Below are positions 1 to 64,000 of a stretch of DNA of 64,000 nucleotides, one piece after another. The position numbers and the translations under genes were made by a program. A model generated the notes under the pieces. That model did not search any database and was not told where the DNA came from. It saw nothing but the letters and a program-made list of their open reading frames with translations. The stretch lies in IMG/VR virus record IMGVR_UViG_3300005529_000001, positions 1-64,000 of that record. One strand, given 5' to 3'. Positions within the stretch are counted from its first letter, which is position 1, and the number at the start of each line of letters is the position of its first letter.

Positions 1-55
1 GCGTTCACTTGTTCCTGTGTCACCTTCCGGCGAGCATGCTTGATCTTCTTGTCTT

Positions 56-382
56 TCACTTCAATCTCTCGCTCGCTTTGATCGCCTGTTCGTGACTACT
101 CCCGATCATCTTATACAAGTCTTCGGGTGACCATCCTGGTAGTGCCGTTCCTGTCGAGTGAAAGACCTCAGCTTTCTGGTGACACGGCGGGCACAACGAG
201 ATGCCATTTTCCTTGACGTAGCCACCGTTTGGCATCAGGTTTCGATCGGTGATGTGATGAGCATCGAGCTCCACTTCACCCGGTCGGATGAGAGCCCAAC
301 CACAACCCCGACACCGGCTGTTGTCGCGATGAAACACGGCATTGCGAAATCGCTCTCTGACCAGCTTTTTCTCGCTTGACAT
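56..382 (-). CDS. HNH endonuclease
   Basis: CRGC...LDAHHI...NGISLCPPCH; start trimmed to MSSEKK. Confidence 0.85.
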   Translation of the reverse strand: MSSEKKLVRERFRNAVFHRDNSRCRGCGWALIRPGEVELDAHHITDRNLMPNGGYVKENGISLCPPCHQKAEVFHSTGTALPGWSPEDLYKMIGSSHEQAIKASERLK

Positions 383-386
383 CGCA

Positions 387-599
387 TCACCTGAACAGCA
401 TGCAAAACTCTTCCCACCTACGTCGCCAGATCGCTCGTCTCTGAGCCCGACGAGCTTGGCGCTTTCGCTCTTTGGCTTCTTGTTCCTGTGTGCACTGCTG
501 GCACCAGCGGCCAGCACCATTCTGACAGTTGTGCTTCCAGCACCACGGGATGCAGAAACAAGAATCAGGTGGGTTGCCGCAGTTGAAACACTCGAACAT
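387..599 (-). CDS. Cys-rich (zinc-finger-like) hypothetical protein
   Basis: ATG start, multiple CxxC, abuts HNH gene. Confidence 0.55.
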   Translation of the reverse strand: MFECFNCGNPPDSCFCIPWCWKHNCQNGAGRWCQQCTQEQEAKERKRQARRAQRRAIWRRRWEEFCMLFR

Positions 600-682
600 T
601 TGAACTCTTGGCGGTGACGTCCCGCTTCAGGACTGCACCGTACCACACTGGGTTGCAGTTATGCATTAGTCTGTAGTTCGAT

Positions 683-757
683 ACGTTCACCTTAGCGAGT
701 CACCCGCTTATGCCAGGCGCAAGGACCCGAGCGACCGTCGGCGATGGTTACTTGCGT
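683..757 (-). ncRNA. AGUA/GAA module copy A
   Basis: ACG-CA-AGUA-ACC...GGU-GAA-CGU, downstream of tRNA-Gly(CCC). Confidence 0.6.
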
Positions 758-763
758 CTTCCT

Positions 764-837
764 GGGAGCGACCGACGGGGTTCGAACCCGTGCCTGCAAG
801 TTGGGAACCTGCATTGCTACCACTACACCACGGTCGC
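764..837 (-). tRNA. trnG: tRNA-Gly(CCC)
   Basis: cloverleaf, GCAGG-TTCCCAA-CTTGC. Confidence 0.9.
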
Positions 838-841
838 GTTT

Positions 842-902
842 CGCTTTCACCTACGCCCCCTCCGGGTCATACCCAGCGGGGGTTTGGGAGTGGTTACTTG
901 CG
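842..902 (-). ncRNA. AGUA/GAA module copy B
   Basis: CGC-A-AGUA-ACC...GGU-GAA-A-GCG; inner CCCCC/GGGGG stem. Confidence 0.65.
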
Positions 903-975
903 GAGCGGGCAACGGGATTCGAACCCGTGACACCCTGCTTGGAAGGCAGGAACTCTACCGCTGAGTTATGCCCGC
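902..975 (-). tRNA. trnG: tRNA-Gly(TCC)
   Basis: CCTGC-CTTCCAA-GCAGG. Confidence 0.95.
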
Positions 976-993
976 ATGTCTTTAACTATCTTA

Positions 994-1869
994 CTACGCA
1001 GCTACGTCTCCGTTCAACTTGGTGCTCAGAGCCTGGTAACGTACCAGGATGTCGGTCTGGTCTTCCAGCACCGCTCGTTGGTGTGAGAAAGCGAAGTGAC
1101 AAACCACTGCATCTCCAACGATCCACAGCGGTTTCAATAACTGTTCTGGGATCCGAGTCGTCAGTTCCACTTCGTCACGGGGGCCCACCTGACCGCCAAA
1201 CCTCTTGAATGATTCTCCGGTCCATGCCATCGTACCGATGCGTTGCCGGCCGGTGATGTAGTGAGAATCAAAATAGAGATCCTCGACGTGGTTGGTCTCA
1301 GCAAGCTCAAGAAAGCGCTTGTGGATGTGTGCTGCAAACTCGCCGTTGGTGCACGCGATTGGGCACCGTGGGTCACCAGTCGAGTGACCGAGATCGACGT
1401 CTAGGGTCCCCCTGTCCTGTTGCAGCTTTGACGTGTATGGGATGTTGAAGACATTACCAACGCAAGCGTAGTTGTGAGGCTCCCGATCGATGACAGCCCC
1501 GAACATGTTCTGGAAGAACTCATCATGCACGTAACAGATGTCATCATCGATCTTGCAATACAACGTGTTGGGTTCGATGCAATCAGAGTAGAACCTGTAG
1601 ATCGAGTCGTTGAACTGGTAGTGGTTACGTTTGGCGTCGTACAGGGCTTTGTTCAGCTGCCCCTTCGGCATCGATCGCTTGACCTTTGGGAATGTCTGTT
1701 CCATTCTCGCGAAGTACTCGAGGTCGCTCTCCACGTCGGTGTTGACCCACAACCTGACCTCATCAATGATGCCAGCATGACGGTCAGCCAAGAGGTACGG
1801 GAGCAACACCCTGAGGTACCGGTAACGGCCCGAAGGCACGCAAATGACGACCTTTCGTCCTTGGAACAT
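994..1869 (-). CDS. GT-A fold glycosyltransferase-like protein
   Basis: N-terminal VVICVPSGR strand, KIDDDIC DxD motif. Confidence 0.6.
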   Translation of the reverse strand: MFQGRKVVICVPSGRYRYLRVLLPYLLADRHAGIIDEVRLWVNTDVESDLEYFARMEQTFPKVKRSMPKGQLNKALYDAKRNHYQFNDSIYRFYSDCIEPNTLYCKIDDDICYVHDEFFQNMFGAVIDREPHNYACVGNVFNIPYTSKLQQDRGTLDVDLGHSTGDPRCPIACTNGEFAAHIHKRFLELAETNHVEDLYFDSHYITGRQRIGTMAWTGESFKRFGGQVGPRDEVELTTRIPEQLLKPLWIVGDAVVCHFAFSHQRAVLEDQTDILVRYQALSTKLNGDVAA

Positions 1870-1880
1870 GCCAGATTATA

Positions 1881-1950
1881 CCACGTTCACCTATGGCGGC
1901 CAGTGTCGTTATCTGTTAGCTGGTGCACGCTTACGACTGGTTACTCGTGG
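1881..1950 (-). ncRNA. AGUA/GAA module copy C
   Basis: CCACG-AGUA-ACC...GGU-GAA-CGUGG; the CCA is that of tRNA-Gly(GCC). Confidence 0.75.
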
Positions 1951-2022
1951 AGCGGATGACGGGGCTCGAACCCGTGACATTGTGCTTGGCAAGCACACAT
2001 TCTACCACTGAATTACATCCGC
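1948..2022 (-). tRNA. trnG: tRNA-Gly(GCC)
   Basis: GTGC-TTGCCAA-GCAC, CCA encoded. Confidence 0.95.
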
Positions 2023-2044
2023 AATGATCGTAACTATACAACAC

Positions 2045-2134
2045 GGAGGAAGCGAAGGGATTCGAACCCTTGGGAGCCCAAGGGGCTCCACCAGCTTTCC
2101 AAGCTGGCCGTTTCAACCTCTCACGCACGCTTCC
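2045..2134 (-). tRNA. trnS: tRNA-Ser(GGA)
   Basis: long variable arm, CCAGC-TTGGAAA-GCTGG. Confidence 0.95.
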
Positions 2135-2137
2135 ATG

Positions 2138-2335
2138 TCACAGTTGTCTTGCTAGCTCATACTGCTCCTGTCGCAGGAGCTCAATCGCCGCATCGCCGAC
2201 GAAACACAAGCTGTTTTTGTTATCTTCAGCTTCGCGGATCATCTCCTTGATGTGTTTAGCACGCTCAAGAAGACGTTCCCTGGTAGTTGGATTGCGGCCC
2301 CCGAACACGTCTGTTTTCAAGCACATCAGGCACAT
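2138..2335 (-). CDS. hypothetical protein
   Basis: ORF filling gap between tRNA and upstream gene. Confidence 0.5.
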   Translation of the reverse strand: MCLMCLKTDVFGGRNPTTRERLLERAKHIKEMIREAEDNKNSLCFVGDAAIELLRQEQYELARQL

Positions 2336-2350
2336 GTTGTAACTTACCGT

Positions 2351-2878
2351 TCAGTTGGAGCTGTGTTTCTTTGACTTGACTGGTGGTTTGGGACGGAGCG
2401 TGTTCCACAACGCTTCTTGGTCTTCGTACGAGTCATGGACCATGCGCACGAAGTCTTCAGCTCGTGACATCGGCAGGATGAGAAAGGTTCCCTTGGGCAA
2501 ACGATTTTTGTTGGGTCGACCCGGGTACCGAGTCTGGCCTGGTTGCAATCCATCTTCAGCGTGGGAACCAACGTACGAAGCGAGCGACAACGTTGGGTGC
2601 TTGCTGTTTCGTAACTCAGCGCCCATGTCCTCAAGATCATCACCAAAGCCGCCCAAGTCGTAGTCAGATACATCAAAGGCGTACTTTTCATCACTTTCGG
2701 GATCGAATCCCGGGAGAAACGATCCGTCATCAGGACCAAAATCTGAGGGTTCACCGCAACGAGCGCATTGCTCACCGTGTATCCCGCTGGTTTTCTGGTC
2801 AAAACCACACCGACCACATGACCAGGTCGCAACAGCCTCCTGAACCAAACGGCGAAGCATTGCAAGACGGATCCGCAT
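2351..2878 (-). CDS. hypothetical protein with MRIRLAMLRRLVQEA N-terminus and Zn ribbon
   Basis: start trimmed downstream of tRNA; CxxC...CxxC. Confidence 0.6.
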   Translation of the reverse strand: MRIRLAMLRRLVQEAVATWSCGRCGFDQKTSGIHGEQCARCGEPSDFGPDDGSFLPGFDPESDEKYAFDVSDYDLGGFGDDLEDMGAELRNSKHPTLSLASYVGSHAEDGLQPGQTRYPGRPNKNRLPKGTFLILPMSRAEDFVRMVHDSYEDQEALWNTLRPKPPVKSKKHSSN

Positions 2879-2889
2879 CGCAGTAACTA

Positions 2890-2983
2890 TGGAGGAAGGG
2901 AGGGGATTCGAACCCCTGGGAGCCCTCACGGGCCCCTCTCGCTTTCGAGGCGAGCGCCTTAAGCCAGACTCAGCCACCCTTCC
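2890..2983 (-). tRNA. trnS: tRNA-Ser(CGA)
   Basis: CTCGC-CTCGAAA-GCGAG, long variable arm. Confidence 0.95.
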
Positions 2984-2989
2984 AGTCGT

Positions 2990-3250
2990 TCAAATGCAAG
3001 ACTGTTTGCGATTCGATGCCCAACCCATGTCAACCGCATACGCATCCCGCGTCATCTTCAACGATTGTTTGGCAGTGAGCCAGTGATGTGGGTACACCGT
3101 GAAGTGGGTGATGTGACCGCACGCTGGACACTCGTGTTCGTACTCTCCGGGTTGGAACACCATCATTGATGGCGGCAGGTGTTCACGAGATTGGCACGGG
3201 TGAAAACGCTTGTCACAGGGGTCGATGTCTCTGATCTTTCGTGTGGGCAT
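2990..3250 (-). CDS. small Zn-ribbon protein
   Basis: HECPACGH motif. Confidence 0.55.
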   Translation of the reverse strand: MPTRKIRDIDPCDKRFHPCQSREHLPPSMMVFQPGEYEHECPACGHITHFTVYPHHWLTAKQSLKMTRDAYAVDMGWASNRKQSCI

Positions 3251-3284
3251 TGTTTTTCTTTTGTTGTAGACCCATTGGGTCGTT

Positions 3285-3375
3285 AGAGGAGGGTGAGGGA
3301 TTCGAACCCCCGGGACCCCTTTCGAGGTCCTTCCGCTTTCAAGGCGGCTGCCTTAGGCCACTCAGCCAACCCTCC
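3285..3375 (-). tRNA. trnS: tRNA-Ser(TGA)
   Basis: CCGC-CTTGAAA-GCGG, long variable arm. Confidence 0.95.
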
Positions 3376-3383
3376 ACGTGAGA

Positions 3384-3590
3384 CTACTTTCGTTTCCCCT
3401 TCTTGGTCTTTGCAGATTGTTCTTGGTACATGTCTGGATGTTCTTGCGCGGTGTGTTCGTGATAGCAGTGGACGCACACCGTCGCCGGGCACTTGAGACA
3501 CAGCCACATCTCAGACGAGTCATTGGCGGGCCCGCGCTGGGGTGCGCTGACCTGGACGACCTTTTCACCGCAGTTAGGACAGGGGATCAT
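3384..3590 (-). CDS. Zn-finger hypothetical protein
   Basis: CPNC, CLKC, CVHCYHEH. Confidence 0.6.
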   Translation of the reverse strand: MIPCPNCGEKVVQVSAPQRGPANDSSEMWLCLKCPATVCVHCYHEHTAQEHPDMYQEQSAKTKKGKRK

Positions 3591-4006
3591 CGTTTCTTAT
3601 GACCGAACGTGGGCGTCTGAGAATGACAATTAGGGCACAACAAGCGCAAGTTCTCGAGGAGATGATTCGATGGTTGACCATCACGGTGATCGAGTTGAAG
3701 CGTGATAGGCAAACCGTTCCAGTCAACAATCCCACACCCTTCGCACTTGTACTCCTTCAACCCTTCCTTGACGAGTCGTTTCGCAAGTTTATGTGTAGGG
3801 TAGCCAGGGTGTTTTCCAGCGAGAATTTCTTGAAGAGGAATTTTGAGTCGGAAACCACCGTTCGTTCTTTGATAAACGCCGAAGTCTCGAGCTCGACGTT
3901 CGAAAATTCCCTGACTGACACCACTACGCATCGCTGCTTCGCGAACGTTGTTGCTGGTATTGAGCAGATGTTCAATCTGTTCTTTCGTAAGACCGTCATC
4001 AACCAT
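3587..4006 (-). CDS. HNH endonuclease (HTH-like N-terminus plus HNH)
   Basis: CEGC...LQLDHRDG...NLRLLCPNCHSQT; ATG at 3' end of tRNA-Ser(GCT). Confidence 0.85.
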   Translation of the reverse strand: MVDDGLTKEQIEHLLNTSNNVREAAMRSGVSQGIFERRARDFGVYQRTNGGFRLKIPLQEILAGKHPGYPTHKLAKRLVKEGLKEYKCEGCGIVDWNGLPITLQLDHRDGQPSNHLLENLRLLCPNCHSQTPTFGHKKR

Positions 4007-4098
4007 GGGAGGAAGCGGAGGGATTCGAACCCTCGGGAGCCCTTCCGGGCCCCACTCGGTTAGCAACCGAGCGCCTTAAGCCTCTCGACCACGCTTCC
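4007..4098 (-). tRNA. trnS: tRNA-Ser(GCT)
   Basis: CTCGG-TTGCTAA-CCGAG. Confidence 0.95.
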
Positions 4099-4112
4099 AA
4101 TTTGCAGATATT

Positions 4113-4187
4113 AGTCGGCGCAGCGTGATTTGAACACGCGACATCCCGCTTGTAGGGCGGGCGCTTCTACCCCTGAGCTATGCGCCG
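4113..4187 (-). tRNA. trnV: tRNA-Val(TAC)
   Basis: CCCGC-CCTACAA-GCGGG (C33). Confidence 0.85.
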
Positions 4188-4196
4188 TCGCTGCTC

Positions 4197-4586
4197 TCAG
4201 AGCAGCGGTAAGTGTCCGGTGATCTTGTCGAGCTCTTCGACCTTGCACGGGCCGAAAGCAGCGCAGGTCAGGGTGGGGACACCATGGAACTCTGTCTTAC
4301 CGGCATCGATGATCGGGTGGACTTCGATGTCAGCTAGCTCTGCTCTGAAGATGAGGTCACGCAGTTCCTCTTCGCTGCCACAGCGGACGACAGCCTTGGT
4401 GAACGACCCGGACAGGAGCCACTGAGCCTCTTCAAGCGAGAGCTTGACAACGATCTCATCGCCACGCTCGCTTTCGTTGTTGTCAACGAGGAACTTCATT
4501 GCGGCGTGAGCACCTTGGGCGATCATCTTGCCCTTACGCATGTTCAGATCGGTGCGTACAACGATGACTTGCTTCACGTCGCTCAT
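4197..4586 (-). CDS. pth2: peptidyl-tRNA hydrolase, Pth2 type
   Basis: KQVIVVRTDLNMRKGKMIAQGAHA...DAGKTEF...T...GP...ITGHLPLL. Confidence 0.92.
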   Translation of the reverse strand: MSDVKQVIVVRTDLNMRKGKMIAQGAHAAMKFLVDNNESERGDEIVVKLSLEEAQWLLSGSFTKAVVRCGSEEELRDLIFRAELADIEVHPIIDAGKTEFHGVPTLTCAAFGPCKVEELDKITGHLPLL

Positions 4587-4627
4587 AGCTACCTCCAGGT
4601 TTTCAAAGAACGCCACGTCCGAAGACG

Positions 4628-4702
4628 TGGTGACCCGTGTTGGATTCGAACCAACGACCACCTGCTTGTCGAGCAGGTGCGCTACCGCTGCGCCAACGGG
4701 CC
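4628..4702 (-). tRNA. trnV: tRNA-Val(GAC)
   Basis: CCTGC-TCGACAA-GCAGG (C33). Confidence 0.9.
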
Positions 4703-4751
4703 TTGAAGAAGGTGTGTCCAGGTTCATGGTACACCTTCAAGTAAGTATCGA

Positions 4752-5147
4752 TCAGGTCTGGCGACTGTCTGCACCCGGGCGTTTCGAGCGTTCCTCTGCC
4801 CGACGGTCCTTGGCCTTCAGGCGCCCACCTGTCACCGTTTCGGGCGCTTCCGTGACCTGAACCGGGGTTGCATCCTTCGAAGCTTCCCTGGCTTTTCTGG
4901 TGGGCTTGGAGGGGTTGTCGATCAGGTCCTGGAGCCGAGCGCGTTGGGCCTTAGCCCCGACGCCCTTGCCCAGCCGCGAATCGAGCGCAGCAAGCTGAGC
5001 CTTCGGGCTCAGGGCTGACCACACCCCCTGTCGCTCCTTGGCTTCCTTGCGCCGGAGCTCGATGTTGGCCGGGTTGTGGCGTCGCCCGCCGACGCCCGGG
5101 TAACGTCGCTTCGAGTTGTCCTTCTTGCCTGACTTCGTGCTTTCCAT
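4752..5147 (-). CDS. basic hypothetical protein
   Basis: ATG-started ORF, K/R rich. Confidence 0.6.
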   Translation of the reverse strand: MESTKSGKKDNSKRRYPGVGGRRHNPANIELRRKEAKERQGVWSALSPKAQLAALDSRLGKGVGAKAQRARLQDLIDNPSKPTRKAREASKDATPVQVTEAPETVTGGRLKAKDRRAEERSKRPGADSRQT

Positions 5148-5150
5148 GTG

Positions 5151-5351
5151 TTACCTTCCGTATGTTGGGTCCTGGTGATCGAGATCGCGAGGGTTTCTTG
5201 CGGGAGGGCTTGGGCACACAGGGGCGACGTAGACGTACTTGTCTTCGACCTCGTGCGTGCATGGGTCACGTCGAGGCGTCTTGGGGATGTCCCACTCGCC
5301 AACGCAACCCACCAACGACGCCAACAACACGGCCCAAACGAGCGTCCGCAT
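5151..5351 (-). CDS. putative lipoprotein
   Basis: MRTLVWAVLLASLVGC lipobox; TACGAT 6 nt before ATG. Confidence 0.6.
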   Translation of the reverse strand: MRTLVWAVLLASLVGCVGEWDIPKTPRRDPCTHEVEDKYVYVAPVCPSPPARNPRDLDHQDPTYGR

Positions 5352-5387
5352 GGTGGAATCGTACCACTGCAACATCACGCTTTCACT

Positions 5388-5464
5388 TGTACCCCCGACA
5401 GGATTCGAACCTGTATGTTTCCGCTTAGAAGGCGGATGCCTAAGTCCGTTCGCGCCACGGGGGC
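5388..5464 (-). tRNA. trnR: tRNA-Arg(TCT)
   Basis: TCCGC-CTTCTAA-GCGGA. Confidence 0.92.
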
Positions 5465-5468
5465 ATTT

Positions 5469-5595
5469 CACACGTTCACCTACAGTCCATCGCGGGAATT
5501 GCACCCGCACCCCCTGGATTTCAGCCAAGTGTGCTACTGTTACTACCAGACGGCTCAGAGACCCGCTCCGTTAGGAGCTTTGGGTTACTGGTGTG
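5469..5595 (-). ncRNA. AGUA/GAA module copy D carrying a CCA-less tRNA-Phe(GAA)-like body (5484-5555)
   Basis: CACAC-C-AGUA-ACC...GGU-GAA-C-GUGUG; inner CTTGG-CTGAAAT-CCAGG and T-arm GCGGG-TGCAATT-CCCGC. Confidence 0.75.
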
Positions 5596-5669
5596 GTCTC
5601 ACCGGCGAGAGTCGAACTCGCGGCTTTCACCTTCGGAGGGTGACACTCTGTCCACTGAGTTACGGTGAG
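5594..5669 (-). tRNA. trnR: tRNA-Arg(CCG)
   Basis: TCACC-CTCCGAA-GGTGA. Confidence 0.92.
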
Positions 5670-5674
5670 ATGTC

Positions 5675-5758
5675 GGGATCTTTCAACTGTTGCCGGACTC
5701 GCACCGGTTGAGCGACTCTTTGATGCGCCTCGTCTTAGTTGATCGTTTACTGGATCCC
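5675..5758 (-). ncRNA. AGUA/GAA module copy P (AAC/GUU variant)
   Basis: GGGAUC-C-AGUA-AAC...GUU-GAA-A-GAUCCC; T-arm-like CCGG-TGCGAGT-CCGG. Confidence 0.7.
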
Positions 5759-5762
5759 TGTT

Positions 5763-5839
5763 TGGTCTCCGAGGAGGGATTCGAACCCCCGACGTCCGCC
5801 TTAGGAGTGCGGCATTCTGTCCAGCTGAATTACTCGGAG
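5763..5839 (-). tRNA. trnR: tRNA-Arg(CCT)
   Basis: loop CTCCTAA, A.G mismatch at 31-39. Confidence 0.85.
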
Positions 5840-5915
5840 AGTTTTGCCGGATCATCGCCCGGTCGCTTACTCTTAATGTTGTGACCTCTTGTGGAATGGA
5901 TCAACACGTTACCAA

Positions 5916-6000
5916 CATCGCATTTCACATTCACCTATGTGGGTACAAACCACTGCGACGGGCGAACCCGCCATCGGACTTCAGTTGTTACTTGGCGATG
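5916..6000 (-). ncRNA. AGUA/GAA module copy E (ACA/UGU variant)
   Basis: CAUCGC-CA-AGUA-ACA...UGU-GAA-AU-GCGAUG; inner UUCG hairpin; overlaps stop codon of upstream CDS. Confidence 0.65.
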
Positions 6001-6659
6001 TCTTTGATGAAGCGAGGGTAGTGCTCGTCATGGACGGCTTTCAGCTTCGCTTGCAAGTCTTGGAACCTACCCTCAAATGGTTCCAATTTCTCGCTCTTTT
6101 CGAAGATCTTGCCGCCTTCAGTCAGGTATGCTTGGACCTCATCGTAGAAAGTCTTCTCAGTGTAACCCTTAGCGAACAGGACCTCACGCATCAGGTCCAA
6201 CAACTCCGGGTCCGTCATGTGGATGATACCCAGGCACCGGTCGCGGTAGCTGTGGTCAAGGTAGAACATCGCATGTGTCATCTCGTGGACATCAAGCACC
6301 CCATCATCCATGACACCGATCAGATATGCTTCACGAGTCTCCATCTTGATGAGACGGTAGATCGCATACATCAGCTGGTCATACTGGTTTGGGTCCTCTA
6401 GGCCCATGTCAAACACCTGTTTGATGACCTCGACCGGGATGTTGAAACCGCCCCAATCACCCGAGGCATAGCTGAAGTGCCCGTCTTCGCCTTGTTCTTT
6501 TGAGTACCACGTCATGAACTCAGCGATCGTGAACTTCTTGTCATGGTACCGTGGGCTCTCGTAGAACTCCTGGTAGCGCAAGAAAGTCATGCACATCTGG
6601 AACGAGTCGTTGAAACGTAGCTCGTAAACTCCTTCGCGAAGCTTGCTGAATTTGAACAT
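5988..6659 (-). CDS. hypothetical phage protein
   Basis: long ORF; start trimmed to MFKFSK. Confidence 0.7.
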   Translation of the reverse strand: MFKFSKLREGVYELRFNDSFQMCMTFLRYQEFYESPRYHDKKFTIAEFMTWYSKEQGEDGHFSYASGDWGGFNIPVEVIKQVFDMGLEDPNQYDQLMYAIYRLIKMETREAYLIGVMDDGVLDVHEMTHAMFYLDHSYRDRCLGIIHMTDPELLDLMREVLFAKGYTEKTFYDEVQAYLTEGGKIFEKSEKLEPFEGRFQDLQAKLKAVHDEHYPRFIKDIAK

Positions 6660-6669
6660 GGTTGTAGGT

Positions 6670-6784
6670 GATTGACGTTCACCTCTTCGGAGTTTCACCG
6701 ACTTCGCGTACTCACCCAGCCTTAAAAGCGACCGAGCTTTCGACTGCCGATCCCGGCGAGTTTATGTTGGTTACTCTGTCAATC
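6670..6784 (-). ncRNA. AGUA/GAA module copy F
   Basis: GAUUGAC-AG-AGUA-ACC...GGU-GAA-C-GUCAAUC; inner ACUCGCC/GGGUGAGU and TCGG-TGAAACT-CCGA. Confidence 0.75.
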
Positions 6785-6868
6785 GTACCGACGAAGGGAT
6801 TCGAACCCCCACGCCCTTGCGGGCACTGCGACCTGAACGCAGCGTGTCTACCGTTCCACCACGTCGGC
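6783..6868 (-). tRNA. trnL: tRNA-Leu(CAG)
   Basis: CTGCG-TTCAGGT-CGCAG, long variable arm. Confidence 0.93.
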
Positions 6869-6883
6869 GTGGCTACACTCTAC

Positions 6884-7312
6884 TTAACCCTCTTCTCGTT
6901 TGCACTCATCACGGACCTCCATGAGGATGCGTCCGAGCCAGTTCGAACCCTTCCCGCGGCAAACGCCCCAGAACGTGTCATTCCACCAGTTGCCCTCAAC
7001 GAGCTTTGCATCACCCGTTGCCAGCAACATCGCTCGGAATAACGGGTTCTTGAACTTCTCCTGGACGAGCTGGCGCATCAGAGCGACTTTTGTCGATTCC
7101 CAATCACGGGGGAGCGAAGCTGCCTTGCCTAATTTCTTAGCTTCTCCAGGCGTCTTGGCGTTCCTAACCAGCTCGTGCCCACTGCCTTCTTTGCCAAACT
7201 TGAAAGCTTGGTATGCGTGTTCGACTGACGGGTAACGTAGACCGTTGACCCAGATCGATGACTCGTGGAAGTTGCTCAAGAAACCGAAGTCACCCCTGAA
7301 GGAGTCAATCAC
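6884..7312 (-). CDS. NADAR family protein
   Basis: FLSNF...YPSVEHAYQAFK...LVEGNWWNDTFWG...GSNWLGRILMEVR. Confidence 0.9.
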   Translation of the reverse strand: MIDSFRGDFGFLSNFHESSIWVNGLRYPSVEHAYQAFKFGKEGSGHELVRNAKTPGEAKKLGKAASLPRDWESTKVALMRQLVQEKFKNPLFRAMLLATGDAKLVEGNWWNDTFWGVCRGKGSNWLGRILMEVRDECKREEG

Positions 7313-7982
7313 CGTCTCCGAGATCAAAGTCTCTGATGTCCGCGGGAGGGTCGGGAGCTGGGGTTGCTGATGGTCCACCTTCGTTGATGCTTCGTTTGAT
7401 GGCAGCGATGAGTTCTTCGGTTTGTCGTTGTTGCTCACGTTCGTCCTCCGGGATGATGTGATTGATCGCGTAATAGAAGAGTGAACTGAAACCGGGAGCG
7501 TACTCTTCGAGCTCCGCTTCGAAGTAATTGCAACGCTTCAGAGCAGCTGCGGCTTCACGTGGGTTGCCCAAGTCAAACCTGACCAATGCAGGTTGGCATC
7601 GCTTGATAACTCGCCAGTATGCCGCGGCAGCATCATCAAACGCGTAAAACGCGCGGTACCAGTGCTTGTCACCCTTGTTGAAGTAGGTGGGTTGGTCTAC
7701 AGATGTCGGCCCAACGTTGCCCAAGTTGTGGTTGTATGATGCTCGCCCAGCTGCGTTCTCAAACGCTACCTGACCCCAGGCCATCGCAAGACGGTTCTTG
7801 CTGGGGTAGCTGCCAAAAACTTTCAGGTGACCGTCACGCAACGCTTGCAGCAGCTCCAGTTGAGTTAGTGGCGTCTTCACCGTTTCTACGTGTTCTCGCT
7901 TGGGTGGCTCCGCTTGTGCAGATCCGAGAGTGCAGCTGAACACAACAGTGATCAACGCGAAGAGCTTCTTCGCCCGGGACAT
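7305..7982 (-). CDS. secreted glucosaminidase/lysozyme-like (GH73-like) protein
   Basis: signal peptide; QVAFEN...NHNLGNV...YRAF...Y pattern. Confidence 0.5.
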   Translation of the reverse strand: MSRAKKLFALITVVFSCTLGSAQAEPPKREHVETVKTPLTQLELLQALRDGHLKVFGSYPSKNRLAMAWGQVAFENAAGRASYNHNLGNVGPTSVDQPTYFNKGDKHWYRAFYAFDDAAAAYWRVIKRCQPALVRFDLGNPREAAAALKRCNYFEAELEEYAPGFSSLFYYAINHIIPEDEREQQRQTEELIAAIKRSINEGGPSATPAPDPPADIRDFDLGDGD

Positions 7983-7999
7983 TGACTCAATCTACTAAG

Positions 8000-8572
8000 T
8001 CAGTCCCGCGTTGTTTCGTCACTTTCACCTGTACATTGTCCTGCAAGCGGGCACGCCGGTAGTTCACAGGTTCCCGTGTTTGGAGAATTGATGTCATCAG
8101 ATGAGGTACACAGCTTCCAAGGCAGCCCAGCCTTGACAACGCGTTTGAGCATGTCAGCAGTCCCACGTGATTCAGCGATGTTGTTGTGAAACGCTAGGAC
8201 CAGATCAATGGGCTCTTCAGGCTTGTTTTCTTCATCAAGCATCTGTTGGTTCCTGATCGGACCCGCTGCACGCTTGTGTTTGGTCCAGTCAGCTGGGTAT
8301 GGCCTGACTTCAAACATGAGTGCTTCAGCAACAGCGGCACAGATGATGTCAGCGCCGACACATGCACCGTGCACGAGGATGGTTCCAGGCCTGAAGCCTT
8401 TCAGCTCTTCAACGACACGGGTGATGTCATTCCAGTTCCTGTCACCAGTGACCAAGATCTTACGAACCTGTTTCTCTGACGGCAGCTTGCGACGTTCTTC
8501 GTCATCACGACGGTCATGGTAACGTCTGTCAGGCTTGTTACGCCTGATCTCGCCAGTCCTTTGCCGAGCCAT
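8000..8572 (-). CDS. SLOG-superfamily (DUF2493-like) protein
   Basis: ILVTGDR...LVHGACVGAD...YPADW...AAGPIRNQQML. Confidence 0.8.
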   Translation of the reverse strand: MARQRTGEIRRNKPDRRYHDRRDDEERRKLPSEKQVRKILVTGDRNWNDITRVVEELKGFRPGTILVHGACVGADIICAAVAEALMFEVRPYPADWTKHKRAAGPIRNQQMLDEENKPEEPIDLVLAFHNNIAESRGTADMLKRVVKAGLPWKLCTSSDDINSPNTGTCELPACPLAGQCTGESDETTRD

Positions 8573-8925
8573 CAGTGGGTTGTCACTGCGTAATGTTCGT
8601 CATGCTGACTGACGTTTTGGACGAGAAGCGTTAGCGTCTCGTTAACCTGAGGCGTGTAAGTCAAGTCACAACCGTCTTTGTTTGACGTGTCACGTTTGAT
8701 GAACTTACCGATCGCCATCCCCTCTTCCTTGCCGTGATAGAGGTAACAGTCCAAGTCACCCCCGTTACCCACGACACGGATGCTTGTCTGGATGTGCGCC
8801 GTGGCTGGGACCTCAACACGGGACAACAGTCCGGGCTTGAGGGTGCCCTCGTAAAAACCGTCTCCCGCAAGTGAAGTCGTGGCTGCCAAAAGAATCGCAG
8901 CCACGACACCTACTACGTGCTTCAT
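8572..8925 (-). CDS. secreted PPC-like beta-sandwich protein
   Basis: signal peptide; GNGGDLDCYLY motif. Confidence 0.55.
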   Translation of the reverse strand: MKHVVGVVAAILLAATTSLAGDGFYEGTLKPGLLSRVEVPATAHIQTSIRVVGNGGDLDCYLYHGKEEGMAIGKFIKRDTSNKDGCDLTYTPQVNETLTLLVQNVSQHDEHYAVTTH

Positions 8926-8928
8926 CGA

Positions 8929-9519
8929 TCACTCCCAGTCACCATTGTACCACCTAGACAGCCTGCTTTTCACGCCCGTTCGGTGATCAGTGACCTGGTC
9001 ATCTTGGGTGCGATACGTGCGAACCTTGTCGCCACGTTGGCCCGTGCCAACTTGCTGTTTACGATCAGTTTCTTTGGCGGTTCGTAATCGCTCTCTGTCA
9101 GCTTCATAGAGTCGAGCTGCAAGGACTTTCATCGCCATCGCTTTGTTTTGGCTTTGGCTTCGTTCATTGTCGATACGAACTTGTAACCCAGTCAACTTGT
9201 GAGTGACAACAACGCAGCTCTCGGTCTTGTTACGTTTCTGGCCACCCGGACCAGATCCGCGGACAGTCTCGATGAGAACGTCCTGGTACGTCAGGGGTTG
9301 GCCACTGACAAAATCAGGATCAAAGACAGCAACGGTTACCGTTGACGTCTGGACCCGACCACGTTTTTCAGTGGGTGGGATCCGTTGCCACCGGTGACCG
9401 CCGCTCTCGTTACAGAACGTCTGTTTGGCTCCTGCACCAGTGAAAGCGGCGATGACCAAACCTGGACGTTCGTCGATTAGTTCGATTTCAAAGACACCTC
9501 CGTGCTGCCACATTGGCAT
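8929..9519 (-). CDS. peptide chain release factor-like protein (RF1-type, N-terminally truncated)
   Basis: ESGGHRWQRIPPTEKRGRVQTST (PxT), GPGGQKRNKT (GGQ), RSQSQNK, RTY. Confidence 0.9.
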   Translation of the reverse strand: MPMWQHGGVFEIELIDERPGLVIAAFTGAGAKQTFCNESGGHRWQRIPPTEKRGRVQTSTVTVAVFDPDFVSGQPLTYQDVLIETVRGSGPGGQKRNKTESCVVVTHKLTGLQVRIDNERSQSQNKAMAMKVLAARLYEADRERLRTAKETDRKQQVGTGQRGDKVRTYRTQDDQVTDHRTGVKSRLSRWYNGDWE

Positions 9520-9566
9520 ACACAGAGAGTTGCTCTTTCACGAGCAGCTTTGCGTCATCGCCGCCC

Positions 9567-10073
9567 TCAGCGGCTCTGATCTCGAGGATGACCGTCTCCA
9601 TTGTCTGTCTCCCCAGCGACCGCTCCGAAGTGCTCGTCCAGGATCATCCTGTAGACACGCCGGTTGAGACCGCTGTGTTGTTTGAAAAACTCGTTATCGT
9701 CTCCCGCGAAGATCTTGAGCAATGCGCTCGCGACGCCGGGAGACCTGCTCAGGCCTGCATCACAGTGAATGATGATCCGGCTTGCGATGGGGTGAGCCGC
9801 AACAAAAGCGAGGATCGCTTTCGCGTGGTGCGGCTGGAACATCAATCGCTCGACGTCTTCTCTGACAACACGTTCAGGTTGTGTTCCACCAACCCGAGTG
9901 TCCCAGACACGATCGATGTCGTAGAACTGGAGCTGCAAGACGCCCAAGGTGTTGCTGTTGGTCGGGAGCCTAGCGGGTCCGTCTTCTTTGGGGGTGCTGA
10001 TTGAGATGAAAACGTGCGGAACCTTGTGTTCCACGGTCTCTGCAAGCTGTCTGTTATAAACGATGACGTCCAT
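9567..10073 (-). CDS. Cys-based (tyrosine/dual-specificity) phosphatase-like protein
   Basis: HCDAGLSRS CX5R loop; FYDID acid loop. Confidence 0.8.
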   Translation of the reverse strand: MDVIVYNRQLAETVEHKVPHVFISISTPKEDGPARLPTNSNTLGVLQLQFYDIDRVWDTRVGGTQPERVVREDVERLMFQPHHAKAILAFVAAHPIASRIIIHCDAGLSRSPGVASALLKIFAGDDNEFFKQHSGLNRRVYRMILDEHFGAVAGETDNGDGHPRDQSR

Positions 10074-10112
10074 GAGACATCCTACCCCTCAGGCGATGTT
10101 GAATTCACTCTG

Positions 10113-10190
10113 CGGTACCGGGAGTGGGACTCGAACCCACGGTGTGTCGGCTTATGAGACCGATGCTGTTGCCACTGAAGCCACCCCGGC
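10113..10190 (-). tRNA. tRNA-CAT (elongator Met or Ile2)
   Basis: TCGGT-CTCATAA-GCCGA. Confidence 0.85.
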
Positions 10191-10193
10191 GTA

Positions 10194-10279
10194 CCCAACG
10201 AGTTTTCACTTTCTCACTACCCGGTACTCCCGCCGGGTTCGCAGCTGCCGCTACCTGCGGCAAGTTACTGTTCGCTGGG
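10194..10279 (-). ncRNA. AGUA/GAA module copy O (ACUU/AAGU variant)
   Basis: CCCAGCGA-AC-AGUA-ACUU...AAGU-GAA-AAC-UCGUUGGG; two inner hairpins. Confidence 0.75.
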
Positions 10280-10353
10280 TGCTGACGGCGGGAGTCGAAC
10301 CCGCAGAACCCTGCTTCTAAGGCAGGTATGTATGCCTGTTCCATCACGTCAGC
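10277..10353 (-). tRNA. trnL: tRNA-Leu(TAG), short variable arm
   Basis: CCTGC-CTTAGAA-GCAGG; 5-nt variable region. Confidence 0.8.
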
Positions 10354-10358
10354 ATTGA

Positions 10359-10436
10359 GAGTGCCCCCGGCCCGATTCGAACGGGCGACCCGCTGCTTCG
10401 AAGGCAGCCGCTCTGAATCCGCTGAGCTACGGGGGC
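10359..10436 (-). tRNA. trnR: tRNA-Arg(TCG)
   Basis: GCTGC-CTTCGAA-GCAGC. Confidence 0.92.
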
Positions 10437-10475
10437 ATATTTCCATTTCGTGCAAGACTATGGTATGGTGGCGTC

Positions 10476-10985
10476 ATGGATACCCACACCAATGGGACCA
10501 ACGGGAAGACCATCCCGACACGGACCAGCCTGGTACCGGTCGAGGTGGAGCTCTCTCCGCGGCCCAACATCGAACGCATCTTCCACCTTGCCTCAGAAGT
10601 TGTCAACATTGAGGCAAAACGTAACGAGGTGATGACTGAGCTGAAAGAGCTCGTTGTCAAGCTCGATGAGACTGACACTATGAGGTTGTTGCTTGCAATG
10701 GCGAAGCAACCGAACATCGCTAGCTCAGCGCTGGCGACCTTGCCAATCTTGGAGGGAGCAAAGACCATCGTCCCACCGCCCATCACCAAAGAGCCCACGT
10801 TGACCGATGAATACAAGGGTCGCATCATGGCTCTGATGGGCGATGGCCGTGAACGCAAGGCCGAAGCGGTCATCAAAGCGCTCAAGGCAAAGAAGCAGAA
10901 ATCGACTGTTTACTTGGCTTTGGGCCAGCTGGTCGGCGAAGGGCAGTTGGTGAAGCCGGCGTTCGCTCACTATCGCAAACGCTAA
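10476..10985 (+). CDS. putative DNA-binding protein (C-terminal winged-helix-like)
   Basis: coherent plus-strand ORF with own -10 (TATGGT) and downstream hairpin. Confidence 0.65.
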   Translation: MDTHTNGTNGKTIPTRTSLVPVEVELSPRPNIERIFHLASEVVNIEAKRNEVMTELKELVVKLDETDTMRLLLAMAKQPNIASSALATLPILEGAKTIVPPPITKEPTLTDEYKGRIMALMGDGRERKAEAVIKALKAKKQKSTVYLALGQLVGEGQLVKPAFAHYRKR

Positions 10986-10994
10986 AACTTGGTG

Positions 10995-11025
10995 GGGGCC
11001 CAGAGAGATCATCCCTGGGCCCCCG
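10995..11025. terminator. GC-rich hairpin between convergent units
   Basis: GGGGCCCAG...CTGGGCCCC inverted repeat. Confidence 0.55.
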
Positions 11026-11029
11026 TCGA

Positions 11030-11384
11030 GGGAGGAGGGCCGATAAGCCGGGTTCTGTCGTTGGGCGATCATTCCTCTGGGATGCATGTTGCCATGCACC
11101 TCAAGCAGCAACCCGGGAACATCGGGCGAGCAGCCCTCAACCGTTCCCTGTTTGCCTTGCTGCGGATGGGGTTTGCCACAAGGGACTGTCACCAGCCCTG
11201 TCGGGGTCTCTTACACCTCGGTTTCGCCCTTGCCTGATCGAGGGGTTGTTTCCCCAAGCCATCGGCGGTCTGTTTTCTGTTGCACTGTTCCGTCGCGTCG
11301 CCGCGCCTGGCCGTTAGCCAGCATCCTGCTCTGTGCAGCCCGGACTTTCCTCTGCATGAATGCAGCGATTCGCCTGGCCTTCCC
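11030..11384 (-). ncRNA. rnpB: RNase P RNA, type A
   Basis: GAGGAAAGTCCGGGC, AGTGCAACAGAAA, ACAGAACCCGGCTTATCGGCC hallmark segments. Confidence 0.97.
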
Positions 11385-11385
11385 A

Positions 11386-11472
11386 CGGTGCCAACGGAGG
11401 GATTCGAACCCTCACGTCCTTTCGGACCCCTGCTTCTGAGGCAAGGAAGTCTGCCAGTTTCATCACGTTGGC
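11386..11472 (-). tRNA. trnL: tRNA-Leu(CAG)
   Basis: CTTGC-CTCAGAA-GCAGG, long variable arm. Confidence 0.92.
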
Positions 11473-11522
11473 GTTGGGGGTGAATCCGGTTACCTCACCC
11501 AGGGGTATTGCTACGCCGGTTG

Positions 11523-11876
11523 TTACACGTCCACGGCAATTTTCATGGCCTTGCCTCGAGCCAGCTGGAGCTTGTTGATGAAGACTAGCATGTTGACCAC
11601 ACCGATGTCGCCCATGGGCCAGCGCACCATCTCGTTCTGTAGCTTCTCTGATAGCTCTTCGCTCAAGCCGGTGTCGGCTCTGTTCCCGTCAACGACGACC
11701 GCGACGTCAATGTCGCTGTCAGCGCGGAAGAAATTCTTGTCGATGACGCTGCCCACGATGTAGACTTCCCGGCATGGGAGACCCAACACATCAGCCGCTG
11801 TGTTCCTGATGAAGCCGGCATTCTGCTTCAGGATCTCGATCGCTTCTTGCCGGTACTCTTCGAGTTCAGGGTCCAT
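11523..11876 (-). CDS. minimal nucleotidyltransferase (Pol beta superfamily)
   Basis: VYIVGSV...DSDIDVAVVV (GS...DxD). Confidence 0.8.
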   Translation of the reverse strand: MDPELEEYRQEAIEILKQNAGFIRNTAADVLGLPCREVYIVGSVIDKNFFRADSDIDVAVVVDGNRADTGLSEELSEKLQNEMVRWPMGDIGVVNMLVFINKLQLARGKAMKIAVDV

Positions 11877-11962
11877 CGTGCTAACAGGGGGAGTCGAACC
11901 CCCACGCCCTTTCGGGCACCAGGCTCTCGACCTGGCGCGTCTGCCAATTCCGCCATGTTAGC
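11876..11962 (-). tRNA. trnL: tRNA-Leu(GAG)
   Basis: CCAGG-TCGAGAG-CCTGG (C33). Confidence 0.9.
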
Positions 11963-11965
11963 GTG

Positions 11966-12190
11966 TCATCCGAGCGAGTCTCTGTAAATAGCGCAGTGAT
12001 GAAGGAACTCGTCCTTCGGGGGTGCGCAAGGCTCTGGAACCACCCGCTCGGGTAGCAGGTTCCACAGCTCAGGCACCCACCAACAAAGGTTGTGCCCTTT
12101 CGCATCACGGTGCTGGCGGATGCCAGCGCGCAAGCGCTTGATTTCTTCGATCAGGTCCTCTCGGGACTTGGTTTCGAGATCGTCATCCAT
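11966..12190 (-). CDS. hypothetical protein
   Basis: ATG ORF filling inter-tRNA gap. Confidence 0.6.
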   Translation of the reverse strand: MDDDLETKSREDLIEEIKRLRAGIRQHRDAKGHNLCWWVPELWNLLPERVVPEPCAPPKDEFLHHCAIYRDSLG

Positions 12191-12265
12191 GGTGCCCCCA
12201 GCGGGATTCGAACCCGCGTTTTCTGGGTGAAGGCCAAACGTCCTGGGCCACTAGACGATGGGGGC
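12190..12265 (-). tRNA. trnE: tRNA-Glu(TTC)
   Basis: Glu-type D arm; loop CCTTCAC (C33). Confidence 0.85.
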
Positions 12266-12339
12266 GTGCATGTGTTGAGGTTCTACGGTGCACAACGTAG
12301 CTCGCTTTTGGCATAAAGCCTAAGGATCAATCCAGCACA

Positions 12340-12416
12340 TGGGGTGTCCGACGGGATTCGAACCCGCGTAAGTACGGTCACAGCGTACCCCCTGAGGCCA
12401 CTCGGGTACGGACACC
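12340..12416 (-). tRNA. trnH: tRNA-His(GTG)
   Basis: G-1:C73; GTACG-CTGTGAC-CGTAC. Confidence 0.92.
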
Positions 12417-12592
12417 ATGCGTGCCCGTTTGGGCACAACGTTCAGTTCTTGGTTGATTTCTTGTTATCTTTGTGGTGCTTGTCATGGTGGTTCTTGTAGA
12501 GAACCGCACCGGCGATGACAGCGATCACGATTGCAGCGAGCTTGAGCTTGTTCTTCATTTTCATATCGTACACCGTGTTGCACCAAAGTGCA

Positions 12593-12667
12593 AGGAGCTG
12601 AGGAAGGGACTTGAACCCTCAATCGCCTGCTTACAAGACAGGAGCATTGCCATTATGCTACCTCAGC
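12593..12667 (-). tRNA. trnT: tRNA-Thr(TGT)
   Basis: CCTGT-CTTGTAA-GCAGG. Confidence 0.9.
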
Positions 12668-12670
12668 AAA

Positions 12671-12764
12671 ACCCGTTCACCTGCTGCCCTGGAGTTGAAC
12701 TCAGGCCCTCCCGCTTGGACGGCGGGCGTGCGACCGTTACACTTGCACATGTGGTTACTTGGAT
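12671..12764 (-). ncRNA. AGUA/GAA module copy G carrying a degenerate tRNA body (loop CGTCCAA)
   Basis: AUCC-A-AGUA-ACC...GGU-GAA-C-GGGU; CCCGC/GCGGG arm plus TTCAACT T-loop. Confidence 0.7.
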
Positions 12765-12850
12765 GGTGATCTCCGTGGGACTCGAACCCACACGCCCTTG
12801 CGGGCACCGGATTTTAAATCCAGCGCGTATGCCGATTTCGCCAGGAGACC
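12764..12850 (-). tRNA. trnL: tRNA-Leu(TAA)
   Basis: CTGGA-TTTAAAA-TCCGG. Confidence 0.92.
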
Positions 12851-12851
12851 G

Positions 12852-12926
12852 TGGAGCGAGCGGCGGGATTCGAACCCGCGTTTCCAGGCTGGCGACCTGG
12901 CACATGTGCCTCTCTGTCACACTCGC
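12852..12926 (-). tRNA. trnG: tRNA-Gly(GCC), second copy
   Basis: CCAGG-TCGCCAG-CCTGG (C33), U73. Confidence 0.85.
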
Positions 12927-12930
12927 ATTT

Positions 12931-13040
12931 GCTTTCACCTTCAAGGAATTGAACCTCCACCTCCCAGCTTCGCGCCAGGTGTTCTCCCATTAAACTACAG
13001 TTAGCTTCTCAGCCAACTGGGAACTGGTTACTCACGGAGC
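12931..13040 (-). ncRNA. AGUA/GAA module copy H carrying a tRNA body lacking the 3' acceptor strand
   Basis: AGUA-ACC...D-arm TAGTTTAATGGGAGAA, loop CGCGAAG, GGTTCAATTCC, then GGU-GAA. Confidence 0.65.
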
Positions 13041-13110
13041 TGGCCACGGGAGTCGAACCCGTCATCTCGTCCGTACCAAGGACGCGTGTTCCCACGCCTA
13101 CTCGGCCAGC
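13035..13110 (-). tRNA. trnT: tRNA-Thr(GGT)
   Basis: CGTCC-TTGGTAC-GGACG. Confidence 0.88.
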
Positions 13111-13113
13111 AAT

Positions 13114-13234
13114 CTTCGTTCACCTGCGTCGAAAGGGACTCGAACCCTTACCCAAGCTCAACACTTGGAAACCGGTTTTGTGCCGGCCGCGTATGCCTGT
13201 TTTTCCGCCATCGACCTATGTTGGTTACTGGAAG
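13114..13234 (-). ncRNA. AGUA/GAA module copy I carrying a CCA-less tRNA-Leu(CAA)-like body
   Basis: CUUC-C-AGUA-ACC...GGU-GAA-C-GAAG; GCCGG-CACAAAA-CCGGT, long variable arm, GGTTCGAGTCC. Confidence 0.72.
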
Positions 13235-13310
13235 GGAGTCGACGGCAGGATTCGGACCTGCGAATACCTGGGTTGCAGCCAGGCCCCTTGAACCGCTTGG
13301 GTACGTCGAC
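13234..13310 (-). tRNA. trnC: tRNA-Cys(GCA)
   Basis: CCTGG-CTGCAAC-CCAGG, U73. Confidence 0.9.
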
Positions 13311-13311
13311 G

Positions 13312-13650
13312 TCACATGCCGCCGCCCATTCCGTGGCGGCCGTTGTCGTTGTTGCTCTTGTTGTTGTAGTTCACCCCGCGTGCTTTGCCGTAGCTTGGCA
13401 CCGGGGGCTTGCTATCATCGAGATCGTCTTGGAGAGGCTTGTCTTCAGCGTCGTCTCGTGAGTTGGGACCCTTTGGCAACCGGAGGTTGCCCAGGTCAGT
13501 CGGGTGAGTGTCAGCCATCTTGTCGGGCACTCCATAGACGTGCTCGACCTTTTCTTTTGGCCAACCGTAGACTGCCTTTGCAGCCTCCCTGATTGTCTCA
13601 CGGAGCTCACCGAGACGGATCTTCACGTCTGTAAGTATCTCTGTCCCCAC
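13312..13650 (-). CDS. hypothetical protein with VKIRLGELRETIREA motif
   Basis: ORF fills gap between tRNAs; start overlaps tRNA-Phe 3' end. Confidence 0.55.
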   Translation of the reverse strand: MGTEILTDVKIRLGELRETIREAAKAVYGWPKEKVEHVYGVPDKMADTHPTDLGNLRLPKGPNSRDDAEDKPLQDDLDDSKPPVPSYGKARGVNYNNKSNNDNGRHGMGGGM

Positions 13651-13714
13651 GGCCGGACTCGAACCGGCACCTCCTGGGCTTCAACCAGGCGCTCGACCAT
13701 CGAGCTGCAAGGGG
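13641..13714 (-). tRNA. trnF: tRNA-Phe(GAA), acceptor mismatch
   Basis: CCTGG-TTGAAGC-CCAGG. Confidence 0.75.
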
Positions 13715-13788
13715 GTGGCCTGGGTCGGGATCGAACCGACATCTTACGGGTTTCAACCGTACGCTAAGACCACATCAGCTACCAGGCC
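13713..13788 (-). tRNA. trnF: tRNA-Phe(GAA)
   Basis: TACGG-TTGAAAC-CCGTA. Confidence 0.88.
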
Positions 13789-13797
13789 ATGTGTGGT

Positions 13798-13874
13798 TGG
13801 GGTGACCGGTGGGAATCGAACCCACGTTGACGCATTCACAGTGCGCCCTCTGAAGACCTCTCGAGTACGGCCAC
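13798..13874 (-). tRNA. trnH: tRNA-His(GTG), second copy
   Basis: CGCA-CTGTGAA-TGCG, G-1. Confidence 0.85.
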
Positions 13875-13950
13875 AGTCAGAGACCCCGGAATCGAACCGG
13901 GCCTGCGTCTGGCTCCAAACCAGCTAGGGCGCCTCCTCCCCATGTCTCTG
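13875..13950 (-). tRNA. trnP: tRNA-Pro(TGG), atypical D arm
   Basis: C1:G72, CTGG-TTTGGAG-CCAG. Confidence 0.65.
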
Positions 13951-14022
13951 GAGCTGGCGAAGGGATTCGAACCCTCACAGGCCTGCTTACGACGCAGGAG
14001 CCCACCGTTGGGCGACACCAGC
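13949..14022 (-). tRNA. trnT: tRNA-Thr(CGT)
   Basis: CCTGC-GTCGTAA-GCAGG. Confidence 0.88.
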
Positions 14023-14025
14023 AAT

Positions 14026-14142
14026 CACACGATCTGAGGACTCGAACCTCACCTCCCCTTGCATGCCGGGCAACCCGCCCATGTACGATTCGAACGTACC
14101 AACAACTAGACGGGGCACATGCACCAGCGCACCCATCGCGTG
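14026..14142 (-). ncRNA. tRNA-like RNA with two T-arms
   Basis: GTACG-TTCGAAT-CGTAC and TGAGG-TTCGAGT-CCTCA inside an 8-bp terminal helix. Confidence 0.65.
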
Positions 14143-14215
14143 GTCAGGGTGGTGGGACTCGAACCCACGGCCTCGTCCATCCGAGGGACGCCGTCTGCCA
14201 CTGACTTACACCCTG
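14141..14215 (-). tRNA. trnP: tRNA-Pro(CGG)
   Basis: CGTCC-CTCGGAT-GGACG. Confidence 0.9.
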
Positions 14216-14219
14216 AAAT

Positions 14220-14530
14220 CATCGACCGTCCGATCGCCTCGGCGAGGATATCACCCCTCACACCTGCTCACGTCAGTCACGTTGTTCCGTCACAAGGCTC
14301 AGCAGCTAGCTAGGCCGCCTCAACACCCTGGCGGGAGTTTACCCGCATGCGCTGTTGCTCTGATCGCCGTAAGGCAGCGCACCGTCTTTCCCCCGAATAA
14401 GGAACTGTCTGATCGGAGTACGGACGACGTTACGTTTCCGCGTGCATCGGACCTGACCAGCTCCCGTTGCCAGTGCCTTTCCCCGAGCCAGGGATGGGCT
14501 TTCAGCCACGTGACGGTAGGACGGTCGATG
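14220..14530 (-). ncRNA. unassigned ~310-nt structured RNA
   Basis: 12-bp perfect terminal helix CATCGACCGTCC/GGACGGTCGATG plus several internal helices and GNRA-type loops. Confidence 0.65.
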
Positions 14531-14607
14531 GTCAGCGTAAGAGGATTCGAACCTCCGACCTCGTGCACCCCAAGCACGCGCTCTAAACCAGGCTGAGCTA
14601 TACGCTG
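14529..14607 (-). tRNA. trnP: tRNA-Pro(GGG)
   Basis: CGTGC-TTGGGGT-GCACG. Confidence 0.93.
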
Positions 14608-14734
14608 ATACGTTCTTCACAGTCTCCACCTCAGTAGGCGTCAGCCAAACACCGTGAGGTGGGCCGCTCCAGACGCTTCTTCGGGTATTCCCTTAGAGAG
14701 GCGTCAAACCTGAGGAACGCAGAGTCTGTTTGTT

Positions 14735-14810
14735 TCGTGGGAAAGGAGGGACTCGGACCCTCGATCTTCTCCGTGTGAGAGAGCTGTTCTTGCCGCTGAA
14801 CTACATTCCC
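14735..14810 (-). tRNA. trnV: tRNA-Val(CAC)
   Basis: CTCT-CTCACAC-GGAG. Confidence 0.82.
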
Positions 14811-14833
14811 GAAGATTGAAGCCTCCTTGGCTT

Positions 14834-14910
14834 CCGTCGGAGCGGTCGGATTTGAACCGACAACATCTTGCACCCAAAGCAAGTGCACTACCGGATTGTG
14901 CTACGCTCCG
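14834..14910 (-). tRNA. trnP: tRNA-Pro(TGG)
   Basis: CTTGC-TTTGGGT-GCAAG. Confidence 0.92.
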
Positions 14911-15101
14911 TTTTTCTGTCTTCTGCCGGGCGTCTCTGCCGGCTTGCCGTTTTCAACCCCTATGGGGGCACGGCAATCGAAACGGCAGCACTCCTGTGGT
15001 AGACGTGAGGCCGCCGACGCTTGAGCGCCGTGGTTCACTTCTGCCTAATAGGATGCTCGACATCATGACGAATGATCTCGTTTCGTTTGTTCGGCTTTCG
15101 C

Positions 15102-15179
15102 CGGTGACCCTGGGGGGATTCGAACCCGCCATTTCCACCGTGAGAGGGTGGCTGCCTTAGCCGTTAGCAAGACAGGGCC
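15102..15179 (-). tRNA. trnE: tRNA-Glu(CTC)
   Basis: CCACC-CTCTCAC-GGTGG. Confidence 0.88.
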
Positions 15180-15249
15180 GTGTAGAACCATACTCTAGGT
15201 GGTGGTCGCCGCTTGTTTCACAACTTTTTGCACTTTTTTCGTGTGTGAA

Positions 15250-15606
15250 TCAAACGGTCTCTTCAAGGTCATCAAGGATGCCGCCCCATTGCGGGTACAC
15301 AGCGTCGACGTCAACGCCCATCTTCCGGAGCTTTTTCTGGTTGCTCCTGATGACCTGACGAGCCCAACGTTTCATGAACGACTGCGAGTGAGCCGAGCTA
15401 GACTCTGTTGACTGGGCGATGATGACCTTGCCGTTGCTGTCCTTGACGGTTGCTGTCAGCTGCCACGTTGCGCTAAGGAACAACGCAATCGTCTTGTCTT
15501 CGATCTCCAGCGTAGCGCTGCCTGGCATCCTCTTTGTCGAGGGAGGCGGGTCTTCGTCGATCAGATCGTCTAGCTCAAGCTCTTCGAAACTTCCGAACCC
15601 ACTCAT
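15250..15606 (-). CDS. hypothetical protein
   Basis: tiles with neighbours on minus strand. Confidence 0.6.
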   Translation of the reverse strand: MSGFGSFEELELDDLIDEDPPPSTKRMPGSATLEIEDKTIALFLSATWQLTATVKDSNGKVIIAQSTESSSAHSQSFMKRWARQVIRSNQKKLRKMGVDVDAVYPQWGGILDDLEETV

Positions 15607-15624
15607 TGTTGTGACCCTTACGTA

Positions 15625-15888
15625 TCAGTTGATCTGAGCGTAACGGTACCACACTTTTCCCTCATCGGTGCTCCAAACCCGGCTGTGACCGGGACTGGCA
15701 CCGAGTTCAGGTGGGATGTTGGGCCATTCAAGAGCAATAGCCCACCGGTTTTCGGTCGGGACAAAAGCACAGTCAGAGACGATCGCGGTGGCATAGCGTT
15801 GCAGGTTGCCACCGACAACGACACGCTCACCCTTCTGGACGGGCGGGTTCATGTCTTTACGGTACCACTGACAGGCACCATCCTTCAC
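15625..15888 (-). CDS. small SH3/KOW-like protein
   Basis: VQKGERVVV beta pattern. Confidence 0.5.
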   Translation of the reverse strand: MKDGACQWYRKDMNPPVQKGERVVVGGNLQRYATAIVSDCAFVPTENRWAIALEWPNIPPELGASPGHSRVWSTDEGKVWYRYAQIN

Positions 15889-15900
15889 TCGACGTTGCCC

Positions 15901-16152
15901 TCAGACAACTTCAAGGAACGCGCCGAAGGCCCAACCCCCGCCGTGAGGGCCCAACACATAGACGCTACCCCCGTCGCTTCTCTCAATCGCGATGACCAAC
16001 GCAACCTCTCGAGTCTCAAGACGGCTGATGCGCCGGGGCAACACATCACCAGCCATTGGCCGTGCGCCGCCCGGAACGCTGAAAAGGTCTATGGGCTCAT
16101 CGAGCCAGCTGACTGGCTTCACCAGCTGGCCTGCTTTGAAGATCCCGCTCAT
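15901..16152 (-). CDS. small SH3/KOW-like protein
   Basis: FKAGQLVKP. Confidence 0.55.
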   Translation of the reverse strand: MSGIFKAGQLVKPVSWLDEPIDLFSVPGGARPMAGDVLPRRISRLETREVALVIAIERSDGGSVYVLGPHGGGWAFGAFLEVV

Positions 16153-16354
16153 CCTCGTCCTCGAACATCAGATCAAGTAGGTACATCAGGTGTTCCCCGT
16201 TGTCACCGTCGCCTCCCGACTTGAAACAAAAAGAGTCATTACCCTCTTCGTAGTCAAGCTTTTTGATAGCTTCGTAGATCTTGATTGACCTTGGATCGTG
16301 TGGGACCCCGTTCTCCCAACGCTCGTTGATCCTATCTCTCTTCTTTTTGGTCAC
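16097..16354 (-). CDS. hypothetical protein
   Basis: FCFKSGGDGDNGEHLMYLLD; tiles with neighbours. Confidence 0.6.
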   Translation of the reverse strand: MTKKKRDRINERWENGVPHDPRSIKIYEAIKKLDYEEGNDSFCFKSGGDGDNGEHLMYLLDLMFEDEDERDLQSRPAGEASQLAR

Positions 16355-16682
16355 GTTGCCCCCTCAACGATCCGAGCATCCACTCCTCAATGGGTAAGTG
16401 CTGGAGCCAACGCTCTAAGGTTGGGATGAAACCAAGGTCTTCGACGACATGATCTTCACCGATGTCACGAACGCTGACACGTTTGCCATCACTGTTGGTG
16501 ATGTTGTGCCCAAACTGCTGCTCCAACAAGAAGATGCCAAAGCTGGAGTGGAGGATGGCACGGTGGCGCATGTCAGGTAGCGCCGACTTCGTCTGGTCAA
16601 ACCAGTCGTGAAGAGCGACGTAGTCTTCGGGTTTGCCGCCCCACTTCTTTGCCGAGTTTTTGGCGTGTTGCCAGGGCTTCAC
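16332..16682 (-). CDS. conserved phage protein (DUF6915-like)
   Basis: HAKNSAKKWGG...HDWFDQTK...HRAILH...GEDHVVEDLG. Confidence 0.65.
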   Translation of the reverse strand: MKPWQHAKNSAKKWGGKPEDYVALHDWFDQTKSALPDMRHRAILHSSFGIFLLEQQFGHNITNSDGKRVSVRDIGEDHVVEDLGFIPTLERWLQHLPIEEWMLGSLRGQRDQKEER

Positions 16683-17301
16683 GTTGCCGCAGGCGGACCG
16701 GGCGGGTCTTTCTTGTTGTCCTGATCGTTTCGCTCATGCGCAAGCGCCAGGTGCAAGATGTGCCACGCTTCCACGCCCTCGGTCAGGATGCGAAGCGAGA
16801 TCCACATGATCGAGATCAGAAAGAGAAGGGACAGCGATTGTTCGCGGTGACCCGAGCAGTTTCCGACCATGCCAAAGACAACGATCGCTGCCCAAGCGAC
16901 ACGCATGTAAAGCGGTAGTCTGCCCAGCTGTTTCTGAAAGTTAGAAATGGGTTGCATCAGTTTTCCTCACGTAAGCTCACCGCAAGCGATGCCTTGAACA
17001 TGCTCGAGATCGAGGACACGAACAACGCCAGCCAGTATGAGTTTGTCCAGGTGATGGGGTCGACGTCAAAAACACGGGCAACGCCGTTATTCCAGCCCAA
17101 CCAGACAAATGGTGAGGTGACCAGAGCAGCCACCATGGTGATGACCCATCCCATAATCACGATCATGGCCCAACGTCGGGTGATGAACCGAACGTATTCC
17201 AAGGCTCGACTCATGCCCAAACGTACCGTTTGACCACCTGCATGTTCAGGGCTGCCGAAGTGGCGAAAACGTCCAGGAGCGGGTGGTCTGATGACTGCCA
17301 T
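16679..17301 (-). other. two tandem small membrane-protein ORFs (16679-16957, 16957-17301)
   Basis: hydrophobic segments, overlapping start/stop. Confidence 0.55.
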
Positions 17302-17696
17302 CAGGACTTGATTGCGAACACGCCTCGAGGCTGTTCAGTTTTGAATGGATCGCCGAACAAGCACAAGACCGCCTCAGCAAAGTGCCGGTGCACAAACTTG
17401 GCAAATTCGATGTGTTCGATGCCGTGACGTGTCAGGTTTGACCAAGCGAGCAACTGGATGATAGAGGGCTCTTTCTTGAACGACTCGATCAGGTTCGCCA
17501 TGTCAGTGCGTTTGGTTTGGTACGCTTCCTCGACCGTCTTGAACCAGAGCGAGACCGGGTCAGCGAAAACGGAGTACAAGTGCTCCTCTACCTCGTCATG
17601 CATTGAGTAGATCGATGAGATGTCGCGAAATTCCTCAGCGAGGAGTTGTTCCCGTGACATGCCCAAAACTTGTTCTTTTGTCAGCTTCATCGCCAT
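17301..17696 (-). CDS. hypothetical protein
   Basis: tiles after VWA gene. Confidence 0.6.
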   Translation of the reverse strand: MAMKLTKEQVLGMSREQLLAEEFRDISSIYSMHDEVEEHLYSVFADPVSLWFKTVEEAYQTKRTDMANLIESFKKEPSIIQLLAWSNLTRHGIEHIEFAKFVHRHFAEAVLCLFGDPFKTEQPRGVFAIKS

Positions 17697-19090
17697 GCCC
17701 CTCTGATGGTCTGTTCCTTTGACAGGAAGATCTGGATCTCGTCGGTATCAAACAACAGCTTGCAACCCTGGCCGAGGACCCAACCTCGCTTGACACGGCT
17801 GGGGATCGGCTTCTCCGCGCACCCATCGGTCATGATCAGCATGCCGTCCCAACGTCCCCTGTTCTTGGGATCATTGACGATGGCGGTGGGAGCTGAGAAG
17901 TTGGTCCCGCCGCTCTTGGTCCGATGCAACTTCGGCCGCATCCCCTTGCGCCACTCGTAGAGATCTTTGGGACCAGCGTAGCAGTCAAAGTGACACAGGG
18001 TGATGTCAACCTTGCGAGTCAGTTGGTCGAGCTCGTTGAAGAACATCTCACACATCTCATCGGAAACTGAACCCGATTCATCGATGGCGATGAACAGCTT
18101 GGCAGTGTACCCACGCTTGGTGCCCGGGTGGATGTACGGGTAGCGCTTGTTAATGCGCTTGATGCTGGTCGTCCGAGCGCCCCGGACGATGCTGCCGACG
18201 AACTGCCTCAGCACCGCTCGCCAGTTGATGACGGTGCTGATGTACTTCCGGATCTCAGCGCGGATCTCTTCCGGGATGTTGCCCCATCCGTCTGACTGAG
18301 AGTCAGCGTGACGGACAGCCTTCTCGATGATCCCCTTGACCTTGCCCTCGACGTACTCCCTGAGCTCGTCAGGGATGTCATCCCAACCGTCATGGTCGTC
18401 CATCGGACCGATGCCATAGACGATCTCGCCCTCGCTCCCGCCACCGTTCTTCTTGTTGTCGTCCATGAGCGCGTTGAAGTACCACTCGCTGGACTTCAGG
18501 GGCGGGAACGACTCGATGAGGTCACAACGCCGCAACGTCGCCGCCTTGGAACGATCATCCAACTCAGCGAAACGCTCCGGATCGATCCAGGGCTTGACGC
18601 CCGGGACCAGGCCCATCTTCGGGAGCGGACGTGCCACCTGGCCCGGCTCGAGGTCTCGCGGCGTGCCAGCGTTCTTGACAATGAGCGAGTTGATGGCGAG
18701 ATCGGTCCCCACGTTCCAGTCAACGGCGGGCGTCCGCCGGCGAGCATTGAGGTGCCCGCCCCACAGGTGATCGAACTCGTGATTGAGGACCCCACGAATC
18801 TCCCAGTTTGTCAGCGGCTCACAGGTGACATCCTTCTTACGATTCGCATCGTAGTAGGTGCCCCCGCCCATGAACTGGGGGTTGACCCACATGACGACCT
18901 CGTCGTTCCTTGGATCAAAGGTCACTGCTGCGGTCGGGATGTCATGCGTGAAACGCTTCTTGACGTAACGTGAGATCTCAGCATAGAATGGCACGTCCTG
19001 GAGATATGGGATCAGGTGCCGGCCCAAGTTGAAATCGCTGTCACAGTCACGGAACCCGTGCTGCCGCGTGGAGACGTTCTGTTCAGTCAT
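17687..19090 (-). CDS. metallopeptidase-like (DUF2201-like) plus VWA domain protein
   Basis: HEFDH (HExxH); AIDESGSVS MIDAS, SGGTNF, IMTDG. Confidence 0.88.
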   Translation of the reverse strand: MTEQNVSTRQHGFRDCDSDFNLGRHLIPYLQDVPFYAEISRYVKKRFTHDIPTAAVTFDPRNDEVVMWVNPQFMGGGTYYDANRKKDVTCEPLTNWEIRGVLNHEFDHLWGGHLNARRRTPAVDWNVGTDLAINSLIVKNAGTPRDLEPGQVARPLPKMGLVPGVKPWIDPERFAELDDRSKAATLRRCDLIESFPPLKSSEWYFNALMDDNKKNGGGSEGEIVYGIGPMDDHDGWDDIPDELREYVEGKVKGIIEKAVRHADSQSDGWGNIPEEIRAEIRKYISTVINWRAVLRQFVGSIVRGARTTSIKRINKRYPYIHPGTKRGYTAKLFIAIDESGSVSDEMCEMFFNELDQLTRKVDITLCHFDCYAGPKDLYEWRKGMRPKLHRTKSGGTNFSAPTAIVNDPKNRGRWDGMLIMTDGCAEKPIPSRVKRGWVLGQGCKLLFDTDEIQIFLSKEQTIRGAWR

Positions 19091-19227
19091 CGCCCGCGGG
19101 CCTTTCTCGGCATCCTTGGCGACGTCAGCCATCCACAGACCAGTGCGTGGCGTCCAGAGCATGAGTGGATCCTACCCCTTGGGGGTTGCGGGTTTCACCC
19201 GTCAGGCGACTCACAAACCAACGTGAA

Positions 19228-19617
19228 TCAAGCCAGATCGCGTTCCAGCAACGGTTCGTAATGGATGTGCTCGTCGACGGGCTGACGTTTCATGAACGCT
19301 TGCCGGGTGTCGTCCCATTGCAGGCTGATGCGCAGCTGCTTGTGGGTCACCACTTCGGCGATGAACGCTCTGAAACAGTTTTCGTCTACGACACGGGGGT
19401 CATCAACAACCTCGAGTCGGTAACGTTTGCTGATGCGATCGAGCTCTTCGCTGGCGAGCTTGTAGTGCCACTCAAGGTAGTCACCCGGGAGAGCGGCCCA
19501 GCATCCCTGCAATCGCCAGTTGTCAATTGACACCTGGATGTCCGGGGGCAGCCGGACACGTTCCGGCCTCGACACGGGCACGGCGCTCCGAGCGATGATG
19601 CTGATGACCTCACCCAT
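19228..19617 (-). CDS. hypothetical protein
   Basis: ATG ORF. Confidence 0.55.
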   Translation of the reverse strand: MGEVISIIARSAVPVSRPERVRLPPDIQVSIDNWRLQGCWAALPGDYLEWHYKLASEELDRISKRYRLEVVDDPRVVDENCFRAFIAEVVTHKQLRISLQWDDTRQAFMKRQPVDEHIHYEPLLERDLA

Positions 19618-19620
19618 AGC

Positions 19621-19863
19621 TTAACCTTTCACTGCGAAGACGAGCCCTGCAACGTTGCCGATGACGAGAAAGACGATCATCGTCCAACCCATGAATGCCC
19701 AGGTCGGGATGTGGGCGACCATGCACCAGAACAGCGTGAACAGGCCCCAGAAAAACATCGCTCCGAAAGAGCCGACCATGCTGCCCACGACGAACTTGAA
19801 GCCCTTCGGGAAGAGCAACCAGAGGCCCATGCTGAGGAACACCGCCCAGAGCAACGTGATCAT
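19621..19863 (-). CDS. membrane protein
   Basis: three hydrophobic segments; TACACT 6 nt before ATG. Confidence 0.6.
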   Translation of the reverse strand: MITLLWAVFLSMGLWLLFPKGFKFVVGSMVGSFGAMFFWGLFTLFWCMVAHIPTWAFMGWTMIVFLVIGNVAGLVFAVKG

Positions 19864-20045
19864 GGTTACAGTGTACCACACCGTATCCTGGGCTTGCACC
19901 AGGGCTTTTACACCGTCATTGTAACGTTGCCGACCCCGGTATGTCTTGGGGTCGTCTTGGGAGCACCCAGAGGGCCCACGAGCCGCCCCCAAAAACGCTC
20001 AAGCCTGTCAGGTGAGGGTAACCTAAGCCAGTGCTTGGGGTTGTC

Positions 20046-20636
20046 TCATGACGGTTTGGGTGCTGGTGTTTTCCCCTGGGTTTTGATGGCAGTGTCATAG
20101 GCTTTAAGCAGGGTCTGCAGGTCGTCCCGTGCGGTATCGCCTCCTGACGAGTCACCCTTCATGTACTTGCCCGCCGACTTGTCCCACGCCGAGTAGACGT
20201 TGTTCACGACATCGTTCTGGTTTGATGTCAGCGTGGGTGGAGCCGGCGGGGGTGACCCGTTGGTGAAGCCGATGCCCGACAGGTAACCCACGGTCGTTGT
20301 GCTCAACGTCTGGACGAACTTCTGGATCACTTGCTTGGCGCCATCAGTCTGTGAGACGATGGGAGGCTGACCGGTCGTTGGATCGGGAGAGCCGTACTTG
20401 GTGATCCCATTGCCTGCCTGGCTGTACGCTGTTGCGCGTGCTGTTTTCAGGTCAGGTGTCGATGTCGTGGGTCCCAGGCCCAGCTTTGCCGCTTGGGGCG
20501 ATGGTTGCGTTATCACGGGCTGCCCGGGCTTGGCGTTCTTGATCGTGTCAAGAAACGCTGATAGCTGTGAATAGAGCCCGTTGAAACCCGCGAAGACGGG
20601 ACCCAGGTGAAGTGGGATGACTTTTTTGGTCGTCAT
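20046..20636 (-). CDS. P/T/Q-rich hypothetical protein
   Basis: ATG ORF coupled to upstream stop. Confidence 0.6.
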   Translation of the reverse strand: MTTKKVIPLHLGPVFAGFNGLYSQLSAFLDTIKNAKPGQPVITQPSPQAAKLGLGPTTSTPDLKTARATAYSQAGNGITKYGSPDPTTGQPPIVSQTDGAKQVIQKFVQTLSTTTVGYLSGIGFTNGSPPPAPPTLTSNQNDVVNNVYSAWDKSAGKYMKGDSSGGDTARDDLQTLLKAYDTAIKTQGKTPAPKPS

Positions 20637-20637
20637 T

Positions 20638-21210
20638 TCAGGGCATCATAAGCCACACGACCGGGATGAGACACGCGATGTGACACAGTTGGTCGATCGT
20701 GATGCAGAGCAAGCCGCCAATGGGGGTCATGAAGAAAGCCTTGAAAGCTTCACGGTCATTGGCATACGTGATCTCGTCAACGACCATGTCTGACCAACCC
20801 AACTGGCCCTTGCCCTCCATCAGCTGCTTGTACTGCTGCTCCGTCATCGAGAACGAGCCGTCAGTTCGACGACCGTGCTTCTTGACATGGTTGAACTGGT
20901 CTGCACGGCGCAGGTACTTGGCCCACATCATGACGGGCCAATAGGTGTCGATGATGAAGTGGCTGACCCACAGGATTGCGCAGGCGAGCACCGTCCGCAT
21001 GTCCCAGAAGCCGACGTACATGAACAGGGGCAAGAACAACGTCGTGTAAACACCGACGTGCCGGAACCTGACCTGCCAGTTGAGCGCCTTGGCCAGCGCT
21101 TCCTTCTCTGACTGGAAGATCCAATCGGCGAAGAAGTGCCAAAACACCAAGATCGCAAAGAGCCCGCCTTGAAGGCTGGCGTGTAACAGCATGACGACGT
21201 CAGGGTCCAT
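20638..21210 (-). CDS. DUF3307-like membrane protein
   Basis: WHFFADWIFQ...HVGVY...SHFIIDT...IDQLCH. Confidence 0.75.
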   Translation of the reverse strand: MDPDVVMLLHASLQGGLFAILVFWHFFADWIFQSEKEALAKALNWQVRFRHVGVYTTLFLPLFMYVGFWDMRTVLACAILWVSHFIIDTYWPVMMWAKYLRRADQFNHVKKHGRRTDGSFSMTEQQYKQLMEGKGQLGWSDMVVDEITYANDREAFKAFFMTPIGGLLCITIDQLCHIACLIPVVWLMMP

Positions 21211-21259
21211 GCCCTCAACCTACACCCACGGACCCGGAGTTTGCACCTACTTACTTGCC

Positions 21260-21544
21260 ATGAAACTCCGTCTCGTCCAGTTACGTCGAGTCATCAAGGA
21301 AGAAGTCACGGGTGAAAAACCCACAGACTTCAACCAGTACCTCCCAGACGAGCACCAACTCGGGATGAAAGTGACCAAAGGTGGCAGCATGTGTGCCAAC
21401 TGCAAGTGGGTGTCAGATGACCAGAAGTCATGTGGCAACCCATACTTCCAGGACTGGAATGAGAAAGAAAAGGGTGCTGACGACCCGAGCAAGCTACCTG
21501 AGCCCGCTGACGAGTATTGTTGCGACCTTTGGCACCAGGCCTGA
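21260..21544 (+). CDS. Cys-rich protein with MKLRLVQLRRVIKEE N-terminus
   Basis: CANC...C...CCDLW; plus-strand insertion. Confidence 0.65.
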   Translation: MKLRLVQLRRVIKEEVTGEKPTDFNQYLPDEHQLGMKVTKGGSMCANCKWVSDDQKSCGNPYFQDWNEKEKGADDPSKLPEPADEYCCDLWHQA

Positions 21545-21835
21545 TCACCAGGGAGCGGGCTTCCAACCGTTATGGTTGGGTGGGATGCGAACGTGTTCGA
21601 TGGGCCGCGCAATGTCACCGTACCAGATGACTAGGACTTCCCAACCCTCAGTCGGAGCTGTTTTCCGTGAGTGACGTCGTGACACGTCGCGGTAACAAGC
21701 GATGACCATGCAGGGTTGCCAAGCGTCAACCCAGTCATCCTTGAAATGGCGACCCTGACGATCAAAGACCGCGACCCGCTTCGAAATGGACCGAAGAAGC
21801 ACCCGACCTGGGACCAGGTGCCTCTCCTTGATCAC
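21545..21835 (-). CDS. small SH3/KOW-like protein
   Basis: LVPGRVLL. Confidence 0.5.
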   Translation of the reverse strand: MIKERHLVPGRVLLRSISKRVAVFDRQGRHFKDDWVDAWQPCMVIACYRDVSRRHSRKTAPTEGWEVLVIWYGDIARPIEHVRIPPNHNGWKPAPW

Positions 21836-22704
21836 GTCGCCTGCAACGCCTTGGTGAACCGTTGCTTGAACAGCTTCGCCGCTCGAGCCCCGATCGCCTT
21901 GCGTGCCTCCTTGGAGTCAACGATCTCACCCGCGGCTTCACGGGTGACATCCTCTACCATTGCTGCGATGACCTGACCTGTCGATTCCATGCCGATGCCC
22001 TGGGGCAGCTTGTCAAGGACGTGTTCAAGCCTGGTCTCAGTGACCCACTCAAGAGCGATGGCCTCAGCCTCCTGGAGGACTTGCAGCTTCCCGGGATCCT
22101 CGACCTTACGGGTGGTGTTTGTCTCCCGTTCTTCGTCGCGCTTGTGCTTGGCGATGACACGTTCACCGTTGTTCTGCTTGAACTCGACCAACGGTCGCAG
22201 GACGACGCCTTCACGGGGCTGATCACCCTCGACACCGTTGCGTCGTGCCTGTTCGGACGGGGCATCACGTTCAACGTTCAACGCCTCGATCTCCGCGGGC
22301 ACCCGCCTCCAGTGAACGAACTCGAGCCCAAGCCGACGAGAGACCTGCTCAGCGTTGGGAACGTCGAGCCAGCAATCGCCGATCTTGACGTCAAAAGCCA
22401 CGAACTTGAGTTCCTTGCCGTAGCGCCATGACTGAGCTTGCTGCTTGCCACCGTAGGCTTCGCCGAAGATGACGACTTCCATCGCACCCAGCTCGGCCAT
22501 GCCTACTGCGAGCGCTTCAGCATCGAACAGCTTGACGAAGTTGTCGTGTTTCTCGCCACCCGAGAAGAAGTGAAGCTGTCCTTCCTTGAACGAGATGTGC
22601 GCGGACGTGCCATGGATCTTCTCAAGCGCGTAGACCTCCCGGAAAAGGAAGATCATCGCCTGTGATTCAGGTCGGTACAAGTTCTGGATGTGCAAGTATC
22701 CCAT
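21832..22704 (-). CDS. RNA ligase, Rnl2-like
   Basis: EKIHGTS (motif I), GEAYG, FVAFDV, EGVVLRP, AKHK. Confidence 0.85.
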   Translation of the reverse strand: MGYLHIQNLYRPESQAMIFLFREVYALEKIHGTSAHISFKEGQLHFFSGGEKHDNFVKLFDAEALAVGMAELGAMEVVIFGEAYGGKQQAQSWRYGKELKFVAFDVKIGDCWLDVPNAEQVSRRLGLEFVHWRRVPAEIEALNVERDAPSEQARRNGVEGDQPREGVVLRPLVEFKQNNGERVIAKHKRDEERETNTTRKVEDPGKLQVLQEAEAIALEWVTETRLEHVLDKLPQGIGMESTGQVIAAMVEDVTREAAGEIVDSKEARKAIGARAAKLFKQRFTKALQAT

Positions 22705-24238
22705 GTTACCCTCCGTAAGCTTTCAAACGATGAACCCGCGGGCTCGTTTGTCTCTTCGCGTGATCAACCAATGGACGAGCCTCGAGAGTTGCCGGTGGCT
22801 CATCTCTTCGATCCGTCTCAGACCGAGCCATCGCGCGAGACGGACTAGCGCCTCGGGCCTTGCTCGTTTGAGATGTCGTTTTTCGATCCGGATCATCGCA
22901 TCACCCTTTGGGGCGGCGATGCCGTCCCGTCAGTCCTTTGTCTTACGCGCCGCTTTCATGAACTTGCCAAGAGCGGTATGTAGCTGTTCTGCGTCGGCTG
23001 GCGTCAGGTCAAAGATGACTGTCCGTGCTGCGTTGAACCTCGGTTGCAGTGAGAAAGTGAACTCACCCTCGTTGTTCATCTGTCCGGGATCAATGAGAGC
23101 CATCTTGACTGTCTTAACGTTGTCCGACATGGAGAACATCCTACACCCCTGTGTGAAGAAGTGTATCCCTACCACAAATCCCAGCTCGACAACGAAGGCG
23201 CGTTGAAACCTTCGTCCCACCACCGCTCGGGATCGTGACAGATCTCACGGGTCGCGCGGTTCAAAGCGCGACGGTGACGCCGGTTAGCGTTCCTCTTCTC
23301 GTAACGGACGGTGGCGTCGCCGATGCAAGCAAAACGGCGCACGCGGCTGCAGCTAGCCTGGACGGCTGGAAGCGTAGCAATCATCTCTAGGGTCTCCTTG
23401 GCCCTAGAGCATGTCAACCTCTCCGTTCATGCTAGTAGCTATACTTCTCGTCCGCGAGAGTCTACAAACCACTGGAACTGGTCGGCCCACTCGTTGAACC
23501 TCTTGAGAGAGATCCCCATCTTTCGAGCCCGTGTTCGCCAAAGACTCTTGGACGGAACGAACGAAAAGAACCCACGCTCGACCTTGTGCCAAGCGCTGAA
23601 AGCTTCCCACCGCTCTTCAGCGGTCAGCTTCATGTCAGCCGCGTGGTTCGACCGCCGCGATGCGATCTTCTTCGTTCTGGTTGTAGAAGCGGTTTTCAAG
23701 GTAGTTCCAGTGGCGTGTGTCTTGGATGCTGATCGAAAAGAAGAACTTGAAGATGTCAAGCCAGCCGCGCAAGCCAGCGTGGTCTCCCTTTGTGTTGAAA
23801 CGCCAGCCGATGCTGAAGCCCTGTTGGCTACCGTACCCAACCTCGACTTCCAACGATTTGTGGAAGACCGGACCAGCAACGAAGCACCAGCTGGACACTG
23901 ACGGGACGAACCGCATGTGTTAGCCGATGATGCAGTGCCAGACGTAAGCGATACCGAACATGACCGGGTAGAGGAAACAGGTCGTGAACAGCGTAGTAAC
24001 AATGGCTGCGCTCTCTGCGCTGTAGTCGAATTTCTTCACCAGCTCTTTGGTGAGGTCCCGAATGGATATGCCGATAAGCGGGAACCCGGCGACGATGAGG
24101 ACGCCGACGGCTTCGAGGAACGTCAGCTCAGGCAGCCCGAACTTGCGGACGATGAACCAGTTCCACAGGTGGGAAAAAACGAAACCACCCACCAGCGCCT
24201 GGCCAATGCTGAGGAAGAAATTGAGAAAGCTTTTCATG

Positions 24239-25258
24239 TCACTTGTTCTCCTGTGGATCGCCGCAGCAGCGACCGCCCGTTTCATACCACCCAAAGTACT
24301 CGTAGTGCCCGTCTGTCATGGCTCGACACTGGTTGCGAACGCCAAAGACGTGGCCTGACATCAGGCCTGAACGAAACGGAGCTCGCGGTGAGTGTTCCGG
24401 GATGGCGGTGTTGTTGATGAACTCGTCGATGTTGCCAACCATATCATAGACGCCCCATGGGCTTGCACACTCGGGCTTGGAACCCGCCGGTGTCAAGAGG
24501 TTGTCGAGGATCGTGGTGACGCGGTCATGCGGGCGTTTGGAATCGAAAACGCTGATCTCATAGCGCTTGCCCGTTTGCGGGTTGATCGGTTTTTCGGGGT
24601 CTTCGGGAAACGGGTTGTCAATGTTGCACGCCGATTCATCGCGGCTGTAACCCGGGTGCTCGCCGTGCCCCGCGTAGGGATAGGGTTGCATATCGGGACC
24701 CTCACAAGCGAACGTCCACTCTTCCTTGGTACAGAGCCGCTTGCCTTGGGCTTCACAAGCGTGCTTGACATCGTACCATGTCATCCACGACTGGGGCCGT
24801 TGGCCCTCAACGTTGGGGTACTCGTACTTGTCAACGCAGTAGTGCTTGTGAGGCCTCTTAGCCTCTGGGGTCAGGCACTTTGTCGGGTACTGGAACTCCC
24901 CACACCGGCCCGTTGGGTATTTCTCGAGGCTCTTGGGAGGGTCTACGGTGTTGCCCTGGGCATCGACCCATCGCAAGCAGACTTCCTGGTCGTTGGGGCA
25001 GTACGTCCCGTCAATCTCAACCATGTCAGCCGGACACATCGATCGCTCCAGCTTATCATGGCAGTTGGTGCAAGTCCCTTCGATAAACTCGCCACCCGGG
25101 TGTCGCCATCCCCCGTCATTGCTAACTCGCTGGACACCAGCAGGTGAAGCGGAGACTGCTTGGCCTGAAAAGGCCGTCATTTTCGTGACTGTCTTGTTAG
25201 AACACGCGACTACAACTGCAGTGCACGCGACCAGCGACACCGCCCAGCGCCTTCTCAT
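24239..25258 (-). CDS. lipoprotein with FGE-sulfatase (C-type lectin fold) domain
   Basis: lipobox VVAC; CEAQGKRLCTKEEWTFAC, SPWGVYDMVGNIDE, GGRCC. Confidence 0.85.
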   Translation of the reverse strand: MRRRWAVSLVACTAVVVACSNKTVTKMTAFSGQAVSASPAGVQRVSNDGGWRHPGGEFIEGTCTNCHDKLERSMCPADMVEIDGTYCPNDQEVCLRWVDAQGNTVDPPKSLEKYPTGRCGEFQYPTKCLTPEAKRPHKHYCVDKYEYPNVEGQRPQSWMTWYDVKHACEAQGKRLCTKEEWTFACEGPDMQPYPYAGHGEHPGYSRDESACNIDNPFPEDPEKPINPQTGKRYEISVFDSKRPHDRVTTILDNLLTPAGSKPECASPWGVYDMVGNIDEFINNTAIPEHSPRAPFRSGLMSGHVFGVRNQCRAMTDGHYEYFGWYETGGRCCGDPQENK

Positions 25259-25770
25259 GTGTAGACCCCTGTTGCTGGTCTAACCTTATCATGACAGGAC
25301 TGTTTGGTTCATACCCCCGTCAGAACACGAGCTGTCTCACATCTCGAGATGAATGCTAGTCGCCCCAATCGGCACCGCAGTCAGGACAGCTATTGTGACG
25401 CGCGTTCGGGTGCTTGCAAAAGCGGCTGATCGTTCTCAATAACTCCTGTGTGAGATGGACGTCAGCTTGCAACCCACGTAGGTGAGCGAGAACACGTTCG
25501 TGTACGTCTTTGATCTGGCTCTGTTCGAGCGGAAACGTAACCTGGGGGACGCTCATGGCATGCACCCTTTGATTCCATGGGGACGTTCGGTGTCTATCGC
25601 ATAGTCTAGGTTCCGGCGAAGCTCGCTCAGGGCAGCCCGTGCGTTCGCATTAGGAACCGCCGCGTCGGGGACCCAGGCCAGCGCCGCCTTCAGTTGCTGT
25701 GCTTCCTCCACCGACATGTGGACGAACAGCTGCGGGCTGCGGGTCCAAGGGTTCTGGACGTGTGTCTTCA

Positions 25771-27201
25771 TCAGTCCTCGCTCTTGTCTCGGGAGACCGC
25801 GGCGATGCGTTCGGCTTGTTCGGCAACACTAAGGCTCTTCCACCACTTCCACGTGGCGGGCACCGACTTGTCAACGTCGGCGTTGTCACGGACCCGGGTG
25901 TAGACCGGGAACCGCATCTTGCCGTCCTTCGTCAGCCCGTCCTCAGTGAGGGGATCGGGCTGAGCTTCGCACTCGGCGTTCTTGCCATTCCAGCTGTCAG
26001 CGCCCTCGGCTTGGATCTGAGCGCGGAGAGCATCGTTGAAGCCTCCCCCCACCCGGGTGATGATCTTGTTGGGAAGGACGACGTAGAAACCACCGAACTG
26101 TCCTTCACGTTTGGTGCCCCGGCGGCCCTCGTAATTGCCGACGATGACGCCCTCGTAAGTGACGACCGGCTTCAGCTTCAGGATGTTCTTGGAACGCTTC
26201 CACTCGTAGGGGGTGTGCATCGTCTTTAGCATCACGCCCTCGTATCCCTCGTCCATGCACCTGGAGAAGTACTGTTTGAGGACGTCTTCCTGGAAAGCCA
26301 TGATGTAAGGAACCTGACGGATTGGTGACGTCTTTTCCTGCTCGAACTCGACACAGGCGAGGACAACCTCTCGGACGAGGTCGGCGCGCTCAGCGTAGGT
26401 CAGCTTCGTCTCCTGAGCTGCCCAGTCGGAGAACGGCATCGCGTCGAACACGTTGTAGTACATGTTCGAGTCGTCTTTCTGGTCTTCTTTGTGGACCCGG
26501 CCCGACATCATGACGCTGGATGACTCGTTCCAGTCAGCCGCCATCCCCTCACCGTCGAGGACGATATCATCGAGCTTCATCGCCTCTAACGTCGCGCGGA
26601 TGCGGGGGAGCGACGGGAGCTCGGTGCCGTTGCGGGTGAACAGAGTCACCTTGCCACCGCGCTTGATGGCGATCAAGCGCAAGCCATCAAGCTTCGGCTC
26701 GACACGGACGGGATACGTTACCTTCTCGAGGATCTTGATGCCTTCGCCCTTGACGAACTCGCTCTTCAACGTCTTGGCCAGAGCGACCTCGAAGCTCTTG
26801 ATGAGATCGGGCCACACTTCGTTGACAGTTGATTCCTGGACGCCGCAACGAAGATTTTTAAGAAGGATACGCTGGCACCACTTCTGTTGGACTTCCGTCG
26901 CGCCACTCATGAGCGTCACGACGTAATCCTTGGCTGCGTTTCCCGTCAGGGTTCGGGTCGCAAGCATGCCGGTTATGCCGTCAAGAAACCTCTCGAGAAC
27001 CCCATCATCGTTGAGAGGTTTGTTCGTCGGTTTTGGCATCTTGAACTTGGTGACGTAGTAGACCGTGTACGGGTCCTGGGCCGCGACGAACACCCTTTTC
27101 AGGAGTTCGTTCTTGCGAGCTGCTTCCAGGATGTCGATCTTGGCGAGCTTGCCTGAGGTGCTCTCGAGCTCTTCGAGGATGTCGATGACCGTTCGTGCCA
27201 T
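25771..27201 (-). CDS. lig: ATP-dependent DNA ligase
   Basis: EPKLDGLR, LDGE, VFD, EGVMLK, LKLKP, RFP motifs. Confidence 0.95.
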   Translation of the reverse strand: MARTVIDILEELESTSGKLAKIDILEAARKNELLKRVFVAAQDPYTVYYVTKFKMPKPTNKPLNDDGVLERFLDGITGMLATRTLTGNAAKDYVVTLMSGATEVQQKWCQRILLKNLRCGVQESTVNEVWPDLIKSFEVALAKTLKSEFVKGEGIKILEKVTYPVRVEPKLDGLRLIAIKRGGKVTLFTRNGTELPSLPRIRATLEAMKLDDIVLDGEGMAADWNESSSVMMSGRVHKEDQKDDSNMYYNVFDAMPFSDWAAQETKLTYAERADLVREVVLACVEFEQEKTSPIRQVPYIMAFQEDVLKQYFSRCMDEGYEGVMLKTMHTPYEWKRSKNILKLKPVVTYEGVIVGNYEGRRGTKREGQFGGFYVVLPNKIITRVGGGFNDALRAQIQAEGADSWNGKNAECEAQPDPLTEDGLTKDGKMRFPVYTRVRDNADVDKSVPATWKWWKSLSVAEQAERIAAVSRDKSED

Positions 27202-28253
27202 GGTTACAGTGTACCACAGCGAGTGGCTTTAGTTGCACTCAATGAAGTCACCCGGGACAGCAACAGAGATGGTCGAGTGACAGCTTGGGCAGTTTCGCAG
27301 CTCGAGGTCCGGGATTCCCATGTCCCGGGGCACATACTGGATGCCCACGTACTGGAGCGTTTCCCACTCGTTCTCGGTGATCTCGTGCCCACACGAGCAC
27401 TTCTTGGGCCAACTCTCGACGAACAGCTTCCTGGTCTCAGGATCGTCCATGGCGGCTTGGGCTGGGTGCTTCATTCGTCATCAACTTCAAGAACATAGAG
27501 GGCCCGAGCATGGACGTTAACACATTCCCTGATAGTGGCGACGTCACGGTAACTCAAACCCTGGAACAGAGTGACCACGCGCGCAGCGATCTCGGCCTGG
27601 CGGTCGACGTCCTCTTGGGCCTTAAGCTTCTGGGCTTCAGCCTCAAGCTCGACGATGCGTGTCTTGCGTTCTTCGCTCATTTTGCCTCTTGTTTCGGCGT
27701 TGACAACGCGGCAATGAGCAACTGAGCATCGGCAATATCGATCGTCGTCCGGATGGTCTCGTTGTCATCGTTCTGTTGGACGATCTCAGCTTCGCCAGTC
27801 CGGCGGTTGACATAGACCTGGAGCGTTGAGTCTGGGCCGTCAGTCGTGAAGACTTCCTTCCACTCGTTCCGGTAATCGCGTAACCAGACCACGTTGTCAT
27901 CAGCCATGGGCCGACTGTATACCGGCGTACACGCCGTTTGCAACGCTGGCGGTTACGAACGTCTCAGTTGTTCACGCCTGATGGCGTTCAGGAAATCGGG
28001 ACCAGGTCGCCGCAGGCCACATCGCCCCAGTGAGCGTAGATAAACCCGGTGCCATTGGAGGGCAACAGCAGGTAACCGTGAGCCGACTCATCGGTCTGCG
28101 GGTCAGCTCTCCACCGACGGTCTCGGGTCTCCACCGTCCCGGGGTTCCCGCTGGCGTTGGTGAGAGCCCAGGTGCCGATGACGGTGCAGACAACCCACCC
28201 CTCGATGAACTCGTTGAACTGGCACAGGGTGCCGAGAGGAAGCCTGTCGTTTC

Positions 28254-28709
28254 TCACATCGGCTTGACGAGCCGAAGGTCGTGGATGATGCACCGGCCCA
28301 CGAACGGGATGACGAAGGTGTGCTTCGGCACCTCTAGGTCGACCTGCTGCCGGGCGACGCGAGCTCGTTCGGTGACTCGCACGGTGCCAGCATAGATCAT
28401 AGACATTCCCCTCGGGACGACGATCAGGTCCTGGTTGCGAGCTATCCGCAACGTCGGGAACGGATAGACCCTCACGTCCCGCTCGATCTCCGAGAGCTCG
28501 AACCTCGCTGTGAACGAGCCACCGAGGTGCAGCGTCTGCTTGAAGCTGCCCGTTGGGCTGCCTGGGTTGATGTACGCTCCCGGCCGCTCCCTGATCGCAA
28601 GCCCGTACTTCTCGTCCGAGTCCTTCCAGGTGATGGTGCGTCGTCCCTCTTTCGGGGCAGCTGCTCTGCGATTGGGATTCTTCGATGAGTGTGGACGTTT
28701 CCAACCCAT
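28254..28709 (-). CDS. hypothetical protein
   Basis: TAAGAT 6 nt before ATG. Confidence 0.6.
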   Translation of the reverse strand: MGWKRPHSSKNPNRRAAAPKEGRRTITWKDSDEKYGLAIRERPGAYINPGSPTGSFKQTLHLGGSFTARFELSEIERDVRVYPFPTLRIARNQDLIVVPRGMSMIYAGTVRVTERARVARQQVDLEVPKHTFVIPFVGRCIIHDLRLVKPM

Positions 28710-28961
28710 GGACCAATCTTACCACCTTGAGCGGGCCAGATGCACCGTGCCTGTCCATGTGGTCAAGGATACCACAGTCCTACAGCGGCTTACACTGTGG
28801 AAAAACAAAGGGCCGGAACCCACGGGAAATCCTCCAAAGAGGCGCTCGGTCCGGCCCGGAGTTACTTGCGGGAATAACGGTACCCACGTTCACATTCATT
28901 CAAGTCAATATGCACCGCGGACCCAATGTCCGCCGTCCGGCGCGTCCCAATCAAAACAAGA

Positions 28962-29372
28962 CTATGCCTTGGGCTTAGCCCCTTTCCCGAACTTCTCACC
29001 AGCGCTCTCGAAGTTCTCGACGAGCGGAGCGATCATCTCCTTCCAGACCTGGTCGAAGACGAGTTGCTTGCGCGCGTTACGCTCAGCACGGCTGGGGACG
29101 GGCTTGCCGACCCCAAGACGGTGCTTCGTTGCTTGTTCCTTGAGGTTCGCGCGCTTGCCGTTCGGGTTACCGACCTCCTTCTTCATGGCTTTACGCCAGA
29201 GCTTCCTGAACTTTCGTTTCAATTGCCGTGCTTCCTCGGCCGAGAGCTGCTTCAGGGCGCGTTGCATGTCAAGCGATGGCTTCTCGATCGGGAGGATGCC
29301 GAGCTCGAACATGACCGTCTGGATGAAAGCGCGGTCAACGTCGCGCAGGTTTTCTCTAGGCTTAGTCGTCAT
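28962..29372 (-). CDS. basic hypothetical protein
   Basis: tiles after peptidase gene. Confidence 0.6.
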   Translation of the reverse strand: MTTKPRENLRDVDRAFIQTVMFELGILPIEKPSLDMQRALKQLSAEEARQLKRKFRKLWRKAMKKEVGNPNGKRANLKEQATKHRLGVGKPVPSRAERNARKQLVFDQVWKEMIAPLVENFESAGEKFGKGAKPKA

Positions 29373-29910
29373 CGCTCTCTCCGAACCCGTCTACTTTCAG
29401 TGCCCACTTCAGGTAGGTCTTGAGGTACTGCGCTCTGAACTTGTGAAACCGTTTCTTGTCGATCCTGATCCCCAACCGTCCAGCCAGCTTACGTCCGCGT
29501 TCCCATGCTTCGAACTCCTCATCAATGACGTCTAGTCGGTGATGGAGCGTCTTTTTCTCGTTGGGATCGTCCGTGTTGTACCCCATCCCAAATCGCTCGT
29601 CTTTGCTGCGGTCGCCGATGAGGATGTGCCCACATTCGTGAGTGATGATGTAAAACTGGCGTTCGGCCGACCTGCCGCTGCTGATTTTGAGCGATTTATT
29701 TTCGCTATCGATCTCTCCTCCACCTGTGACTTTCGCAAACTGGACTGAGTAACCCTGCCTGTTGCACCACTCAATGATCACCCCGAGAGCGCTGGTGAAC
29801 TTGAGGTCCCGTTTGTAGCGACGCTGGGCCTCAGCTCGGCGTGCACGGGGAGCCCTACGGAGCCTCTCCGCTGCACGCGTGCGCCAGACATCAGCCGCAA
29901 ACTCCGCCAC
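29362..29910 (-). CDS. HExxH metallopeptidase-like (ImmA/IrrE-like) protein
   Basis: ITHECGH...EEFEAW. Confidence 0.65.
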   Translation of the reverse strand: MAEFAADVWRTRAAERLRRAPRARRAEAQRRYKRDLKFTSALGVIIEWCNRQGYSVQFAKVTGGGEIDSENKSLKISSGRSAERQFYIITHECGHILIGDRSKDERFGMGYNTDDPNEKKTLHHRLDVIDEEFEAWERGRKLAGRLGIRIDKKRFHKFRAQYLKTYLKWALKVDGFGESDDD

Positions 29911-29927
29911 AAAGTCTAGGTATCGTT

Positions 29928-31136
29928 CTACTTCTTGGCCCCCTTGTCCTTGGCGGGTGCCTTGAAGATGCCGGGGATGTTCGGGATGATCCCGATCCCT
30001 GCCTCACCCATCGGGACGCCGAAGACATCGAGGATGTCCTTGGCACAGTACTTGTGGATGCTCTTGGCGAGCCCGATCTTGTCGATGCCGTGAGCTGTCA
30101 GCTTCGACCACAGCGAGATACGGTGCTCTTCGCCCAGCTCCCGCATGATGGCGGTGATGTTCTTGCCCTGCTGCTCGCTCAGCGTCTCCACGTTCTTGAA
30201 GACGTGGTCGCTGACCTTCTCGATGAGACCGTTGCGCTTCTCGTGCGACTGCTTGTCGAACTTGGCTTTGACTGAAGCGGTGTGGAAACGGTCGACCAGG
30301 TCCTCACCCGTTAGGTTGGTGTCGATGTTCTTGCAGTAGTCTCGGAACGCCGACGCTGCGTCGTTGCCGACGAAGACTCGGACGATGTTCCAGAAGCGGG
30401 GGTCGAGTGGCTTCTCGCTGAGTCCCGCAGCAACCAGCGACTCGTTGACAAACTCCCAACCGCGAGGGGATGGCTGCTGGGTGTTCGGGTCAGCGCCCTT
30501 GGCCGGGTACAGCCAGATGTCTCGCTGCTCGACGAAGTCCGGGATGAAGTAGTGGAGGTTACCACCCTGCTCGGGGTCAGTGTTCCGTGCCCAGCTGCAA
30601 AACTCGGCGGGGGTGACCATCAGGTCCACGACCGCCAGTCGTGACAGCAGCGCCGGATCGATCTCGTTGACCTGGTACTGGGCGCCGGTGTTGATCGCGG
30701 CGTAGACCCTCGACAACGGGTGAAGCTTGTGACCGTTGAGCTCGTGGTCCAGGACGATCTGGAACGAAGCTTGCATGACCTCGGTCGTGCCTCGGTTCAG
30801 CTCGTCGAGGAAGATGACGTGAGGCTCGTCACACGCCATCATGTACCAGTCAGGCGGGTTGAACCTGGTGACGCGGCCGTCGGTGCTGGGCAAGCCGATC
30901 AGGTCGCCCTCACTCATCTGGCCGAGGCGGCGGTCAATGACCTGGTAACCGCCCTCCTTGATGAGGCCTTGCTCGAGGAGCTGCTTGCGGATGATAGCGC
31001 TGACCTGCCTGACAGACTGGCTCTTGCCCCTGCCGTGGTCTGCGCGGAGAAGCACTGACCGTCTGGCGGGCAGCAAGGCTGCCGTCTCCTTGAAGGTCGT
31101 CATTGACATCGTCGTCTCGGAACCGGTGCTTGCCAT
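29928..31136 (-). CDS. MoxR-like AAA+ ATPase
   Basis: Walker A DHGRGKS, Walker B IFLDELNR, AAIN, DPALLSR, SPRGWE. Confidence 0.88.
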   Translation of the reverse strand: MASTGSETTMSMTTFKETAALLPARRSVLLRADHGRGKSQSVRQVSAIIRKQLLEQGLIKEGGYQVIDRRLGQMSEGDLIGLPSTDGRVTRFNPPDWYMMACDEPHVIFLDELNRGTTEVMQASFQIVLDHELNGHKLHPLSRVYAAINTGAQYQVNEIDPALLSRLAVVDLMVTPAEFCSWARNTDPEQGGNLHYFIPDFVEQRDIWLYPAKGADPNTQQPSPRGWEFVNESLVAAGLSEKPLDPRFWNIVRVFVGNDAASAFRDYCKNIDTNLTGEDLVDRFHTASVKAKFDKQSHEKRNGLIEKVSDHVFKNVETLSEQQGKNITAIMRELGEEHRISLWSKLTAHGIDKIGLAKSIHKYCAKDILDVFGVPMGEAGIGIIPNIPGIFKAPAKDKGAKK

Positions 31137-32469
31137 TCCTAAAACTCCTCAGAAGAAGTTGATGTTTCAGTGTAACCCAATCAGATCGGGCTTTGCATAA
31201 CCGTCAGTCGTCTTCAATCCCAAGAGCTTCGCGTTCGTCTTGTGTCAGTTTCGACAACGCCCGCTTCCGCACCTCTTTGGGATCTTCGAACTGGAGAATG
31301 ATCTCGTCACCAAGGATTGCCATGTGTTCATGGCCATTGTCATAGTAATTGACAATGTTGATAGTGCAGGATTCGATGTCTCCGGGTGTTCCCATCACCC
31401 CTTGACCCTGTGCCAGTCGCTCGGCGACATCACGGCTCGAAGCCCAACCGATCGTTTCGGTGCCGCCGAAGCGACCCTCGTTCTTATCAACGGGCGCGGT
31501 GACCTTGTAAGCGTTGATCGAAGTGATGATGCCCCTGATCTCATCACGGATGTGTGAAGTCTTGTTCCGCCTTGGCATGGGAGGAAACTACCACGCCAAG
31601 CTCAGCTCTTACACCAAGCGTTGTCGTACACGAGCGACCAGCTTTGGCAAATCGTCGGCGAGCTCTTCGTAAACGTGCCACTGGGGGCCCATCAGCCGGA
31701 AGCACTGGTAGTAGGACATCCGAGCCACGTTCTCAACGAAGTCACGGAAACCGTTGAAATGATCGGGCATCATGGTGTCGACGAGGAGGACCCAGTCGCC
31801 AATGCGTTGGAACTCGACGAACTGTCGCTTGACGACCGCTTCCTGGAACGCAACGGCAATCGAGTTATTACTGAAATCGTTGTCGCTCCAGTGACGCTTG
31901 CTCAGCACCCCGACAACGTAAGCGATCGTCTCAGGGCTGTGGGGCAAGCCCAACAGTTTTTCAGCAAAGTACTGGCTGACTCCCGCCCACTTGTTGACTA
32001 TGACCAGGCCCATCATGAGTAACTACTCGCTCCCAGAGCCGTTACTCCCTGTCCCTCTTGCGCTGTTTTTTCTGTGGGCGGTCTGTATCGTCTGAGGGTT
32101 GCCGGTAGGGAGCGTAAGGCGTGTCAGTCAGCACCGCGACACCCGGTTGCTCGACTGGAGCTTCAGGATCGATCTCACGACCTGTCTGTTCTTCGGTGAA
32201 GAGCGGAGCTTCGAGCACGATGACCCCCTCTTGGGGGCTGTTCACCGGGACGGGCATGACCGCCTTGAACTCAGCCTCTGTCGGCGGAACCACCCCGATC
32301 CTGTTGCACCAGTGAGTCAGAGCACCGTAAGTGCTAATGCCCCTGTCAGCTAGCATCTGCTTCAGCGTCGTCTTCCGACGCCTGATCATGTCGCTTAGCT
32401 TCAGCCGGGGCTGGTGTTTGGGCTCATACAGCCCCGGGGTCCCTCGTCCGTCACGCTGCATGACGGATA

Positions 32470-32772
32470 CTATACTCTCTTGGCTCGGCGCTGGGCCTCT
32501 ACGATGTGGAGGAGGTCAGCAATGCCGTGCTGGAACTGCGGCGACTTGGCGATCTCGTCAACCCGCTGCTCGGTCAGCTTCAGGTTCCATTCGTCAGCAA
32601 GTGCATTGACGAACTTCCGCATGACCCGCAACACGTAGTTCCGGGCGGAGGAGTGGTTCATGCTGAACCCAAGCTCCGTCATCATGTCCGCGATCTCGCG
32701 GTAGTTGTCGCCTTCGTCGTCGGCGACTGTTGCGTAACCGCGATCGACTCTCATTCCCCTGCGCAGTGCCAT
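32470..32772 (-). CDS. HTH-like DNA-binding protein
   Basis: NYREIADMMTELG...SARNY. Confidence 0.5.
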   Translation of the reverse strand: MALRRGMRVDRGYATVADDEGDNYREIADMMTELGFSMNHSSARNYVLRVMRKFVNALADEWNLKLTEQRVDEIAKSPQFQHGIADLLHIVEAQRRAKRV

Positions 32773-33358
32773 GTGTCACTCCTTCTTGGGTGGTTCATCG
32801 GGTTTTCCCTGTTTCAGGGGCAACGGGATGACGTTCGATGTCTCTTTCTTGCTAGCGTCTGGTTGCTTGGAACCCGGAAGCACCCTGCTCGACGGTCGGT
32901 TGGTAGGGTGCCTCAGGTTTCGTAGCTGGCCGATCGGGGGTACCACACGGCGACCTCCCGGTTCACCCGGTGTCGGAGCGTAACCACCCCATCGCAAATC
33001 TCCTTGCCGCCTGACGATGGGTGAAGCAAAACGTTGGTTTTGGAACTGACGCATCCTCTCGGAGAGGTCCATGTCAGCGGGCAACGGTGAGGGCTCGGGT
33101 TCTGGCCTGACTGACGGGAGAGGAGAGGGCTGCTTCTCTCTCACGACCAGCCGGAATGCTCCCGCTGCTGATAACAGCAACAGGCCGCTTCCCGCGCAAT
33201 AGAGGACAAAGTCAACTGAAGACATCAGCTATCGACTTTGCTTTTCTTCTTGGAGTTGACGCTCTCGATGACCCGTAAGGTCGTCTTCCAACCGACGTAG
33301 GTGCCGGCGGCAAACGCGGCTCCGGCGACGACCCCGCCCGCAATGAAAACCCACTTGA

Positions 33359-34174
33359 TCACGTGAGCCCCTTTCCGGATGCAACCCGTTTGACCTCATC
33401 CTCGGTGATGGGGTATGACTGCGAATCGGTCTGGTCTTCGACAAGACCGAACCGGAGCCTGAGGATCGCTGCTTCCTTCGCTGACAGCTCACAGATGACG
33501 CTCTTGACGATCTCGAGGAGTTGCTTCTCAGCAACGTTCTCGAAAGGATCGCAGCCTGGGCGGTCATCCTCGACCTTGTCCTCGATGGTGTCGCCCTCGC
33601 CGTTGGCACTGAGCGGTTGCTGGAGCGAGATGGTGCCACGGCCCGAGTGGATCGTTGCCTTGACAACAGTCTCGCTCGCGCCGATGATCTCCATCAGCTC
33701 CTCAGTCGTCGGCTCGGCCCCGTTCAGCTCGCGGTACTCTTCCGCAGCTTGCAACAGCTTGCGTTGCACCGTGACTGCATGAGCGGGAAGGCGGATGATC
33801 CGCTTGCGCTTCAGCACGTGCTGGCCGATGGCCTGCTTGATCCACCACGTTGCATAAGTCGAGAAGCGGAAACCTCGCTTCCAATCAAAGCGCTCGACTG
33901 CCTTCATCAGGCCGATGTTGCCCTCCTGCAAGAGGTCTTCCAGCGGGACCTGGCTGTTCTTGTACAGCTTGGCGATGGAGACAACCAGGCGCAGGTTGCA
34001 CTCAATGATCCGCTTGCGAGCCTTGTCAGAAGCGCCCTTGTCTTCGCCCTCAAACGTCTTGAAGAGCTCGACCACCTCTGGGTGTTTCAGCTGCGGGAAC
34101 GCGTGAAGCGCGTCCAGGTATGCGCCGACAACGTTCGTGTCGACGCCCTTTTCTTGGGTCTGCATCAGTTCCAC
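33359..34174 (-). CDS. RNA polymerase sigma-70 family factor
   Basis: NLRLVVSIAK, DLLQEGNIGLMKAVERFDWKRGFRFSTYATWWIKQAI, region 3-4 ILRLRFGL. Confidence 0.95.
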   Translation of the reverse strand: MELMQTQEKGVDTNVVGAYLDALHAFPQLKHPEVVELFKTFEGEDKGASDKARKRIIECNLRLVVSIAKLYKNSQVPLEDLLQEGNIGLMKAVERFDWKRGFRFSTYATWWIKQAIGQHVLKRKRIIRLPAHAVTVQRKLLQAAEEYRELNGAEPTTEELMEIIGASETVVKATIHSGRGTISLQQPLSANGEGDTIEDKVEDDRPGCDPFENVAEKQLLEIVKSVICELSAKEAAILRLRFGLVEDQTDSQSYPITEDEVKRVASGKGLT

Positions 34175-34581
34175 CTCGGTCGGCCGCCCGTGGCGGCGTA
34201 GACGAACGCGCTGTTGTCAAAGTCCCCAGCGGGTAGCTTTGACTCCTCGAGCTCACGCGCTTCCTGCTCTGACTTGAGCCAAGCGGTGTGAACCTCTCGC
34301 CGGCCTCGACGGAGCTGCTGCTCTCGCCGGACATAAGCGATTTCGATCTCCCAGGGCTGGGTATCGAGGCGTGCCTCGAGTGCCCTGTTGCGATCATCAT
34401 CGAGCGCTCTCAAGCGGACGATGAGATCCTCATCGAGGAGGGTGCCCAAGATGTCAACGTTGACAACTTCCGGCAGGGGAACGACCTGGCGGCGGGGGCG
34501 GGAAGGAAGTGAAGTGGTTGACGATGAATCGGAATGCTTCCGGGTCTTCTGCACAGTGGTCCTCGTCTCGTTGGAGCCCAA
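34165..34581 (-). CDS. hypothetical protein
   Basis: overlaps sigma start. Confidence 0.55.
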   Translation of the reverse strand: MGSNETRTTVQKTRKHSDSSSTTSLPSRPRRQVVPLPEVVNVDILGTLLDEDLIVRLRALDDDRNRALEARLDTQPWEIEIAYVRREQQLRRGRREVHTAWLKSEQEARELEESKLPAGDFDNSAFVYAATGGRPRWN

Positions 34582-35611
34582 TTGGGCGTGTCACCAGACT
34601 TTGACAACCTCACTCGTGCGCACCGTGAGGCTTGCACGCTATGAAGTCAGTTGATGCTAACATAACCACCCGTCATTGCCTTGTATAGGCTGGATGATCG
34701 TGATGAATATCAGCCCAACACCTTGTGCTTCTTGATGTCGCTCAGCGCTCGTGCAACATCAAGCGCCATCGTCATCTGCCCCTGCGCTTTCCCGCTGATG
34801 ACGGAAGAGCACAGAGCGTCGGCCGTCCGCAGAGCGGCTTTGAGCAAGACAAGCTGGGTCTCATCCAGAGTGATCGTCACTGACTTCGCCATAAGATTTC
34901 TCCTGGTTCCAGAGCAGCAACCTACATCTACGTTCCGTTAGCTTTCACAAAAGACTTTGTCGGTTCATCCTGGGTGAACCAACTCGAGGTGATGCTTGGA
35001 CATCGAGTGACACATCCCCTCGTGGAAAACCACGACGTGGTCAGCCTTGGGAGACCGACGGACGATGTGAACAACCGTGTCCTTCGGGATCGTTCCCGAT
35101 GGCTTCAGGTGTTCGACCACGTCCCATAGCTGGGTGGTCAATCTTGCGCGAGCTTTAAACATTTTTGTGACTTTACTCTTTGTTGTTCTTGGGTTTCACT
35201 GCCGGGATTCCCCCACATTTGATAGGGCAATACCTCTCGAATTCGCCCGTGCGGTCCTTCAAAGTCCGCCAGAGCCCAGTCGGTGGGTCAAAATCCCAGA
35301 TGACATCAGCACTAAACGTAACCTCAGTGCCGAATGGTTTGGGCTTAAATTCGCCGCCTGTTACACTTGCGGTCTGCTTGTGACGGATGCAGACCACGTG
35401 AACCAGACCATCGGAATCAACATGCACATACCCCCGTGGGATTGCTAACGTGTTGAACGTGTCAATATGATCGACGACGCTCCTACGAACGGCGGCTTCG
35501 TCAGCTCTCAACGTTTCCTTGATCTTCCGGATGAGAAAGCCTAAAGCCCGCGCTTTCTTAACGTTGGGTATCACCGAGACAACCTACCATTGTTCACGGT
35601 TAGGGTTGCAC

Positions 35612-35685
35612 TGGTTGGGGCGGAGGGATTCGAACCCCCGTAAGCTGATTCAAAGTCAGCGGTCCTGCCGTTGGACGACACCCCA
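35612..35685 (-). tRNA. trnQ: tRNA-Gln(TTG)
   Basis: GCTGA-CTTTGAA-TCAGC. Confidence 0.93.
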
Positions 35686-35713
35686 ATAGAGAGTAACAAG
35701 CTGCGTTCCGTGT

Positions 35714-35785
35714 TGGTTGCTCCGACTGGACTCGAACCAGTGGCCCCCGCTCCATGGTAACGGGTGTCCGCCGATATGCGGAGCA
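35714..35785 (-). tRNA. atypical tRNA-like RNA, reduced D arm, CAT centred in loop
   Basis: 7-bp acceptor plus ACCA, canonical T arm, CCCGTT-ACCATGG-AGCGGG. Confidence 0.55.
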
Positions 35786-35787
35786 AT

Positions 35788-35883
35788 GCGTCATGTCGAA
35801 CGGAATCGAACCGTTGCCCGGGTAGCAGCCGCGAGCCTTCACAGGATTCTGTGTTTTTCCCAGTGCTTTCCTCGAACGACATG
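35788..35883 (-). ncRNA. tRNA-like RNA with 4-nt anticodon loop
   Basis: CATGTCG/CGACATG acceptor, CACAG-AATC-CTGTG, T arm AACGG-TTCGATT-CCGTT. Confidence 0.55.
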
Positions 35884-35886
35884 ACT

Positions 35887-35961
35887 TGGCAGGGGCGCAG
35901 GGACTCGAACCCTGGTAGCGAGTTTTGGAGGCTCGCGTCCTAGCCGCTGAACGACACCCCT
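35887..35961 (-). tRNA. trnW: tRNA-Trp(CCA)
   Basis: loop CTCCAAA, G73, C.A mismatch at 31-39. Confidence 0.85.
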
Positions 35962-36053
35962 GTAAAAAGCGCTGGTACATGGGACAACTTGCGTTGATCA
36001 GACGTATTGGTTGTTAGTCAGTCTTCCGACAACACTCACCATGTTTGCCAGCT

Positions 36054-36130
36054 ACGGCACCGTCGACGGGAATCGAACCCGCATTTCCTGGTAGACAGCC
36101 AAGCGACCTAATCCATTGATCGACGACGGT
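36054..36130 (-). tRNA. trnD: tRNA-Asp(GTC)
   Basis: CTTGG-CTGTCTA-CCAGG (U37). Confidence 0.85.
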
Positions 36131-36213
36131 ATTGTATCGCTGTGAGAAGCTACCAACTCCTCGCGAGGCGGTGGGGCTCCCTTGCGCTGGGCGCCCATGT
36201 TACCTTGCAGCGA

Positions 36214-36287
36214 TGGCGGTCCCGAGGAGAATCGAACTCCCGTAATACGCTAGACAGGCGTACGTCCTACCACTGAACGACGAGACC
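36214..36287 (-). tRNA. trnD: tRNA-Asp(GTC), second copy
   Basis: TACGC-CTGTCTA-GCGTA (U37), GCCA. Confidence 0.88.
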
Positions 36288-36375
36288 ATTGGCTCCTCGT
36301 TTACCTCGGCGCTTGCCGCGCGTTCTGGTGTACAGACCATGTTGGCATGGTATCGGACCTGGACTTGTTCCGGAG

Positions 36376-36447
36376 TGGAGCTCACGGGATTTGAACCCGT
36401 AACTTCCAGCTTGCAAAGCTGGCACTCTCCCGTTGAGTTAGAGCCCC
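36376..36447 (-). tRNA. trnA: tRNA-Ala(TGC)
   Basis: G3:U70, CCAGC-TTTGCAA-GCTGG. Confidence 0.92.
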
Positions 36448-36448
36448 G

Positions 36449-36530
36449 TGGAGCAGGAGGGGATCGGACCCTCAATCACGCAGCCTCCGCTGGCGAGCGG
36501 CCTTACCGAGTGACCATCCATTGCTGCCCC
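36449..36530 (-). ncRNA. Ala-acceptor tRNA-like RNA with aberrant anticodon arm
   Basis: GGGGCAG/CTGCTCC-A (G3:U70); CCGCT-CGCC-AGCGG. Confidence 0.55.
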
Positions 36531-36609
36531 GTTGCAGCGTCGGTGGGTTACGTAGCAAATTGCATTCTATAGACGAGGAACTTCAATGATAGAATTGCCA
36601 CCGAGCCTA

Positions 36610-36652
36610 GCACTTCACCTTCTTGTCGGTCCTCTGCGACTGGTTACCGTGC
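36610..36652 (-). ncRNA. AGUA/GAA module copy J (minimal, GGUA variant)
   Basis: GCAC-GGUA-ACC...GUCG/CGAC...GGU-GAA-GUGC. Confidence 0.6.
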
Positions 36653-36654
36653 AG

Positions 36655-36727
36655 TGGAGCACGCGGGACTCGAACCCGCCACCTCAACGTTGCGAACGTT
36701 GCGCTCTCCCAGATGAGCTAGTGCCCC
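36655..36727 (-). tRNA. trnA: tRNA-Ala(CGC)
   Basis: CAACG-TTCGCAA-CGTTG. Confidence 0.92.
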
Positions 36728-36780
36728 GAAAACTCCGGCATGGTGACTGCTCTCGCAGACGATCCCGGAGGGATTATGGT

Positions 36781-36856
36781 TGGCAGCGGGGGATGGAGTT
36801 GGACCACCATTTCCAAGCCTTAGACGCCTGGCGACTTGCTGTTAGTCGACCCCGCT
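36781..36856 (-). tRNA. atypical tRNA with CUA (amber) anticodon, 6-bp anticodon stem
   Basis: CCAGGC-GTCTAAG-GCTTGG; G73-CCA; D loop lacks GG; T loop TCCAACT. Confidence 0.55.
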
Positions 36857-36857
36857 G

Positions 36858-36930
36858 TGGAGCTAGCGGGATTCGAACCCGCCACCTTCTGCATGCCATG
36901 CAGACGCTCTCCCAAATGAGCTATAGCCCC
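36858..36930 (-). tRNA. trnA: tRNA-Ala(GGC)
   Basis: TCTGC-ATGGCAT-GCAGA. Confidence 0.92.
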
Positions 36931-37055
36931 GTGTGCCGGCGGTTACTCTGAGTCTTCACCTTCAGGTTTGCAGCAAAGCACGATGAAACACGCACGCTGT
37001 GTGAATGCATATCGTAGTTGGTCGCTGGTCCTCCTATCCGCGCCGGCGGATCGGA

Positions 37056-37131
37056 TGGTGATCCTGGTGGGACTCGAACCCACGAGTTTCTGCGAGTCAT
37101 GCAGACGATCTGGCCGCTGATCTACAGGATC
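37056..37131 (-). tRNA. trnV: tRNA-Val(GAC), second copy
   Basis: TCTGC-ATGACTC-GCAGA (U37). Confidence 0.85.
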
Positions 37132-37371
37132 GTGGCCGGTCTCTCCCGGCGGTCATAGCGGACGATGTGGTCCGCACGTTTTGTCTTTACCTTTCCTTCC
37201 GCTTGTTGCGGTACTGCCGTCGCCAACAGGGCCGGCACATGTATGCCATCCCCGCGAGCTGTGCAGCGATTTGACACCACTTACACATTCCGCGCCTCCT
37301 TTCGTATGAACGAAAGTGGCTACGGAGGTCTTGAATGATCCATGCAGTGACACCTCTTGTTTGGCAAGGTT

Positions 37372-37449
37372 TGGTTGCGGACACCAGGAGTCGAACCTAG
37401 CTGTTGCTGGGTTATGGGCCCAGCGTGTAAGCCGTTTCACTCGTCCGCA
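37372..37449 (-). tRNA. initiator-like tRNA-fMet(CAT)
   Basis: three G-C pairs CTGGG-CCCATAA-CCCAG; U1:A72; ACCA. Confidence 0.75.
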
Positions 37450-37523
37450 GTGGGTCCGGAGGGCAATGATCCCACACGCTTCCGGTTAAAAGCCGGCTGC
37501 TCTGCCAATTGAGCTACGGACCC
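37449..37523 (-). tRNA. trnK: tRNA-Lys(TTT), atypical T loop
   Basis: CCGG-CTTTTAA-CCGG; T loop ATCATTG. Confidence 0.8.
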
Positions 37524-37529
37524 GTATTA

Positions 37530-37636
37530 CATCGTTCACCTGCCAGGATTCGAACCTCCATGTCCGGCTTGAAAGGCCAGCATCCTACCATTAGATGACG
37601 AGACCTTGCGATCTCGGGGTAAGTGGTTACTTGATG
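37530..37636 (-). ncRNA. AGUA/GAA module copy L carrying a tRNA-Glu(TTC)-like body without 3' acceptor strand
   Basis: CAUC-A-AGUA-ACC...GGU-GAA-C-GAUG; CTGGC-CTTTCAA-GCCGG; GGTTCGAATCC; GCAA hairpin. Confidence 0.75.
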
Positions 37637-37708
37637 GAGCCCAAGGCTGGAGTTGAACCAACGACCTCCCGGTTATTTACCGGTTGCTCTACACTGAGCT
37701 ACTTGGGC
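37635..37708 (-). tRNA. atypical tRNA: Thr-like acceptor, AAT-centred loop
   Basis: GCCCAAG/CTTGGGC-TCCA; loop TAAATAA. Confidence 0.55.
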
Positions 37709-37709
37709 A

Positions 37710-37781
37710 TGGTGGAAAGGGCTGGACTCGTCCAGCACTTCCGGGTCAAGAACCCGGCGCTCTGCATTGAGCTACCTCTCC
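37710..37781 (-). tRNA. trnK: tRNA-Lys(CTT), 6-nt T loop
   Basis: CCGGG-TTCTTGA-CCCGG; GCTGG-ACGAGT-CCAGC. Confidence 0.6.
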
Positions 37782-37811
37782 GTGCTTGAATTCTATACAT
37801 CGCCGGGCGTC

Positions 37812-37876
37812 GCCTGTTCACCTACACCAGATTCATAGTCTGGGTAACCGCGCTTCCGCGGCATGGGTTACTGGGC
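37812..37876 (-). ncRNA. AGUA/GAA module copy M
   Basis: GCC-C-AGUA-ACC...GGU-GAA-CA-GGC; hairpins CCGCG/CGCGG and CCAGA/TCTGG. Confidence 0.68.
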
Positions 37877-37883
37877 TTCGCAG

Positions 37884-37956
37884 CCTCTCTGTCCGGACTC
37901 GAACCGGAAGTCTCTACCTTCGCAGGGTAGCATGTTTTCCATTACACCACAGAGAG
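37884..37956 (-). tRNA. trnR: tRNA-Arg(GCG)
   Basis: CTACC-CTGCGAA-GGTAG; CTCTCTG/CAGAGAG acceptor. Confidence 0.75.
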
Positions 37957-38370
37957 ATAATCGTTGAAATATTTGATGCCCTTTCGCTGGCCGTTCTTGG
38001 GTGGATCAAATCGAAGTGAGAAGCTTGTTGTGTGACCCTCGATCTCACTCATCGACACATATGCTACGACCTTTCGATCGATGACATACAGTGCCATGTA
38101 GTCGATGTTTCGTGTTGTATATCGCAACCCGCTGCGACGGTTCGTGAAGTGTGACAGGCAGACCGTCCCTTTCTTGGATGATTTCACTGTCTTCGCTTGA
38201 AGTTTGACAACTTGATTTTCTTTCACAGCGATGATGTCAATGTGACTGACGTCGCCATAGGGAAAGAAGACATCGTAACCTTGGTTCACTAGATCACTTG
38301 CAATTGCAAGTTCTCCTACGTTGCCTGTTGCTTTGGTGACCGACAGCATGATGCTATCGTAACGTGTCAT
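37942..38370 (-). CDS. PD-(D/E)XK endonuclease
   Basis: GELAIASDL...PYGD...DIIA...KLQAKT; Y...IDYMALY. Confidence 0.82.
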   Translation of the reverse strand: MTRYDSIMLSVTKATGNVGELAIASDLVNQGYDVFFPYGDVSHIDIIAVKENQVVKLQAKTVKSSKKGTVCLSHFTNRRSGLRYTTRNIDYMALYVIDRKVVAYVSMSEIEGHTTSFSLRFDPPKNGQRKGIKYFNDYLSVV

Positions 38371-38374
38371 CGTT

Positions 38375-38497
38375 GGACGTTCACATTCACGCTTCACTGG
38401 CGTCCCTGCACCGTGCATCTAGGGGAATGTACGCGCCGAAACGCAGTCCCCCAGGTGGGAATTGAACCCACTCAAGTTTGAGCAGTTACTTGTCACG
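38375..38497 (-). ncRNA. AGUA/GAA module copy N (ACUG/CAGU) carrying a circularly permuted tRNA-like domain
   Basis: order: T-arm GTGGG-TTCAATT-CCCAC, closed 7-bp acceptor CTGGGGG/CCCCTAG, short D-like hairpin. Confidence 0.65.
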
Positions 38498-38499
38498 AC

Positions 38500-38576
38500 G
38501 AGTGGGTCCAGTGGGAGTCGAACCCACATCTCTCTGCTTAAGAGGCAGGACTCTGAGCCAGTTGAGTTATGGACCC
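38500..38576 (-). tRNA. trnK: tRNA-Lys(CTT)
   Basis: CTGC-CTCTTAA-GCAG. Confidence 0.9.
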
Positions 38577-38628
38577 TTTGGCCAGGTGATGTCTGCTGAG
38601 AACGAGCGCCTGGCACGCTGCCGTCTCA

Positions 38629-38704
38629 TGGTTGGGGTGGCAGGACTCGAACCTGCGTATCGTAGGGTCAGAACCTACTGCTGTTGCCACTGAGCCACAC
38701 CCCA
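38629..38704 (-). tRNA. trnQ: tRNA-Gln(CTG)
   Basis: GTAGG-TTCTGAC-CCTAC. Confidence 0.9.
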
Positions 38705-38705
38705 G

Positions 38706-38778
38706 CTGCTCGAGCAGGGATCGAACCTGCGATGGGCTAGTTAACAGCTAGCTGCCTTACCAACTTGGCTATCGAGCA
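38706..38778 (-). tRNA. trnN: tRNA-Asn(GTT)
   Basis: GCTAG-CTGTTAA-CTAGC, G73. Confidence 0.9.
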
Positions 38779-38779
38779 A

Positions 38780-38840
38780 TGGCGGTGACGGTCGCTTCGG
38801 CTAGGCCCAGATTCGGGCTGTCGGTCCACGAACAGTCACC
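38780..38840 (-). ncRNA. miniature cloverleaf ending in GCCA
   Basis: GGTGAC/GTCACC-GCCA with internal hairpins, no T-loop consensus. Confidence 0.45.
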
Positions 38841-38842
38841 AG

Positions 38843-38913
38843 CTCCAGCGGAGGGAATCGAACCCCCGTCGTCTCGGGAAACAGCCGAGCGCACGCCATC
38901 GTGCTCCACTGGA
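38843..38913 (-). tRNA. trnN: tRNA-Asn(GTT), U37/C38
   Basis: CTCGG-CTGTTTC-CCGAG, G73. Confidence 0.78.
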
Positions 38914-38962
38914 AAACGGAACGCAGATTGTCAAAGATCAACTGAAAGCTTGCGCTGTCAGT

Positions 38963-39048
38963 CGGTGCGGCGTCAGGGAGTCGAACCCCGCGGGCCAAAA
39001 GGCACCTGGGTTACAGCCAGGTCCATCTCCGTAGTGGTCTACCACCGC
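38963..39048 (-). tRNA. trnY: tRNA-Tyr(GTA)
   Basis: CCTGG-CTGTAAC-CCAGG, long variable arm. Confidence 0.85.
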
Positions 39049-39260
39049 ATGTTATGTCGTGTGCTTAAACGTCGTTTGCCGAGGAACTTTCTCTTCCTCG
39101 GCAACTCTGAGTGGCTTCTCTTACCCCTCTTCATCGCTCCGGAAGCTCGGAGCAATGGGCGCTCCGATCAAATCGTGGTCTTATCGTTGGCATATGCCTG
39201 CCAACGCTTCTGATTCGCTTTGTTGATTTGGGCTTGGGTATTCATGATCGTCTTTCGACT

Positions 39261-39338
39261 TCGTCGGACCGAGTGGAATTGAACCACCGACCTCCTGCTT
39301 ATCAGACAAGCGCTCTAAACCAACTGAGCTACGGTCCG
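39261..39338 (-). tRNA. trnI: tRNA-Ile(GAT)
   Basis: CTTGT-CTGATAA-GCAGG. Confidence 0.92.
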
Positions 39339-39400
39339 GAGAACTACGAACGGCATTGCCGTTGCAGTACGGATACTCTATCCAGCCCCGAGAGCCTGTT

Positions 39401-39730
39401 TCACACTTTTTCGCACTTTTTTCGTCCATGTGTCTTGCGATTCTTCCACCCATACGTGGGGGTCTGGGCGTGGCAGTTCGGACAGAGAAAGCGGAGGTTC
39501 TCCGGGAGCTGGTTCGTGTTGTCACCATCGATGTGATCGACTGGCAATGTGAGGGGCTTGCCGTTGTGGACAGGTTCCTGTCCGCACTCCGCACACACGT
39601 ATCGTCGACCGATCTCAAGGAGAAGCTGCTTCAAGTTGCAGGGCTTCGGTCGCCCCCGCAGCAAGATCTTCTCAGGTGTCTTCCGCCTCATGCCCTTGTT
39701 CCAAGCTGCACCCATCCGTCGATGGTACAA
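39401..39730 (-). CDS. HNH endonuclease
   Basis: CAECG...LPVDHIDG...NLRFLCPNCHAQT. Confidence 0.85.
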   Translation of the reverse strand: MYHRRMGAAWNKGMRRKTPEKILLRGRPKPCNLKQLLLEIGRRYVCAECGQEPVHNGKPLTLPVDHIDGDNTNQLPENLRFLCPNCHAQTPTYGWKNRKTHGRKKCEKV

Positions 39731-39944
39731 GGAAGGTGTCGACGAGGACCAGCGAGCAGTCGCACAGGGTCTCGAAGATGATCGGCTGCGAGAACATCAC
39801 CTTGACCCGCTCTTCGCAGCCGAGATGCCCCTCCCTCGGGTAATCAACCCCGATGACCAAAGCAAAATGCGAGTGTTCCCTGTCGTTGTGCCGGGAGAAC
39901 TCGATGACCAGGTCACCCGGCTTCAGGTCTTTGTGGGAGGCCAC
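39672..39944 (-). CDS. small SH3/KOW-like protein
   Basis: LKPGDLVI. Confidence 0.5.
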   Translation of the reverse strand: MASHKDLKPGDLVIEFSRHNDREHSHFALVIGVDYPREGHLGCEERVKVMFSQPIIFETLCDCSLVLVDTFLVPSTDGCSLEQGHEAEDT

Positions 39945-40353
39945 GATCTGAAATTACACCCGTCGTCAGCACCTCGATCCAGTTGTAGCGAGCCCAGAAG
40001 TGTCCCTTCCGGAACATGATGCAATACCACAGATCCTCAGTGACATCAGAAAGACGTGGTTTCGTTTTCTTGCTGTCAAAGATTGGATCAATCCGAGCAC
40101 GCATCAGCTCTAGGTGCGAAATGTGGTAACGGTGATCCAACACTAGTCCAACGCCAGCTTCGTCCATCGTCACCCCACGTTCTTCTGGAAACGGATATGG
40201 GCGGGCGATCTCAGTCTCGAGCTCGTCATAGAGGTTGACGCCACGATATATGCACTTGACAGCTGTCCCGTGTGGGATGGGAACTTCATGCCCGCACCGC
40301 GTGATGGTCACCGCTAACAGGTGATCGACTTCTTCACGCTTTTCTCTGAGCAT
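39913..40353 (-). CDS. hypothetical protein
   Basis: coupled to dNMP kinase stop. Confidence 0.6.
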   Translation of the reverse strand: MLREKREEVDHLLAVTITRCGHEVPIPHGTAVKCIYRGVNLYDELETEIARPYPFPEERGVTMDEAGVGLVLDHRYHISHLELMRARIDPIFDSKKTKPRLSDVTEDLWYCIMFRKGHFWARYNWIEVLTTGVISDRGLPQRPEAG

Positions 40354-41048
40354 CAGTGACCAGCTTGGCAGCTACGCAACTCGCGTAGCATCTCCTCGAC
40401 GCGTTCGGGCAGCGTTGGGAACGGGTACTCTTCCGGGTTCTCAAAGACGTACTCAACGTGCTCGTCAGTGGGCCTGTCTTGCTCGCTTGCGTGCTGGCGC
40501 CATGCGGCAATGCTCGAGTGCTTCTTTCCCGGGGCACGGACATCGACTCGTTTAGCTGCAAACCAAGCGTGGATGTTGTCACGGTCATTCTGGAAACGAG
40601 CGTCATTGATGACGATGTCAATGTGCTGTTCTGCCAATGGTTGCAGGTCCCAGCTGGCACGGATGCTCAGCACGTCAGGGTGGACCAGGTCTCGCATGAA
40701 CTCCGTGCCCAATGGTTGGAGGAACGATCGTGGGCTGATTTCGATCTTTCCCTTCCCCTCGCATCGCTTGCAGAGCCCGATGGAATAGTCGTTGACGGGT
40801 TCTGGGTAATGAACCTTGGTCGTCCCCGTTCCCAAGCACGCCGGGCACTTCAGGTCCCAACGTGGGTCCGCGGCGTTGCGTGAGTGAGATGGACCGTACA
40901 ATTGCTCCTTGGAGAAGCCCATCATGTCGGCAGCAAAACGCTTCAGCGGTCCCGCTAGCGAGAACATCGTGAAACCATGACGCTCCACCAAGATGTTGGC
41001 AATGCTGTCTTTGCCCGCGCCCGCTTCACCCGAGAGGACAATGATCAT
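40353..41048 (-). CDS. deoxynucleoside monophosphate kinase-like P-loop protein with Zn-finger insert
   Basis: LSGEAGAGKD, FSLAGPLK, SPRSFLQPLGTE, VINDARF; CPAC...CKRC insert. Confidence 0.85.
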   Translation of the reverse strand: MIIVLSGEAGAGKDSIANILVERHGFTMFSLAGPLKRFAADMMGFSKEQLYGPSHSRNAADPRWDLKCPACLGTGTTKVHYPEPVNDYSIGLCKRCEGKGKIEISPRSFLQPLGTEFMRDLVHPDVLSIRASWDLQPLAEQHIDIVINDARFQNDRDNIHAWFAAKRVDVRAPGKKHSSIAAWRQHASEQDRPTDEHVEYVFENPEEYPFPTLPERVEEMLRELRSCQAGH

Positions 41049-41649
41049 GGCCCGATTCTACCGTCGGGTCACGTAGTGGTCACTCTTCGGTGTCGGAATG
41101 AAATGACGAGTACGCCCCGGGCCGGACAGCTTCCAGCAACATGTCGCTTGCGCGTTTGAAGTGCTCGATCGCGGGTGCTGCGTCGTACTGAGCCGACGTT
41201 CGTCGCTTGCCCGGCCGGATGGTCTGACGCTCACGACGGTCATCGTCTTTGATAGTTTCTGGTGCACCCATCGCCGCAGCCATGCCATTCCAGGCCCGAG
41301 CCAAAGCCTCCTCCGTAGAGGGTGCAGCCATCGATTCCTGGCTCGGCGTTCGCGGCACCGCAAGCGCTCTGACCAGCTCGTCAGCGAGCCTGATCGCTTC
41401 AGTCACGCGTTCAGCAGGGTTCAAGTCCCGCATCAAGGCTGGGTTCATCAACGCAAGCCCAGCAAACCACTCGCGAACAGTCGTACCTGCCGGTGGGGGC
41501 GGAGGCGATTCCTGCATCTGTTGCCGGATCAACCTCAATTCCATCGACATCGTACGAGACTTCAACATAATACAAGCGTACCATTTTAATGCTGAGACTT
41601 TCACCGTTTCCGAGCCGTCTGACGTGGGGTAAAACGAAGCAAAGACCCC

Positions 41650-42978
41650 ATGAACGTACCCGTTATCCACGTCCATTCGCAATCAGACAAAGCCACAACG
41701 GGTTACGTCACTTTCATGTGGGAAACCATGAGAATCCTAGCGAATCACCCAGAATCGCTACGACTGTCGTTGCACTGCATCGGACCGACTGCAACAGAAC
41801 GACTCAAAGAGTTGCCCCAGTGCAAGACGTACTATGTCCCAAACGCAGAAGCTGACAAAGGCATGTCGGGCTCGACTGCACATGGTGCTTGCATCGAACA
41901 CGCGCTCGCGATGACTGATGACGGTGACATCCATATCCTGGTTGACTCCGATACTGTTGTCCTAGCAAAAGGATGGGACGACTACGTCAGGTGTGAGCTG
42001 CTTGACAAGAGGATCGGGACTGTCGGCGCCACGTATGAAGACGTGGGAGGTTTCACTTCGGGAGGAGGAAACGTCCAGACATACAAGGGCATCCCAAATG
42101 TGGTATGGATGGCGTTGTCACCCGTCCACCGCTGGCGTGACCTGAAAGCGATGCCCAGGAAAGGAGATGACATACACATCACAAACGATGGATTATCAAA
42201 GACGTATGGCTTGCCGGTCGGTTACCACGTCCTTCGTGATGTGGCCTGGCAGATTCCAGAATACCTGACACAGCGTAACATCTCCTACGTTGGTTGGAAG
42301 CAGCTAAAACCGACAAAAGAAGCCATTGTCCTCAAGAACCTCAGCGACTACCATGAAGAGTACCAGGTAACCGCTGATAACGTCCCGTTCGTTGTCCACC
42401 ACCGTGGCAGCATGCGTCACAATTACAGGGGTGACAGGATCAGCCAGAATTTCTATACCGCTGTTGACACCTATCTCGTTCAAGAAAAGGAGCGGGCGCC
42501 GCGGTGGTCGTGGCAACCGTCACCCGCAAACGAGAGCGTCTTGCAGATGATGCAAGTGGTCAAGGACCAGAACGCTCAACGCATCGCTGACCTTGAGAAC
42601 CAAGCTGGGATCACGCCAAAAGCTTCAACACCTGCTCCCGCCGCCAACGTCGCGCCGTCGGCCACGATCTCAGGTTGGCTCAAGGCAACCCTTGATGGCC
42701 AGGGAGCTTTCAGCCGTTACGCCTTGCCTGTCCCGCAACAGGTCGAAATCAGCTTCGTCCCATCTCAAACGTGCAAGCACCTTAGGTTGGAGGGAACAGT
42801 CTCCGCCGTCAACATTGTCTTGCCAAAGGCTGAGTTCCAACACTCCTTGACGGTCAGAAATCTCACCGCGGGACCTGTCAAGCTATCAGTTTCAGGCGTT
42901 GGGATGACGTTGGATGTGCCCGTAGGGGCATGCTGGCAGGTCTTGGTAGACGTTGATGGACCCATCCACGTCAGCTGA
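41650..42978 (+). CDS. glycosyltransferase-like protein with C-terminal beta domain
   Basis: GSTAHG, HILVDSDTVVL DxD; long plus-strand ORF. Confidence 0.55.
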   Translation: MNVPVIHVHSQSDKATTGYVTFMWETMRILANHPESLRLSLHCIGPTATERLKELPQCKTYYVPNAEADKGMSGSTAHGACIEHALAMTDDGDIHILVDSDTVVLAKGWDDYVRCELLDKRIGTVGATYEDVGGFTSGGGNVQTYKGIPNVVWMALSPVHRWRDLKAMPRKGDDIHITNDGLSKTYGLPVGYHVLRDVAWQIPEYLTQRNISYVGWKQLKPTKEAIVLKNLSDYHEEYQVTADNVPFVVHHRGSMRHNYRGDRISQNFYTAVDTYLVQEKERAPRWSWQPSPANESVLQMMQVVKDQNAQRIADLENQAGITPKASTPAPAANVAPSATISGWLKATLDGQGAFSRYALPVPQQVEISFVPSQTCKHLRLEGTVSAVNIVLPKAEFQHSLTVRNLTAGPVKLSVSGVGMTLDVPVGACWQVLVDVDGPIHVS

Positions 42979-43268
42979 CGGTCAGGGCGGGAAATTGTAA
43001 TCGCTTTCTTTGAAGTTCCAAAGGACATAGCACTCAAAACGCATGTCACCGTGTGGCTTCTCAAGCGGGACCACCCCAACAATGATGCCGATCCCGATGT
43101 GTTTTGTCTTATCGAGGTGTCTCTGTCCCTTGTATGATGTTACAAGCATCCCAGGATAGGGACGATCGTAGTGACCCTTGCCTGTCTCAAACGTGCCAGG
43201 AAACTCATCGGATTGGCCCAACAGCTCCCACGTCGTGCAGTTGTTCTGCTGGGTGAGAGCGACTTCGG

Positions 43269-43790
43269 TCACGGGATCGCTTCGGGGTTCTTACGGAAGT
43301 CAGTGAACTCGCTTGTGTGCCTGTTGAGGAATCCCCATGACTTGGTACGCGTGCCAGCAAAGAAGAGGCTCCACGCGCCATTCTTTTCGTCCTTCAGGTC
43401 AACGCGGTGGAAGTCCCTGGGACTGATGATGTTGACCTTCCCGGGCTTGATGTCGCGTTTTTCAATGTAGACGGGCGTACCCGGAAGCCCGATCTCCTTG
43501 ATGTGACCTTCTCCCGTACCCGGGAGTGGGGTGTAAGGTTGCATCTCCCAGGTGACGGGATTGTGAGCACGTTCCTCGTAATACCCACCCGCCAGGATGA
43601 TGCTTAGCCCCCATGCCCACGGGTGATTGTGCAGCTCTTCACCTTGATCGCTGCTGTGAAAGTGATGCAGGTAGATGTTCCCCCACGCCCTGTCTTTGCC
43701 AAAGAGGTAACATCGTGTGAGGTACGGCTTGCCGTTGATCGTGATCGTTGTTTTCGGTAACTTTGACTCAAGCCAGCTGAGAAATCCCAT
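43269..43790 (-). CDS. cupin-like protein
   Basis: LHHFHSSD...LHNHPW...GGYYEE...FHRV. Confidence 0.6.
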   Translation of the reverse strand: MGFLSWLESKLPKTTITINGKPYLTRCYLFGKDRAWGNIYLHHFHSSDQGEELHNHPWAWGLSIILAGGYYEERAHNPVTWEMQPYTPLPGTGEGHIKEIGLPGTPVYIEKRDIKPGKVNIISPRDFHRVDLKDEKNGAWSLFFAGTRTKSWGFLNRHTSEFTDFRKNPEAIP

Positions 43791-43830
43791 AGAGAGACAG
43801 TAACCCAGCGCTCGCCCGTGTACTTGTTGC

Positions 43831-44112
43831 TCAGTCCAGGCCCGTATCCCAACCCTTGGCGGTCGGATCGGCGTGTTTCTCCCACCGCGGGTCAGCGTGG
43901 CGATGCGCACCCTTCGTGTCAACGTGGTCCTCTTCAGACTCATCCATGCCCACAACGGGAGCGCTGTCCTGGTCCATGCCCTGGTCCCAAGTCGCTCCAG
44001 TCGGATCGGGGTGCGTTTTCTTGTTCGCGTTATATGGGGTGTCGTTTGCCACGAACTCACGGACCAGCTTACGAACCAGCTGCCGGAACTCTCTCAAGGT
44101 CATCTTCATCAT
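43831..44112 (-). CDS. acidic protein with MKMTLREFRQLVRKLVREF N-terminus
   Basis: shared N-terminal motif. Confidence 0.55.
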   Translation of the reverse strand: MMKMTLREFRQLVRKLVREFVANDTPYNANKKTHPDPTGATWDQGMDQDSAPVVGMDESEEDHVDTKGAHRHADPRWEKHADPTAKGWDTGLD

Positions 44113-44351
44113 CGTCCCACCCTCACCCTGCCGTGATAGTGCCAGCCCCAACCTCCATGCCAACGCCAATAATGGCGATACACAACACCATCGACGACGG
44201 TCGTCGTGTAGTAGGTGTATGGGCTGACATAAACAGCATCGGAGGGTGGGTCCTGGACATACATCACGGGTGGTGAGTCATACACCACACACCCGGGAAC
44301 GGTTGTAACCAACCCCAGAGCCATCATGAATGCCACGAGCAGGCGCTTCAT
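44109..44351 (-). CDS. lipoprotein
   Basis: MKRLLVAF...VPGC; W/H-rich tail. Confidence 0.6.
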   Translation of the reverse strand: MKRLLVAFMMALGLVTTVPGCVVYDSPPVMYVQDPPSDAVYVSPYTYYTTTVVDGVVYRHYWRWHGGWGWHYHGRVRVGR

Positions 44352-44980
44352 GGAGCTAACTATCAACCTCAACGGCCCTGGGGGAACCCTTCCGCCCAGT
44401 CATGAAGCCGGTCAGACAGGTCATCGACGACGTCCTTGGCTTCGTCCTCGTTTTCCCACGAGGGTTCAAAAACATCGAACTCGAAAACACCAGGATTGTT
44501 TGTCGGCTCCAGGATGTCAAACTGGTAGTTGACCTTGCAACCGTACTCATCTTGAAAGTCTTCGATGAGAGCGGCGATATCGTAGTCGGTCTTTCCGTGC
44601 CCGTTCGCCACGTCTATCACGATTTCATTGAGCGGGTCATTGACGACCTTATCACCAGTGATGGGTGTCTCAACGCTGAGACCAGCACGGTGTGGGACGC
44701 CCGATCCGTTCAAAACGACTGGTTCACCATGGTAAGCACAGACTCGGAAAATGAAGCCGTTCATAGCCTTGACCGTAACACTCTCAAGTGTCAGATTGCA
44801 CTAACGTGAAAGCTGAGAGGGACGAGGTCCGGATGAGGCGATTGTTGATGATGACGTGCCACTCCCAAGGTGCGGTGTCAACGCCATCTTCAGAAATTAT
44901 TTTCAGCGAGGAAACGACAATCCCAAAACCACGTCCGTTTGCGTGCACCAAGTCACCCGGCACGAAACCTATGCCCTTCT

Positions 44981-45397
44981 TTACTCTGGGTCGCGCCATC
45001 GTTCTCTCCGTTTGACCTGGAGCTGCGCGATGACTTCGTCGGCTCGCCCGCCCTTGCCCGCGTGCATGTCATGTCTAATGCCCTTCTCATTGTTGCAACG
45101 AGAACACGCTAACGCTAGGTTACTCGGGTCAGTCGCTTCGCCATCATCACACAAAGGCTTGATATGTTCAATTGTCGCCTTCGTTTCACCCGATGGGTGA
45201 ACCAGTAGCTTGGTGCCGCAGTGGATACACTTGCCTACCCACGGCTGTGGATAACGTACAGGGTCAGGGTGGACAGCGATCGGACGAAACGTGTTATCCG
45301 TCGCTACGATCGAAAGGACTACGTCAGCCCTGCTCTTCGCTCTGGGCCTGGTCGGAGCCCTCTCCGTCCTGTCCTTCTTCGCCCTCTTCCGACTCAT
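44981..45397 (-). CDS. HNH endonuclease
   Basis: CIHCG...TIEHIKP...NLALACSRCNNEKG. Confidence 0.85.
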   Translation of the reverse strand: MSRKRAKKDRTERAPTRPRAKSRADVVLSIVATDNTFRPIAVHPDPVRYPQPWVGKCIHCGTKLLVHPSGETKATIEHIKPLCDDGEATDPSNLALACSRCNNEKGIRHDMHAGKGGRADEVIAQLQVKRRERWRDPE

Positions 45398-46253
45398 CGT
45401 CTTCGGAGTCTACATCACCACCGCCCGGTTTTGCATTCGCTCCCAACATCGTGCTGGTGTCACCACCACCGGAGAGCTCTGGGATTTCTGGTGCGCGGCG
45501 AGCCGCAACGCCATCCATTCCCATCACTGACGGGTGGATAGTCGTGGGATCGTTTTCAGGGCAGTGCATCTTCAACGTCGTTACCGGATCCTCGGGTCGT
45601 CTCGGATCGCCCTCCGTCCCAGCGGGACGCCCGGGCGTCGCGTACCACATTCCCTGGATCTGCTCTGGCGAACCGTGATCACGTTCCGCATCATAGTCCG
45701 AGTAAAAACCCTTGGGAGGCTCAACTGGATCAACCATGCCGGCGCCAGCGGGATACTCAGCTAGCAACTGGCGTTGCTGCATGTACTCATGCGCTTCGCT
45801 AACAAGCCAGGCCGTCTCTCCGAACAGGCTCGTTGGTTTTTCTTCGGGCGGGTCACCCAGTGACGTCTTTTCTTCGTCACCCTTGAGGTGAGGTGACATC
45901 TTCAGGTCATCGTCGCCAGTTTCAGGGTCAGGGATTCCGTTTCCCTTCCCATCACCGAGCATGCGATCGTCTGTCTCGTCAAGGTCGCCCTCTGCTCCAG
46001 AAGGCAAGCCCATCGGATCGCCCAAACGTTCGTGATCATAGGGTTCGGGTTCGTAACCATTGGGAGCCCAACGACCGGGGACAACAGCCTGCTCGTCCAT
46101 GTCACCCTCGAGGCTGGCACTCTTGGGCAGCTCGCTTTCCAAATGACCCGGGACAGCTGCGTCTGGGTCGCTGGGAGCCGATGGGGTCGTCCCACGAGAC
46201 ATCATGACCGCCTCGTGCAAGTACTCCCTGAGCAGACCTAACCTGATTCTCAC
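45324..46253 (-). CDS. acidic low-complexity protein with VRIRLGLLREYLHEA N-terminus
   Basis: D/E/P/G rich; start trimmed to GTG. Confidence 0.65.
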   Translation of the reverse strand: MRIRLGLLREYLHEAVMMSRGTTPSAPSDPDAAVPGHLESELPKSASLEGDMDEQAVVPGRWAPNGYEPEPYDHERLGDPMGLPSGAEGDLDETDDRMLGDGKGNGIPDPETGDDDLKMSPHLKGDEEKTSLGDPPEEKPTSLFGETAWLVSEAHEYMQQRQLLAEYPAGAGMVDPVEPPKGFYSDYDAERDHGSPEQIQGMWYATPGRPAGTEGDPRRPEDPVTTLKMHCPENDPTTIHPSVMGMDGVAARRAPEIPELSGGGDTSTMLGANAKPGGGDVDSEDDESEEGEEGQDGEGSDQAQSEEQG

Positions 46254-46557
46254 GAGGGTAACTATTCTAGAAACCGGATGACTTCGGGATTGAGGGTGCT
46301 CACCGTGTACTCGAGGAAAGCATCCCTGCAATTAGCTCCCCAGATCACACGGATGCGATCGATCCCATCGTTAGCAACGACCACCCCGAGACCCACGAAC
46401 GCGGGTACTATGCCCTTATTGACTAACGTTGTCTTGCGACTATCATAGACGATAAACGCGCCAGGCGGCCACGACTCGATGTTGCGGATGCTCTTTTCTG
46501 CTTGTTGCCACACAGCCCGAGTCGACCTACCATCAGGTTTCTTGGGTGACTTTCTTA

Positions 46558-46953
46558 TCACGTCCCGACCAGACGTAGCTGCGGCGGGGGGCTGACGGGG
46601 GTCGCCAACAGCTCAGCAGAGATGATCCGGTGAGGAACCCGCTTGTTGATCCACTGCCTGAACGCTTTCTGGCCCATCAGCGCTCGCTTCCGGGCCAGAA
46701 CAAACGTTGCGTCCATCAGGCTCATGTCCTGGCGGAAGTTGTTGCAGTTGTAGTGAGAGGGCGCTTGGTTGTCCTGTATACCACGAGCAACGGAGCGCGG
46801 GATCAGGTGTTCGATGGTGACACTGTGCAGCGACTCGAATGTCTCTCCGCACAGGACACAGTGCCAGTCCCACATCCTGAGCAATCGAAGCCGCTTCTCC
46901 ACGTCCTTAGGTTTCATCACCATCGGAGCGCTGGCCTTCTTGCTTTTCGGCAT
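46558..46953 (-). CDS. HNH endonuclease
   Basis: CVLCG...TIEHLIP...NQAPSHYNCN. Confidence 0.75.
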   Translation of the reverse strand: MPKSKKASAPMVMKPKDVEKRLRLLRMWDWHCVLCGETFESLHSVTIEHLIPRSVARGIQDNQAPSHYNCNNFRQDMSLMDATFVLARKRALMGQKAFRQWINKRVPHRIISAELLATPVSPPPQLRLVGT

Positions 46954-47043
46954 GTCTAGACCTTACCCAGTTGCCCACAGAAAATGCATCACGGGAGCCA
47001 TCCAGTGGACAGCCCCCGTGCAAGCAAAGCGTTCTTGGTGGGT

Positions 47044-47616
47044 TCAGTGCGACGAGCTGGGACCGATCTGGATGGGACCGGCGCGCTTCGTGTCGAAAGC
47101 CTGCTTGGTCTCGTCGTTGATGACGATGTCGTACTGACTCATGTCGACCTTGGGGAAGCCCATCATGTGAGCGATGCTGCCATTCGGAACCGAGCCCAGG
47201 GAGATCTCGTAGACGCGCTTCTTATCGAGCAACGTTTTCTGGTCAGCTTCGAAGCTGTTGCGACCCGCTTCGATCGCCTGCTGCAGGCGGACGTACATCG
47301 AAACATCGAAGTTCGGGTTGTGCTCCTGGATGAACTGAAACACTGCCTTCGAGCCGTCCTTGCCGTAACGGCCCTGCATCGCGCCGTCATAGACCTTCTG
47401 GAGGTCAGCGGCGTACATGCTCGGGACCTGGGCCATCTCCTTCACCTTGTTGAAGTAGTTAGCGTAGTTGTTCTGGTCCTGGGAGTACTGCGCCTTGAGC
47501 CCAGCTTCCTGGGTGACACAGTCGTTGTTGATGCCGGCGACGCAAGCGAAACAGCCGACGCCGAAGACCACGAGGATTGCCACGGTGGCGATGAGAGCCT
47601 TGATTGCGATTGACAT
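47044..47616 (-). CDS. membrane-anchored LemA-like helical protein
   Basis: N-terminal TM/lipobox, YANYFNKV...[11 protein letters not shown]. Confidence 0.55.
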
Positions 47617-47647
47617 GTGAGAGTTCTACCTTGTTTGGGTTGGTTGT

Positions 47648-48811
47648 TCAGTAGTAGCTGTAGGGGTAACGTCGGGAGCTGTTTTGATCGGGACCGAAGT
47701 CGTTCTGGTCGCCCTCTTCGAAAGGATCGTTGAGTTCGAAGAAGACCGTCAGCCCGATGCTGACAACGAGGGCGATGATGAGGGTTACCCACCACTCGGT
47801 GGGTGTTGGCGTCATCTCGGCCTCGAGGTATTGGAAGTCGTGCATCGGCTTGCGCTGGAAGTACTGGTCCACGTTGGTCCGCAGGTCTTGCATGACAGCG
47901 TCCTTGGTCAGGACGGCGTCGTTCATGACATCGTCACGGAGCTTGACCTTGAACAGCTCGTTGGTCGTCCAGCACATTACCGTCGCCCACTGTGGCTTCA
48001 GGTTGTCGTCAACGGAAACGACCAGGGTCACGTCGTTTTTCTTGCCACCCGTCCACGACTCTTCGAGGGCGTAGAAGTAATCGTCGGGCATGTTCTTGAC
48101 CAAGACAACGATGGTGTTGGCTTGCTTGGCTCGTCCGAGGTCACCGTTGAGTTCAGCTAGCGCGGCGTTCCAGTCAGACTGGTCGGGTAACGTGAAGCCC
48201 AGGGTGACGAGATGGTCGAGCCGGTAGTAGTCGTAGACGTGTTGTGGGTTGGCTGGCAGCTGGCCCTTGTACTTCTCCGTCAAGCCTTGGTGCCTGAACA
48301 GGGTCCCGGGCGACGCCTTGATGTAGTTCTCGAACGGGTGGGTCAGGCTGGTCGGGTCGCCGATCTTGACCGACGTCCAACGCGGGGGCTCCTTGACGCC
48401 CTGGTCATCGATTCGGTCGATGTCAACGTGTTCGGCGTTCGTGGTGTCAACCACCCAGTCGTAATCGTTGCCTTGGACCTTGCGTGACCAACCGTGGTGA
48501 CGGTAGCACGTGTCGCACTCCTCGTGACACGATCGTTTCTTGCCCGACCCACTGCACACGTTGTGACAATCACAATCGTAGGAGTGCTCGCATGGGACAG
48601 TCACCCGTTCCTTGCTTGCCACCCGCCCGTCCCACACCTCGGTGTCGCTCTTGTTTTGGCTCGAGACGATGCCAGCAGCTGCTCCAGCAACGACCAGGTT
48701 CGCCGCAAAAATGCAGGCGAATTCCTTCCAATTGACGCCCTTCAGGAAGACGAAAGCAATTGCTGGGATGACAACGGAGACACCCGCGACGATGAGGAAA
48801 AACGCCCACAT
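47648..48811 (-). CDS. membrane protein with extracytoplasmic domain
   Basis: two N-terminal TMs, Cys-rich insert, WxGGKKNDV, C-terminal TM. Confidence 0.7.
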   Translation of the reverse strand: MWAFFLIVAGVSVVIPAIAFVFLKGVNWKEFACIFAANLVVAGAAAGIVSSQNKSDTEVWDGRVASKERVTVPCEHSYDCDCHNVCSGSGKKRSCHEECDTCYRHHGWSRKVQGNDYDWVVDTTNAEHVDIDRIDDQGVKEPPRWTSVKIGDPTSLTHPFENYIKASPGTLFRHQGLTEKYKGQLPANPQHVYDYYRLDHLVTLGFTLPDQSDWNAALAELNGDLGRAKQANTIVVLVKNMPDDYFYALEESWTGGKKNDVTLVVSVDDNLKPQWATVMCWTTNELFKVKLRDDVMNDAVLTKDAVMQDLRTNVDQYFQRKPMHDFQYLEAEMTPTPTEWWVTLIIALVVSIGLTVFFELNDPFEEGDQNDFGPDQNSSRRYPYSYY

Positions 48812-48850
48812 GTTGGTGGGTCCAACCCTACCACGAGTGTCAACCAAGAT

Positions 48851-49849
48851 TCACACCAAGGCGTTCATGCGCTGGACAGCGAGCTGCAACAGGTTGTTTT
48901 CAACACCGAGGTTGATTCGTATCCGACTTGCATCGCCAAATGCTGACCCAGGCGGGATAGTGACCATCGCTTTATCGGGGTCGAATTTTGAGCCTGGCTT
49001 GAACCAGCCAAACATGCCGTGTTGGGCCATGTCGCTAGTATCCAGCACGTCGGGGTGCAGCGTTCGTATCAGCCTCTTGTTTTCATCAAGGAACCGTCTT
49101 GCCGTGTTGTGAAACGTATCAACATCGCTTGGGTGTTTCTTCTCGTGTTCAATGATGTTTGCCAACACGTCTTGCGATAGGAGCGACACACCCACTGTGG
49201 ACGCTTCGACATACTCACCCGCAAATTTCGCGATACGCTCATCATCAGTGACGATCCACCCGCACCTGAGTCCGCTGAGCCCGTACATCTTGCTGGAGCT
49301 GTAGATCGTGGTGCCCGCCAACTCAGTAATAGCATCTAGATAAACGGGTGTGTGATACGCTGCGTCATGGACGAGGAATGTCCCAAGCTTGGAACACTTC
49401 TTTCTGAGTTCAAGCGCTTCGTCGATCGATGTCAGGCGGCCATCGGGATTGTTTGGCGAGACGATCAGGTATGATGTTCCCCATGTCGGCTCGTCTTTAA
49501 GGACCAAACCCAGTCCTCCGAGCCGGATCGCTTCGGGCATCTGCGACCAGTAGGGCGTTCGCATTGCGATGTGGGTCTGGCCCAGCTTCCGGAGCGCGTA
49601 AAAGACAGCTAGCAACCCCTGCTTTGCCCCAGAAGTGACGATCACGTGTTGGCCGTATCGCTCTTCCAACAACATCACGAGGCGCTGGCTACCCTCGGGT
49701 GCTTGGTAATCGCAATCGCAAATAATGTTATCCAGGTTGAACAGTTCAGGCGGGTACGCAACCTGGAGCGCGTGACGGATGACATGGGCTTCGCCAACTG
49801 TCAGATCGATCCACCCGGGCGGGAGCTTTTTCCTGATGAGCGGGTCCAC
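48851..49849 (-). CDS. PLP-dependent aminotransferase, class I/II
   Basis: SGAKQGL, SPNNPDG, HDAAY, SSSKMYGLSGLRCG. Confidence 0.88.
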   Translation of the reverse strand: MDPLIRKKLPPGWIDLTVGEAHVIRHALQVAYPPELFNLDNIICDCDYQAPEGSQRLVMLLEERYGQHVIVTSGAKQGLLAVFYALRKLGQTHIAMRTPYWSQMPEAIRLGGLGLVLKDEPTWGTSYLIVSPNNPDGRLTSIDEALELRKKCSKLGTFLVHDAAYHTPVYLDAITELAGTTIYSSSKMYGLSGLRCGWIVTDDERIAKFAGEYVEASTVGVSLLSQDVLANIIEHEKKHPSDVDTFHNTARRFLDENKRLIRTLHPDVLDTSDMAQHGMFGWFKPGSKFDPDKAMVTIPPGSAFGDASRIRINLGVENNLLQLAVQRMNALV

Positions 49850-50242
49850 GATCCAAAACTACTCCGCTTCACCGGTTCAGGTTATTGACAATCTCGCCGA
49901 CAAGCTCGGCGGGCTCAATTTCTACCGTCAAGTGCTGCACCTCGACATTGAACACATCTCGGCACATGCCCATCTCATAGCCGAGGTCATGGATTTTGCG
50001 TGCGTGGAGCATGTCGTTGATGTTGTCCTGCAATTCGCTGATCATGTCGGGCGGAAATCGCGACAAGTCTAAACGATCGAGCCGTTCGTCAATCTCCCGA
50101 CGAGTCGCGTCGATCATACCATCAACAGAAGCAAACGCTCGAGCTGAGGTGCCCTCGATCAATTCGCCTTCGTATCCAGTCTCAATGCCCCGGATAACCA
50201 AGAGGTAGACGTACGCCATGGCACCATCATACTCCGTCCCAA

Positions 50243-50974
50243 TTAGCGCGCGAGCTCTTTCCACCGGGTCTCAAGAAATCGAGCGTAAGGCAATCCCGCG
50301 AGACCGTAAGAGCCAACAGCGTACGCGTCTGTCGCCTCGACCAGCAACGTCTCACCCTGCGCGGTGACGCCCATGTCGAGGCAGAACGCAGCATTCATCT
50401 TGCCCTTGCAACACTTGAGTGCTTTGTTATAGGTGCTCTTGTTGAGCGAGGTGAACGCGTCACCGCGGTAGTGCCGGACGCCGACGGGCTGGTCGTGCTT
50501 GAAGAAGCAACGGTATTCGCTCACAAACTCGATCTCATCGCTGACAAAGCAGGGAGTCTCTTCCGGGTATGCAGCAACCGCAAGCCTCGATCGCGGGTCA
50601 AGCGGATCAAAGACGAAACCCCCGAACAGCTTCTGTTGGACGGGCTTGACGAACTTGCGAGCGACAAGGCTCCTGACTCCTGCCAACGTCATGCGCTCGA
50701 TCTTCCGTCCCAACATCCAGTCGAGGTGTTCGGGATAATCAACGGGTGTTGGCACCGGTTTGCCTAGCAACTTCAATGCATCCCAGACGTCACCCAGGTT
50801 GCCGCAGACGATGACACTCGGGCCGAGGTCAGGCATGTTCTCAAGGTTCAGGTCACCGAACCCGTAGAACGGGACCACAGGGATCCCCTGGATGTGGAAG
50901 CCCTCGGCCGCAGCATAGGTGTTGGCGTTGTCCGGGATGTTCTCACGGAAACGGATGTAAGCCTTGTCAAGCAT
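50243..50974 (-). CDS. ATP-grasp domain protein (DUF4343/R2K-like)
   Basis: FVKP..QKLF, SEYRCF, LDMG, LLVE. Confidence 0.8.
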   Translation of the reverse strand: MLDKAYIRFRENIPDNANTYAAAEGFHIQGIPVVPFYGFGDLNLENMPDLGPSVIVCGNLGDVWDALKLLGKPVPTPVDYPEHLDWMLGRKIERMTLAGVRSLVARKFVKPVQQKLFGGFVFDPLDPRSRLAVAAYPEETPCFVSDEIEFVSEYRCFFKHDQPVGVRHYRGDAFTSLNKSTYNKALKCCKGKMNAAFCLDMGVTAQGETLLVEATDAYAVGSYGLAGLPYARFLETRWKELAR

Positions 50975-51887
50975 TTGCGTGCTGCTCCACGAGCTTCAAA
51001 CCCTCAGCGACATAGTAATCAACAGGCTGGTCTTTCTGAAGGAGACCCGCCTTCATCATCTCTTCCAACTCGTCTCTGACCGCGTTGCACCACGACCCAG
51101 GTTTGGTCGCCACCTTCGACAAGATGATTCCCATCGTGCCCTTCGGCAGCTTGGGCGAGTTGTCATCAGCGTAGACCTGCTTGACCCTGACTTCTAGTTC
51201 AGCAGCACGAGCGAGTGCCCGAGCGCGCTTGTCAGGACGCTTGGTCGTCAGGTCAGCGCGGGACAGCGCCATCAGCCTCTCAAAGTTGCGGACGTCACCG
51301 ATGTCGACGAGCAGTCTCCTGACCCCTGAGTCACCCCACGACTTCTTGTAAGCCGCGGGTCGGAGGTGGTTCAGCACCAGAGCCCTGACGGTCGTGAACA
51401 AGCTGTGGTCGTTTCTGAACAGGTCAAGCCGGTGATCGATGCGATCCAACATCCTTGCCCCGACAACGTCATGCTGGTGGAACGTCACCCGACCATTGAC
51501 GAATGCACGCGTCCGAGCCTTGCCGATGTCATGCATCAACGCGCCCCATCGCAGTTCAAGCTGAGGTGGCACCCCAGCGACGACCTGCTTGGTGTGATCC
51601 CAAACGTCCTTGTGAAGTGCCGAACGCGGGTCTTCACCCAAACCCTTCATCTCCCCGATCTCGGGGAATAACGCTTCGAGACAGCCCGTCTTCAGCAACA
51701 GCTCAAGCCCATCAGCTGGGCGTGAGCCGCAGAGGATCTGATCAAGGAGCTTGCGGACGGTCAGCGGGTTGCGACGCCACAGGTCTTCGAACTCACCGGG
51801 AGAAAAGACTCGTGGGACAAACAAATCATCAGGAGCGCCCGTGTTGGAGCCCCTAACACACAACTCTAGGAGTTCGATCGGATCCAT
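50967..51887 (-). CDS. HD-domain protein resembling the C-terminal half of CCA-adding enzyme
   Basis: L...G.L..LFPE, HKDVWDHT, ALMHDIGK, F..H..VGA, NHLR, VRRL, LSRAD; no N-terminal DxD head. Confidence 0.85.
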   Translation of the reverse strand: MDPIELLELCVRGSNTGAPDDLFVPRVFSPGEFEDLWRRNPLTVRKLLDQILCGSRPADGLELLLKTGCLEALFPEIGEMKGLGEDPRSALHKDVWDHTKQVVAGVPPQLELRWGALMHDIGKARTRAFVNGRVTFHQHDVVGARMLDRIDHRLDLFRNDHSLFTTVRALVLNHLRPAAYKKSWGDSGVRRLLVDIGDVRNFERLMALSRADLTTKRPDKRARALARAAELEVRVKQVYADDNSPKLPKGTMGIILSKVATKPGSWCNAVRDELEEMMKAGLLQKDQPVDYYVAEGLKLVEQHANA

Positions 51888-53046
51888 GACCTGCTTATCG
51901 TATCACAACCACGAATCTGTTTTCACGGGTTGAGGTGATGCACGTCACCCTTGACCGTGTTCGCTGGGCACTGCCGAGACAACCCTTGGACGTGCCAGAT
52001 GTTGTCTTGGCCCAAGTACCAGCAATATAGGTCATCACGGATGTAACGAGGCTCGGGAGCGTAGGGATTGTGAACGCAGCCCGCGAGCAGGAGAAGACAA
52101 ATGACACGTTTCATGTCATGAACTCTATCCTAGCTCAGAATGTCGTTCACCCTTCTTTTCGTGCTCAAACGGGCGCCATGGCATCCAGACGCGGATGACT
52201 GCCAGAGCAATGAGACAGACGAAAAACAGCTGCCAGACATCAAGGTTGTAAGAAACGCCCCAGACCTTGAAAGCGTGTTCGATCGTAAAACATGCGGCGA
52301 CGAGCACGCTTATCCGAGCGAGCCAGACGAATGCATGGTACAGAGCCCAAGCGATCACGTGACGGGTGACCCCTTGGGCAAACCCTCACCGTCTGGAAAC
52401 AGCACGTGCATCAATGCGACCGTATCACGGACCAGCTCGCTGTCGAAGTGTGCCAAGCCCGTCGTGGGATCAAAGCTCACGATAGCTTTGGGCCAGTCGC
52501 TTGGGTAGGGTGCTGCCCACAGCACGCACAGCCTCGTTAGCAAGCCAAACGCTTGGCCACGCTTGGCCACGTTCCCGTTGAGCTCATCATCACAGATCTT
52601 GTTGAGCAAGTTGACGAGCGGGACGACCTCGGGTGGGAAGATGGGAACACGAGGGTTCTTGGGTGGCTTTTGATCTTTCTTTCCCATGGGAGCGCTCTGG
52701 ATTGCGATACGACGTTGCTCGCTCTTACAAATAGCGACTTGTTTTGATTTCACGTCGTGACCTTGACGCGGCGTTTTCCCAACCGCTTCTTGACATCATA
52801 CATCGTGTCGATGACGAGCTCCCTGTTCTCAGCAAGTCGCCTGACGATGTCTTGTGAGTTCAGCAGCTCGTGGACCTGCAGGACCGCAGTCAGGCTTGGG
52901 TCATTGAGGATAGCCTTGAGCTGATCCTCCGCTTCGACCAACTTGACCGCAGCAAGCATGAGCTTAGCATGGACGTCAACGCAATCAGCGAAAGGAGCAA
53001 CTTTGGCCATGCTCGGATTGTAAGCACGCCATCGCAGCCTTTGCAC

Positions 53047-53613
53047 TCAGTAACAGTAGGACAACTCGTCAAGATTGATCCGGTTCCACGCTGCGACTTG
53101 CGCAACGGTCGTCCGGTCAGGACAGACAAACGCGTGTGGGTACCAGGTCGTGTTCATCAGCGTCCCGTAGACGTGTTGGGCTCCAAAAGCGTGACCCATC
53201 TCGTGTTGGAGGATGCCGCTGACATCCTGCTCATACCAGTTTTTTCGTAGCGAAATCTCGAAACCGCCCAGTGTAGACGTCCACGCCAGGGGCTTTGGAA
53301 CGTTGACCCCGTCGTTGTCTTGGGGTGCATCGATTGCTTCGTGGACCCACAGGGTGCAGCTGTCTTTCCAGGGTTGCCCGTGGTCTACGGCCACAACGTG
53401 GCGCCACTGGTGCAGAGCTCGGTCCCACTGGTCTATGGCATCATGAGCGCCTGGAATGGAAGCGTTAGGTAGGTCGAGACACACGTAGATGTGTCCCTGT
53501 TCTTCAGGTTGCACCGCGAGTGGCGGTTTGCTCCACTCCACGCCGCAGCCGTTAGACAGCACCGCCACGAAGCACACAGCGCTTGCCAGTGATACGAACC
53601 GTCCGAACCCCAT
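53047..53613 (-). CDS. lipoprotein zinc metallopeptidase (matrixin-like)
   Basis: lipobox SNGC; HEMGHAFGAQH; TLM Met-turn. Confidence 0.8.
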   Translation of the reverse strand: MGFGRFVSLASAVCFVAVLSNGCGVEWSKPPLAVQPEEQGHIYVCLDLPNASIPGAHDAIDQWDRALHQWRHVVAVDHGQPWKDSCTLWVHEAIDAPQDNDGVNVPKPLAWTSTLGGFEISLRKNWYEQDVSGILQHEMGHAFGAQHVYGTLMNTTWYPHAFVCPDRTTVAQVAAWNRINLDELSYCY

Positions 53614-54842
53614 TGACGGTACCTATCCGTTGCAAGCACTCTGTTGGCACCCAAACCAAGCCCGCGCCAGGCGCTAAGACAAGGCAACACGCTGCTTCTT
53701 CGTCATCTATTGAATAGACGACAATGCCAACGTCCTTTTCAGCCCAGTGAGTGTCAGTTAGCTTTGGGTCATTCCATAACAGCGGAGTGACCATGGCGGT
53801 GAACTCAAGGCCGTCTTCATAGTTGCAGTCGCTCCAACGGTAGACATAGTTGATGAACGAGCCACGCTGGACCAGGTCACCCGGGAAGACAACCATCAGA
53901 AGAGCTTTTTGATCTCGCCACGACTCCAAATCTGCATCAGATCTCTTGGGTCGTCGATCTGTTCGGGCTTGGCTGCGGCGCCCATCGCCATCCGTTGCTT
54001 GGCTGTCTTGATGCGAAGCTTCTCGACCTCGGCTTCAAGCTTCTTGGTGAGCTCGGCTCTCTCGTCTTTCGGGCTGCGGCCGTTGAACAGCGTCACCGCT
54101 GCATCACGGCAACGGTTGAAGAAATCAAAGATGTCTTTGATGTCAATCTCATCACCGAAACGGATGCCCAGCGGCTCGTCACCCTCAGCGACGTCCGTCT
54201 CCCTGATGCTGAAATCAACCCTAAAACGTTTCACTTTCTCTTTTCTCTTGGGAGGACATTGGGCCCACCCAAAGCGCCGCTGATCCCATCAATGAAACCG
54301 ATCGCCATCTTGCCGAACTCCCAAGCCATCCAGAAAGCGATGATGAGCGCGATGATGAGGATGGCACCAACGATGCAGATGAGAACGACAGCCCATGTCG
54401 GTAACGTGATCATGATCTCCTCGCGGCGTTGAACGCTTTGACACGTGCCCAGGTGCAGTAAACACCCGCCATGACGATCATCTGCTGGGCCCAGAAATGG
54501 TAGATGGGCGGGCGGCCCAAGCGAAACCAATGGTAGAGCGTGACGCCCAAGACAACGCTGGTGATCGTTGACAGGACCAGCGCCCAGACCAGGTGGTAAC
54601 GAGCGAGCGCGTTCACTTCTCTTCCTTGGGACCGTCGTCGGTGATGACGATGTTCTTCACCACCTTGATCCCACGTGGGACGACAAGGTATGACAGCACG
54701 GTCAAGTTCCACGTCAAGGTTGCCAGCAACACCATCGCTGGGATCGACCACGTCATGTTGTGCTGGTTGAAGACGTGCAACCCCCAGACCATGATGGGGG
54801 CGCAGACAGCGTTGGCGGCGTATCGGAACCAGGGAGGCAGTT

Positions 54843-55307
54843 TCATGCGGGCCTCACATATTCCATGAGGGGCGGGAGCTTGATGCCACCATGGCCGTAA
54901 CGGTCACCCTCCGGGATGTAGGACCTGACCTCGACCTTGGCGCCCGTGGCATTGATCTGCTGGATGGCATGTTGTAGCGAGTAATGATCTCGCGTGGTGA
55001 AGAGCGCGGTCCCGGTCGGTCCCTCGACAAAGTCCTTGGCGTCCTTCAGACCATGTCCAGTCAGCTCCCGGATGACCTTGATCAGGCCGATCTTGTTCGG
55101 ACCCGCATCGACCAGGCAGACGACGCAGTTGCCCGTCTTGAACAGCAGGCCCATCGCGTCCATGCAGCGTTGGAAGAAGTCACGGACATGGACGATGGGG
55201 ACATCATCACCGAAGGAGATGTGCCGCAGCTCGCTCGCGGGAGTGTCATCATCAGCAACTTCCTGGATGACGAAGTCGATGCGGAGGTGCGTCTTTCGAT
55301 CGATCAT
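54843..55307 (-). CDS. protein containing ribosomal protein bL12 (L7/L12) C-terminal domain
   Basis: LVDAGPNKIGLIKVIRELTGHGLKDAKDFVE. Confidence 0.85.
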   Translation of the reverse strand: MIDRKTHLRIDFVIQEVADDDTPASELRHISFGDDVPIVHVRDFFQRCMDAMGLLFKTGNCVVCLVDAGPNKIGLIKVIRELTGHGLKDAKDFVEGPTGTALFTTRDHYSLQHAIQQINATGAKVEVRSYIPEGDRYGHGGIKLPPLMEYVRPA

Positions 55308-56898
55308 TGGATGACCTCGTTGAACTTGCCGAAACGGTAGACGAGAAGCGTGGAGATGGTGAACCAGACCCCGTGGATGAGGTCGCCCAGGGCACGGTGG
55401 TCATCATTCGCTTTCCAAGACTGGAACGCGAAGAACAGACACAGGCTGACGACGATCGCTTTCACGACCAGGTAAGCCCACGCAAAGTTTCGGGCGATCT
55501 CTTTGCGATCACTCATGTCACGATCCGTTGATGACTTCGAGCAATTTGAGACCCATGGGAGTGATCCGAACGTCATCACAACCATCATGGCCCGTGCAAC
55601 AAGCCTGGACGTAGCCCTTACGGATCAATCCCTGGATCGTTGAAAGCCTGACCCTATCATTTGTATGGACATGGGTCCAGCCGCCGCGGAAACCAGCGTG
55701 ACGGAAACGAGCGTCAGCACGCTGTGTGTTAAAGACCCGTGCGAGATCTTCGAGAACTGTGAACTGAATTGGTCCGATGTGCCACGGACGGAGCAACGCC
55801 TCGAAAGACCTGCGTTGGTCACGAAGCTGTTTGTCGATGCGTGATACCATGTTGCCATCATACGAAATTGGGGGCAACATTTGCATCGCCAGACCATAGG
55901 ATCAGGAAATCATTGTCGACGACAGCGATCACCATCCCATCGGGCCGGCAACCCTTGCCACGTGACAGGCACGAGTTGTTGTCACCCATGCTGAGAACCT
56001 TGACGAAGTCACCGGGCTTGATCATGTCAGCCCGCCAGGCCCGGCCCTCCCAGTCGTAGGAACACTCGTGGCCCTTTGCTGCCCACGTCTCGGTGCCATT
56101 GGACAACGTGTGATAGTAACAGACAGCGAACGTGTTAGCGTGACAATGCTGGAGCTTCACATGCTGCTCATGAACCTGATCCCAGCCAAACGTCGAGACT
56201 CAACCTCATCAGCAGTGTCGCCAGCGACCCACCCGATGCCCTCTTTCTCCCACGACGGGTGACGCAACTCCAGAAGCGCTTCCAGCACGACAGGGATGTG
56301 GTTCGAGATCGGGCCGACGTTGGGAACCAGCTCGTAAGCGATGGGATAGACGCTGACGATCCGGTCACCGGGACGGAGGAGAGCTTGCAAGCCATCGACG
56401 TTGCATGGGCCGCACGTGGCAGCCACGTTCTCGTGTGGGACTCGGACGGTGCGATACCGAGTCACGACTTCCCCACTTGCAGGTGGGTATCACCGAAGAG
56501 CGCGGTCTTGAAGTCCTCACGGGCCGGAGCATCGAGCGGGATCGTTGTCCAGCTAGCCTGCCCAGACGGGTAGCACGCCAGCGACTTGCTGATGCTGGCG
56601 TTGACGTCAGTCACCTCCAGTGGCTGGGTGATGACAAGCTCGATCGTGACCCTGAAACGTCGGTGTTTGGTCATGGTTGCCTCGGAGCGGGATCAGCGCA
56701 CATGCACTGGTGGTTGAGCAGCTGGCTGACCTGGCCGTTCGGGCACGCGATCTTGCTGCACTCGGTCTCGTTGTGCGAAGCTACGCCATAGCTGATGGCC
56801 GCGACGATGATGACGACGATGAGGCCGAGCCAACCCCCGGGCCCAAAGAAGATCGCATCATCAGTGGCGTCGCTAGCGTCTTCCCAGTCCCACATGGT

Positions 56899-57519
56899 TC
56901 ACTCCGTCGGCGGCCGGCAACGCCAGGGCAGGCGGTCCGGGCAATCGTTGATGTCGAACTCAGCAAGGCCGCTCATCGCGCCGCAGCGAGGTGCGATGGT
57001 GCTGAAGCCCGCGCTCTCGAAGAAGCTCTCGCTGCGTTGGTTCCAGGGTGAAGCGACAAGGCGGCTGTATCCCAGACGGTGACCGAGCCGGATCGACTCG
57101 TTGATGAGGATGCGACCGATGCCACGGTTGCGCCACCGGGCTTGGGTGTAGATGCCCGTCCTGAACGTGGGGACGACACAGCTGGACTCGGGCCGGAGCA
57201 AGCACCATGCGATGGGTTCGAGACGATCGCTTGACTGCCACGCGGTGACAGCCCACCAGTCCTGGCCCGACTGGAGCCCGTCATTGTACTGGTCGATGAG
57301 GTCGCGAAAGAGCGAGCCCGCACCGACGCCGTCGTCCTTGAGGTCGCCGCGATCACCGCTATTGGTCAGGTGCATCCGGAGGTCAAAGACCAGGGACTTC
57401 GACAGGAAGTTCCAGGGCTCGGACTCGAGCCGGAGGCTGACGGGCAGGGGAGGCGGGACCGGCCGCACGCCGCTCGTTCTCGCCTTCTCAGGTGCCCTCG
57501 AGTTATTCGTTGCGGCCAT
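56899..57519 (-). CDS. GNAT acetyltransferase
   Basis: IYTQARWRNRGIGRIL; N...SFFESAGF. Confidence 0.85.
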   Translation of the reverse strand: MAATNNSRAPEKARTSGVRPVPPPLPVSLRLESEPWNFLSKSLVFDLRMHLTNSGDRGDLKDDGVGAGSLFRDLIDQYNDGLQSGQDWWAVTAWQSSDRLEPIAWCLLRPESSCVVPTFRTGIYTQARWRNRGIGRILINESIRLGHRLGYSRLVASPWNQRSESFFESAGFSTIAPRCGAMSGLAEFDINDCPDRLPWRCRPPTE

Positions 57520-60500
57520 GAATACAGTGTACCACAGCTGGTCTTACGTTTTCACTCAGAGGGCTTTGGGGGTCTCTCGAGCTTCGACGACGAAGCCAGC
57601 CCAGTTCGGGTAAGCCTTGAGCTTCTCACGGTCCTCGGGGGTGACGGGATACGCAAGCAAGCGCATGTCAGACCCGATCGATGCAGCGACCGGGAAACCG
57701 AGCTCCAGCTCGAGTGAGTGACGGGCTTCCTGCAGGCGACCCACTTGGGCGACGCCGCCCCCGCCGGAACGCGTGGCCATCAGGGCTTCTCCGACAAACG
57801 CAGGCCCTTGCACGTGGTGAAACCCGCCAGCGGCCGACGCGTCAGGCATGTGTCCTCGTTGAACGAGAGCGGGCTCTCCTTCTCTCCCAGACGTTCAGCC
57901 ACGTGCTTGCGCAGGCCCGTCGCAGCTTCGACCCACGCGACGACCTTGTCAGCGAGGACCCGGTCGAGGGGGCGGATGCGATCAGCGAGCTGCTGTGCCG
58001 TCATGGCGTCAGCACCGTCGAGGCTGAAAGAGATGCTCGACGGCAGCATGTCACGGAAGATCCGGGCGAAGAACTGCAACTCTTCTTTGGTGAGGGGCTG
58101 CATCAGTTGCTCCGGTCGGTGGGGGCCGTCATCAGCTCGGTGCGTTGGACGACATGAGCTCGCAAGCCTTCAAAAGCTTCGACGATCGTCATCAACTTCT
58201 GGGCCATAACCGGATCGAACGGCCGGACGTCATCGGCACCGTCCTTGAAATCGCTGACCATGGTGTTGAACTCACCCTCGGGGTCAGCGAGGTCCTGTGC
58301 AGCGTCACGGAGGCTCTCGAGGAAATCCTCCTTCGTCAGCTTGTACTCGTCACCTTCCATCGTCTCATCCTCCTTCGAGCGGATGCTCGCATCAAAAACC
58401 GTACTCCACGGACGCACCCTGGACATCACTTGCCCATCGTAGGAACCGGAGTCAACGGTGCAGCCAGGGGTGCGACAGCGGTGGGACAAGCTTTTGAAAG
58501 GTCAGGGTGTTCGTAATGGATGCGTTCGACTGCAACCTGCTGCCACTTGTCAGCGACGCAGGTCGAAGCGCAAGTTGACATAGCACAGCACAGGACGATA
58601 GCAGCCCACCGGGCGATCTTGGAGATGACAACACCCTGCTGGAACTCGGTTGAGGCGTACTCGGCTTTCTGCACGTCAGCGTCAGCCGCGATCTTGGCCT
58701 TCATCACCTCGGCCTTCGAGGCATCATCGAGCATGCCGAACCAGGACTCCATCTCTTTTTCAGACGGGATAGGACCAGCAGACTTCTTCTTGGTGCTAAG
58801 GTCATCCATGGCACTCAGGGAGTGGGACAGGCGACACGGACTGCACCGGCAGAGTCCTGCACTATCAGGACGGTGCCCACACAGTGCATCTGCCCAGACG
58901 CACCCCCAGCAAGGTGGTACTGGACGGTGACGCCGCAGGCTGGCACCAGCGCGGTGAAGAAAATGAGGGCGAGAGCGCGCATCACTTGCTCCGGACCTTC
59001 GCGGGTCCCGCTTGGGGGACGCCACGACGATGGACGCGGTACCCGGCATGCTTGTCGGGCACCTTCAGCTTGGCATCGTTGGTGAAGACGAACAGGCCCC
59101 AGCCACCGTCCAGGGCGAAACCGGTGATGACGTTGACACCCGCGAGTTGCGCCTGCAGGGACTTCTGCGCAGCGTCGAGGTCGTCAGGCTTGGGAGGCAG
59201 CCCGTTGTCACGCGGGGGTGCCGGCTCGGTGGGGGACCCTTTCTTCTTGCCGGGACGCATCACTTGCCATCCAGCTTCTTGACCTGGCCCTTGTTACCGC
59301 CCGACTTGACGCGGGAGCGGGTGCGGCCGATGCCGCGCGGGGGCTTGGAGGTGTTGGCTCGCTTGTTGTGGAGCCAGTCCTCACGCTGGATGCGGGTCTC
59401 GTCGTCGGTCTGTCGCCGGACGAAGTCCTTCAGGCTCTCGCCCGGGTAGCCGCCCTTGCGGTGCTTGGTCTTCAGCGAGCGTGAGTGCGACTCACGCAGC
59501 TTGGTGGGGGTCCTGTCGCTCGGCATCGTCGTTCGTTGCTCCGTGTTGGGTTTTTGAGGGTTTCGGGTTTTTTCTTGCGCAGCTAACACACATGTGTACG
59601 GGCTCAAAGACGACAGCTTCTTCGCTGCAGTTCGGGGTGCCGCACAGCTTCTTAGCGCCTGCCATGGACTCGGATCCTATCCCAGTGGGCCAGCAACGTT
59701 CACTGGTGCCGGCCGTTGATGTACCTGAGGATCGACTCCGATATCTCACGCCGGTGGTCGATGCCCGCTTGGACGAGGTCAGCGAGCTTGGTATCGACGG
59801 TCCGGATGCTCGCGATGAGCTCGCGGTCATGAGCGCCAGCGAGGTCGATGTTGCGCAAGGCGTGAGCCTTGACGCGGCTGACGATGGCAGCGAACTGTTC
59901 TCGGGTCGGGCGCTCAGCCATTGCCCAGCTCATAAGCGCAGACGAGCGCCAGCAGGACGAAACAAGCAGCGGGAGCGTAACGCCCGTAGGGGGTAAAGAC
60001 GCGGCGATCGGCGACGTCACATGCCGCAGACCAGAGGCGCCAGACGGGCCGGGCGACGGGAGCCAGGATGACAGCGATCGTGGCCAGGACATTGGCACAG
60101 GCGCGGACGAAGGAGCTCCACACCAGCGCAAAGTGGTTGGTCCATGTCATGAGCGAGTACCAACCGAGGACGATGACAGGGGTGCCGAACAGGACGGCAC
60201 AGAAGACCGGGAAGTTTACCATAGCTTTCTCCTTACAACGAGGCGGGAAACGAGTACAAGGCCACTGAAGATGGCGAGGAAGACGAGCGCCCTGGTGGGA
60301 CCGCTGGTCACGGTGCCCTGCAACAGCCAGACGACGAACGCAGCGATGACGGCTGCGATGGGCGGGTCGATGTCAAACAGGTTCATTGCGACTCCATCAT
60401 CAACTGTTGCAGCTCGGTCGGCCCACCGTTTGCCATGAAAGCGTGGAAGAGGGCAGCCTCGACAACGAACAACGCCGCGAGGAGCAAGATGACCTTGGCG

Positions 60501-61067
60501 CGGTTAGCCACGGGTGATGAGGCGCCCGAGGCGTTCCAGGAACGGGTTGAAAACCCCGGTGACGAAGAGGCACGAGAAGACGAGCAGGGTGCCGAAAGCG
60601 ACAAAGATGATGACGATGGCTGTGTCAGGCGCGGCAACGGCGACGGACAACGTGGTGAAAAGGGAAAAGAGGGTGAGGTACGGGTAGTCACAGACGAGGT
60701 CCCGGGTCCCCCAGAACAGCCAGCAAAAGTAGTCGATGACGGGCTTCACTTGAGCACCGTGAGGATGGCGACAGTGATGAGAAAGGCGATCGCGATATCA
60801 ACCGCGAGCTTGAAGGGTTGGTTGAACTCGGGACGCATCACCAGGCCTTGATGACGAAGTGGATCGCAGCAACGAGCATGAAGACAAGGATGACACACAT
60901 CCCGATGCCAGCGACGGCGATCACCGCCCGGATCACCCGCATGTCATCCCGGCGGTCGATGCGCATCGAAGCGAGGTCTGCTGACAGGTCAGGCTTGGTG
61001 ATTGCTGCCTGACGCCGAGACGACTCGTACGCATCGACCTTGAGACGTTCTGTGTCCTGTGTGGTCA

Positions 61068-61514
61068 TCACTCGTCCCTGTCGCAGGCGGCTGACTCACG
61101 GATGCGGCACTCTTGCCGTTTCTCTCCGGCATCGATGAACTCGCACTCGCTCTTGAGGCAGTAGGTGAGGGCGCGGCAGAAGTGCCGGTCGTCGGCGTGC
61201 TTGAGGATGTCGCACTGGGCGCCCTGGGCGGTACCCTCGCACGACCTAGCGGTCGCGGAAAGAGCGACAAAAACGAGGACGATGCCGATGGCCATCAGGA
61301 CCGCAGCGGTGAACACGCCCAGGGGCTTGTCCCAGAAGCGACGCCCGTCGAGGTTGGTGCCAAAGTACTTGCCGTTGATCCCGACGACGTTACCCCTGTT
61401 GTTGACGATGAGGCTATCGCCGACCCGGATGCCCCGGACGCTTGACTTGCCATCGACCCTGATCTTGACGTTGCCGTCGTCCGACTGGATGCTGACCGCC
61501 ATGTTGAGCTCCAT
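61068..61514 (-). CDS. membrane-anchored Cys-rich protein
   Basis: TM then C..I...D.RHFCRAL...C..I...KRQEC. Confidence 0.55.
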   Translation of the reverse strand: MELNMAVSIQSDDGNVKIRVDGKSSVRGIRVGDSLIVNNRGNVVGINGKYFGTNLDGRRFWDKPLGVFTAAVLMAIGIVLVFVALSATARSCEGTAQGAQCDILKHADDRHFCRALTYCLKSECEFIDAGEKRQECRIRESAACDRDE

Positions 61515-62502
61515 CCTACCCCACGACGGGAGGCAAATTCACACCAACAAGGACAATGGGCTTGCCCTTGCGACGATCGATCAGGTTCGGAGCCTGGGCT
61601 TTGATGACTTCCAGCATCGCTGCAAACGAATGGGTGCCACGGACGATGACGTTCGAGTTGCAAGCGCTACGTGGGTCAACGGTCCGGTCCCACCAGCCGA
61701 GGACGGTCCAACCGCCAACGTGGGACAGCTTGGCCTCACCCTCGACCTCTTCGCATGACCGGCGGTACGGGTCGCCGGGGACGGAGCCAGGGCAGAAGCC
61801 ACCATCGAGGCGACCGCCGTGAAGCGACGGGGGCAACCGTCGCTCGATCTCGTGCTCCCGCATGTGCGGGTTCTTGGGACACCTGAGGTAGTGACCGCTG
61901 CGCTCCCAGCAACCGAAGAAATAGCACTCGGCAGTCAGGACGTCGGAGGGGACCCGGACGTGGCCCGTCCCGTTGCAATGGGGACAGGGAACATCACGCT
62001 CTGGCAACATGACAGTGTCGTCAGCCATGGCGAGATCCTACTTCTCGTGACGACGCTTTTTCACAGGCGGGCCGAGGACCTCTCTCCGGCCTATCGCTGA
62101 TGAATCACTGGTCCAGGGCTGCCACATCATGTGGACAACAGCGTTAACGAGACCGACGATGACACCGAACCTGGGCATAACACCGCTCGTCTCGGGGTAC
62201 CAGATGACCAGGGTGCCCGGAGCGAGGGGACCTTCAAGGCTGATGTGGCGTCGGTCGGAAAACAACCCGTCGGACAACCGGTGGGTCGCGAAGTCCATCT
62301 CAGTTGACCTGATAAAGATCGGCAGAGGGAACCCAACCAAACTGGGTACGGGACGTCAGCAACATCACGTAACCGTGGCTTGCAGCGACAACAAGGACCA
62401 TGTCATTGGGCATGACCCTGCCACAACGAAAGGCGTCAGCATCCAGGCTGGAGAAAAGCTGCCGCGAGAACTTGTGGGTATAGACGGCCAAGTCCCCGGG
62501 TT

Positions 62503-63147
62503 TCAGACCGGGTCCTGTTCCTGCTTGCGCATCCATTCAGCGATCTCGTGTTGGATGTCCCAGTAAGCTCGCGAAGCCTCACGGTAACGCTCCACCAGCG
62601 ACGGAGGGAGCGGGACGGAGTGCTTGTAGAGCAAGGATGCCGACGAGCCCGCCGCCGCTTCGGGCGGCGGGCGCGGCACCGGGTCTTCGATCCCATAGAC
62701 CGGGAACTGCTCCGACTCGCTGACGTAGTACCGTGGCAACCCGCTGCGGACCGCCCGTGCGCGCTCGCGGTTCACTGTCTCCCGACGTTCCAGGTTCTTG
62801 GCGACGTTGCCGTTACGCTCGCGGCGGCCCTGCCGGACCCAGCCGACGGTCGCGTCAGAGGCACGGGCCATCGCCTCGTCTCGCTCGGCATCGGTGAGGT
62901 AGCCGCCCGACGTCGAGAACTCCCCGACGTAGCAACGGGGCTTGACCAGCATGTGGTAGACGACGACCCGGCTGGGATGGATGCCTGTCGCGTGGAACCA
63001 CCGCTGGGTCATGTCATCGCAACCCGGTCCATCGCCGACGACGAAGCTGTAACCGCACTCAGCGGCCTGCACCAGCTTGGGAACGTAGTGCTCGGTGAAC
63101 TCCTCGGGGGTCAGGTCGAGGTGACCCGTCACCATCACTGTCTTCAT
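62503..63147 (-). CDS. SLOG-like protein
   Basis: VMVTGH...FVVGDGPGCD...RDEAM. Confidence 0.6.
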   Translation of the reverse strand: MKTVMVTGHLDLTPEEFTEHYVPKLVQAAECGYSFVVGDGPGCDDMTQRWFHATGIHPSRVVVYHMLVKPRCYVGEFSTSGGYLTDAERDEAMARASDATVGWVRQGRRERNGNVAKNLERRETVNRERARAVRSGLPRYYVSESEQFPVYGIEDPVPRPPPEAAAGSSASLLYKHSVPLPPSLVERYREASRAYWDIQHEIAEWMRKQEQDPV

Positions 63148-64000
63148 GGCTCTCTCTCCTCCTTCTCCTTGTCTGGGTGGAAGCGGCAGAGGACGTTGTG
63201 GGTGCCGAAGCCCGCGGCGGCACCGCAGCACCGGCAGGTCCAGCAGTTGGCATAGACGCACCAGGCGTCCCAGGGCGGTTCGGGCACCCGGGTGTGGTCG
63301 TCGCTAGTAGTCCAGCTTGGTTGGCTCACTGGGAGCCCCCTCCTGTTGGTCGCCGTGGAGCAGCCAGCGACCCAAGCGCTGCAGCTGGGCCCAGGCGAAG
63401 GAAACGAGCACCCCGGCGAAGAACACCGGCGAGTAGGACACCGCCATCGCTCGCTTGCGCCAGCCCCAGCCCTTGGCACGCCGCCAGCCGACCCCGGGAT
63501 CGAGAGCGATGCCCGAGAAGGCATAGCTGATGAAACTGATGATGAAAGCGAAGACGCAGGGCATCACCCAGCTGGGACCACGGTGGAGCTGGGCCAGGCG
63601 GACCGCGACGAACAGCGGGGTGCCCAGGCACGCGAACGGGCCCGCGGCGACGCCGAACAGGAAGACGAAGCGTCTCCAGATGGGTTCCATCACTCGACCC
63701 CCGGGTCGCCGGTGGCGATCCAGCAGACCAGCCGCCACAGCAGCTTGCCGGCACCGGCAACAGCTTGGACAACGAAGACGATGGGCGCCCAAGAAGCCAG
63801 CAGCCACCTCTGCCGGAGAGAGCGGCCCTCAGACTCGCTCCAGAGCCAGACGCGCTCGGTGGAGCCGAGGATGCCGACGATGAAAGAGAGGGCTGACCAG
63901 ACAAAGAAGCACGCCGCGTAGACGCCGGCGGGGGATTGGCGATGGTCCTGAGCGAACACCCACGAACCGACCAACAACAGGCCGGGACCGCAAAAGAGCG

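What the first reader, a model, noticed from the sequence alone, without database searches (positions are those of the whole stretch)
683..38497. Fifteen-copy inter-tRNA RNA module: outer helix, AGUA/GAA internal loop, covarying ANN/NNU helix, variable payload
Seen: the same closing structure occurs on the transcribed minus strand at 683-757, 842-902, 1881-1950, 5469-5595, 5675-5758, 5916-6000, 6670-6784, 10194-10279, 12671-12764, 12931-13040, 13114-13234, 36610-36652, 37530-37636, 37812-37876 and about 38375-38497. The 5' strand is AGUA-ANN (GGUA in one copy) and the 3' strand is NNU-GAA. The inner helix is ACC/GGU in 11 copies and shows compensatory variants AAC/GUU, ACA/UGU, ACUU/AAGU and ACUG/CAGU. 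Outer helices differ in sequence but pair in nearly every copy (e.g. GAUUGAC/GUCAAUC, CCCAGCGA/UCGUUGGG, CAUCGC/GCGAUG); copy H pairs weakly. Fourteen copies start within about 15 nt of a tRNA 3' end, and I saw none in the protein-only regions. Established: AGUA/GAA is the bulged-G (loop E, sarcin-ricin type) motif, a frequent protein-docking site. Inference: this is a family of discrete small RNAs cut out of the tRNA polycistron, with a constant protein-binding handle and swappable cargo. The layout recalls bacterial Y RNAs (Ro60/Rsr-binding terminal helix plus tRNA-like module). As I recall, the Y RNA consensus is GNCGAAN0-1G, against GGUGAACG here. They could be Ro60/PNPase decoys or tethers, or baits for tRNA-targeting defence nucleases. 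I do not recognise this as a named family.
Basis: partly seen in the sequence, partly recalled or inferred. Interest (0 to 1): 0.93.

Follow-up and report, generated by a model that had tools for sequence, protein, structure and literature searches.

The report
S-turn clamp RNAs in phage tRNA arrays
A giant uncultured phage, and at least 15 related phage contigs, carry many copies of an undescribed RNA "clamp" between their tRNA genes; it closes around spare tRNA-like RNAs or simple hairpins and probably keeps them out of normal tRNA maturation, for a purpose not yet known.

Summary
All 15 copies exist at the stated coordinates on the minus strand. A covariance model trained on 13 short copies returns exactly those 15 as its top 15 hits in the window.

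The shared part is a clamp: a variable outer helix, an AGUA/GAA internal loop (sarcin-ricin, or bulged-G, consensus), and a 3-bp ACC/GGU helix. Outer and inner helices covary.

The family occurs in at least 16 IMG/VR phage contigs (38-57% GC), always inside tRNA arrays. A pattern scan of 185,579 bacterial and archaeal species genomes gave only one chance hit. No Rfam family matches, YrlA included.

The main new result concerns the payloads. They run from plain hairpins, through degenerate tRNA-Leu-like cloverleaves, to RNAs that pass the tRNA thresholds. In these, GGU sits where CCA would be, and ACC lies in the 5' leader.

My best reading (about 0.35): a protein-docking or processing clamp seals the acceptor end and yields stable, non-chargeable tRNA-shaped RNAs. 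The main rival (about 0.27) is a purely cis-acting folding or processing stem.

Membership in the Y RNA family is not supported. One distant module-bearing phage does encode a Ro60-fold protein in the same array.

The parts
683..757 (-). Copy A. Clamp with a hairpin payload. It follows tRNA-Gly(ccc) and lies upstream of the HNH ORF at 56-646.
   Evidence: Read. R1 score 33.7 bits (in the training set). Outer helix ACG/CGU, only 3 bp. No orthologue in L002 or L003.
842..902 (-). Copy B. Clamp with one long hairpin, filling the spacer between tRNA-Gly(tcc) and tRNA-Gly(ccc).
   Evidence: R1 score 52.2 bits. Orthologues at the same position in L002 (10971-11030) and L003 (8604-8652). The clamp is kept, the payload hairpin covaries or is replaced, and the outer helix changes from CGC/GCG to CAAC/GUUG.
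1881..1950 (-). Copy C. It follows tRNA-Gly(gcc). The outer helix CCACG/CGUGG includes that tRNA's CCA. It lies upstream of ORF 994-1869.
   Evidence: R1 score 38.3 bits. Internal loop is the minimal 4x3 AGUA/GAA. Absent at the orthologous site in L002.
5469..5595 (-). Copy D. Clamp around a hairpin plus a tRNA-like cloverleaf, between tRNA-Arg(ccg) and tRNA-Arg(tct).
   Evidence: R1 score 19.2 bits, E = 0.0035, not in the training set. The payload at 5487-5553 scores 28.6 bits on Rfam tRNA, just under the gathering score of 29. Relaxed ARAGORN calls it Phe(gaa).
5675..5758 (-). Copy E. Inner helix AAC/GUU, outer helix GGGAUC/GAUCCC. It lies between tRNA-Arg(cct) and tRNA-Arg(ccg).
   Evidence: R1 score 13.8 bits, E = 0.14. 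The compensatory inner-helix change is anchored by a 6-bp outer helix.
5916..6000 (-). Copy F. Inner helix ACA/UGU, outer helix CAUCGC/GCGAUG. It follows an ORF, not a tRNA, and ends 76 nt before tRNA-Arg(cct).
   Evidence: R1 score 13.5 bits, E = 0.17. It holds two GUGAA motifs.
6670..6784 (-). Copy G. It follows tRNA-Leu(cag). Outer helix GAUUGAC/GUCAAUC. An ORF follows it.
   Evidence: R1 score 13.0 bits, E = 0.23. Outer helix of 7 bp.
10194..10279 (-). Copy H. Inner helix ACU/AGU, outer helix CCCAGCGA/UCGUUGGG, two-hairpin payload. It lies between tRNA-Leu(tag) and tRNA-Met.
   Evidence: R1 score 13.3 bits, E = 0.2. Orthologues exist in L003 (payload about 85% identical) and in L005 (different payload, ACU/GGU). 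In L006 the whole module is missing and the two tRNAs abut.
12671..12764 (-). Copy I. Clamp around a class I tRNA-like body, between tRNA-Leu(taa) and tRNA-Thr(tgt).
   Evidence: R1 score 19.5 bits, E = 0.0028. It has a T-arm-like hairpin. Orthologues at L006 6840-6928 and L005 6696-6782.
12931..13040 (-). Copy J. Clamp core with a T-arm-bearing payload, between tRNA-Thr(ggt) and tRNA-Gly(gcc). The outer helix is doubtful.
   Evidence: R1 score 16.0 bits, E = 0.032. The orthologue at L006 6640-6761 has ACU/AGU and a class II tRNA-like payload.
13114..13234 (-). Copy K. Clamp around a tRNA-Leu-like class II cloverleaf, between tRNA-Cys and tRNA-Thr(ggt).
   Evidence: R1 score 16 bits, E = 0.03. 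The order tRNA-Cys, module, tRNA-Thr(ggt) recurs in L005, L006, L027 and L073. RNAalifold on 10 such modules recovers the outer, inner, D and T stems.
36610..36652 (-). Copy L. The shortest copy (43 nt), with GGUA in place of AGUA and outer helix GCAC/GUGC. It follows tRNA-Ala(cgc).
   Evidence: R1 score 27.1 bits (training set). The minimum-free-energy fold gives the clamp.
37530..37636 (-). Copy M. Clamp around a hairpin plus a class I tRNA-like body, between tRNA-Ile(aat) and tRNA-Lys(ttt).
   Evidence: R1 score 20.9 bits, E = 0.0011. The payload at 37535-37601 scores 26.9 bits on Rfam tRNA, below the threshold.
37812..37876 (-). Copy N. Clamp with two hairpins. It follows tRNA-Arg(gcg) and ends 30 nt before the tRNA at 37713-37781.
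   Evidence: R1 score 26.6 bits (training set). The minimum-free-energy fold gives the clamp.
38375..38497 (-). Copy O. Inner helix ACU(G)/(C)AGU, with a T-arm-like hairpin near the 5' side. It follows tRNA-Lys(ctt) and lies upstream of the PD-(D/E)XK ORF.
   Evidence: R1 score 12.9 bits, E = 0.26. Three GUGAA repeats make the 3' partner ambiguous.
36941..36961 (-). Possible 16th copy, circularly permuted: AGGUGAA, then 7 nt, then AGUAACC. It lies 10 nt upstream of tRNA-Ala(ggc).
   Evidence: Two rare 7-mers lie 7 nt apart in the reversed order. This was not seen again in any locus, so its status is uncertain.

Best explanation
Shown: the anatomy. Each module is a leader-trailer clamp inside the phage's tRNA polycistron. 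Read from the outside in, it has:
- a variable outer helix, whose 5' strand starts at or within a few nucleotides of the upstream tRNA's 3' end, and whose 3' strand ends 3-6 nt before the next tRNA in the eight copies where a tRNA follows directly;
- a conserved internal loop, N-AGUA opposite GAA-M, which matches the sarcin-ricin (bulged-G, S-turn) consensus;
- a 3-bp helix, ACC/GGU;
- a conserved A.A juxtaposition.

Shown: what the clamp closes around. The payload is a tRNA paralogue, a degenerate tRNA-shaped body (often tRNA-Leu-like) or a plain hairpin. In the tRNA-type payloads, GGU sits exactly where CCA would be, directly after an A73-like base. ACC lies 3-27 nt upstream of position +1.

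Inferred: how it works. The clamp seals the acceptor end, so the enclosed RNA is a poor substrate for RNase P, 3' trimming, CCA addition and aminoacylation. Processing of the flanking tRNAs releases it as a stable, non-chargeable, tRNA-shaped or hairpin RNA. The invariant S-turn is the docking site for a protein not yet identified, either a stabilising partner or a processing enzyme.

Inferred: what it is for. The likely biological role is in tRNA-centred conflict or control during infection, as decoys or sponges for factors that bind tRNA bodies.
For: Family and structure:
- CM R1 recovers exactly the 15 copies in the window.
- It finds 50 hits at E <= 1 in 1.04 Mb of loci, all but two of them in module-bearing contigs.
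- 96.4% of cells are paired against 75.8% in shuffles. The covariation score is 0.508 against 0.134 (0 of 500 shuffles reach it), and slid controls score at most 0.06.
- The consensus from 54 modules is Y-N-AGUAACC-A ... G-N-A-GGUGAA-M-G.

tRNA nature of the payloads:
- Rfam tRNA hits above the gathering score lie inside modules: L073 7269-7339 (58 bits), L027 5232-5296 (50.6), L027 2447-2517 (40.9), L027 5426-5494 (37), L129 14322-14389 (45). Window copies D and M are just below threshold, at 28.6 and 26.9 bits.
- ARAGORN calls Ile(tat), Thr(tgt), Val(tac), Lys(ttt) and Leu(taa) inside clamps.
- GGU starts 0-2 nt after the discriminator.
- In the three caged tRNAs examined, the acceptor stems have mismatches near their ends.

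Selection on the body rather than on decoding:
- The tRNA-Leu-like module keeps its position (tRNA-Cys, module, tRNA-Thr) and its D and T arms across diverged phages, while its anticodon-like loop varies and often lacks U33.

Stability:
- The copies that fill a tRNA-tRNA spacer would be left with 3' tails of only 3-6 nt after RNase P cleavage of the next tRNA.

Phage-specific:
- One chance hit in 185,579 species genomes.
- None in the tRNA-rich phage XacN1.
Against: - There are no expression data, so whether discrete RNAs accumulate is unknown.
- In copies C, D, H, M, G and B the outer helix uses nucleotides 74-76 of the upstream tRNA. Maturation of that tRNA would shorten or destroy the outer helix, which favours a precursor-level role.
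- Payloads are replaced at the same syntenic site (B in L003, H in L005), and whole modules come and go (A, C, H). Individual cargos are therefore dispensable.
- No candidate binding protein was found among the conserved neighbours. These are NADAR, PTH2, a SLOG protein, an RF-1-like protein, HNH endonucleases and a secreted-looking protein.
- The S-turn itself is inferred from a sequence consensus only.
Confidence: 0.35

Rival explanations
1. Purely cis-acting processing or folding stem. The clamp folds each long inter-tRNA spacer into a closed domain. This brings the two neighbouring tRNAs together, insulates them from misfolding and hides the upstream CCA. The S-turn may also serve as the entry site for an endonuclease. 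The payload is filler or a decaying tRNA, and the excised piece has no function of its own.
For: - Eight of the 15 window copies fill a tRNA-tRNA spacer from end to end, and the outer helix often overlaps nucleotides 74-76 of the upstream tRNA.
- Payloads are swapped or lost at syntenic sites while the clamp core stays invariant.
- In the three caged tRNAs examined, the acceptor stems are degenerate.
Against: - Distances from the upstream discriminator to AGUA (5-14 nt) and from GAA to the next tRNA vary, so the clamp is not a ruler for tRNA ends.
- Copies A, C and G have an ORF downstream, no tRNA follows copy O directly, and copy F has no tRNA upstream.
- Many other long spacers in the same arrays lack the clamp.
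- The tRNA-Leu-like body and the copy H payload are conserved between diverged phages.
Confidence: 0.27
2. Caged tRNAs. The clamp holds back maturation of particular tRNA paralogues until a phage factor recognises the S-turn and opens or cuts it. This would give timed release of extra decoding capacity.
For: - Some enclosed RNAs pass the tRNA thresholds and have plausible anticodon loops: Ile UAU, Thr UGU, Val UAC, Lys UUU, Leu UAA.
- The leader of 3-5 nt between ACC and position +1 is unpaired, so RNase P could still reach it.
Against: - Most payloads, including all 15 in the window, are below tRNA thresholds, lack U33 or are plain hairpins.
- In the three caged tRNAs examined, the acceptor ends are mismatched.
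Confidence: 0.1
3. Y RNA-like partners of a Ro60/TROVE-fold protein. The clamp would be the Ro-binding stem and the tRNA-like part the effector module, for example a tether to PNPase.
For: - The architecture is alike: a stem formed by the 5' and 3' ends, with a conserved loop motif, plus a tRNA-like domain.
- GGUGAAMG resembles GNCGAAN0-1G (PMC4201824).
- Phage Ro60 binds Y-like RNAs that carry a CGAA bulge (PMC12135203).
- In L129, a DUF2828+DUF7788 ORF lies in the same tRNA array, 4.9 kb upstream of the module on the same strand. Its AF2 model best matches phage Ro60, PDB entries 9l5y and 9kop (E = 2e-7, TM about 0.5).
Against: - No YrlA hit at E <= 1 over any module.
- The motif lies on the 3' strand and has U in all 54 modules. 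The scan that collected them required UGAA; a scan that allowed any base there found no CGAA-type site in the window.
- The tRNA-like part runs D arm, anticodon arm, T arm with the clamp at the acceptor end. It is not permuted as in YrlA.
- No TROVE or DUF2828 among the window's large ORFs, nor among the 10 largest of the 24 ORFs of 300 aa or more in the other module-bearing loci.
- DUF2828 is common in mid-size phages; module co-occurrence in those was not tested.
- There are 15 or more copies per genome.
Confidence: 0.1
4. A small self-cleaving ribozyme that trims tRNA trailers, analogous to the theta (HDV-like) ribozymes found next to phage tRNAs.
For: - The module sits directly 3' of tRNAs.
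- About 16 conserved nucleotides are concentrated in an internal loop.
- Theta ribozymes are a precedent (PMC10879173).
Against: - No hit to any Rfam ribozyme family at E <= 1.
- The distance to the tRNA end varies.
- The conserved core is fully explained by a known non-catalytic motif.
Confidence: 0.04
5. A DNA-level selfish repeat, such as a miniature mobile element or homing-endonuclease target, whose conserved ends only look like an RNA motif.
For: - Modules are gained and lost as precise units.
- HNH genes lie in the arrays of seven module-bearing contigs, and the window's arrays also hold a PD-(D/E)XK gene.
Against: - The module is strictly specific to the tRNA strand.
- It shows U.G wobble variants (ACU/GGU in 4 modules), which would be A.C mismatches on the other strand.
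- The outer helices covary with no conserved sequence.
- No target-site duplication was seen.
Confidence: 0.05

Closest known systems
Bacterial and phage Y RNAs (YrlA, Rfam RF02553; phiLo Yrl1/Yrl2)
   Same: Both are modular small RNAs. The 5' and 3' ends form a stem that carries a short conserved loop motif containing GAA, and a tRNA-like domain is attached. Both occur in phages. The motif GGUGAAMG differs from GNCGAAN0-1G at one position.
   Different: Here the motif is on the 3' strand and always has U where Y RNAs have C. The loop matches the AGUA/GAA bulged-G consensus, not the Ro bulged helix. The tRNA-like part is not permuted, and the clamp replaces the acceptor end. There are 15 or more copies per genome, embedded in the tRNA polycistron. 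No Ro60 gene was found in the window, and there is no covariance-model match.
Sarcin-ricin / loop E (bulged-G, S-turn) motif of rRNAs and other RNAs
   Same: The 5'-AGUA-3' / 5'-GAA-3' consensus is flanked by Watson-Crick pairs. On the outer side there is an extra non-canonical N.M juxtaposition, as in the 'flexible region' of the sarcin-ricin loop (that comparison rests on my own knowledge).
   Different: This is a structural motif, not a family with one function. Here it is not capped by a GAGA loop. It sits in a leader-trailer helix next to tRNA-like bodies. Its three-dimensional fold has not been tested.
Small stable RNAs co-transcribed with phage tRNAs (T4 species 1 and 2, i.e. rnaC and rnaD; own knowledge)
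   Same: Both are non-tRNA RNAs of unknown function encoded within a phage tRNA cluster and released by tRNA processing.
   Different: No shared sequence motif is known, and none was tested here. T4 has two such RNAs, not a multi-copy family with a common handle.
Theta (minimal HDV-like) ribozymes next to phage tRNAs (PMC10879173)
   Same: Both are structured RNA elements immediately adjacent to tRNAs in uncultured phages and are thought to affect tRNA maturation.
   Different: The modules have no HDV-like double pseudoknot and no Rfam ribozyme hit. Their distance from the tRNA end varies.
Leader-trailer processing stems (bacterial rRNA RNase III stems; archaeal bulge-helix-bulge around tRNAs and rRNAs; own knowledge)
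   Same: In both, sequences 5' and 3' of an RNA gene pair to form a stem with a conserved internal-loop signature that brackets the RNA to be released.
   Different: The loop signature here is an S-turn, not a long duplex or a bulge-helix-bulge. No matching nuclease has been identified, and cleavage has not been shown.

Membership tests
YrlA / Y RNA | Match to the Rfam YrlA covariance model (RF02553) at or above its gathering score | tested here: not met
   No YrlA hit at E <= 1 in window 1-15400 or 35400-39500, nor over any module in six related loci or in L129. The two weak YrlA hits in L072 (32 bits against a gathering score of 69) overlap ordinary tRNAs, not modules.
YrlA / Y RNA | [quoted passage not shown] | tested here: not met
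   The nearest motif is GGUGAAMG. It lies on the 3' strand and has U where Y RNAs have C in all 54 modules compiled; the scan that collected them required UGAA.
YrlA / Y RNA | Encoded within about 4 kb of a Ro60/TROVE gene, on the same strand | tested here: not met
   No TROVE or DUF2828 Pfam hit among the window's large ORFs. The two unassigned ORFs of about 400 aa show no profile similarity to DUF2828. The other 305 kb of the genome could not be read. One exception is a lead only: L129 has a Ro60-fold ORF 4.9 kb from its module.
YrlA / Y RNA | tRNA-like domain with the T arm 5' of the D arm, and the closing stem at the anticodon position | tested here: not met
   The modules run D arm, anticodon-like arm, T arm, with the clamp at the acceptor end. 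Only copy O has a T-arm-like hairpin near its 5' side.
YrlA / Y RNA | Binding to Ro60 | not testable with these tools
   This needs an EMSA or a pull-down.
Sarcin-ricin / bulged-G motif | 5'-AGUA-3' opposite 5'-GAA-3', flanked by Watson-Crick pairs on both sides | tested here: met
   AGUA is present in 52 of 54 modules and GGUA in 2. The GUA, GAA and inner-helix pairing of those 54 were selection criteria of the scan, and their outer helices (at least 3 bp) vary in sequence. Independently, the CM hits pair at A-U in 49 of 49 and at C-G in 48 of 49, and their outer helix covaries. Minimal 4x3 loops occur in C, L, L055 and L126.
Sarcin-ricin / bulged-G motif | S-turn backbone, with the G-bulge base triple and the cross-strand A stack in three dimensions | not testable with these tools
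   This needs chemical probing or a solved structure.
tRNA (Rfam RF00005) | Payload scores at or above the gathering score of 29 bits | tested here: inconclusive
   Met by several payloads in relatives (58, 50.6, 45, 40.9, 37, 32.7 and 31.5 bits). Not met by any window copy: D scores 28.6, M scores 26.9, and the others give no hit.
tRNA (functional) | Seven-bp acceptor stem with a free 3' end (discriminator plus CCA, or a site where CCA can be added) | tested here: not met
   GGU occupies the CCA position and is paired with ACC from the leader. In the three caged tRNAs examined, the acceptor stems have mismatches near the end.
Known self-cleaving ribozymes (HDV-like/theta, hammerhead, twister, twister-sister, pistol, hatchet, hairpin) | Match to the family's covariance model | tested here: not met
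   No such hit at E <= 1 in either array of the window or in the related loci. Catalysis itself was not tested.
tmRNA | Match to a tmRNA model, or an ARAGORN tmRNA call with a tag peptide | tested here: not met
   Only fragments scoring 11-14 bits. ARAGORN makes no tmRNA call.

The most novel reading that the evidence does not exclude
The clamp is the common handle of a phage-specific ribonucleoprotein system that has not been described. A dedicated and still unidentified protein would recognise the S-turn. The phage would use the handle to convert tRNA genes and hairpins into a panel of sealed, non-chargeable RNA mimics. These would act during infection as decoys or inhibitors of host factors that bind or cut tRNAs, or as regulators of RNase P or aminoacyl-tRNA synthetases. 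That would be a modular RNA counter-defence or takeover platform carried in the tRNA islands of giant phages.
Probability: 0.3. Interest if true: 0.88.

Novelty: new variant of a known kind. Interest (0 to 1): 0.78.

Why it matters
The tRNA islands of giant phages are usually read as codon-usage supplements or as replacements for tRNAs that the host destroys. This finding shows that, in at least one widespread uncultured phage lineage, a large share of the inter-tRNA space is occupied by a conserved, covarying RNA device. The device encloses tRNA paralogues and tRNA look-alikes in a way that should exclude them from translation.

If these RNAs accumulate, they would be a new class of viral tRNA mimics with a shared handle. 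That would point to an unknown RNA-binding partner and to a new layer in the conflict over tRNAs between phages and bacteria.

If instead the clamp is a processing signal, it would be a new rule for how very long tRNA polycistrons are folded and cut.

There is also a practical consequence. Annotation pipelines currently count some clamp-enclosed RNAs as ordinary tRNAs: ARAGORN and Rfam both call them in L027, L073 and L129. This inflates estimates of the decoding capacity of phages.

Tried and rejected
- **Known RNA families.** Rfam was searched at gathering scores over the whole window, and at E <= 1 over both arrays, six related loci and L129. Nothing but tRNA-like scores falls on the modules.
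- **Cultured relatives.** Megablast, blastn and tblastn against 50,697 phage records found no close relative and no module homologue. The tRNA-rich repeat of Xanthomonas phage XacN1 has no clamp.
- **K-turn reading of the loop.** Rejected by inspection, because the 5' strand has no GA dinucleotide in the required register.
- **Molecular ruler for tRNA 3' ends.** Rejected, because the distances vary.
- **Shine-Dalgarno role for AGGUGA upstream of ORFs.** Rejected. The spacing is 17-40 nt, and the L002 orthologue of ORF 994-1869 has no such motif.
- **Partner protein by neighbourhood.**
  - The genes shared by module-bearing contigs are NADAR, PTH2, a SLOG protein, an RF-1-like protein, HNH endonucleases and a secreted-looking 225-aa protein.
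  - A MoxR ATPase and a vWA-peptidase are also present; PMC7824862 predicts this pair to be a virion-assembly chaperone.
  - None of these is an evident RNA binder.
- **Ro60 lead.**
  - The DUF2828 ORF in L129 has a Ro60-like fold.
  - The family is common in mid-size phages; none of the 80 best IMG/VR matches other than L129's own contig comes from a module-bearing contig.
  - It shows no similarity to the window's unassigned large ORFs.
- **Recurrence of the permuted handle.** None was found.
- **Recent duplication of caged tRNAs.** Caged and free tRNA paralogues are only about 55% identical, so they are not recent copies.
- **Resemblance to 16S rRNA.** Recalled from memory, the clamp strands resemble GGUGAAG...GUAACC in the 3' minor domain of 16S rRNA. 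I noted this but did not test it and treat it as probably coincidental.

Full report
**Context.** The window is the first 64 kb of IMG/VR contig IMGVR_UViG_3300005529_000001 (369,475 bp). It is 57% G+C, and most of its genes are on the minus strand.
- ARAGORN finds 55 tRNA genes in two arrays, at about 0.7-15.2 kb and 35.6-39.3 kb. Rfam adds a bacterial type-A RNase P RNA at 11028-11385.
- The protein genes are phage-like: DNA ligase, RNA ligase, a sigma-70 factor, dNMP kinase, a MoxR ATPase with a vWA-peptidase, PTH2, an RF-1-domain protein, NADAR, a SLOG protein, and HNH and PD-(D/E)XK endonucleases.
- No cultured phage is close. There is no megablast hit, and the best protein identities are about 30%.

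**Check of the observation.** All 15 copies are present as described.
- The two core heptamers are strongly over-represented and strand-biased. AGTAACC occurs 14 times against 2.6 expected, 12 of them on the minus strand. AGGTGAA occurs 20 times against 8.4 expected.
- A purely structural scan finds 16 sites on the minus strand, none on the plus strand, and 1.9 +/- 1.3 in shuffles.
- A covariance model was built from 13 short modules, only five of them from the window. The next hit has E = 1.7.
- In the 14 copies that follow a tRNA, AGUA begins 5-14 nt after the discriminator. Where another tRNA follows directly, the module ends 3-6 nt before it.
- Weak points. The outer helix is only about 3 bp in A, B, N and I. 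It is doubtful in J. The 3' partner of O is ambiguous, because GUGAA occurs three times there.

**The family beyond the window.**
- Two proteins encoded inside the arrays led to related contigs. These carry the module at the same syntenic positions.
  - Copy B lies between tRNA-Gly(tcc) and tRNA-Gly(ccc) in L002 and L003.
  - Copy H lies after tRNA-Leu(tag) in L003 and L005.
  - Copies I, J and K have orthologues in L005 and L006.
- At these sites the clamp core is kept, while the outer helix and often the payload change. Examples are CGC/GCG to CAAC/GUUG, and ACC/GGU to ACU/AGU. Whole modules are also present or absent as precise units: A and C are missing in L002, and H is missing in L006, where the two tRNAs abut.
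- A pattern scan of IMG/VR for a T arm followed by AGGUGAAM gave 124 matches. Twenty of them had the cognate AGUAACC and an outer helix upstream.
- Rescanning all fetched loci with a script and with the model shows modules in at least 16 contigs of 38-57% G+C, for example 11 modules within 12.5 kb of L027. About 80 unrelated control loci gave only two marginal hits.
- The tRNA-rich terminal repeat of phage XacN1 has none.
- A two-gap pattern specific for tRNA-type modules found a single match in 185,579 bacterial and archaeal species genomes. That match lies in a coding region with no tRNA nearby.
- The element therefore appears restricted to phages.

**Anatomy.**
- From 54 modules the consensus is 5' Y-N-A-G-U-A-A-C-C-A ... 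G-N-A-G-G-U-G-A-A-M-G 3'.
- The Y at -2 pairs with the G two bases after GAA. N and M face each other as A.A, G.A, A.C or C.C. AGUA opposite GAA is the bulged-G (sarcin-ricin, loop E) consensus. ACC/GGU is a 3-bp helix, followed by an A.A juxtaposition.
- Copies with a minimal 4x3 loop (C, L, L055, L126) fit the bulged-G register and not a symmetric loop.
- On the model-derived alignment of 49 distinct sequences, 96.4% of cells pair, against 75.8% in shuffles.
  - The covariation score is 0.508 against 0.134 (0 of 500 shuffles reach it), and shifting the partners by 1-3 columns drops it to 0.06 or less.
  - All three outer pairs show many double changes. That alignment is fitted to the model, so these numbers lean towards the structure.
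  - Cognate outer strands also pair better than non-cognate combinations: 52% against 17% have at least 4 bp.
  - RNAalifold on an independent MAFFT alignment recovers the same helices.
- Inner-helix variants in the window (E, F, H) are compensatory and are anchored by outer helices of 6-8 bp.
- Wobble variants (ACU/GGU) and the strict strand specificity point to RNA, not DNA.

**What the clamp encloses.** Payloads form a continuum.
- Some are plain hairpins (B, L, N).
- Many contain a T-arm hairpin and a D arm (D, I, J, K, M).
- A syntenic tRNA-Leu-like class II body follows tRNA-Cys in the window (K) and in L005, L006, L027 and L073. Similar bodies occur in L059, L072, L099 and L104. RNAalifold recovers the D and T stems, while the anticodon-like loop varies and often lacks U33.
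- In relatives, several enclosed RNAs pass Rfam's tRNA threshold (58, 50.6, 45, 40.9, 37, 32.7 and 31.5 bits). ARAGORN calls some as Ile(tat), Thr(tgt), Val(tac), Lys(ttt) and Leu(taa). Window copies D and M score 28.6 and 26.9 bits, against a threshold of 29.
- In these tRNA-type modules, GGU begins 0-2 nt after the discriminator, so it sits where CCA would be. The conserved A before GGU corresponds to A73. ACC lies 3-27 nt upstream of position +1.
- In the three caged tRNAs examined, the acceptor stems have one or two mismatches near the end. Caged and free paralogues in the same array are only about 55% identical.
- The clamp is thus a leader-trailer structure that closes the acceptor end.

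**How it most likely works.** What is shown is the structure, its conservation, its position and the tRNA-like nature of many payloads. What follows is inferred.
- With the CCA position replaced and paired, and the leader partly paired, the enclosed RNA should be a poor substrate for RNase P, 3' trimming, CCA addition and aminoacylation.
- Once the flanking tRNAs are processed, the module would be left with short single-stranded tails, and so should be stable.
- Sixteen nearly invariant nucleotides that match a motif widely used as a protein-docking site suggest a specific partner.
- I therefore favour sealed, non-chargeable tRNA-shaped RNAs that carry a common docking handle (about 0.35).
- The tRNA-Leu-like body keeps its elbow but not its anticodon. 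This points to a partner that reads the tRNA body, not the anticodon.
- The main rival (about 0.27) is a cis-acting folding or processing stem.
  - In C, D, H, M, G and B the outer helix uses nucleotides 74-76 of the upstream tRNA, so maturation of that tRNA would undo part of the clamp.
  - Individual cargos are clearly dispensable.
- Caged tRNAs awaiting timed release, Y RNA-like function, a ribozyme and a DNA-level repeat are less likely. The reasons are given under the rival explanations.

**Comparison with Y RNAs.**
- YrlA has its GNCGAAN0-1G motif near the 5' end. Its tRNA-like domain is permuted, and it lies within 4 kb of a Ro60 gene (PMC4201824). Here the similar motif is on the 3' strand with an invariant U, the tRNA-like part is not permuted, and no YrlA hit falls on any module.
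- No TROVE or DUF2828 domain is detectable in the window.
- One lead remains. In the AT-rich 394-kb contig behind L055/L129, a DUF2828+DUF7788 ORF sits inside the same tRNA array, 4.9 kb upstream of the single module and on the same strand.
  - Its AlphaFold model (pLDDT 81) best matches the Ro60 of Thermus phage phiLo over its full length (E = 2e-7, TM about 0.5).
  - That Ro60 binds phage Y-like RNAs carrying a CGAA bulge (PMC12135203).
  - DUF2828 proteins, however, are common in mid-size phages; whether those carry the module was not tested. The link is therefore weak.

**Novelty.** I found no description of this element.
- It is absent from Rfam 15.
- Full-text searches for phage tRNA arrays combined with loop E, sarcin-ricin or tRNA-like terms gave nothing relevant.
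- A survey of more than 8,000 unnamed candidate structured RNAs from IMG/VR (PMC10690425) may include individual instances, but its text does not describe a shared clamp.
- I class it as a new variant of a known kind: tRNA-mimicking, modular non-coding RNAs. There is a fair chance that it represents a distinct system.

Noticed in passing
window 11028-11385 (-): A complete bacterial type-A RNase P RNA (267 bits) is encoded inside the phage tRNA array, directly abutting tRNA-Leu(cag). The gap at the same position in L006 (8142-8498) is the right size for an orthologue. Why a phage carries its own RNase P RNA, and whether this relates to the clamps, is open.
   Followed up: partly
window 14216-14528 (-): A 313-nt spacer between tRNA-Pro(ggg) and tRNA-Pro(cgg) folds at -133 kcal/mol (z = -2.2). 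It is about 83% identical to L006 5235-5549, with changes that look compensatory. There is no Rfam hit at E <= 1. It may be another undescribed structured RNA.
   Followed up: partly
window 36448-36530 (-): A tRNA-like sequence that neither ARAGORN nor Rfam calls. It has a 7-bp acceptor stem (GGGGCAG/CUGCUCC) and a T-arm-like hairpin, and lies just upstream of tRNA-Ala(tgc).
   Followed up: no
window 36781-36856 (-); 8929-9519 (-); 4197-4727 (-): A tRNA with a CUA anticodon (an amber suppressor, labelled Pyl by ARAGORN) occurs together with an RF-1-domain protein and a PTH2 peptidyl-tRNA hydrolase. This may indicate stop-codon read-through or ribosome-rescue functions.
   Followed up: no
window 36941-36961 (-): The two clamp strands occur in reversed order, 7 nt apart (AGGUGAA, 7 nt, AGUAACC), 10 nt upstream of tRNA-Ala(ggc). 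This could be a circularly permuted, hairpin-capped handle. It was not seen again in any related locus.
   Followed up: partly
window 36131-36213 (-): This spacer has a 7-bp closing helix (AUCGCUG/CAGCGAU) and GGUAAC on the 5' side, but no GAA on the 3' side. It may be a degenerate or variant clamp.
   Followed up: no
window 14023-14140 (-): This spacer holds two T-arm-like hairpins but no clamp. It is another tRNA-like remnant or mimic.
   Followed up: no
window 56-646, 3587-4066, 39401-39730, 37942-38418 (all -): Three HNH endonuclease ORFs and one PD-(D/E)XK (PDDEXK_5) ORF lie inside the tRNA arrays, some directly next to modules (A and O). HNH paralogues recur in the arrays of seven module-bearing contigs.
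   Followed up: partly
window 6884-7438, 8000-8572, 9567-10073, 11523-11876 (all -): A NADAR protein, a SLOG/YAcAr protein, a Rit1-DUSP-like protein and a nucleotidyltransferase are clustered within the array. NADAR, PTH2 and SLOG are the neighbours most widely shared by module-bearing contigs.
   Followed up: partly
window 5916-6000, 6670-6784, 38375-38497 (-): Extra GUGAA repeats occur in the 3' part of copies F (2), G (2) and O (3). This hints that the GUGAA element may also be read as a linear motif.
   Followed up: no
L129 5743-6179 (+) and 8001-9461 (+): The AT-rich 394-kb phage contig has a GOLLD-like RNA (90.9 bits, E = 4e-23, below the gathering score of 150) next to its tRNA array. 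It also has a DUF2828+DUF7788 ORF whose predicted fold matches phage Ro60. This suggests that the widespread DUF2828 phage family is TROVE-like.
   Followed up: partly
window 7305-7982 (-): A conserved 225-aa ORF of unknown family. It has a signal-peptide-like N-terminus and an invariant E...NHNLGN(V/I)G motif, and is shared by six module-bearing contigs. It is probably not an RNA-binding protein.
   Followed up: partly
L027 835-923, 2447-2517, 5228-5301, 5424-5497; L073 7268-7340: ARAGORN and Rfam count these clamp-enclosed RNAs as ordinary tRNAs, although their CCA position is occupied by GGU. tRNA counts for such phages are therefore probably inflated.
   Followed up: yes

What the first reader, a model, noticed from the sequence alone, without database searches (positions are those of the whole stretch)
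842..37636. tRNA 3' trailers pair with the next leader starting at positions 74-76, sequestering the CCA site
Seen: the spacer's terminal helix starts at tRNA position 74, 75 or 76 in modules B, C (CCACG/CGUGG), D, F, G, I, L and O. The same holds in motif-less spacers: after His at 12266-12341 (CAUGUG/CACAUG), at 14026-14142, at 14220-14530 and after Asp at 36138-36214 (AUCGCUG/CAGCGAU). Many tRNAs lack encoded CCA (CCG, CGA, CCC, CUC and others). Inference: a deliberate processing grammar in which an RNase Z-like cut after N73/C74 and an RNase P cut at the next tRNA free each spacer as a stable RNA with paired ends, and CCA is rebuilt afterwards. The phage Rnl2-like ligase could even circularise them.
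Basis: partly seen in the sequence, partly recalled or inferred. Interest (0 to 1): 0.7.

Follow-up and report, generated by a model that had tools for sequence, protein, structure and literature searches.

The report
Self-closing RNA cassettes between phage tRNAs
In this giant soil phage's 56-gene tRNA array, most non-coding gaps are folded RNA cassettes whose closing helix starts one or two bases after the upstream tRNA and ends 3-6 bases before the next, a larger version of the phage T4 tRNA-cluster layout that probably lets tRNA-processing enzymes cut out stable small RNAs.

Summary
Among 32 spacers of 40 nt or more, helices of at least 5 bp that start at tRNA position 74-76 and end 3-7 nt before the next tRNA number 8, against 1.5 expected from cross-pairing spacer ends. 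No other geometry is enriched. The same enrichment appears in three related phage contigs (9 vs 2.5) and in unrelated phage tRNA arrays (17 vs 5.7).

The spacers are discrete cassettes of three kinds:
- the phage's own RNase P RNA;
- about 13 tRNA-like RNAs clamped by an invariant AGUAACC/GGUGAA (loop-E-like) motif plus a covarying helix P1;
- other hairpins and structured RNAs.

Position 74 is C in all 58 tRNAs. CCA is encoded in only 26. The commonest direct tRNA-tRNA junction is a single C. The phage encodes RNase P RNA and a CCA-adding enzyme, but no RNase Z or RnpA was found.

Best reading: tRNA punctuation of the phage T4 kind (dimeric precursors, rnaC/rnaD). Cuts at tRNA ends would release cassettes with paired ends, and CCA would then be completed. 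No RNA data exist, so which enzyme makes the upstream cut is undecided. Sequestration of CCA is only partial, because C74 is usually left free. Circularisation has no support.

The parts
765..15179 (-). tRNA array 1: 35 tRNAs, RNase P RNA, cassettes and a few small ORFs
35612..39338 (-). tRNA array 2: 20 ARAGORN tRNAs plus one found only by Rfam at 37713-37781
11028..11385 (-). Class A RNase P RNA. It starts 3-4 nt after N73 of tRNA-Leu(cag) and has the L15 GGGU. In relative L002 it fills a whole inter-tRNA spacer.
838..903 (-). Loop-E module Gly(tcc)>Gly(ccc): P1 CGC/GCG from position 75, overhang AAAC. The L003 orthologue has CAAC/GUUG.
1877..1950 (-). Loop-E module after Gly(gcc): P1 CCACG/CGUGG from position 74, followed by an ORF
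5465..5596 (-). Loop-E tRNA-like module Arg(ccg)>Arg(tct): P1 CACAC/GUGUG from 75. The core scores 28.6 bits against Rfam tRNA.
6668..6785 (-). Loop-E module after Leu(cag): 7-bp closing helix GAUUGAC/GUCAAUC from 75, followed by an ORF
10191..10278 (-). Module Leu(tag)>Met: closing helix CCAGCGA/UCGUUGG from 74, overhang GUAC. Conserved in L001, absent in L002.
12668..12766 (-). Loop-E tRNA-like module Leu(taa)>Thr(tgt): P1 AUCC/GGGU from 76
12927..13037 (-). Loop-E tRNA-like module Thr(ggt)>Gly(gcc): weak P1. The core scores 19.7 bits against Rfam tRNA.
13111..13236 (-). Loop-E tRNA-like module Cys>Thr(ggt): P1 CUUC/GAAG from 76
36606..36654 (-). Short module after Ala(cgc): GCAC/GUGC around GGUAACC...GGUGAA
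37524..37637 (-). Loop-E tRNA-like module Ile(aat)>Lys(ttt): P1 CAUC/GAUG from 75. The core scores 26.9 bits against Rfam tRNA. The G002 orthologue has GUUGC/GCAAC.
37803..37883 (-). Loop-E module after Arg(gcg): two-part closing helix starting at 76
38366..38502 (-). Loop-E module after Lys(ctt): 7-bp closing helix from 75 and a T-arm-like hairpin, followed by a PD-(D/E)XK endonuclease ORF
675..766 (-). Last module, after Gly(ccc): motif present, terminal helix weak
12266..12342 (-). Motif-less cassette His>Glu: 6 bp from 75, overhang CAC. Replaced by 3-5 nt in L001 and L002.
14023..14143 (-). Cassette Pro(cgg)>Thr(cgt): 8 bp from 75, with two T-arm-like hairpins. Replaced by 4-10 nt in relatives.
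14216..14531 (-). 316-nt structured RNA Pro(ggg)>Pro(cgg): 12-bp closing helix from 75, 90% identical in L002, no Rfam match
36131..36216 (-). Cassette Asp>Asp: 7 bp from 76, overhang ACAAU
38779..38842 (-). Cassette Asn>Asn: 7 bp from 75, overhang CCAU. Same helix in G002.
36288..36375 (-). Cassette Ala(tgc)>Asp: 4 bp from 74
35962..36057 (-). Cassette Asp>Trp: closing helix from 76 in the MFE fold
38705..38705 (-). One-base (C74) junction Asn>Gln. The same junction type occurs at 37450, 36857 and 13951.
21832..22704 (-). RNA ligase ORF (PF09414), the 'Rnl2-like ligase' of the finding. No link to the cassettes was shown.

Best explanation
The array is built on tRNA punctuation. Every structured RNA that follows a tRNA begins 1-3 nt after the discriminator, directly after an invariant C74. 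This holds for another tRNA, the RNase P RNA, a loop-E-clamped tRNA-like module, or a plain hairpin. Where a tRNA follows, the element ends 3-6 unpaired nt before it.

Shown: the geometry, its conservation, the covariation of the closing helices, and the presence of a phage RNase P RNA and a CCA-adding enzyme.

Inferred:
- The long minus-strand transcript is cut by RNase P at each tRNA 5' end, and by one endonucleolytic cut at the tRNA 3' end, somewhere from N73 to A76.
- This frees each cassette as a small RNA with a flush, base-paired 5' end and a short 3' tail. Such ends resist 5'-end-dependent and 3' exonucleolytic decay.
- The upstream tRNA is left ending in N73-C74(-C75-A76), and the CCA-adding enzyme completes it.
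- C74 is kept because class A RNase P pairs its L15 GGU with R73-C74-C75. Keeping C74 unpaired leaves that contact available.

The enzyme for the upstream cut is not decided. Candidates are RNase P acting on the cassette as an acceptor-stem mimic, as at the 1-nt junctions, or host RNase Z/BN, or RNase E.
For: - Enrichment only in the box 'start 74-76, overhang 3-7': window 8 vs 1.5, relatives 9 vs 2.5, unrelated phage arrays 17 vs 5.7.
- P1 covaries among 22 modules, p < 5e-5. Orthologues differ by full compensatory changes: CGC/GCG vs CAAC/GUUG, and CAUC/GAUG vs GUUGC/GCAAC.
- C74 is present in 58/58 tRNAs here and in 24/24, 33/33 and 15/15 in relatives.
- The commonest short junction is one C, 11 of 40.
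- In L002 the RNase P RNA occupies a spacer from position 76 to 2 nt before the next tRNA.
- The strict motif occurs 9 times in 369 kb, 8 of them 6-13 nt after a tRNA N73.
- The CCA-adding-enzyme family ORF is present, and L15 GGGU is present.
- T4 shows the same layout: Gln-C-Leu, Pro-CU-Ser, and tRNA-Arg followed by 1 nt, rnaD, 6 nt and rnaC.
- From the literature: 3' RCC pairs with L15 GGU, and structure within 2 nt of the cleavage site slows RNase P (PMC10731613).
Against: - There are no transcript data, so discrete cassette RNAs are not shown.
- About a third of non-coding spacers do not close end to end.
- CCA is encoded in 26/58 tRNAs, far above chance, and is often inside the helix. 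This sits badly with a universal cut after C74.
- Cassette 3' tails are A/U-rich, not RCCA-like.
- The stack from P1 to the T-arm is longer than the 12 bp that RNase P measures, so cleavage at the P1 edge by RNase P is not assured.
- The G-U versus A-C test did not prove RNA-level selection on this strand.
Confidence: 0.55

Rival explanations
1. RNase P-only punctuation. Each cassette's closing helix plus its short 3' tail mimics an acceptor stem. RNase P, using the phage RNA, would cut at the helix's 5' edge exactly as it does at tRNA-C-tRNA junctions. Every upstream tRNA would be left as N73-C74(-C75) for the phage CCA-adding enzyme, and no 3' nuclease would be needed.
For: - Next-element start positions are the same for tRNAs (1-nt C junctions) and for cassettes (75 is the commonest start).
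- The phage has RNase P RNA and a CCA-adding enzyme but no RNase Z.
- Many modules have T-arm, D-arm and anticodon-arm-like hairpins.
- C74 is invariant.
Against: - Encoded CCA is over-represented and would be wasted.
- Tails are not RCCA.
- The helical stack to the T-loop exceeds 12 layers.
- No RnpA is encoded in the phage.
- There is no cleavage data.
Confidence: 0.25
2. The trailer-leader helix deliberately hides CCA. A host RNase Z-type cut after N73/C74 plus RNase P at the next tRNA free the spacer. CCA is rebuilt, and the RNA ligase may circularise the spacer.
For: - The geometry and the CCA-adding enzyme fit.
- In 9 of 13 closed spacers the upstream tRNA encodes CCA, and C75/A76 lie in the helix.
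- RNase Z enzymes that act next to C-containing ends exist (PMC7479834).
Against: - C74 is usually unpaired.
- Modules in front of ORFs do not use a tRNA leader.
- No phage RNase Z was found.
- The ends are not a ligatable nick.
- There is no evidence of circles.
Confidence: 0.2
3. Passive insulation. The helices only keep spacer sequence from mispairing with tRNAs, or are leftovers of decayed tRNA genes or small inserted elements with inverted ends. Spacers are degraded, and the flush position merely reflects a compact array.
For: - Cassettes are present or absent between close relatives at exact tRNA borders.
- Several cassettes hold T-arm-like hairpins or sub-threshold tRNA matches.
- Watson-Crick pairs alone carry most of the signal.
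Against: - The AGUAACC/GGUGAA clamp is invariant while P1 covaries.
- The 316-nt cassette is 90% conserved.
- The RNase P RNA obeys the same rule.
- Overhangs do not carry the C expected at a relic position 74.
Confidence: 0.15
4. RNase E-type one-step removal. A host RNase E/G cut immediately after CCA or C74 removes the whole structured trailer, as for the E. coli proline tRNAs. The helix only marks the boundary.
For: RNase E removes a hairpin that starts right after CCA in one cut (PMC5291269). Leaders are A/U-rich.
Against: The host is unknown. There is little single-stranded A/U-rich sequence at the upstream junction. This model does not explain C74 when CCA is absent.
Confidence: 0.1

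Closest known systems
Phage T4 tRNA cluster: dimeric precursors and small stable RNAs rnaC and rnaD (species 1 and 2)
   Same: - Small RNAs of unknown function sit in a phage tRNA cluster, co-oriented and abutting tRNAs.
- T4 has Gln-C-Leu and Pro-CU-Ser junctions, and tRNA-Arg followed by 1 nt, rnaD, 6 nt and rnaC.
- rnaC has a T-arm and paired ends (PMC3014915, PMC9697503).
   Different: - There is no sequence similarity beyond the T-arm.
- Here there are about 20 cassettes, an invariant loop-E-like clamp, C74 in every tRNA, and a phage RNase P RNA inside the array.
- T4 lacks C74 after Ser and Ile.
tRNA punctuation and tRNA-like t-elements of mitochondria; mascRNA-type 3'-end formation
   Same: tRNA or tRNA-like structures serve as cutting marks for RNase P and RNase Z, and so define the ends of neighbouring RNAs (PMC1920247 abstract).
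   Different: Those mark mRNA or long non-coding RNA ends in organelles or nuclei. Here the punctuated items are small structured RNAs in a phage array, and cleavage has not been shown.
E. coli proK/proL/proM: terminator hairpin removed by one RNase E cut just after CCA
   Same: A stable helix begins directly after the tRNA 3' end and is removed as one piece (PMC5291269).
   Different: Those are terminators at transcript ends, with CCA always encoded. Here the elements are internal cassettes, often without CCA.
Bacterial Y-RNA-like YrlA (tRNA-like module plus closing stem)
   Same: A tRNA-like domain is closed by a stem made of the 5' and 3' ends.
   Different: No Ro/TROVE gene is present, and there is no YrlA match in the window at E <= 10. 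The topology also differs: the closing stem replaces the acceptor stem, not the anticodon stem.
Sarcin-ricin / loop E (bulged-G) motif
   Same: AGUA lies opposite GAA, flanked by a helix (ACC/GGU) and a non-Watson-Crick pair.
   Different: This rests on sequence pattern only. There is no structure and no known partner.

Membership tests
T4-type small stable RNAs of phage tRNA clusters (rnaC/rnaD) | Lies within a phage tRNA gene cluster, on the same strand, abutting tRNAs | tested here: met
T4-type small stable RNAs of phage tRNA clusters (rnaC/rnaD) | Accumulates as a discrete stable RNA | not testable with these tools
   No RNA run was listed
T4-type small stable RNAs of phage tRNA clusters (rnaC/rnaD) | Sequence homology to T4 rnaC or rnaD | tested here: not met
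   blastn finds only T-arm-length matches to tRNAs
tRNA (Rfam RF00005) | Score at or above the gathering threshold (29 bits), with a canonical 7-bp acceptor stem | tested here: not met
   Module cores score 28.6, 26.9 and 19.7 bits. The acceptor stem is replaced by ACC/GGU plus AGUA/GAA plus P1.
YrlA / Y RNA | Match to the YrlA model and an Rsr (TROVE) gene in the genome | tested here: not met
   No TROVE gene. No YrlA hit in the window at E <= 10.
tRNA-like processing signals (t-elements, mascRNA) | Cleaved by RNase P and/or RNase Z so as to define neighbouring RNA ends | not testable with these tools
   Only the geometry fits
Sarcin-ricin / loop E motif | AGUA opposite GAA between two helices | tested here: met
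   Invariant in modules of the window and of L001-L003 and G002
Sarcin-ricin / loop E motif | Bulged-G S-turn three-dimensional geometry | not testable with these tools
   No structure method was applied
Bacterial class A RNase P RNA (the cassette at 11028-11385) | Full-length match over the gathering score, with the P4 core and L15 GGU | tested here: met
   267 bits, model positions 1-367, GGGU present

The most novel reading that the evidence does not exclude
The AGUAACC/GGUGAA-clamped tRNA-like modules are a new class of phage RNA. They would act as 3'-end processing elements: placed flush after C74, they recruit RNase P carrying the phage's own RNA to cut between the tRNA and the module. 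tRNA maturation would then need only phage RNase P RNA plus the phage CCA-adding enzyme. The released modules would persist as stable tRNA mimics with a function of their own, such as decoys or protein sponges. An analogous AT-rich cassette family in unrelated phages would make this a general phage strategy.
Probability: 0.2. Interest if true: 0.75.

Novelty: new variant of a known kind. Interest (0 to 1): 0.55.

Why it matters
T4's rnaC and rnaD have had no known function for fifty years. This array offers about 20 such cassettes, with clear rules that can be tested at the bench:
- an invariant C74;
- a closing helix starting at position 75 or 76;
- a 3-6 nt leader before the next tRNA;
- a conserved loop-E-like clamp.

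It also carries a phage RNase P RNA that obeys the same rules. If the rules hold, they would show how huge phages mature dozens of tRNAs independently of host 3' nucleases. They would also define a design principle for packing stable RNAs into one transcript.

Tried and rejected
- Y-RNA/YrlA idea: rejected. No TROVE gene and no model hit.
- Known Rfam family for the modules or for the 316-nt RNA: none at E <= 10.
- Homology to T4 rnaC/rnaD: none.
- G-U versus A-C asymmetry as proof of RNA-level selection: confounded by the C/A-rich ends and inconclusive.
- Decayed-tRNA relic model: the overhangs lack the C expected at a relic position 74.
- RNase III processing stems: most helices, at 3-8 bp, are too short.
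- Promoter and terminator scan of array 1: no excess over shuffles.
- RNA-seq evidence: DNA runs only (soil and mine metagenomes); no RNA run was listed.
- GenBank phages: no close relative of the window region, and none of the AT-rich cassette.
- A genome-wide strict motif hit at 274313 (+) is not near a tRNA and looks like chance.

Full report
WHAT THE WINDOW IS

The window is the first 64 kb of a 369,475-bp virus record with direct terminal repeats. It is rated complete, and its best DNA holder is a soil metagenome. All RNA genes lie on the minus strand. There are 55 ARAGORN tRNAs, one more found only by Rfam at 37713-37781, and a full-length class A RNase P RNA at 11028-11385 scoring 267 bits. 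The tRNAs form two arrays, 39338-35612 and 15179-765.

Between them lie a few translation-related ORFs and two homing-endonuclease-like ORFs:
- PTH2;
- an RF-1-domain protein;
- NADAR;
- a SLOG protein;
- a small nucleotidyltransferase;
- the two endonuclease-like ORFs (HNH at 3587-4066, PD-(D/E)XK at 37942-38418).

CHECKING THE OBSERVATION

I placed N73 of every tRNA from its acceptor pairing; Rfam's tRNA ends agree. I then took each spacer from position 74 to the base before the next tRNA.
- His>Glu: CAUGUG/CACAUG from position 75.
- Pro(cgg)>Thr: 8 bp from 75.
- Pro(ggg)>Pro(cgg): 12 bp from 75.
- Asp>Asp: AUCGCUG/CAGCGAU from 76.
- Module after Gly(gcc): CCACG/CGUGG from 74.

The naive baseline is high. 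In isolated MFE folds the first paired base falls at 74-76 in 25 of 35 spacers, but also in 17.5 +/- 2.6 of dinucleotide shuffles.

The stricter control pairs each spacer's 5' end with the 3' ends of other spacers. Maximal helices of at least 5 bp that start at 74-76 and end 3-7 nt before the next tRNA number 8 against 1.5 expected; for at least 4 bp, 13 against 5.0. All 31 other start/overhang boxes sit at expectation. Permutation p is below 5e-5 for summed helix length and for duplex energy. The start position is therefore not random relative to N73, and the 3' arm also has a preferred distance from the next tRNA.

REPLICATION

Proteins encoded inside the array led to related IMG/VR contigs (L001; L002/L007/L073/L074, which are one record, G002; L003). 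Their tRNA order is syntenic with the window. The same box holds 9 helices against 2.5 expected there.

Unrelated phage loci, collected only because they encode a PTH2 homologue, show 17 against 5.7. These include an AT-rich family of cassettes about 115-120 nt long. Their closing helices are 6-9 bp, covary, and start at 75 or 76. Their cores are tRNA-like (Rfam tRNA 36.3 bits over model positions 10-63).

WHAT THE SPACERS ARE

They are discrete cassettes of three kinds.

(i) The RNase P RNA. In the window it starts 3-4 nt after N73 of tRNA-Leu(cag). In L002 it fills the whole Leu(cag)>Arg(tcg) spacer, from position 76 to 2 nt before the next tRNA. Its own P1 is the terminal helix there.

(ii) About 13 modules built as follows: C or CC; then P1 of 3-7 bp; one non-Watson-Crick pair; AGUA opposite GAA; ACC paired with GGU; and a variable core.
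- The longer cores have D-arm-, anticodon-arm- and T-arm-like hairpins and sub-threshold tRNA scores of 28.6, 26.9 and 19.7 bits. These are tRNA-like RNAs whose acceptor stem is replaced by a loop-E-like clamp.
- P1 covaries: pairing exceeds shuffled partners with p < 5e-5, with several pair types per position. Orthologues differ by fully compensatory changes, CGC/GCG vs CAAC/GUUG and CAUC/GAUG vs GUUGC/GCAAC.
- The strict motif occurs 9 times in the 369-kb genome, 8 of them 6-13 nt after a tRNA discriminator.
- It was not seen in the unrelated loci, and nothing in Rfam matches.

(iii) Other closed hairpins and structured RNAs. One is a 316-nt RNA that is 90% identical in L002.

Cassettes come and go between relatives exactly at tRNA borders. 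For example, His>Glu is 77 nt here and 3-5 nt in L001 and L002, while Asn>Gln is 1 nt here and 64 nt in G002.

Three modules, at 1877-1950, 6668-6785 and 38366-38502, close on themselves and are followed by ORFs. The element therefore belongs to the upstream tRNA's 3' end, not to the next tRNA's leader.

THE tRNA 3' ENDS

Position 74 is C in all 58 tRNAs of the genome, CC occurs in 38, and CCA in 26. C74 is also universal in the relatives: 24/24, 33/33 and 15/15. Several unrelated phage arrays are 'C74 only' as well.

The commonest direct tRNA-tRNA junction is a single C, in 11 of 40 short junctions. At those junctions RNase P cleavage of the downstream tRNA must leave N73-C74. So the next structure starts at 75 or 76 whether it is a tRNA or a cassette.

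The phage encodes a CCA-adding-enzyme family ORF (PF01743, E = 1.2e-34). Its RNase P RNA keeps the L15 GGGU, which in class A enzymes pairs with R73-C74-C75 (PMC10731613). No RnpA and no RNase Z-type metallo-beta-lactamase was found.

MECHANISM

Best supported is tRNA punctuation. RNase P would cut at each tRNA 5' end, which needs the 3-6 unpaired leader bases; a stem 2 nt from the site slows RNase P about tenfold (PMC10731613). One endonucleolytic cut at the upstream tRNA's 3' end would complete the release of each cassette. The cassette would have a flush paired 5' end and a short 3' tail, and the tRNA would be finished by the CCA-adding enzyme. Only the geometry, its conservation and the gene content are shown; the cuts are inferred.

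The upstream enzyme is open. There are three candidates:
- RNase P acting on the cassette as an acceptor-stem mimic.
- Host RNase Z/BN (PMC7479834).
- RNase E cutting just after CCA, as for the E. coli proline tRNAs (PMC5291269).

Two points count against a universal cut after C74. Encoded CCA is over-represented, and in 9 of 13 closed spacers it lies inside the helix. One point counts against 'CCA sequestration' as the purpose: C74 is usually left unpaired. Circularisation by the PF09414 ligase has no support.

COMPARISON WITH KNOWN SYSTEMS

The closest system is the phage T4 tRNA cluster. It has Gln-C-Leu and Pro-CU-Ser junctions. tRNA-Arg is followed after 1 nt by rnaD and, 6 nt later, by rnaC, which has a T-arm and paired ends. 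The roles of both RNAs are still unknown (PMC3014915, PMC9697503). There is no sequence homology to them.

Mitochondrial tRNA punctuation and plant t-elements (PMC1920247) work in a similar way. YrlA was tested and rejected.

VERDICT

The finding is a new and much richer variant of a known kind. Four elements appear new:
- the loop-E-clamped tRNA-like module family;
- the invariant C74;
- an RNase P RNA that behaves as one of the cassettes;
- the same geometry in unrelated phage arrays.

No RNA data could be obtained.

Noticed in passing
window 765-39338 (all tRNAs); L001, L002, L003; L010, L053, L065, L066: Position 74 is C in every tRNA of this genome (58/58) and of its relatives, although CCA is encoded in under half. 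Several unrelated phage arrays also keep C74 without CC or CCA.
   Followed up: partly
window 11028-11385 (-); L002 8142-8496: The phage encodes a complete class A RNase P RNA inside the tRNA array. Relatives G001 and G002 have it too. No RnpA protein gene was found in the genome.
   Followed up: partly
window 36781-36856 (-) and 8929-9519 (-): There is an amber-suppressor tRNA (anticodon CUA) at the place where relative G002 has tRNA-Trp(CCA). The two share the acceptor stem and G73 (about 71% identity). An RF-1-domain ORF lies in the same array. Together these hint at TAG recoding.
   Followed up: partly
genome 336639-336712 and 336718-336792 (+), outside the window: Two adjacent tRNA-like genes have eight-base anticodon loops (ARAGORN four-base anticodon UUCA), far from the main arrays and on the other strand.
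   Followed up: no
window 14216-14531 (-); L002 5232-5549: A 316-nt, very stable (MFE -137.7 kcal/mol) non-coding RNA lies between two tRNA-Pro genes. It is 90% identical in a relative, has no Rfam match, and is 1165 nt at the same place in L001.
   Followed up: partly
L050, L053, L054, L057, L060, L063, L066 (e.g. L066 15622-15741): Unrelated AT-rich phage arrays hold a family of cassettes about 115-120 nt long. Each has a covarying closing helix from position 75 or 76, a 5' UAGURA(C), a 3' UUUUCUC, and an inner tRNA-like core with its own acceptor stem and CCA. No GenBank phage matches them.
   Followed up: partly
window 37713-37781 (-) and 35714-35807 (-): ARAGORN misses one tRNA (Rfam 58.4 bits, anticodon loop reads CUU). 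It also calls a 94-nt 'tRNA-???' with an odd anticodon, which may be an intron-bearing or tRNA-like gene.
   Followed up: no
window 36931-36965 (-): The clamp motif occurs once in reversed order (GGUGAA ... AGUAACC as a hairpin) at the end of the Val(gac)>Ala(ggc) spacer.
   Followed up: no
window 11963-12192, 12416-12595, 2984-3286, 13311-13643 (-): Several inter-tRNA spacers hold small ORFs (about 40-112 aa, one with a hydrophobic N-terminus) rather than folded cassettes. Homing-endonuclease-like ORFs (HNH at 3587-4066, PD-(D/E)XK at 37942-38418) also sit in the array.
   Followed up: no

What the first reader, a model, noticed from the sequence alone, without database searches (positions are those of the whole stretch)
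5469..37636. Module payloads are disarmed tRNA bodies capped by the AGUA/GAA handle instead of CCA
Seen: copy D holds a Phe(GAA)-like cloverleaf, I a Leu(CAA)-like one with long variable arm, L a Glu(UUC)-like one, G a UCC-centred body and H a CGA-centred body. D, G and I have bulged or short acceptor stems, and H and L lack the 3' acceptor strand. In all five the sequence runs directly into GGU-GAA with no NCCA. P and F retain a T-arm-like hairpin just 5' of the closing helix. Inference: former tRNA genes were captured into the module and kept their elbow and anticodon surfaces while losing the ability to be charged. That fits decoys for anticodon nucleases or tRNA-binding factors better than decay, since each stays inside an intact handle.
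Basis: partly seen in the sequence, partly recalled or inferred. Interest (0 to 1): 0.8.

Follow-up and report, generated by a model that had tools for sequence, protein, structure and literature searches.

The report
Clamp-capped tRNA look-alikes in phage tRNA arrays
A giant phage and its uncultured relatives scatter small RNA elements through their tRNA gene arrays, many of them copies of the phage's own tRNAs whose chargeable end is replaced by a conserved, base-paired clamp; this looks like an undescribed RNA family whose job is still unknown.

Summary
The window is the start of a complete 369-kb phage genome. It carries 55 tRNA genes and an RNase P RNA, all on the minus strand. About 13-15 elements on that strand share one clamp: an outer helix of 4-6 bp, a non-Watson-Crick pair, AGUA opposite GAA (a bulged-G / loop-E motif), and an inner helix ACC/GGU.

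A covariance model of the clamp hits only the tRNA arrays, only on the tRNA strand. It also finds the clamp in at least ten metagenomic relatives. Both helices covary (ACC/GGU to AAC/GUU or ACU/AGU).

Five window copies (D, G, H, I, L), and about 40% of copies overall, carry tRNA-derived bodies. Their T and anticodon stems are as intact as in real tRNAs. Their acceptor stems are always defective or missing. An invariant A plus GGU occupy the discriminator and CCA positions.

So "disarmed, not decayed" is supported. The "anticodon-nuclease decoy" idea is not. Anticodon triplets drift between relatives, many copies have no tRNA body, and the clamp is the conserved part.

There is no Rfam match and I found no paper describing it. 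Function is unknown. My best guess is that these are non-chargeable tRNA mimics released during tRNA processing.

The parts
678..760 (-). Module A: clamp plus a non-tRNA hairpin body. It follows tRNA-Gly(ccc).
   Evidence: Clamp model R1 scores 30.4 bits. An ortholog is present in L005.
838..906 (-). Module B: clamp plus a single hairpin, between tRNA-Gly(tcc) and tRNA-Gly(ccc).
   Evidence: R1 scores 38.1 bits. The unconstrained MFE fold recovers the clamp. This slot is occupied in L003, L004, L005, L006, L008 and L031 with different bodies, and the L005 ortholog has the AAC/GUU swap.
1878..1953 (-). Module C: clamp plus a small body. It lies 2 nt after tRNA-Gly(gcc), and the encoded CCA lies inside the outer helix.
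   Evidence: R1 scores 30.3 bits.
5467..5597 (-). Module D: clamp, then a 5' hairpin, then a tRNA-like body centred on GAA.
   Evidence: R1 scores 24.8 bits and this copy was not in the training set. Rfam tRNA model scores 28.6 bits at 5487-5553. Relaxed ARAGORN calls Phe(gaa) with 5 of 7 acceptor pairs. The 3' half resembles tRNA-Asp at 36056.
5674..5759 (-). Module E: clamp with the compensated inner helix AAC/GUU. The body ends in a hairpin with loop UGCGAGU.
   Evidence: R1 scores 34.4 bits.
5922..6000 (-). Module F (degenerate or possible): AGUAACA...GGUGAAU. The stop codon of ORF 5988-6698 lies in its AGUAA.
   Evidence: Pattern and fold only. R1 did not find it, and the third inner pair is A.G.
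6670..6783 (-). Probable module after tRNA-Leu(cag), with a 7-bp outer helix.
   Evidence: Pattern scan gives P1 = 7, and the MFE fold closes the ends. It is not among the R1 hits.
10197..10277 (-). Module between tRNA-Leu(tag) and tRNA-Met, with the compensated inner helix ACU/AGU.
   Evidence: R1 scores 16.4 bits, E = 0.07. The same slot is occupied in L004, L005, L008 and L045.
12668..12767 (-). Module G: clamp plus a cloverleaf-like body centred on UCC.
   Evidence: R1 scores 23.5 bits. It has a T-loop motif. The anticodon arm is near-identical to tRNA-Val(tac) apart from the triplet. The slot is occupied in G001, L007, L008, L031 and L045.
12926..13040 (-). Module H: clamp, then a 5' hairpin, then a body centred on CGA. 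It has no 3' acceptor strand.
   Evidence: R1 scores 22.1 bits. Rfam tRNA model scores 19.7 bits. The T-loop ends 12 nt from GAA.
13111..13237 (-). Module I: clamp plus a tRNA-Leu-like type-II body (CAA, long variable arm, 5-bp acceptor remnant).
   Evidence: R1 scores 21.2 bits. It folds as a cloverleaf inside the clamp. Nine relatives were compared.
36606..36656 (-). Possible variant module (GGUAACC...GGUGAAG) after tRNA-Ala(cgc).
   Evidence: R1 scores 13.1 bits, E = 0.53. The same GGUA variant occurs in the I slot of L006.
37527..37639 (-). Module L: clamp, then a 5' hairpin, then a body centred on UUC. It has no acceptor stem.
   Evidence: R1 scores 25.2 bits. Rfam tRNA model scores 26.9 bits at 37535-37601. 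The ortholog in G001 has UUG.
37809..37880 (-). Module M: clamp plus two hairpins (a minimal body).
   Evidence: R1 scores 25.7 bits. The MFE fold recovers the clamp, z = -2.3.
38372..38498 (-). Probable module after tRNA-Lys(ctt), with a T-arm-like hairpin near the 5' end.
   Evidence: R1 scores 13.8 bits. The homolog in G001 is 69% identical in the body, with a compensated T-like stem.

Best explanation
What it is: a previously undescribed family of small structured RNAs encoded inside the tRNA operons of a clade of uncultured jumbo phages.

Each unit is closed by a clamp. From outside to inside, the clamp is an outer helix P1 (4-6 bp), one non-Watson-Crick pair, a bulged-G / loop-E module (AGUA opposite GAA), and an inner helix P2 (ACC/GGU).

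In the tRNA-like units, an invariant A and the GGU occupy the discriminator and CCA positions. The GGU pairs with an ACC placed 3-5 nt upstream of position +1, or further upstream when an extra 5' hairpin is inserted. The bodies are paralogues of the array's own tRNAs, or reduced versions of them.

How it most likely works (inferred, not shown): the units are co-transcribed with the tRNAs. The clamp buries both ends, so the body cannot be matured by RNase P or 3' trimming, cannot receive CCA, and cannot be charged. Processing of the neighbouring tRNAs releases it as a discrete, end-protected RNA. That RNA presents a tRNA elbow and arm, or just hairpins, plus an S-turn of a kind that usually docks proteins. 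It would then act as a non-chargeable tRNA mimic or small RNP scaffold. The partner is unknown.

Shown: the structure, strand and position specificity, covariation, acceptor-specific loss, and conservation across relatives.
Inferred: release, stability and any binding partner.
For: - Specificity: model R1 gives 12-13 hits in the window, all on the tRNA strand and inside the arrays, and none in the other 305 kb of the genome. It gives 51 hits in relatives and none in the XacN1 or RsoM2USA arrays. A pattern scan found 93 candidates on the tRNA strand against 4 on the opposite strand.
- Covariation: 82% of cells paired against 65% in shuffles, covariation score 0.52 against 0.20, exceeded by 0 of 500 shuffles, and slid registers pair at about 30%.
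- Covariation, unbiased set: in 47 tRNA-tRNA gaps chosen with no pairing demanded, P2 pairs at 94% and 83% with CG to AU/UA swaps. P1 positions -2 to -6 pair well above shuffles. The A before GGU is present in 43 of 47.
- Independence of neighbours: P1 stays with the module when an ORF separates it from the upstream tRNA (L006, L008).
- tRNA ancestry and selective disarming.
- Redundancy: canonical tRNAs with all five apparent anticodons exist elsewhere in the genome, so the bodies are not needed for decoding.
- Bulged-G modules are commonly protein-binding sites (PMC7247131).
Against: - There are no expression or end-mapping data. RNA libraries only showed tRNA parts of relatives.
- No candidate partner was found. 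The genome has no Ro60/TROVE, RtcB, RnpA, Thg1 or RNase Z-like gene.
- More than half of the modules have no tRNA-like body, so 'tRNA mimic' cannot be the common denominator. The clamp alone is.
- Individual modules are dispensable. Only 6 of about 15 window modules have a counterpart in the 83%-identity relative, where the flanking tRNAs abut directly.
- Folding energies are unremarkable, with z from -2.3 to +0.7.
Confidence: 0.45

Rival explanations
1. Cis-acting punctuation. The clamp is a folding insulator or processing signal for the polycistronic tRNA/mRNA precursor. It pairs the trailer of one tRNA with the leader of the next. The body is filler, sometimes a leftover tRNA copy.
For: - The clamp is the conserved part and the bodies vary freely.
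- Spacing is tight: 2-13 nt after a tRNA and 6-16 nt before the next.
- P1 often includes the last 1-4 nt of the upstream tRNA, including an encoded CCA.
- Some modules sit at tRNA/ORF borders.
- The phage carries its own RNase P RNA.
Against: - Most tRNA-tRNA and tRNA-ORF junctions have no module, and closely related genomes do without them at the same junctions.
- The I-slot body keeps its D, T, variable and anticodon arms through compensatory change in nine relatives, which filler would not do.
- P1 is self-contained when an ORF intervenes.
Confidence: 0.28
2. One reading: the bodies are decoys that soak up host anticodon nucleases or other anticodon-reading factors.
For: - Anticodon stem-loops are kept intact.
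- A36 and A37 are invariant in the I slot.
- The array neighbourhood holds RNA-repair or conflict genes: RNA ligase, NADAR, YAcAr, PTH2. Jumbo phages are known to invest in tRNA repair (PMC7824862).
- The rapid gain and loss of modules fits an arms race.
Against: - The triplets at positions 34-36 change between syntenic copies and away from the parent tRNA.
- U33 is lost in some copies.
- Many modules lack an anticodon arm altogether.
- No target nuclease is known for this uncultured host.
Confidence: 0.1
3. The tRNA-like units are unusual precursors of working tRNAs. The clamp is removed, CCA is added by the phage enzyme, and the tRNAs are charged.
For: - GGU lies exactly in the CCA slot after an A73-like base.
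- The phage encodes a CCA-adding enzyme.
- Several bodies in L031 and L074 are called as tRNAs by default ARAGORN.
Against: - None of 13 bodies has a perfect acceptor stem, against 584 of 627 canonical tRNAs.
- H and L have no acceptor 3' strand.
- The anticodons are redundant with canonical genes and drift.
- No Thg1-type repair enzyme is encoded.
Confidence: 0.07
4. Neutral debris: tRNA pseudogenes that happen to be flanked by a short recurring sequence.
For: - tRNA-like remnants without any clamp also occur, for example at 14023-14140.
- Modules are often lost in relatives.
Against: - Both clamp helices covary.
- Damage is confined to the acceptor stem.
- Stems are compensated across relatives.
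- The clamp is conserved while tRNAs themselves are only 78% identical between the two closest genomes.
Confidence: 0.03
5. A self-cleaving ribozyme (as HDV-like theta ribozymes sit 3' of phage tRNAs) or a small mobile DNA element.
For: - The position is immediately 3' of tRNAs.
- Presence or absence varies at identical junctions.
- Module C can be drawn as a pseudoknot.
Against: - No Rfam ribozyme family matches at E up to 1-10.
- The core does not fit the hammerhead or HDV consensus.
- AGUA and GAA are not complementary and the element is strand-specific, so it is not a DNA inverted repeat.
- Bodies are unrelated between slots, unlike copies of a mobile element.
Confidence: 0.04

Closest known systems
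Bulged-G (sarcin-ricin / loop E) RNA module
   Same: It has the AGUA/GAA consensus in the same orientation as the sarcin-ricin loop. It is flanked by Watson-Crick helices on both sides and by a non-canonical pair on the outer side.
   Different: Here it is not in rRNA. It closes a small phage RNA with a variable body where the sarcin-ricin loop has its GAGA tetraloop. The 3D geometry is not verified.
YrlA / bacterial Y RNAs (tRNA-mimicking ncRNAs, also found in phages; PMC4201824)
   Same: [quoted passage not shown] Both are non-chargeable in most species.
   Different: YrlA is permuted (T, acceptor-like stem, D), binds Ro60 and is encoded next to it. This genome has no TROVE gene and Rfam gives no match. 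Here the ends are on the acceptor side and the anticodon arm is kept.
Phage T4 stable RNAs species 1 and 2 (rnaC, rnaD) in the T4 tRNA cluster (from my own knowledge)
   Same: They are small stable RNAs of unknown function, co-transcribed and co-processed with phage tRNAs.
   Different: I know of no shared sequence motif, and the comparison could not be run with the tools.
tRNA pseudogenes and tRNA-like processing signals (mitochondrial tRNA punctuation, mascRNA)
   Same: They are tRNA-derived folds embedded in polycistronic transcripts that are not used for decoding.
   Different: Those are recognised and cut by RNase P and RNase Z at a free acceptor end. Here the acceptor end is sealed by a conserved clamp.
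Phage tRNAs that counter tRNA-cleaving defences (T5 tRNAs against PARIS or retron PtuAB; from my own knowledge)
   Same: The theme is the same: phage tRNA arrays as counter-defence.
   Different: Those are functional, chargeable tRNAs with resistant anticodon loops. These units cannot be charged and their anticodons drift.

Membership tests
tRNA (Rfam RF00005 / ARAGORN) | Cloverleaf scoring at or above the family threshold | tested here: not met
   D scores 28.6, L 26.9 and H 19.7 bits against a gathering score of 29. G and I get no match. ARAGORN at default settings calls none of the five.
tRNA (Rfam RF00005 / ARAGORN) | Seven-bp acceptor stem with a free discriminator and CCA end (encoded or addable) | tested here: not met
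   None of 13 callable bodies has 7 of 7 pairs, against 584 of 627 canonical tRNAs. GGU fills the CCA slot and is paired to ACC.
tRNA (Rfam RF00005 / ARAGORN) | T arm with T-loop consensus, and a 5-bp anticodon stem with a 7-nt loop | tested here: met
   30 of 69 modules have GKTYRANNC, against 2.6% of shuffled bodies. Stems are as intact as in canonical tRNAs.
tRNA (Rfam RF00005 / ARAGORN) | Anticodon conserved among orthologues | tested here: not met
   Triplets differ between syntenic copies.
Bulged-G / loop E module | AGUA opposite GAA between two helices | tested here: met
   These letters were required by the scans, so their constancy is not independent evidence. What is independent is the covarying flanking helices, the non-Watson-Crick -1/+1 pair and the Y-R pair at -2/+2. 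Syntenic slots chosen by position keep the motif in 8 of 10 genomes.
Bulged-G / loop E module | S-turn backbone with a G.U.A base triple | not testable with these tools
   This needs chemical probing or a solved structure.
YrlA / Y RNA | Match to the family model, and a Ro60 (TROVE) gene in the genome | tested here: not met
   There is no Rfam match. PF05731 is absent from the complete genome.
Self-cleaving ribozymes (hammerhead, HDV-like/theta, twister, pistol, hatchet) | Match to a family model or core consensus | tested here: not met
   No such Rfam match at E up to 1 over 5300-15300, or up to 10 over the G-H-I and L stretches.
Self-cleaving ribozymes (hammerhead, HDV-like/theta, twister, pistol, hatchet) | Self-cleavage activity | not testable with these tools
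   This needs in vitro transcription assays.
Neutral tRNA pseudogene | Even decay of all stems, with no conserved flanks | tested here: not met
   Damage is limited to the acceptor stem. There are compensatory changes. The clamp covaries.
MITE / integron attC-type DNA repeat | Terminal inverted repeats, complementary at the DNA level and found on either strand | tested here: not met
   AGTA and GAA are not complementary. Counts are 93 on the tRNA strand against 4 on the other strand.

The most novel reading that the evidence does not exclude
The clamp is a dedicated scaffold with which jumbo phages display disarmed tRNA bodies and other hairpins as decoys or sponges for host tRNA-directed factors, such as immune nucleases or modification enzymes. 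The bulged-G handle would recruit a phage or host protein. The fast turnover of bodies would reflect an arms race.
Probability: 0.15. Interest if true: 0.85.

Novelty: new variant of a known kind. Interest (0 to 1): 0.64.

Why it matters
Phage tRNA arrays are usually read as codon-supply or counter-defence tRNA sets, and the sequences between the tRNAs are ignored. Here a sizeable share of that space is a conserved, covarying RNA family. It turns tRNA copies into molecules that keep the tRNA shape but cannot enter translation.

If these RNAs accumulate in infected cells, they would be a new class of viral tRNA mimic with a defined protein-docking handle. They would also be a natural example of an end-sealing RNA scaffold. 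The family gives a concrete, testable object for asking what else, besides decoding, large phage tRNA clusters do.

Tried and rejected
1. Plus-strand artefact. Rejected: the elements lie in gaps between tRNAs on the tRNA strand.
2. Known families. Rfam at gathering and permissive thresholds gave only sub-threshold tRNA hits.
3. Named phage relatives. GenBank phages hold no close relative. XacN1 and RsoM2USA share only tRNA similarity and have no modules.
4. Wide pattern scan (T-loop followed by AGTAACC in IMG/VR). It gave 105 loci. Many are chance hits in unrelated tRNA arrays where AGTAACC is part of another tRNA or precedes a gene.
5. Bacillus phage phiNIT1 (L058, L095). It scored with the model, but the GAA is not kept in the related phage Goe3 and the site overlaps an annotated CDS start, so I treat it as a false positive. 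L058 was one of the 29 training rows of R1, which is a minor contamination.
6. K-turn, hammerhead, integron attC and Shine-Dalgarno readings of the clamp. Rejected on sequence logic, and because the compensated variants keep pairing rather than keeping those motifs.
7. Candidate partner genes. TROVE, RtcB, RnpA, Thg1 and RNase Z-like genes are absent.
8. Expression. RNA-library contigs cover only tRNA parts of relatives. Some run into clamp halves, but they cannot be told apart from DNA carry-over.
9. Folding energy z-scores are uninformative.
10. Literature searches found no description.

Full report
**Setting.** The window is the first 64 kb of a complete 369,475-bp virus genome (direct terminal repeats, 56% G+C) assembled from a soil metagenome. 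ARAGORN finds 55 tRNA genes, all on the minus strand, in two blocks: 765-15179 and 35612-39338. Rfam adds a class A RNase P RNA at 11028-11385 (267 bits) and one more tRNA. Genes interleaved with the tRNAs include PTH2, NADAR, a YAcAr SLOG protein, a short RF-1-like protein, an RNA ligase and a PD-(D/E)XK nuclease. No named phage is close. XacN1 and RsoM2USA share only tRNA similarity.

**The module.** Reading the gaps between tRNAs on the tRNA strand shows a recurring frame...AGUAACC - body - GGUGAAC....
- AGTAACC occurs 11 times on this strand in the first 38 kb. It occurs 23 times on both strands of the remaining 331 kb.
- I built a covariance model of the frame alone (R1, from 29 short copies in the window and relatives). 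It gives 12-13 hits in the window, all on the minus strand and inside the arrays, including D, G, H, I and L, which were not used to build it. It gives no hit in the other 305 kb.
- With two pattern-only candidates, the window holds about 15 copies.

**Relatives.** Homologues of an array-embedded ORF (994-1869) led to metagenomic contigs at 41-85% protein identity, up to 341 kb long. A pattern scan added more contigs, up to 394 kb.
- All carry modules only on the tRNA strand, 93 against 4.
- Modules lie typically 2-13 nt after a tRNA and 6-16 nt before the next.
- R1 finds 51 copies in these loci and none in the XacN1 or RsoM2USA arrays.

**The clamp is a real RNA structure.**
- The inner helix covaries: ACC/GGU changes to AAC/GUU (including the L005 orthologue of window copy B) or to ACU/AGU.
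- The outer helix pairs positions -2 to -6 with +2 to +6 using all four Watson-Crick types. Slid registers do not pair.
- On alignment A1, 82% of cells pair against 65% in shuffles. The covariation score is 0.52 against 0.20, and 0 of 500 shuffles reach it.
- My scans demanded some pairing, so I repeated the count on 47 tRNA-tRNA gaps chosen only for AGTAA near the start and TGAA near the end. The result holds.
- The -1/+1 position is consistently non-canonical (G.A, A.A, A.C, C.C). Position -2/+2 is a Y-R pair. An A immediately before GGU, and a G two positions earlier, are nearly invariant.
- AGUA opposite GAA between helices is the consensus of the bulged-G (sarcin-ricin / loop E) module, a frequent protein-binding site (PMC7247131).
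- Folding energy alone is unremarkable.

**The bodies.**
- Window copies D, L and H match the Rfam tRNA model just under threshold: 28.6, 26.9 and 19.7 bits. Copy I folds as a type-II cloverleaf inside the clamp.
- Overall, 30 of 69 distinct modules contain a T-loop consensus, against 2.6% of shuffled bodies. It always lies 10-19 nt from the 3' GAA.
- Relaxed ARAGORN bodies. T stems pair 4.92 of 5 and anticodon stems 4.60 of 5, as intact as in 627 canonical tRNAs from the same loci (4.93 and 4.85). Acceptor stems pair only 5.4 of 7 and none is perfect, against 6.92 of 7 in canonical tRNAs.
- ARAGORN can only call bodies whose arms are good, so the arm figures are partly selected. The acceptor contrast is not.
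- In these bodies the call ends at the invariant A, so GGU sits where CCA belongs. Its partner ACC lies 3-5 nt upstream of +1, or 12-26 nt upstream when a 5' hairpin is inserted.
- Other copies (H, L, several I-slot copies) have no 3' acceptor strand: the T stem runs into G-N-A-GGU.
- The rest of the modules carry only one or two hairpins.

**Ancestry and constraint.**
- D resembles the array's tRNA-Asp. G carries the anticodon arm of tRNA-Val(tac) with a changed triplet.
- The slot between tRNA-Cys and tRNA-Thr(ggt) holds a tRNA-Leu-like body in the window and in nine relatives examined, eight of which entered the stem-by-stem comparison. The D-arm and T-loop sequences are conserved. Anticodon stems are perfect in 7 of 9 but differ in sequence in each. 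A36 and A37 are invariant. Position 34-35 varies (CAA, UAA, AAA, CGA, GAA, ACA).
- Between the window and its closest relative, real tRNAs are 78% identical (median) and bodies 57-75%. The clamp core is unchanged in all six shared modules apart from one ACC/GGU to ACU/AGU swap at the H slot and a C-to-A change in the weakly scoring copy at 38372-38498.
- The apparent anticodons differ at every shared tRNA-like slot.
- Only 6 of about 15 window modules are present in that relative. At the other junctions its tRNAs abut within 1-20 nt.

**Reading.** "Disarmed rather than decayed" is supported by acceptor-specific loss and compensated stems. The decoy-for-anticodon-nucleases idea is not supported, for three reasons: the triplets drift, many copies have no anticodon arm, and what selection holds constant is the clamp. 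The RNA-repair flavour of the neighbourhood is only circumstantial.

My preferred account is that these are clamp-sealed, non-chargeable RNAs released when their tRNA neighbours are processed. They would expose a tRNA-like body and an S-turn for an unknown partner. The main rival is a purely cis-acting folding or processing role for the clamp. I could not separate the two. No transcript data exist for this uncultured clade, and no partner gene stood out.

**Novelty.** I found no Rfam family and no paper describing the element. The nearest concepts are YrlA/Y RNAs and the old T4 "stable RNAs". Tested membership features of tRNA, YrlA, known ribozymes, pseudogenes and DNA repeats are not met. 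I class it as a new variant of a known kind (phage tRNA-like non-coding RNA), defined by a new clamp.

Noticed in passing
window 11028-11385 (-): A full-length bacterial class A RNase P RNA (267 bits) lies 1 nt downstream of tRNA-Leu(cag). The complete phage genome has no RNase P protein gene (PF00825 absent).
   Followed up: partly
window 36781-36856 (-) and 8929-9519 (-): A tRNA with anticodon CUA (amber suppressor; ARAGORN labels it Pyl) abuts tRNA-Ala(ggc). A short RF-1-like protein (PCRF and RF-1 domains, 196 aa) is encoded in the array. Relatives carry a UUA 'stop' tRNA. Stop-codon recoding is possible.
   Followed up: no
G000 336639-336792 (+), outside the window: Two tandem tRNA-like genes that ARAGORN reads with a four-base anticodon (ttca). 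They lie on the opposite strand and far from the arrays.
   Followed up: no
window 35714-35807 (-): A 94-nt ARAGORN call with an undefined anticodon, '???(at)'. G001 has a similar odd call at the syntenic place.
   Followed up: no
window 14023-14140 (-): A spacer with two T-arm-like hairpins (GGUACGUUCGAAUCGUACA and GUGAGGUUCGAGUCCUCAG) but no clamp. tRNA-like remnants therefore also exist outside the module family.
   Followed up: no
window 37713-37781 (-): Rfam calls a tRNA here (58.4 bits) that ARAGORN misses. It sits 4 nt from tRNA-Ile(aat).
   Followed up: no
window 5988-6698 (-) and 5922-6000 (-): The stop codon of this array-embedded ORF is the UAA inside the AGUAA of the following module. 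The ORF is bracketed by two modules.
   Followed up: partly
window 4197-4727, 6884-7438, 8000-8572, 21832-22704, 25771-27201, 37942-38418 (all -): PTH2 peptidyl-tRNA hydrolase, NADAR, YAcAr SLOG, RNA ligase, ATP-dependent DNA ligase and PD-(D/E)XK nuclease genes lie within or between the two tRNA blocks. This looks like an RNA-repair or NAD-conflict neighbourhood.
   Followed up: partly
window 13035-13112 (tRNA-Thr ggt) in runs X7, X8, X13: Contigs from RNA libraries (rhizosphere, wastewater) match this tRNA at 99-100% and continue into clamp halves (reverse complements GUAGGUGAAA and AGUAACC). Relatives are therefore present there. Transcription cannot be told apart from DNA carry-over.
   Followed up: partly
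G000 265088-265457 (-) and 179391-179774 (-), outside the window: The phage also encodes a tmRNA (tag ANDNGFADDVRLAA) and a CCA-adding enzyme.
   Followed up: no
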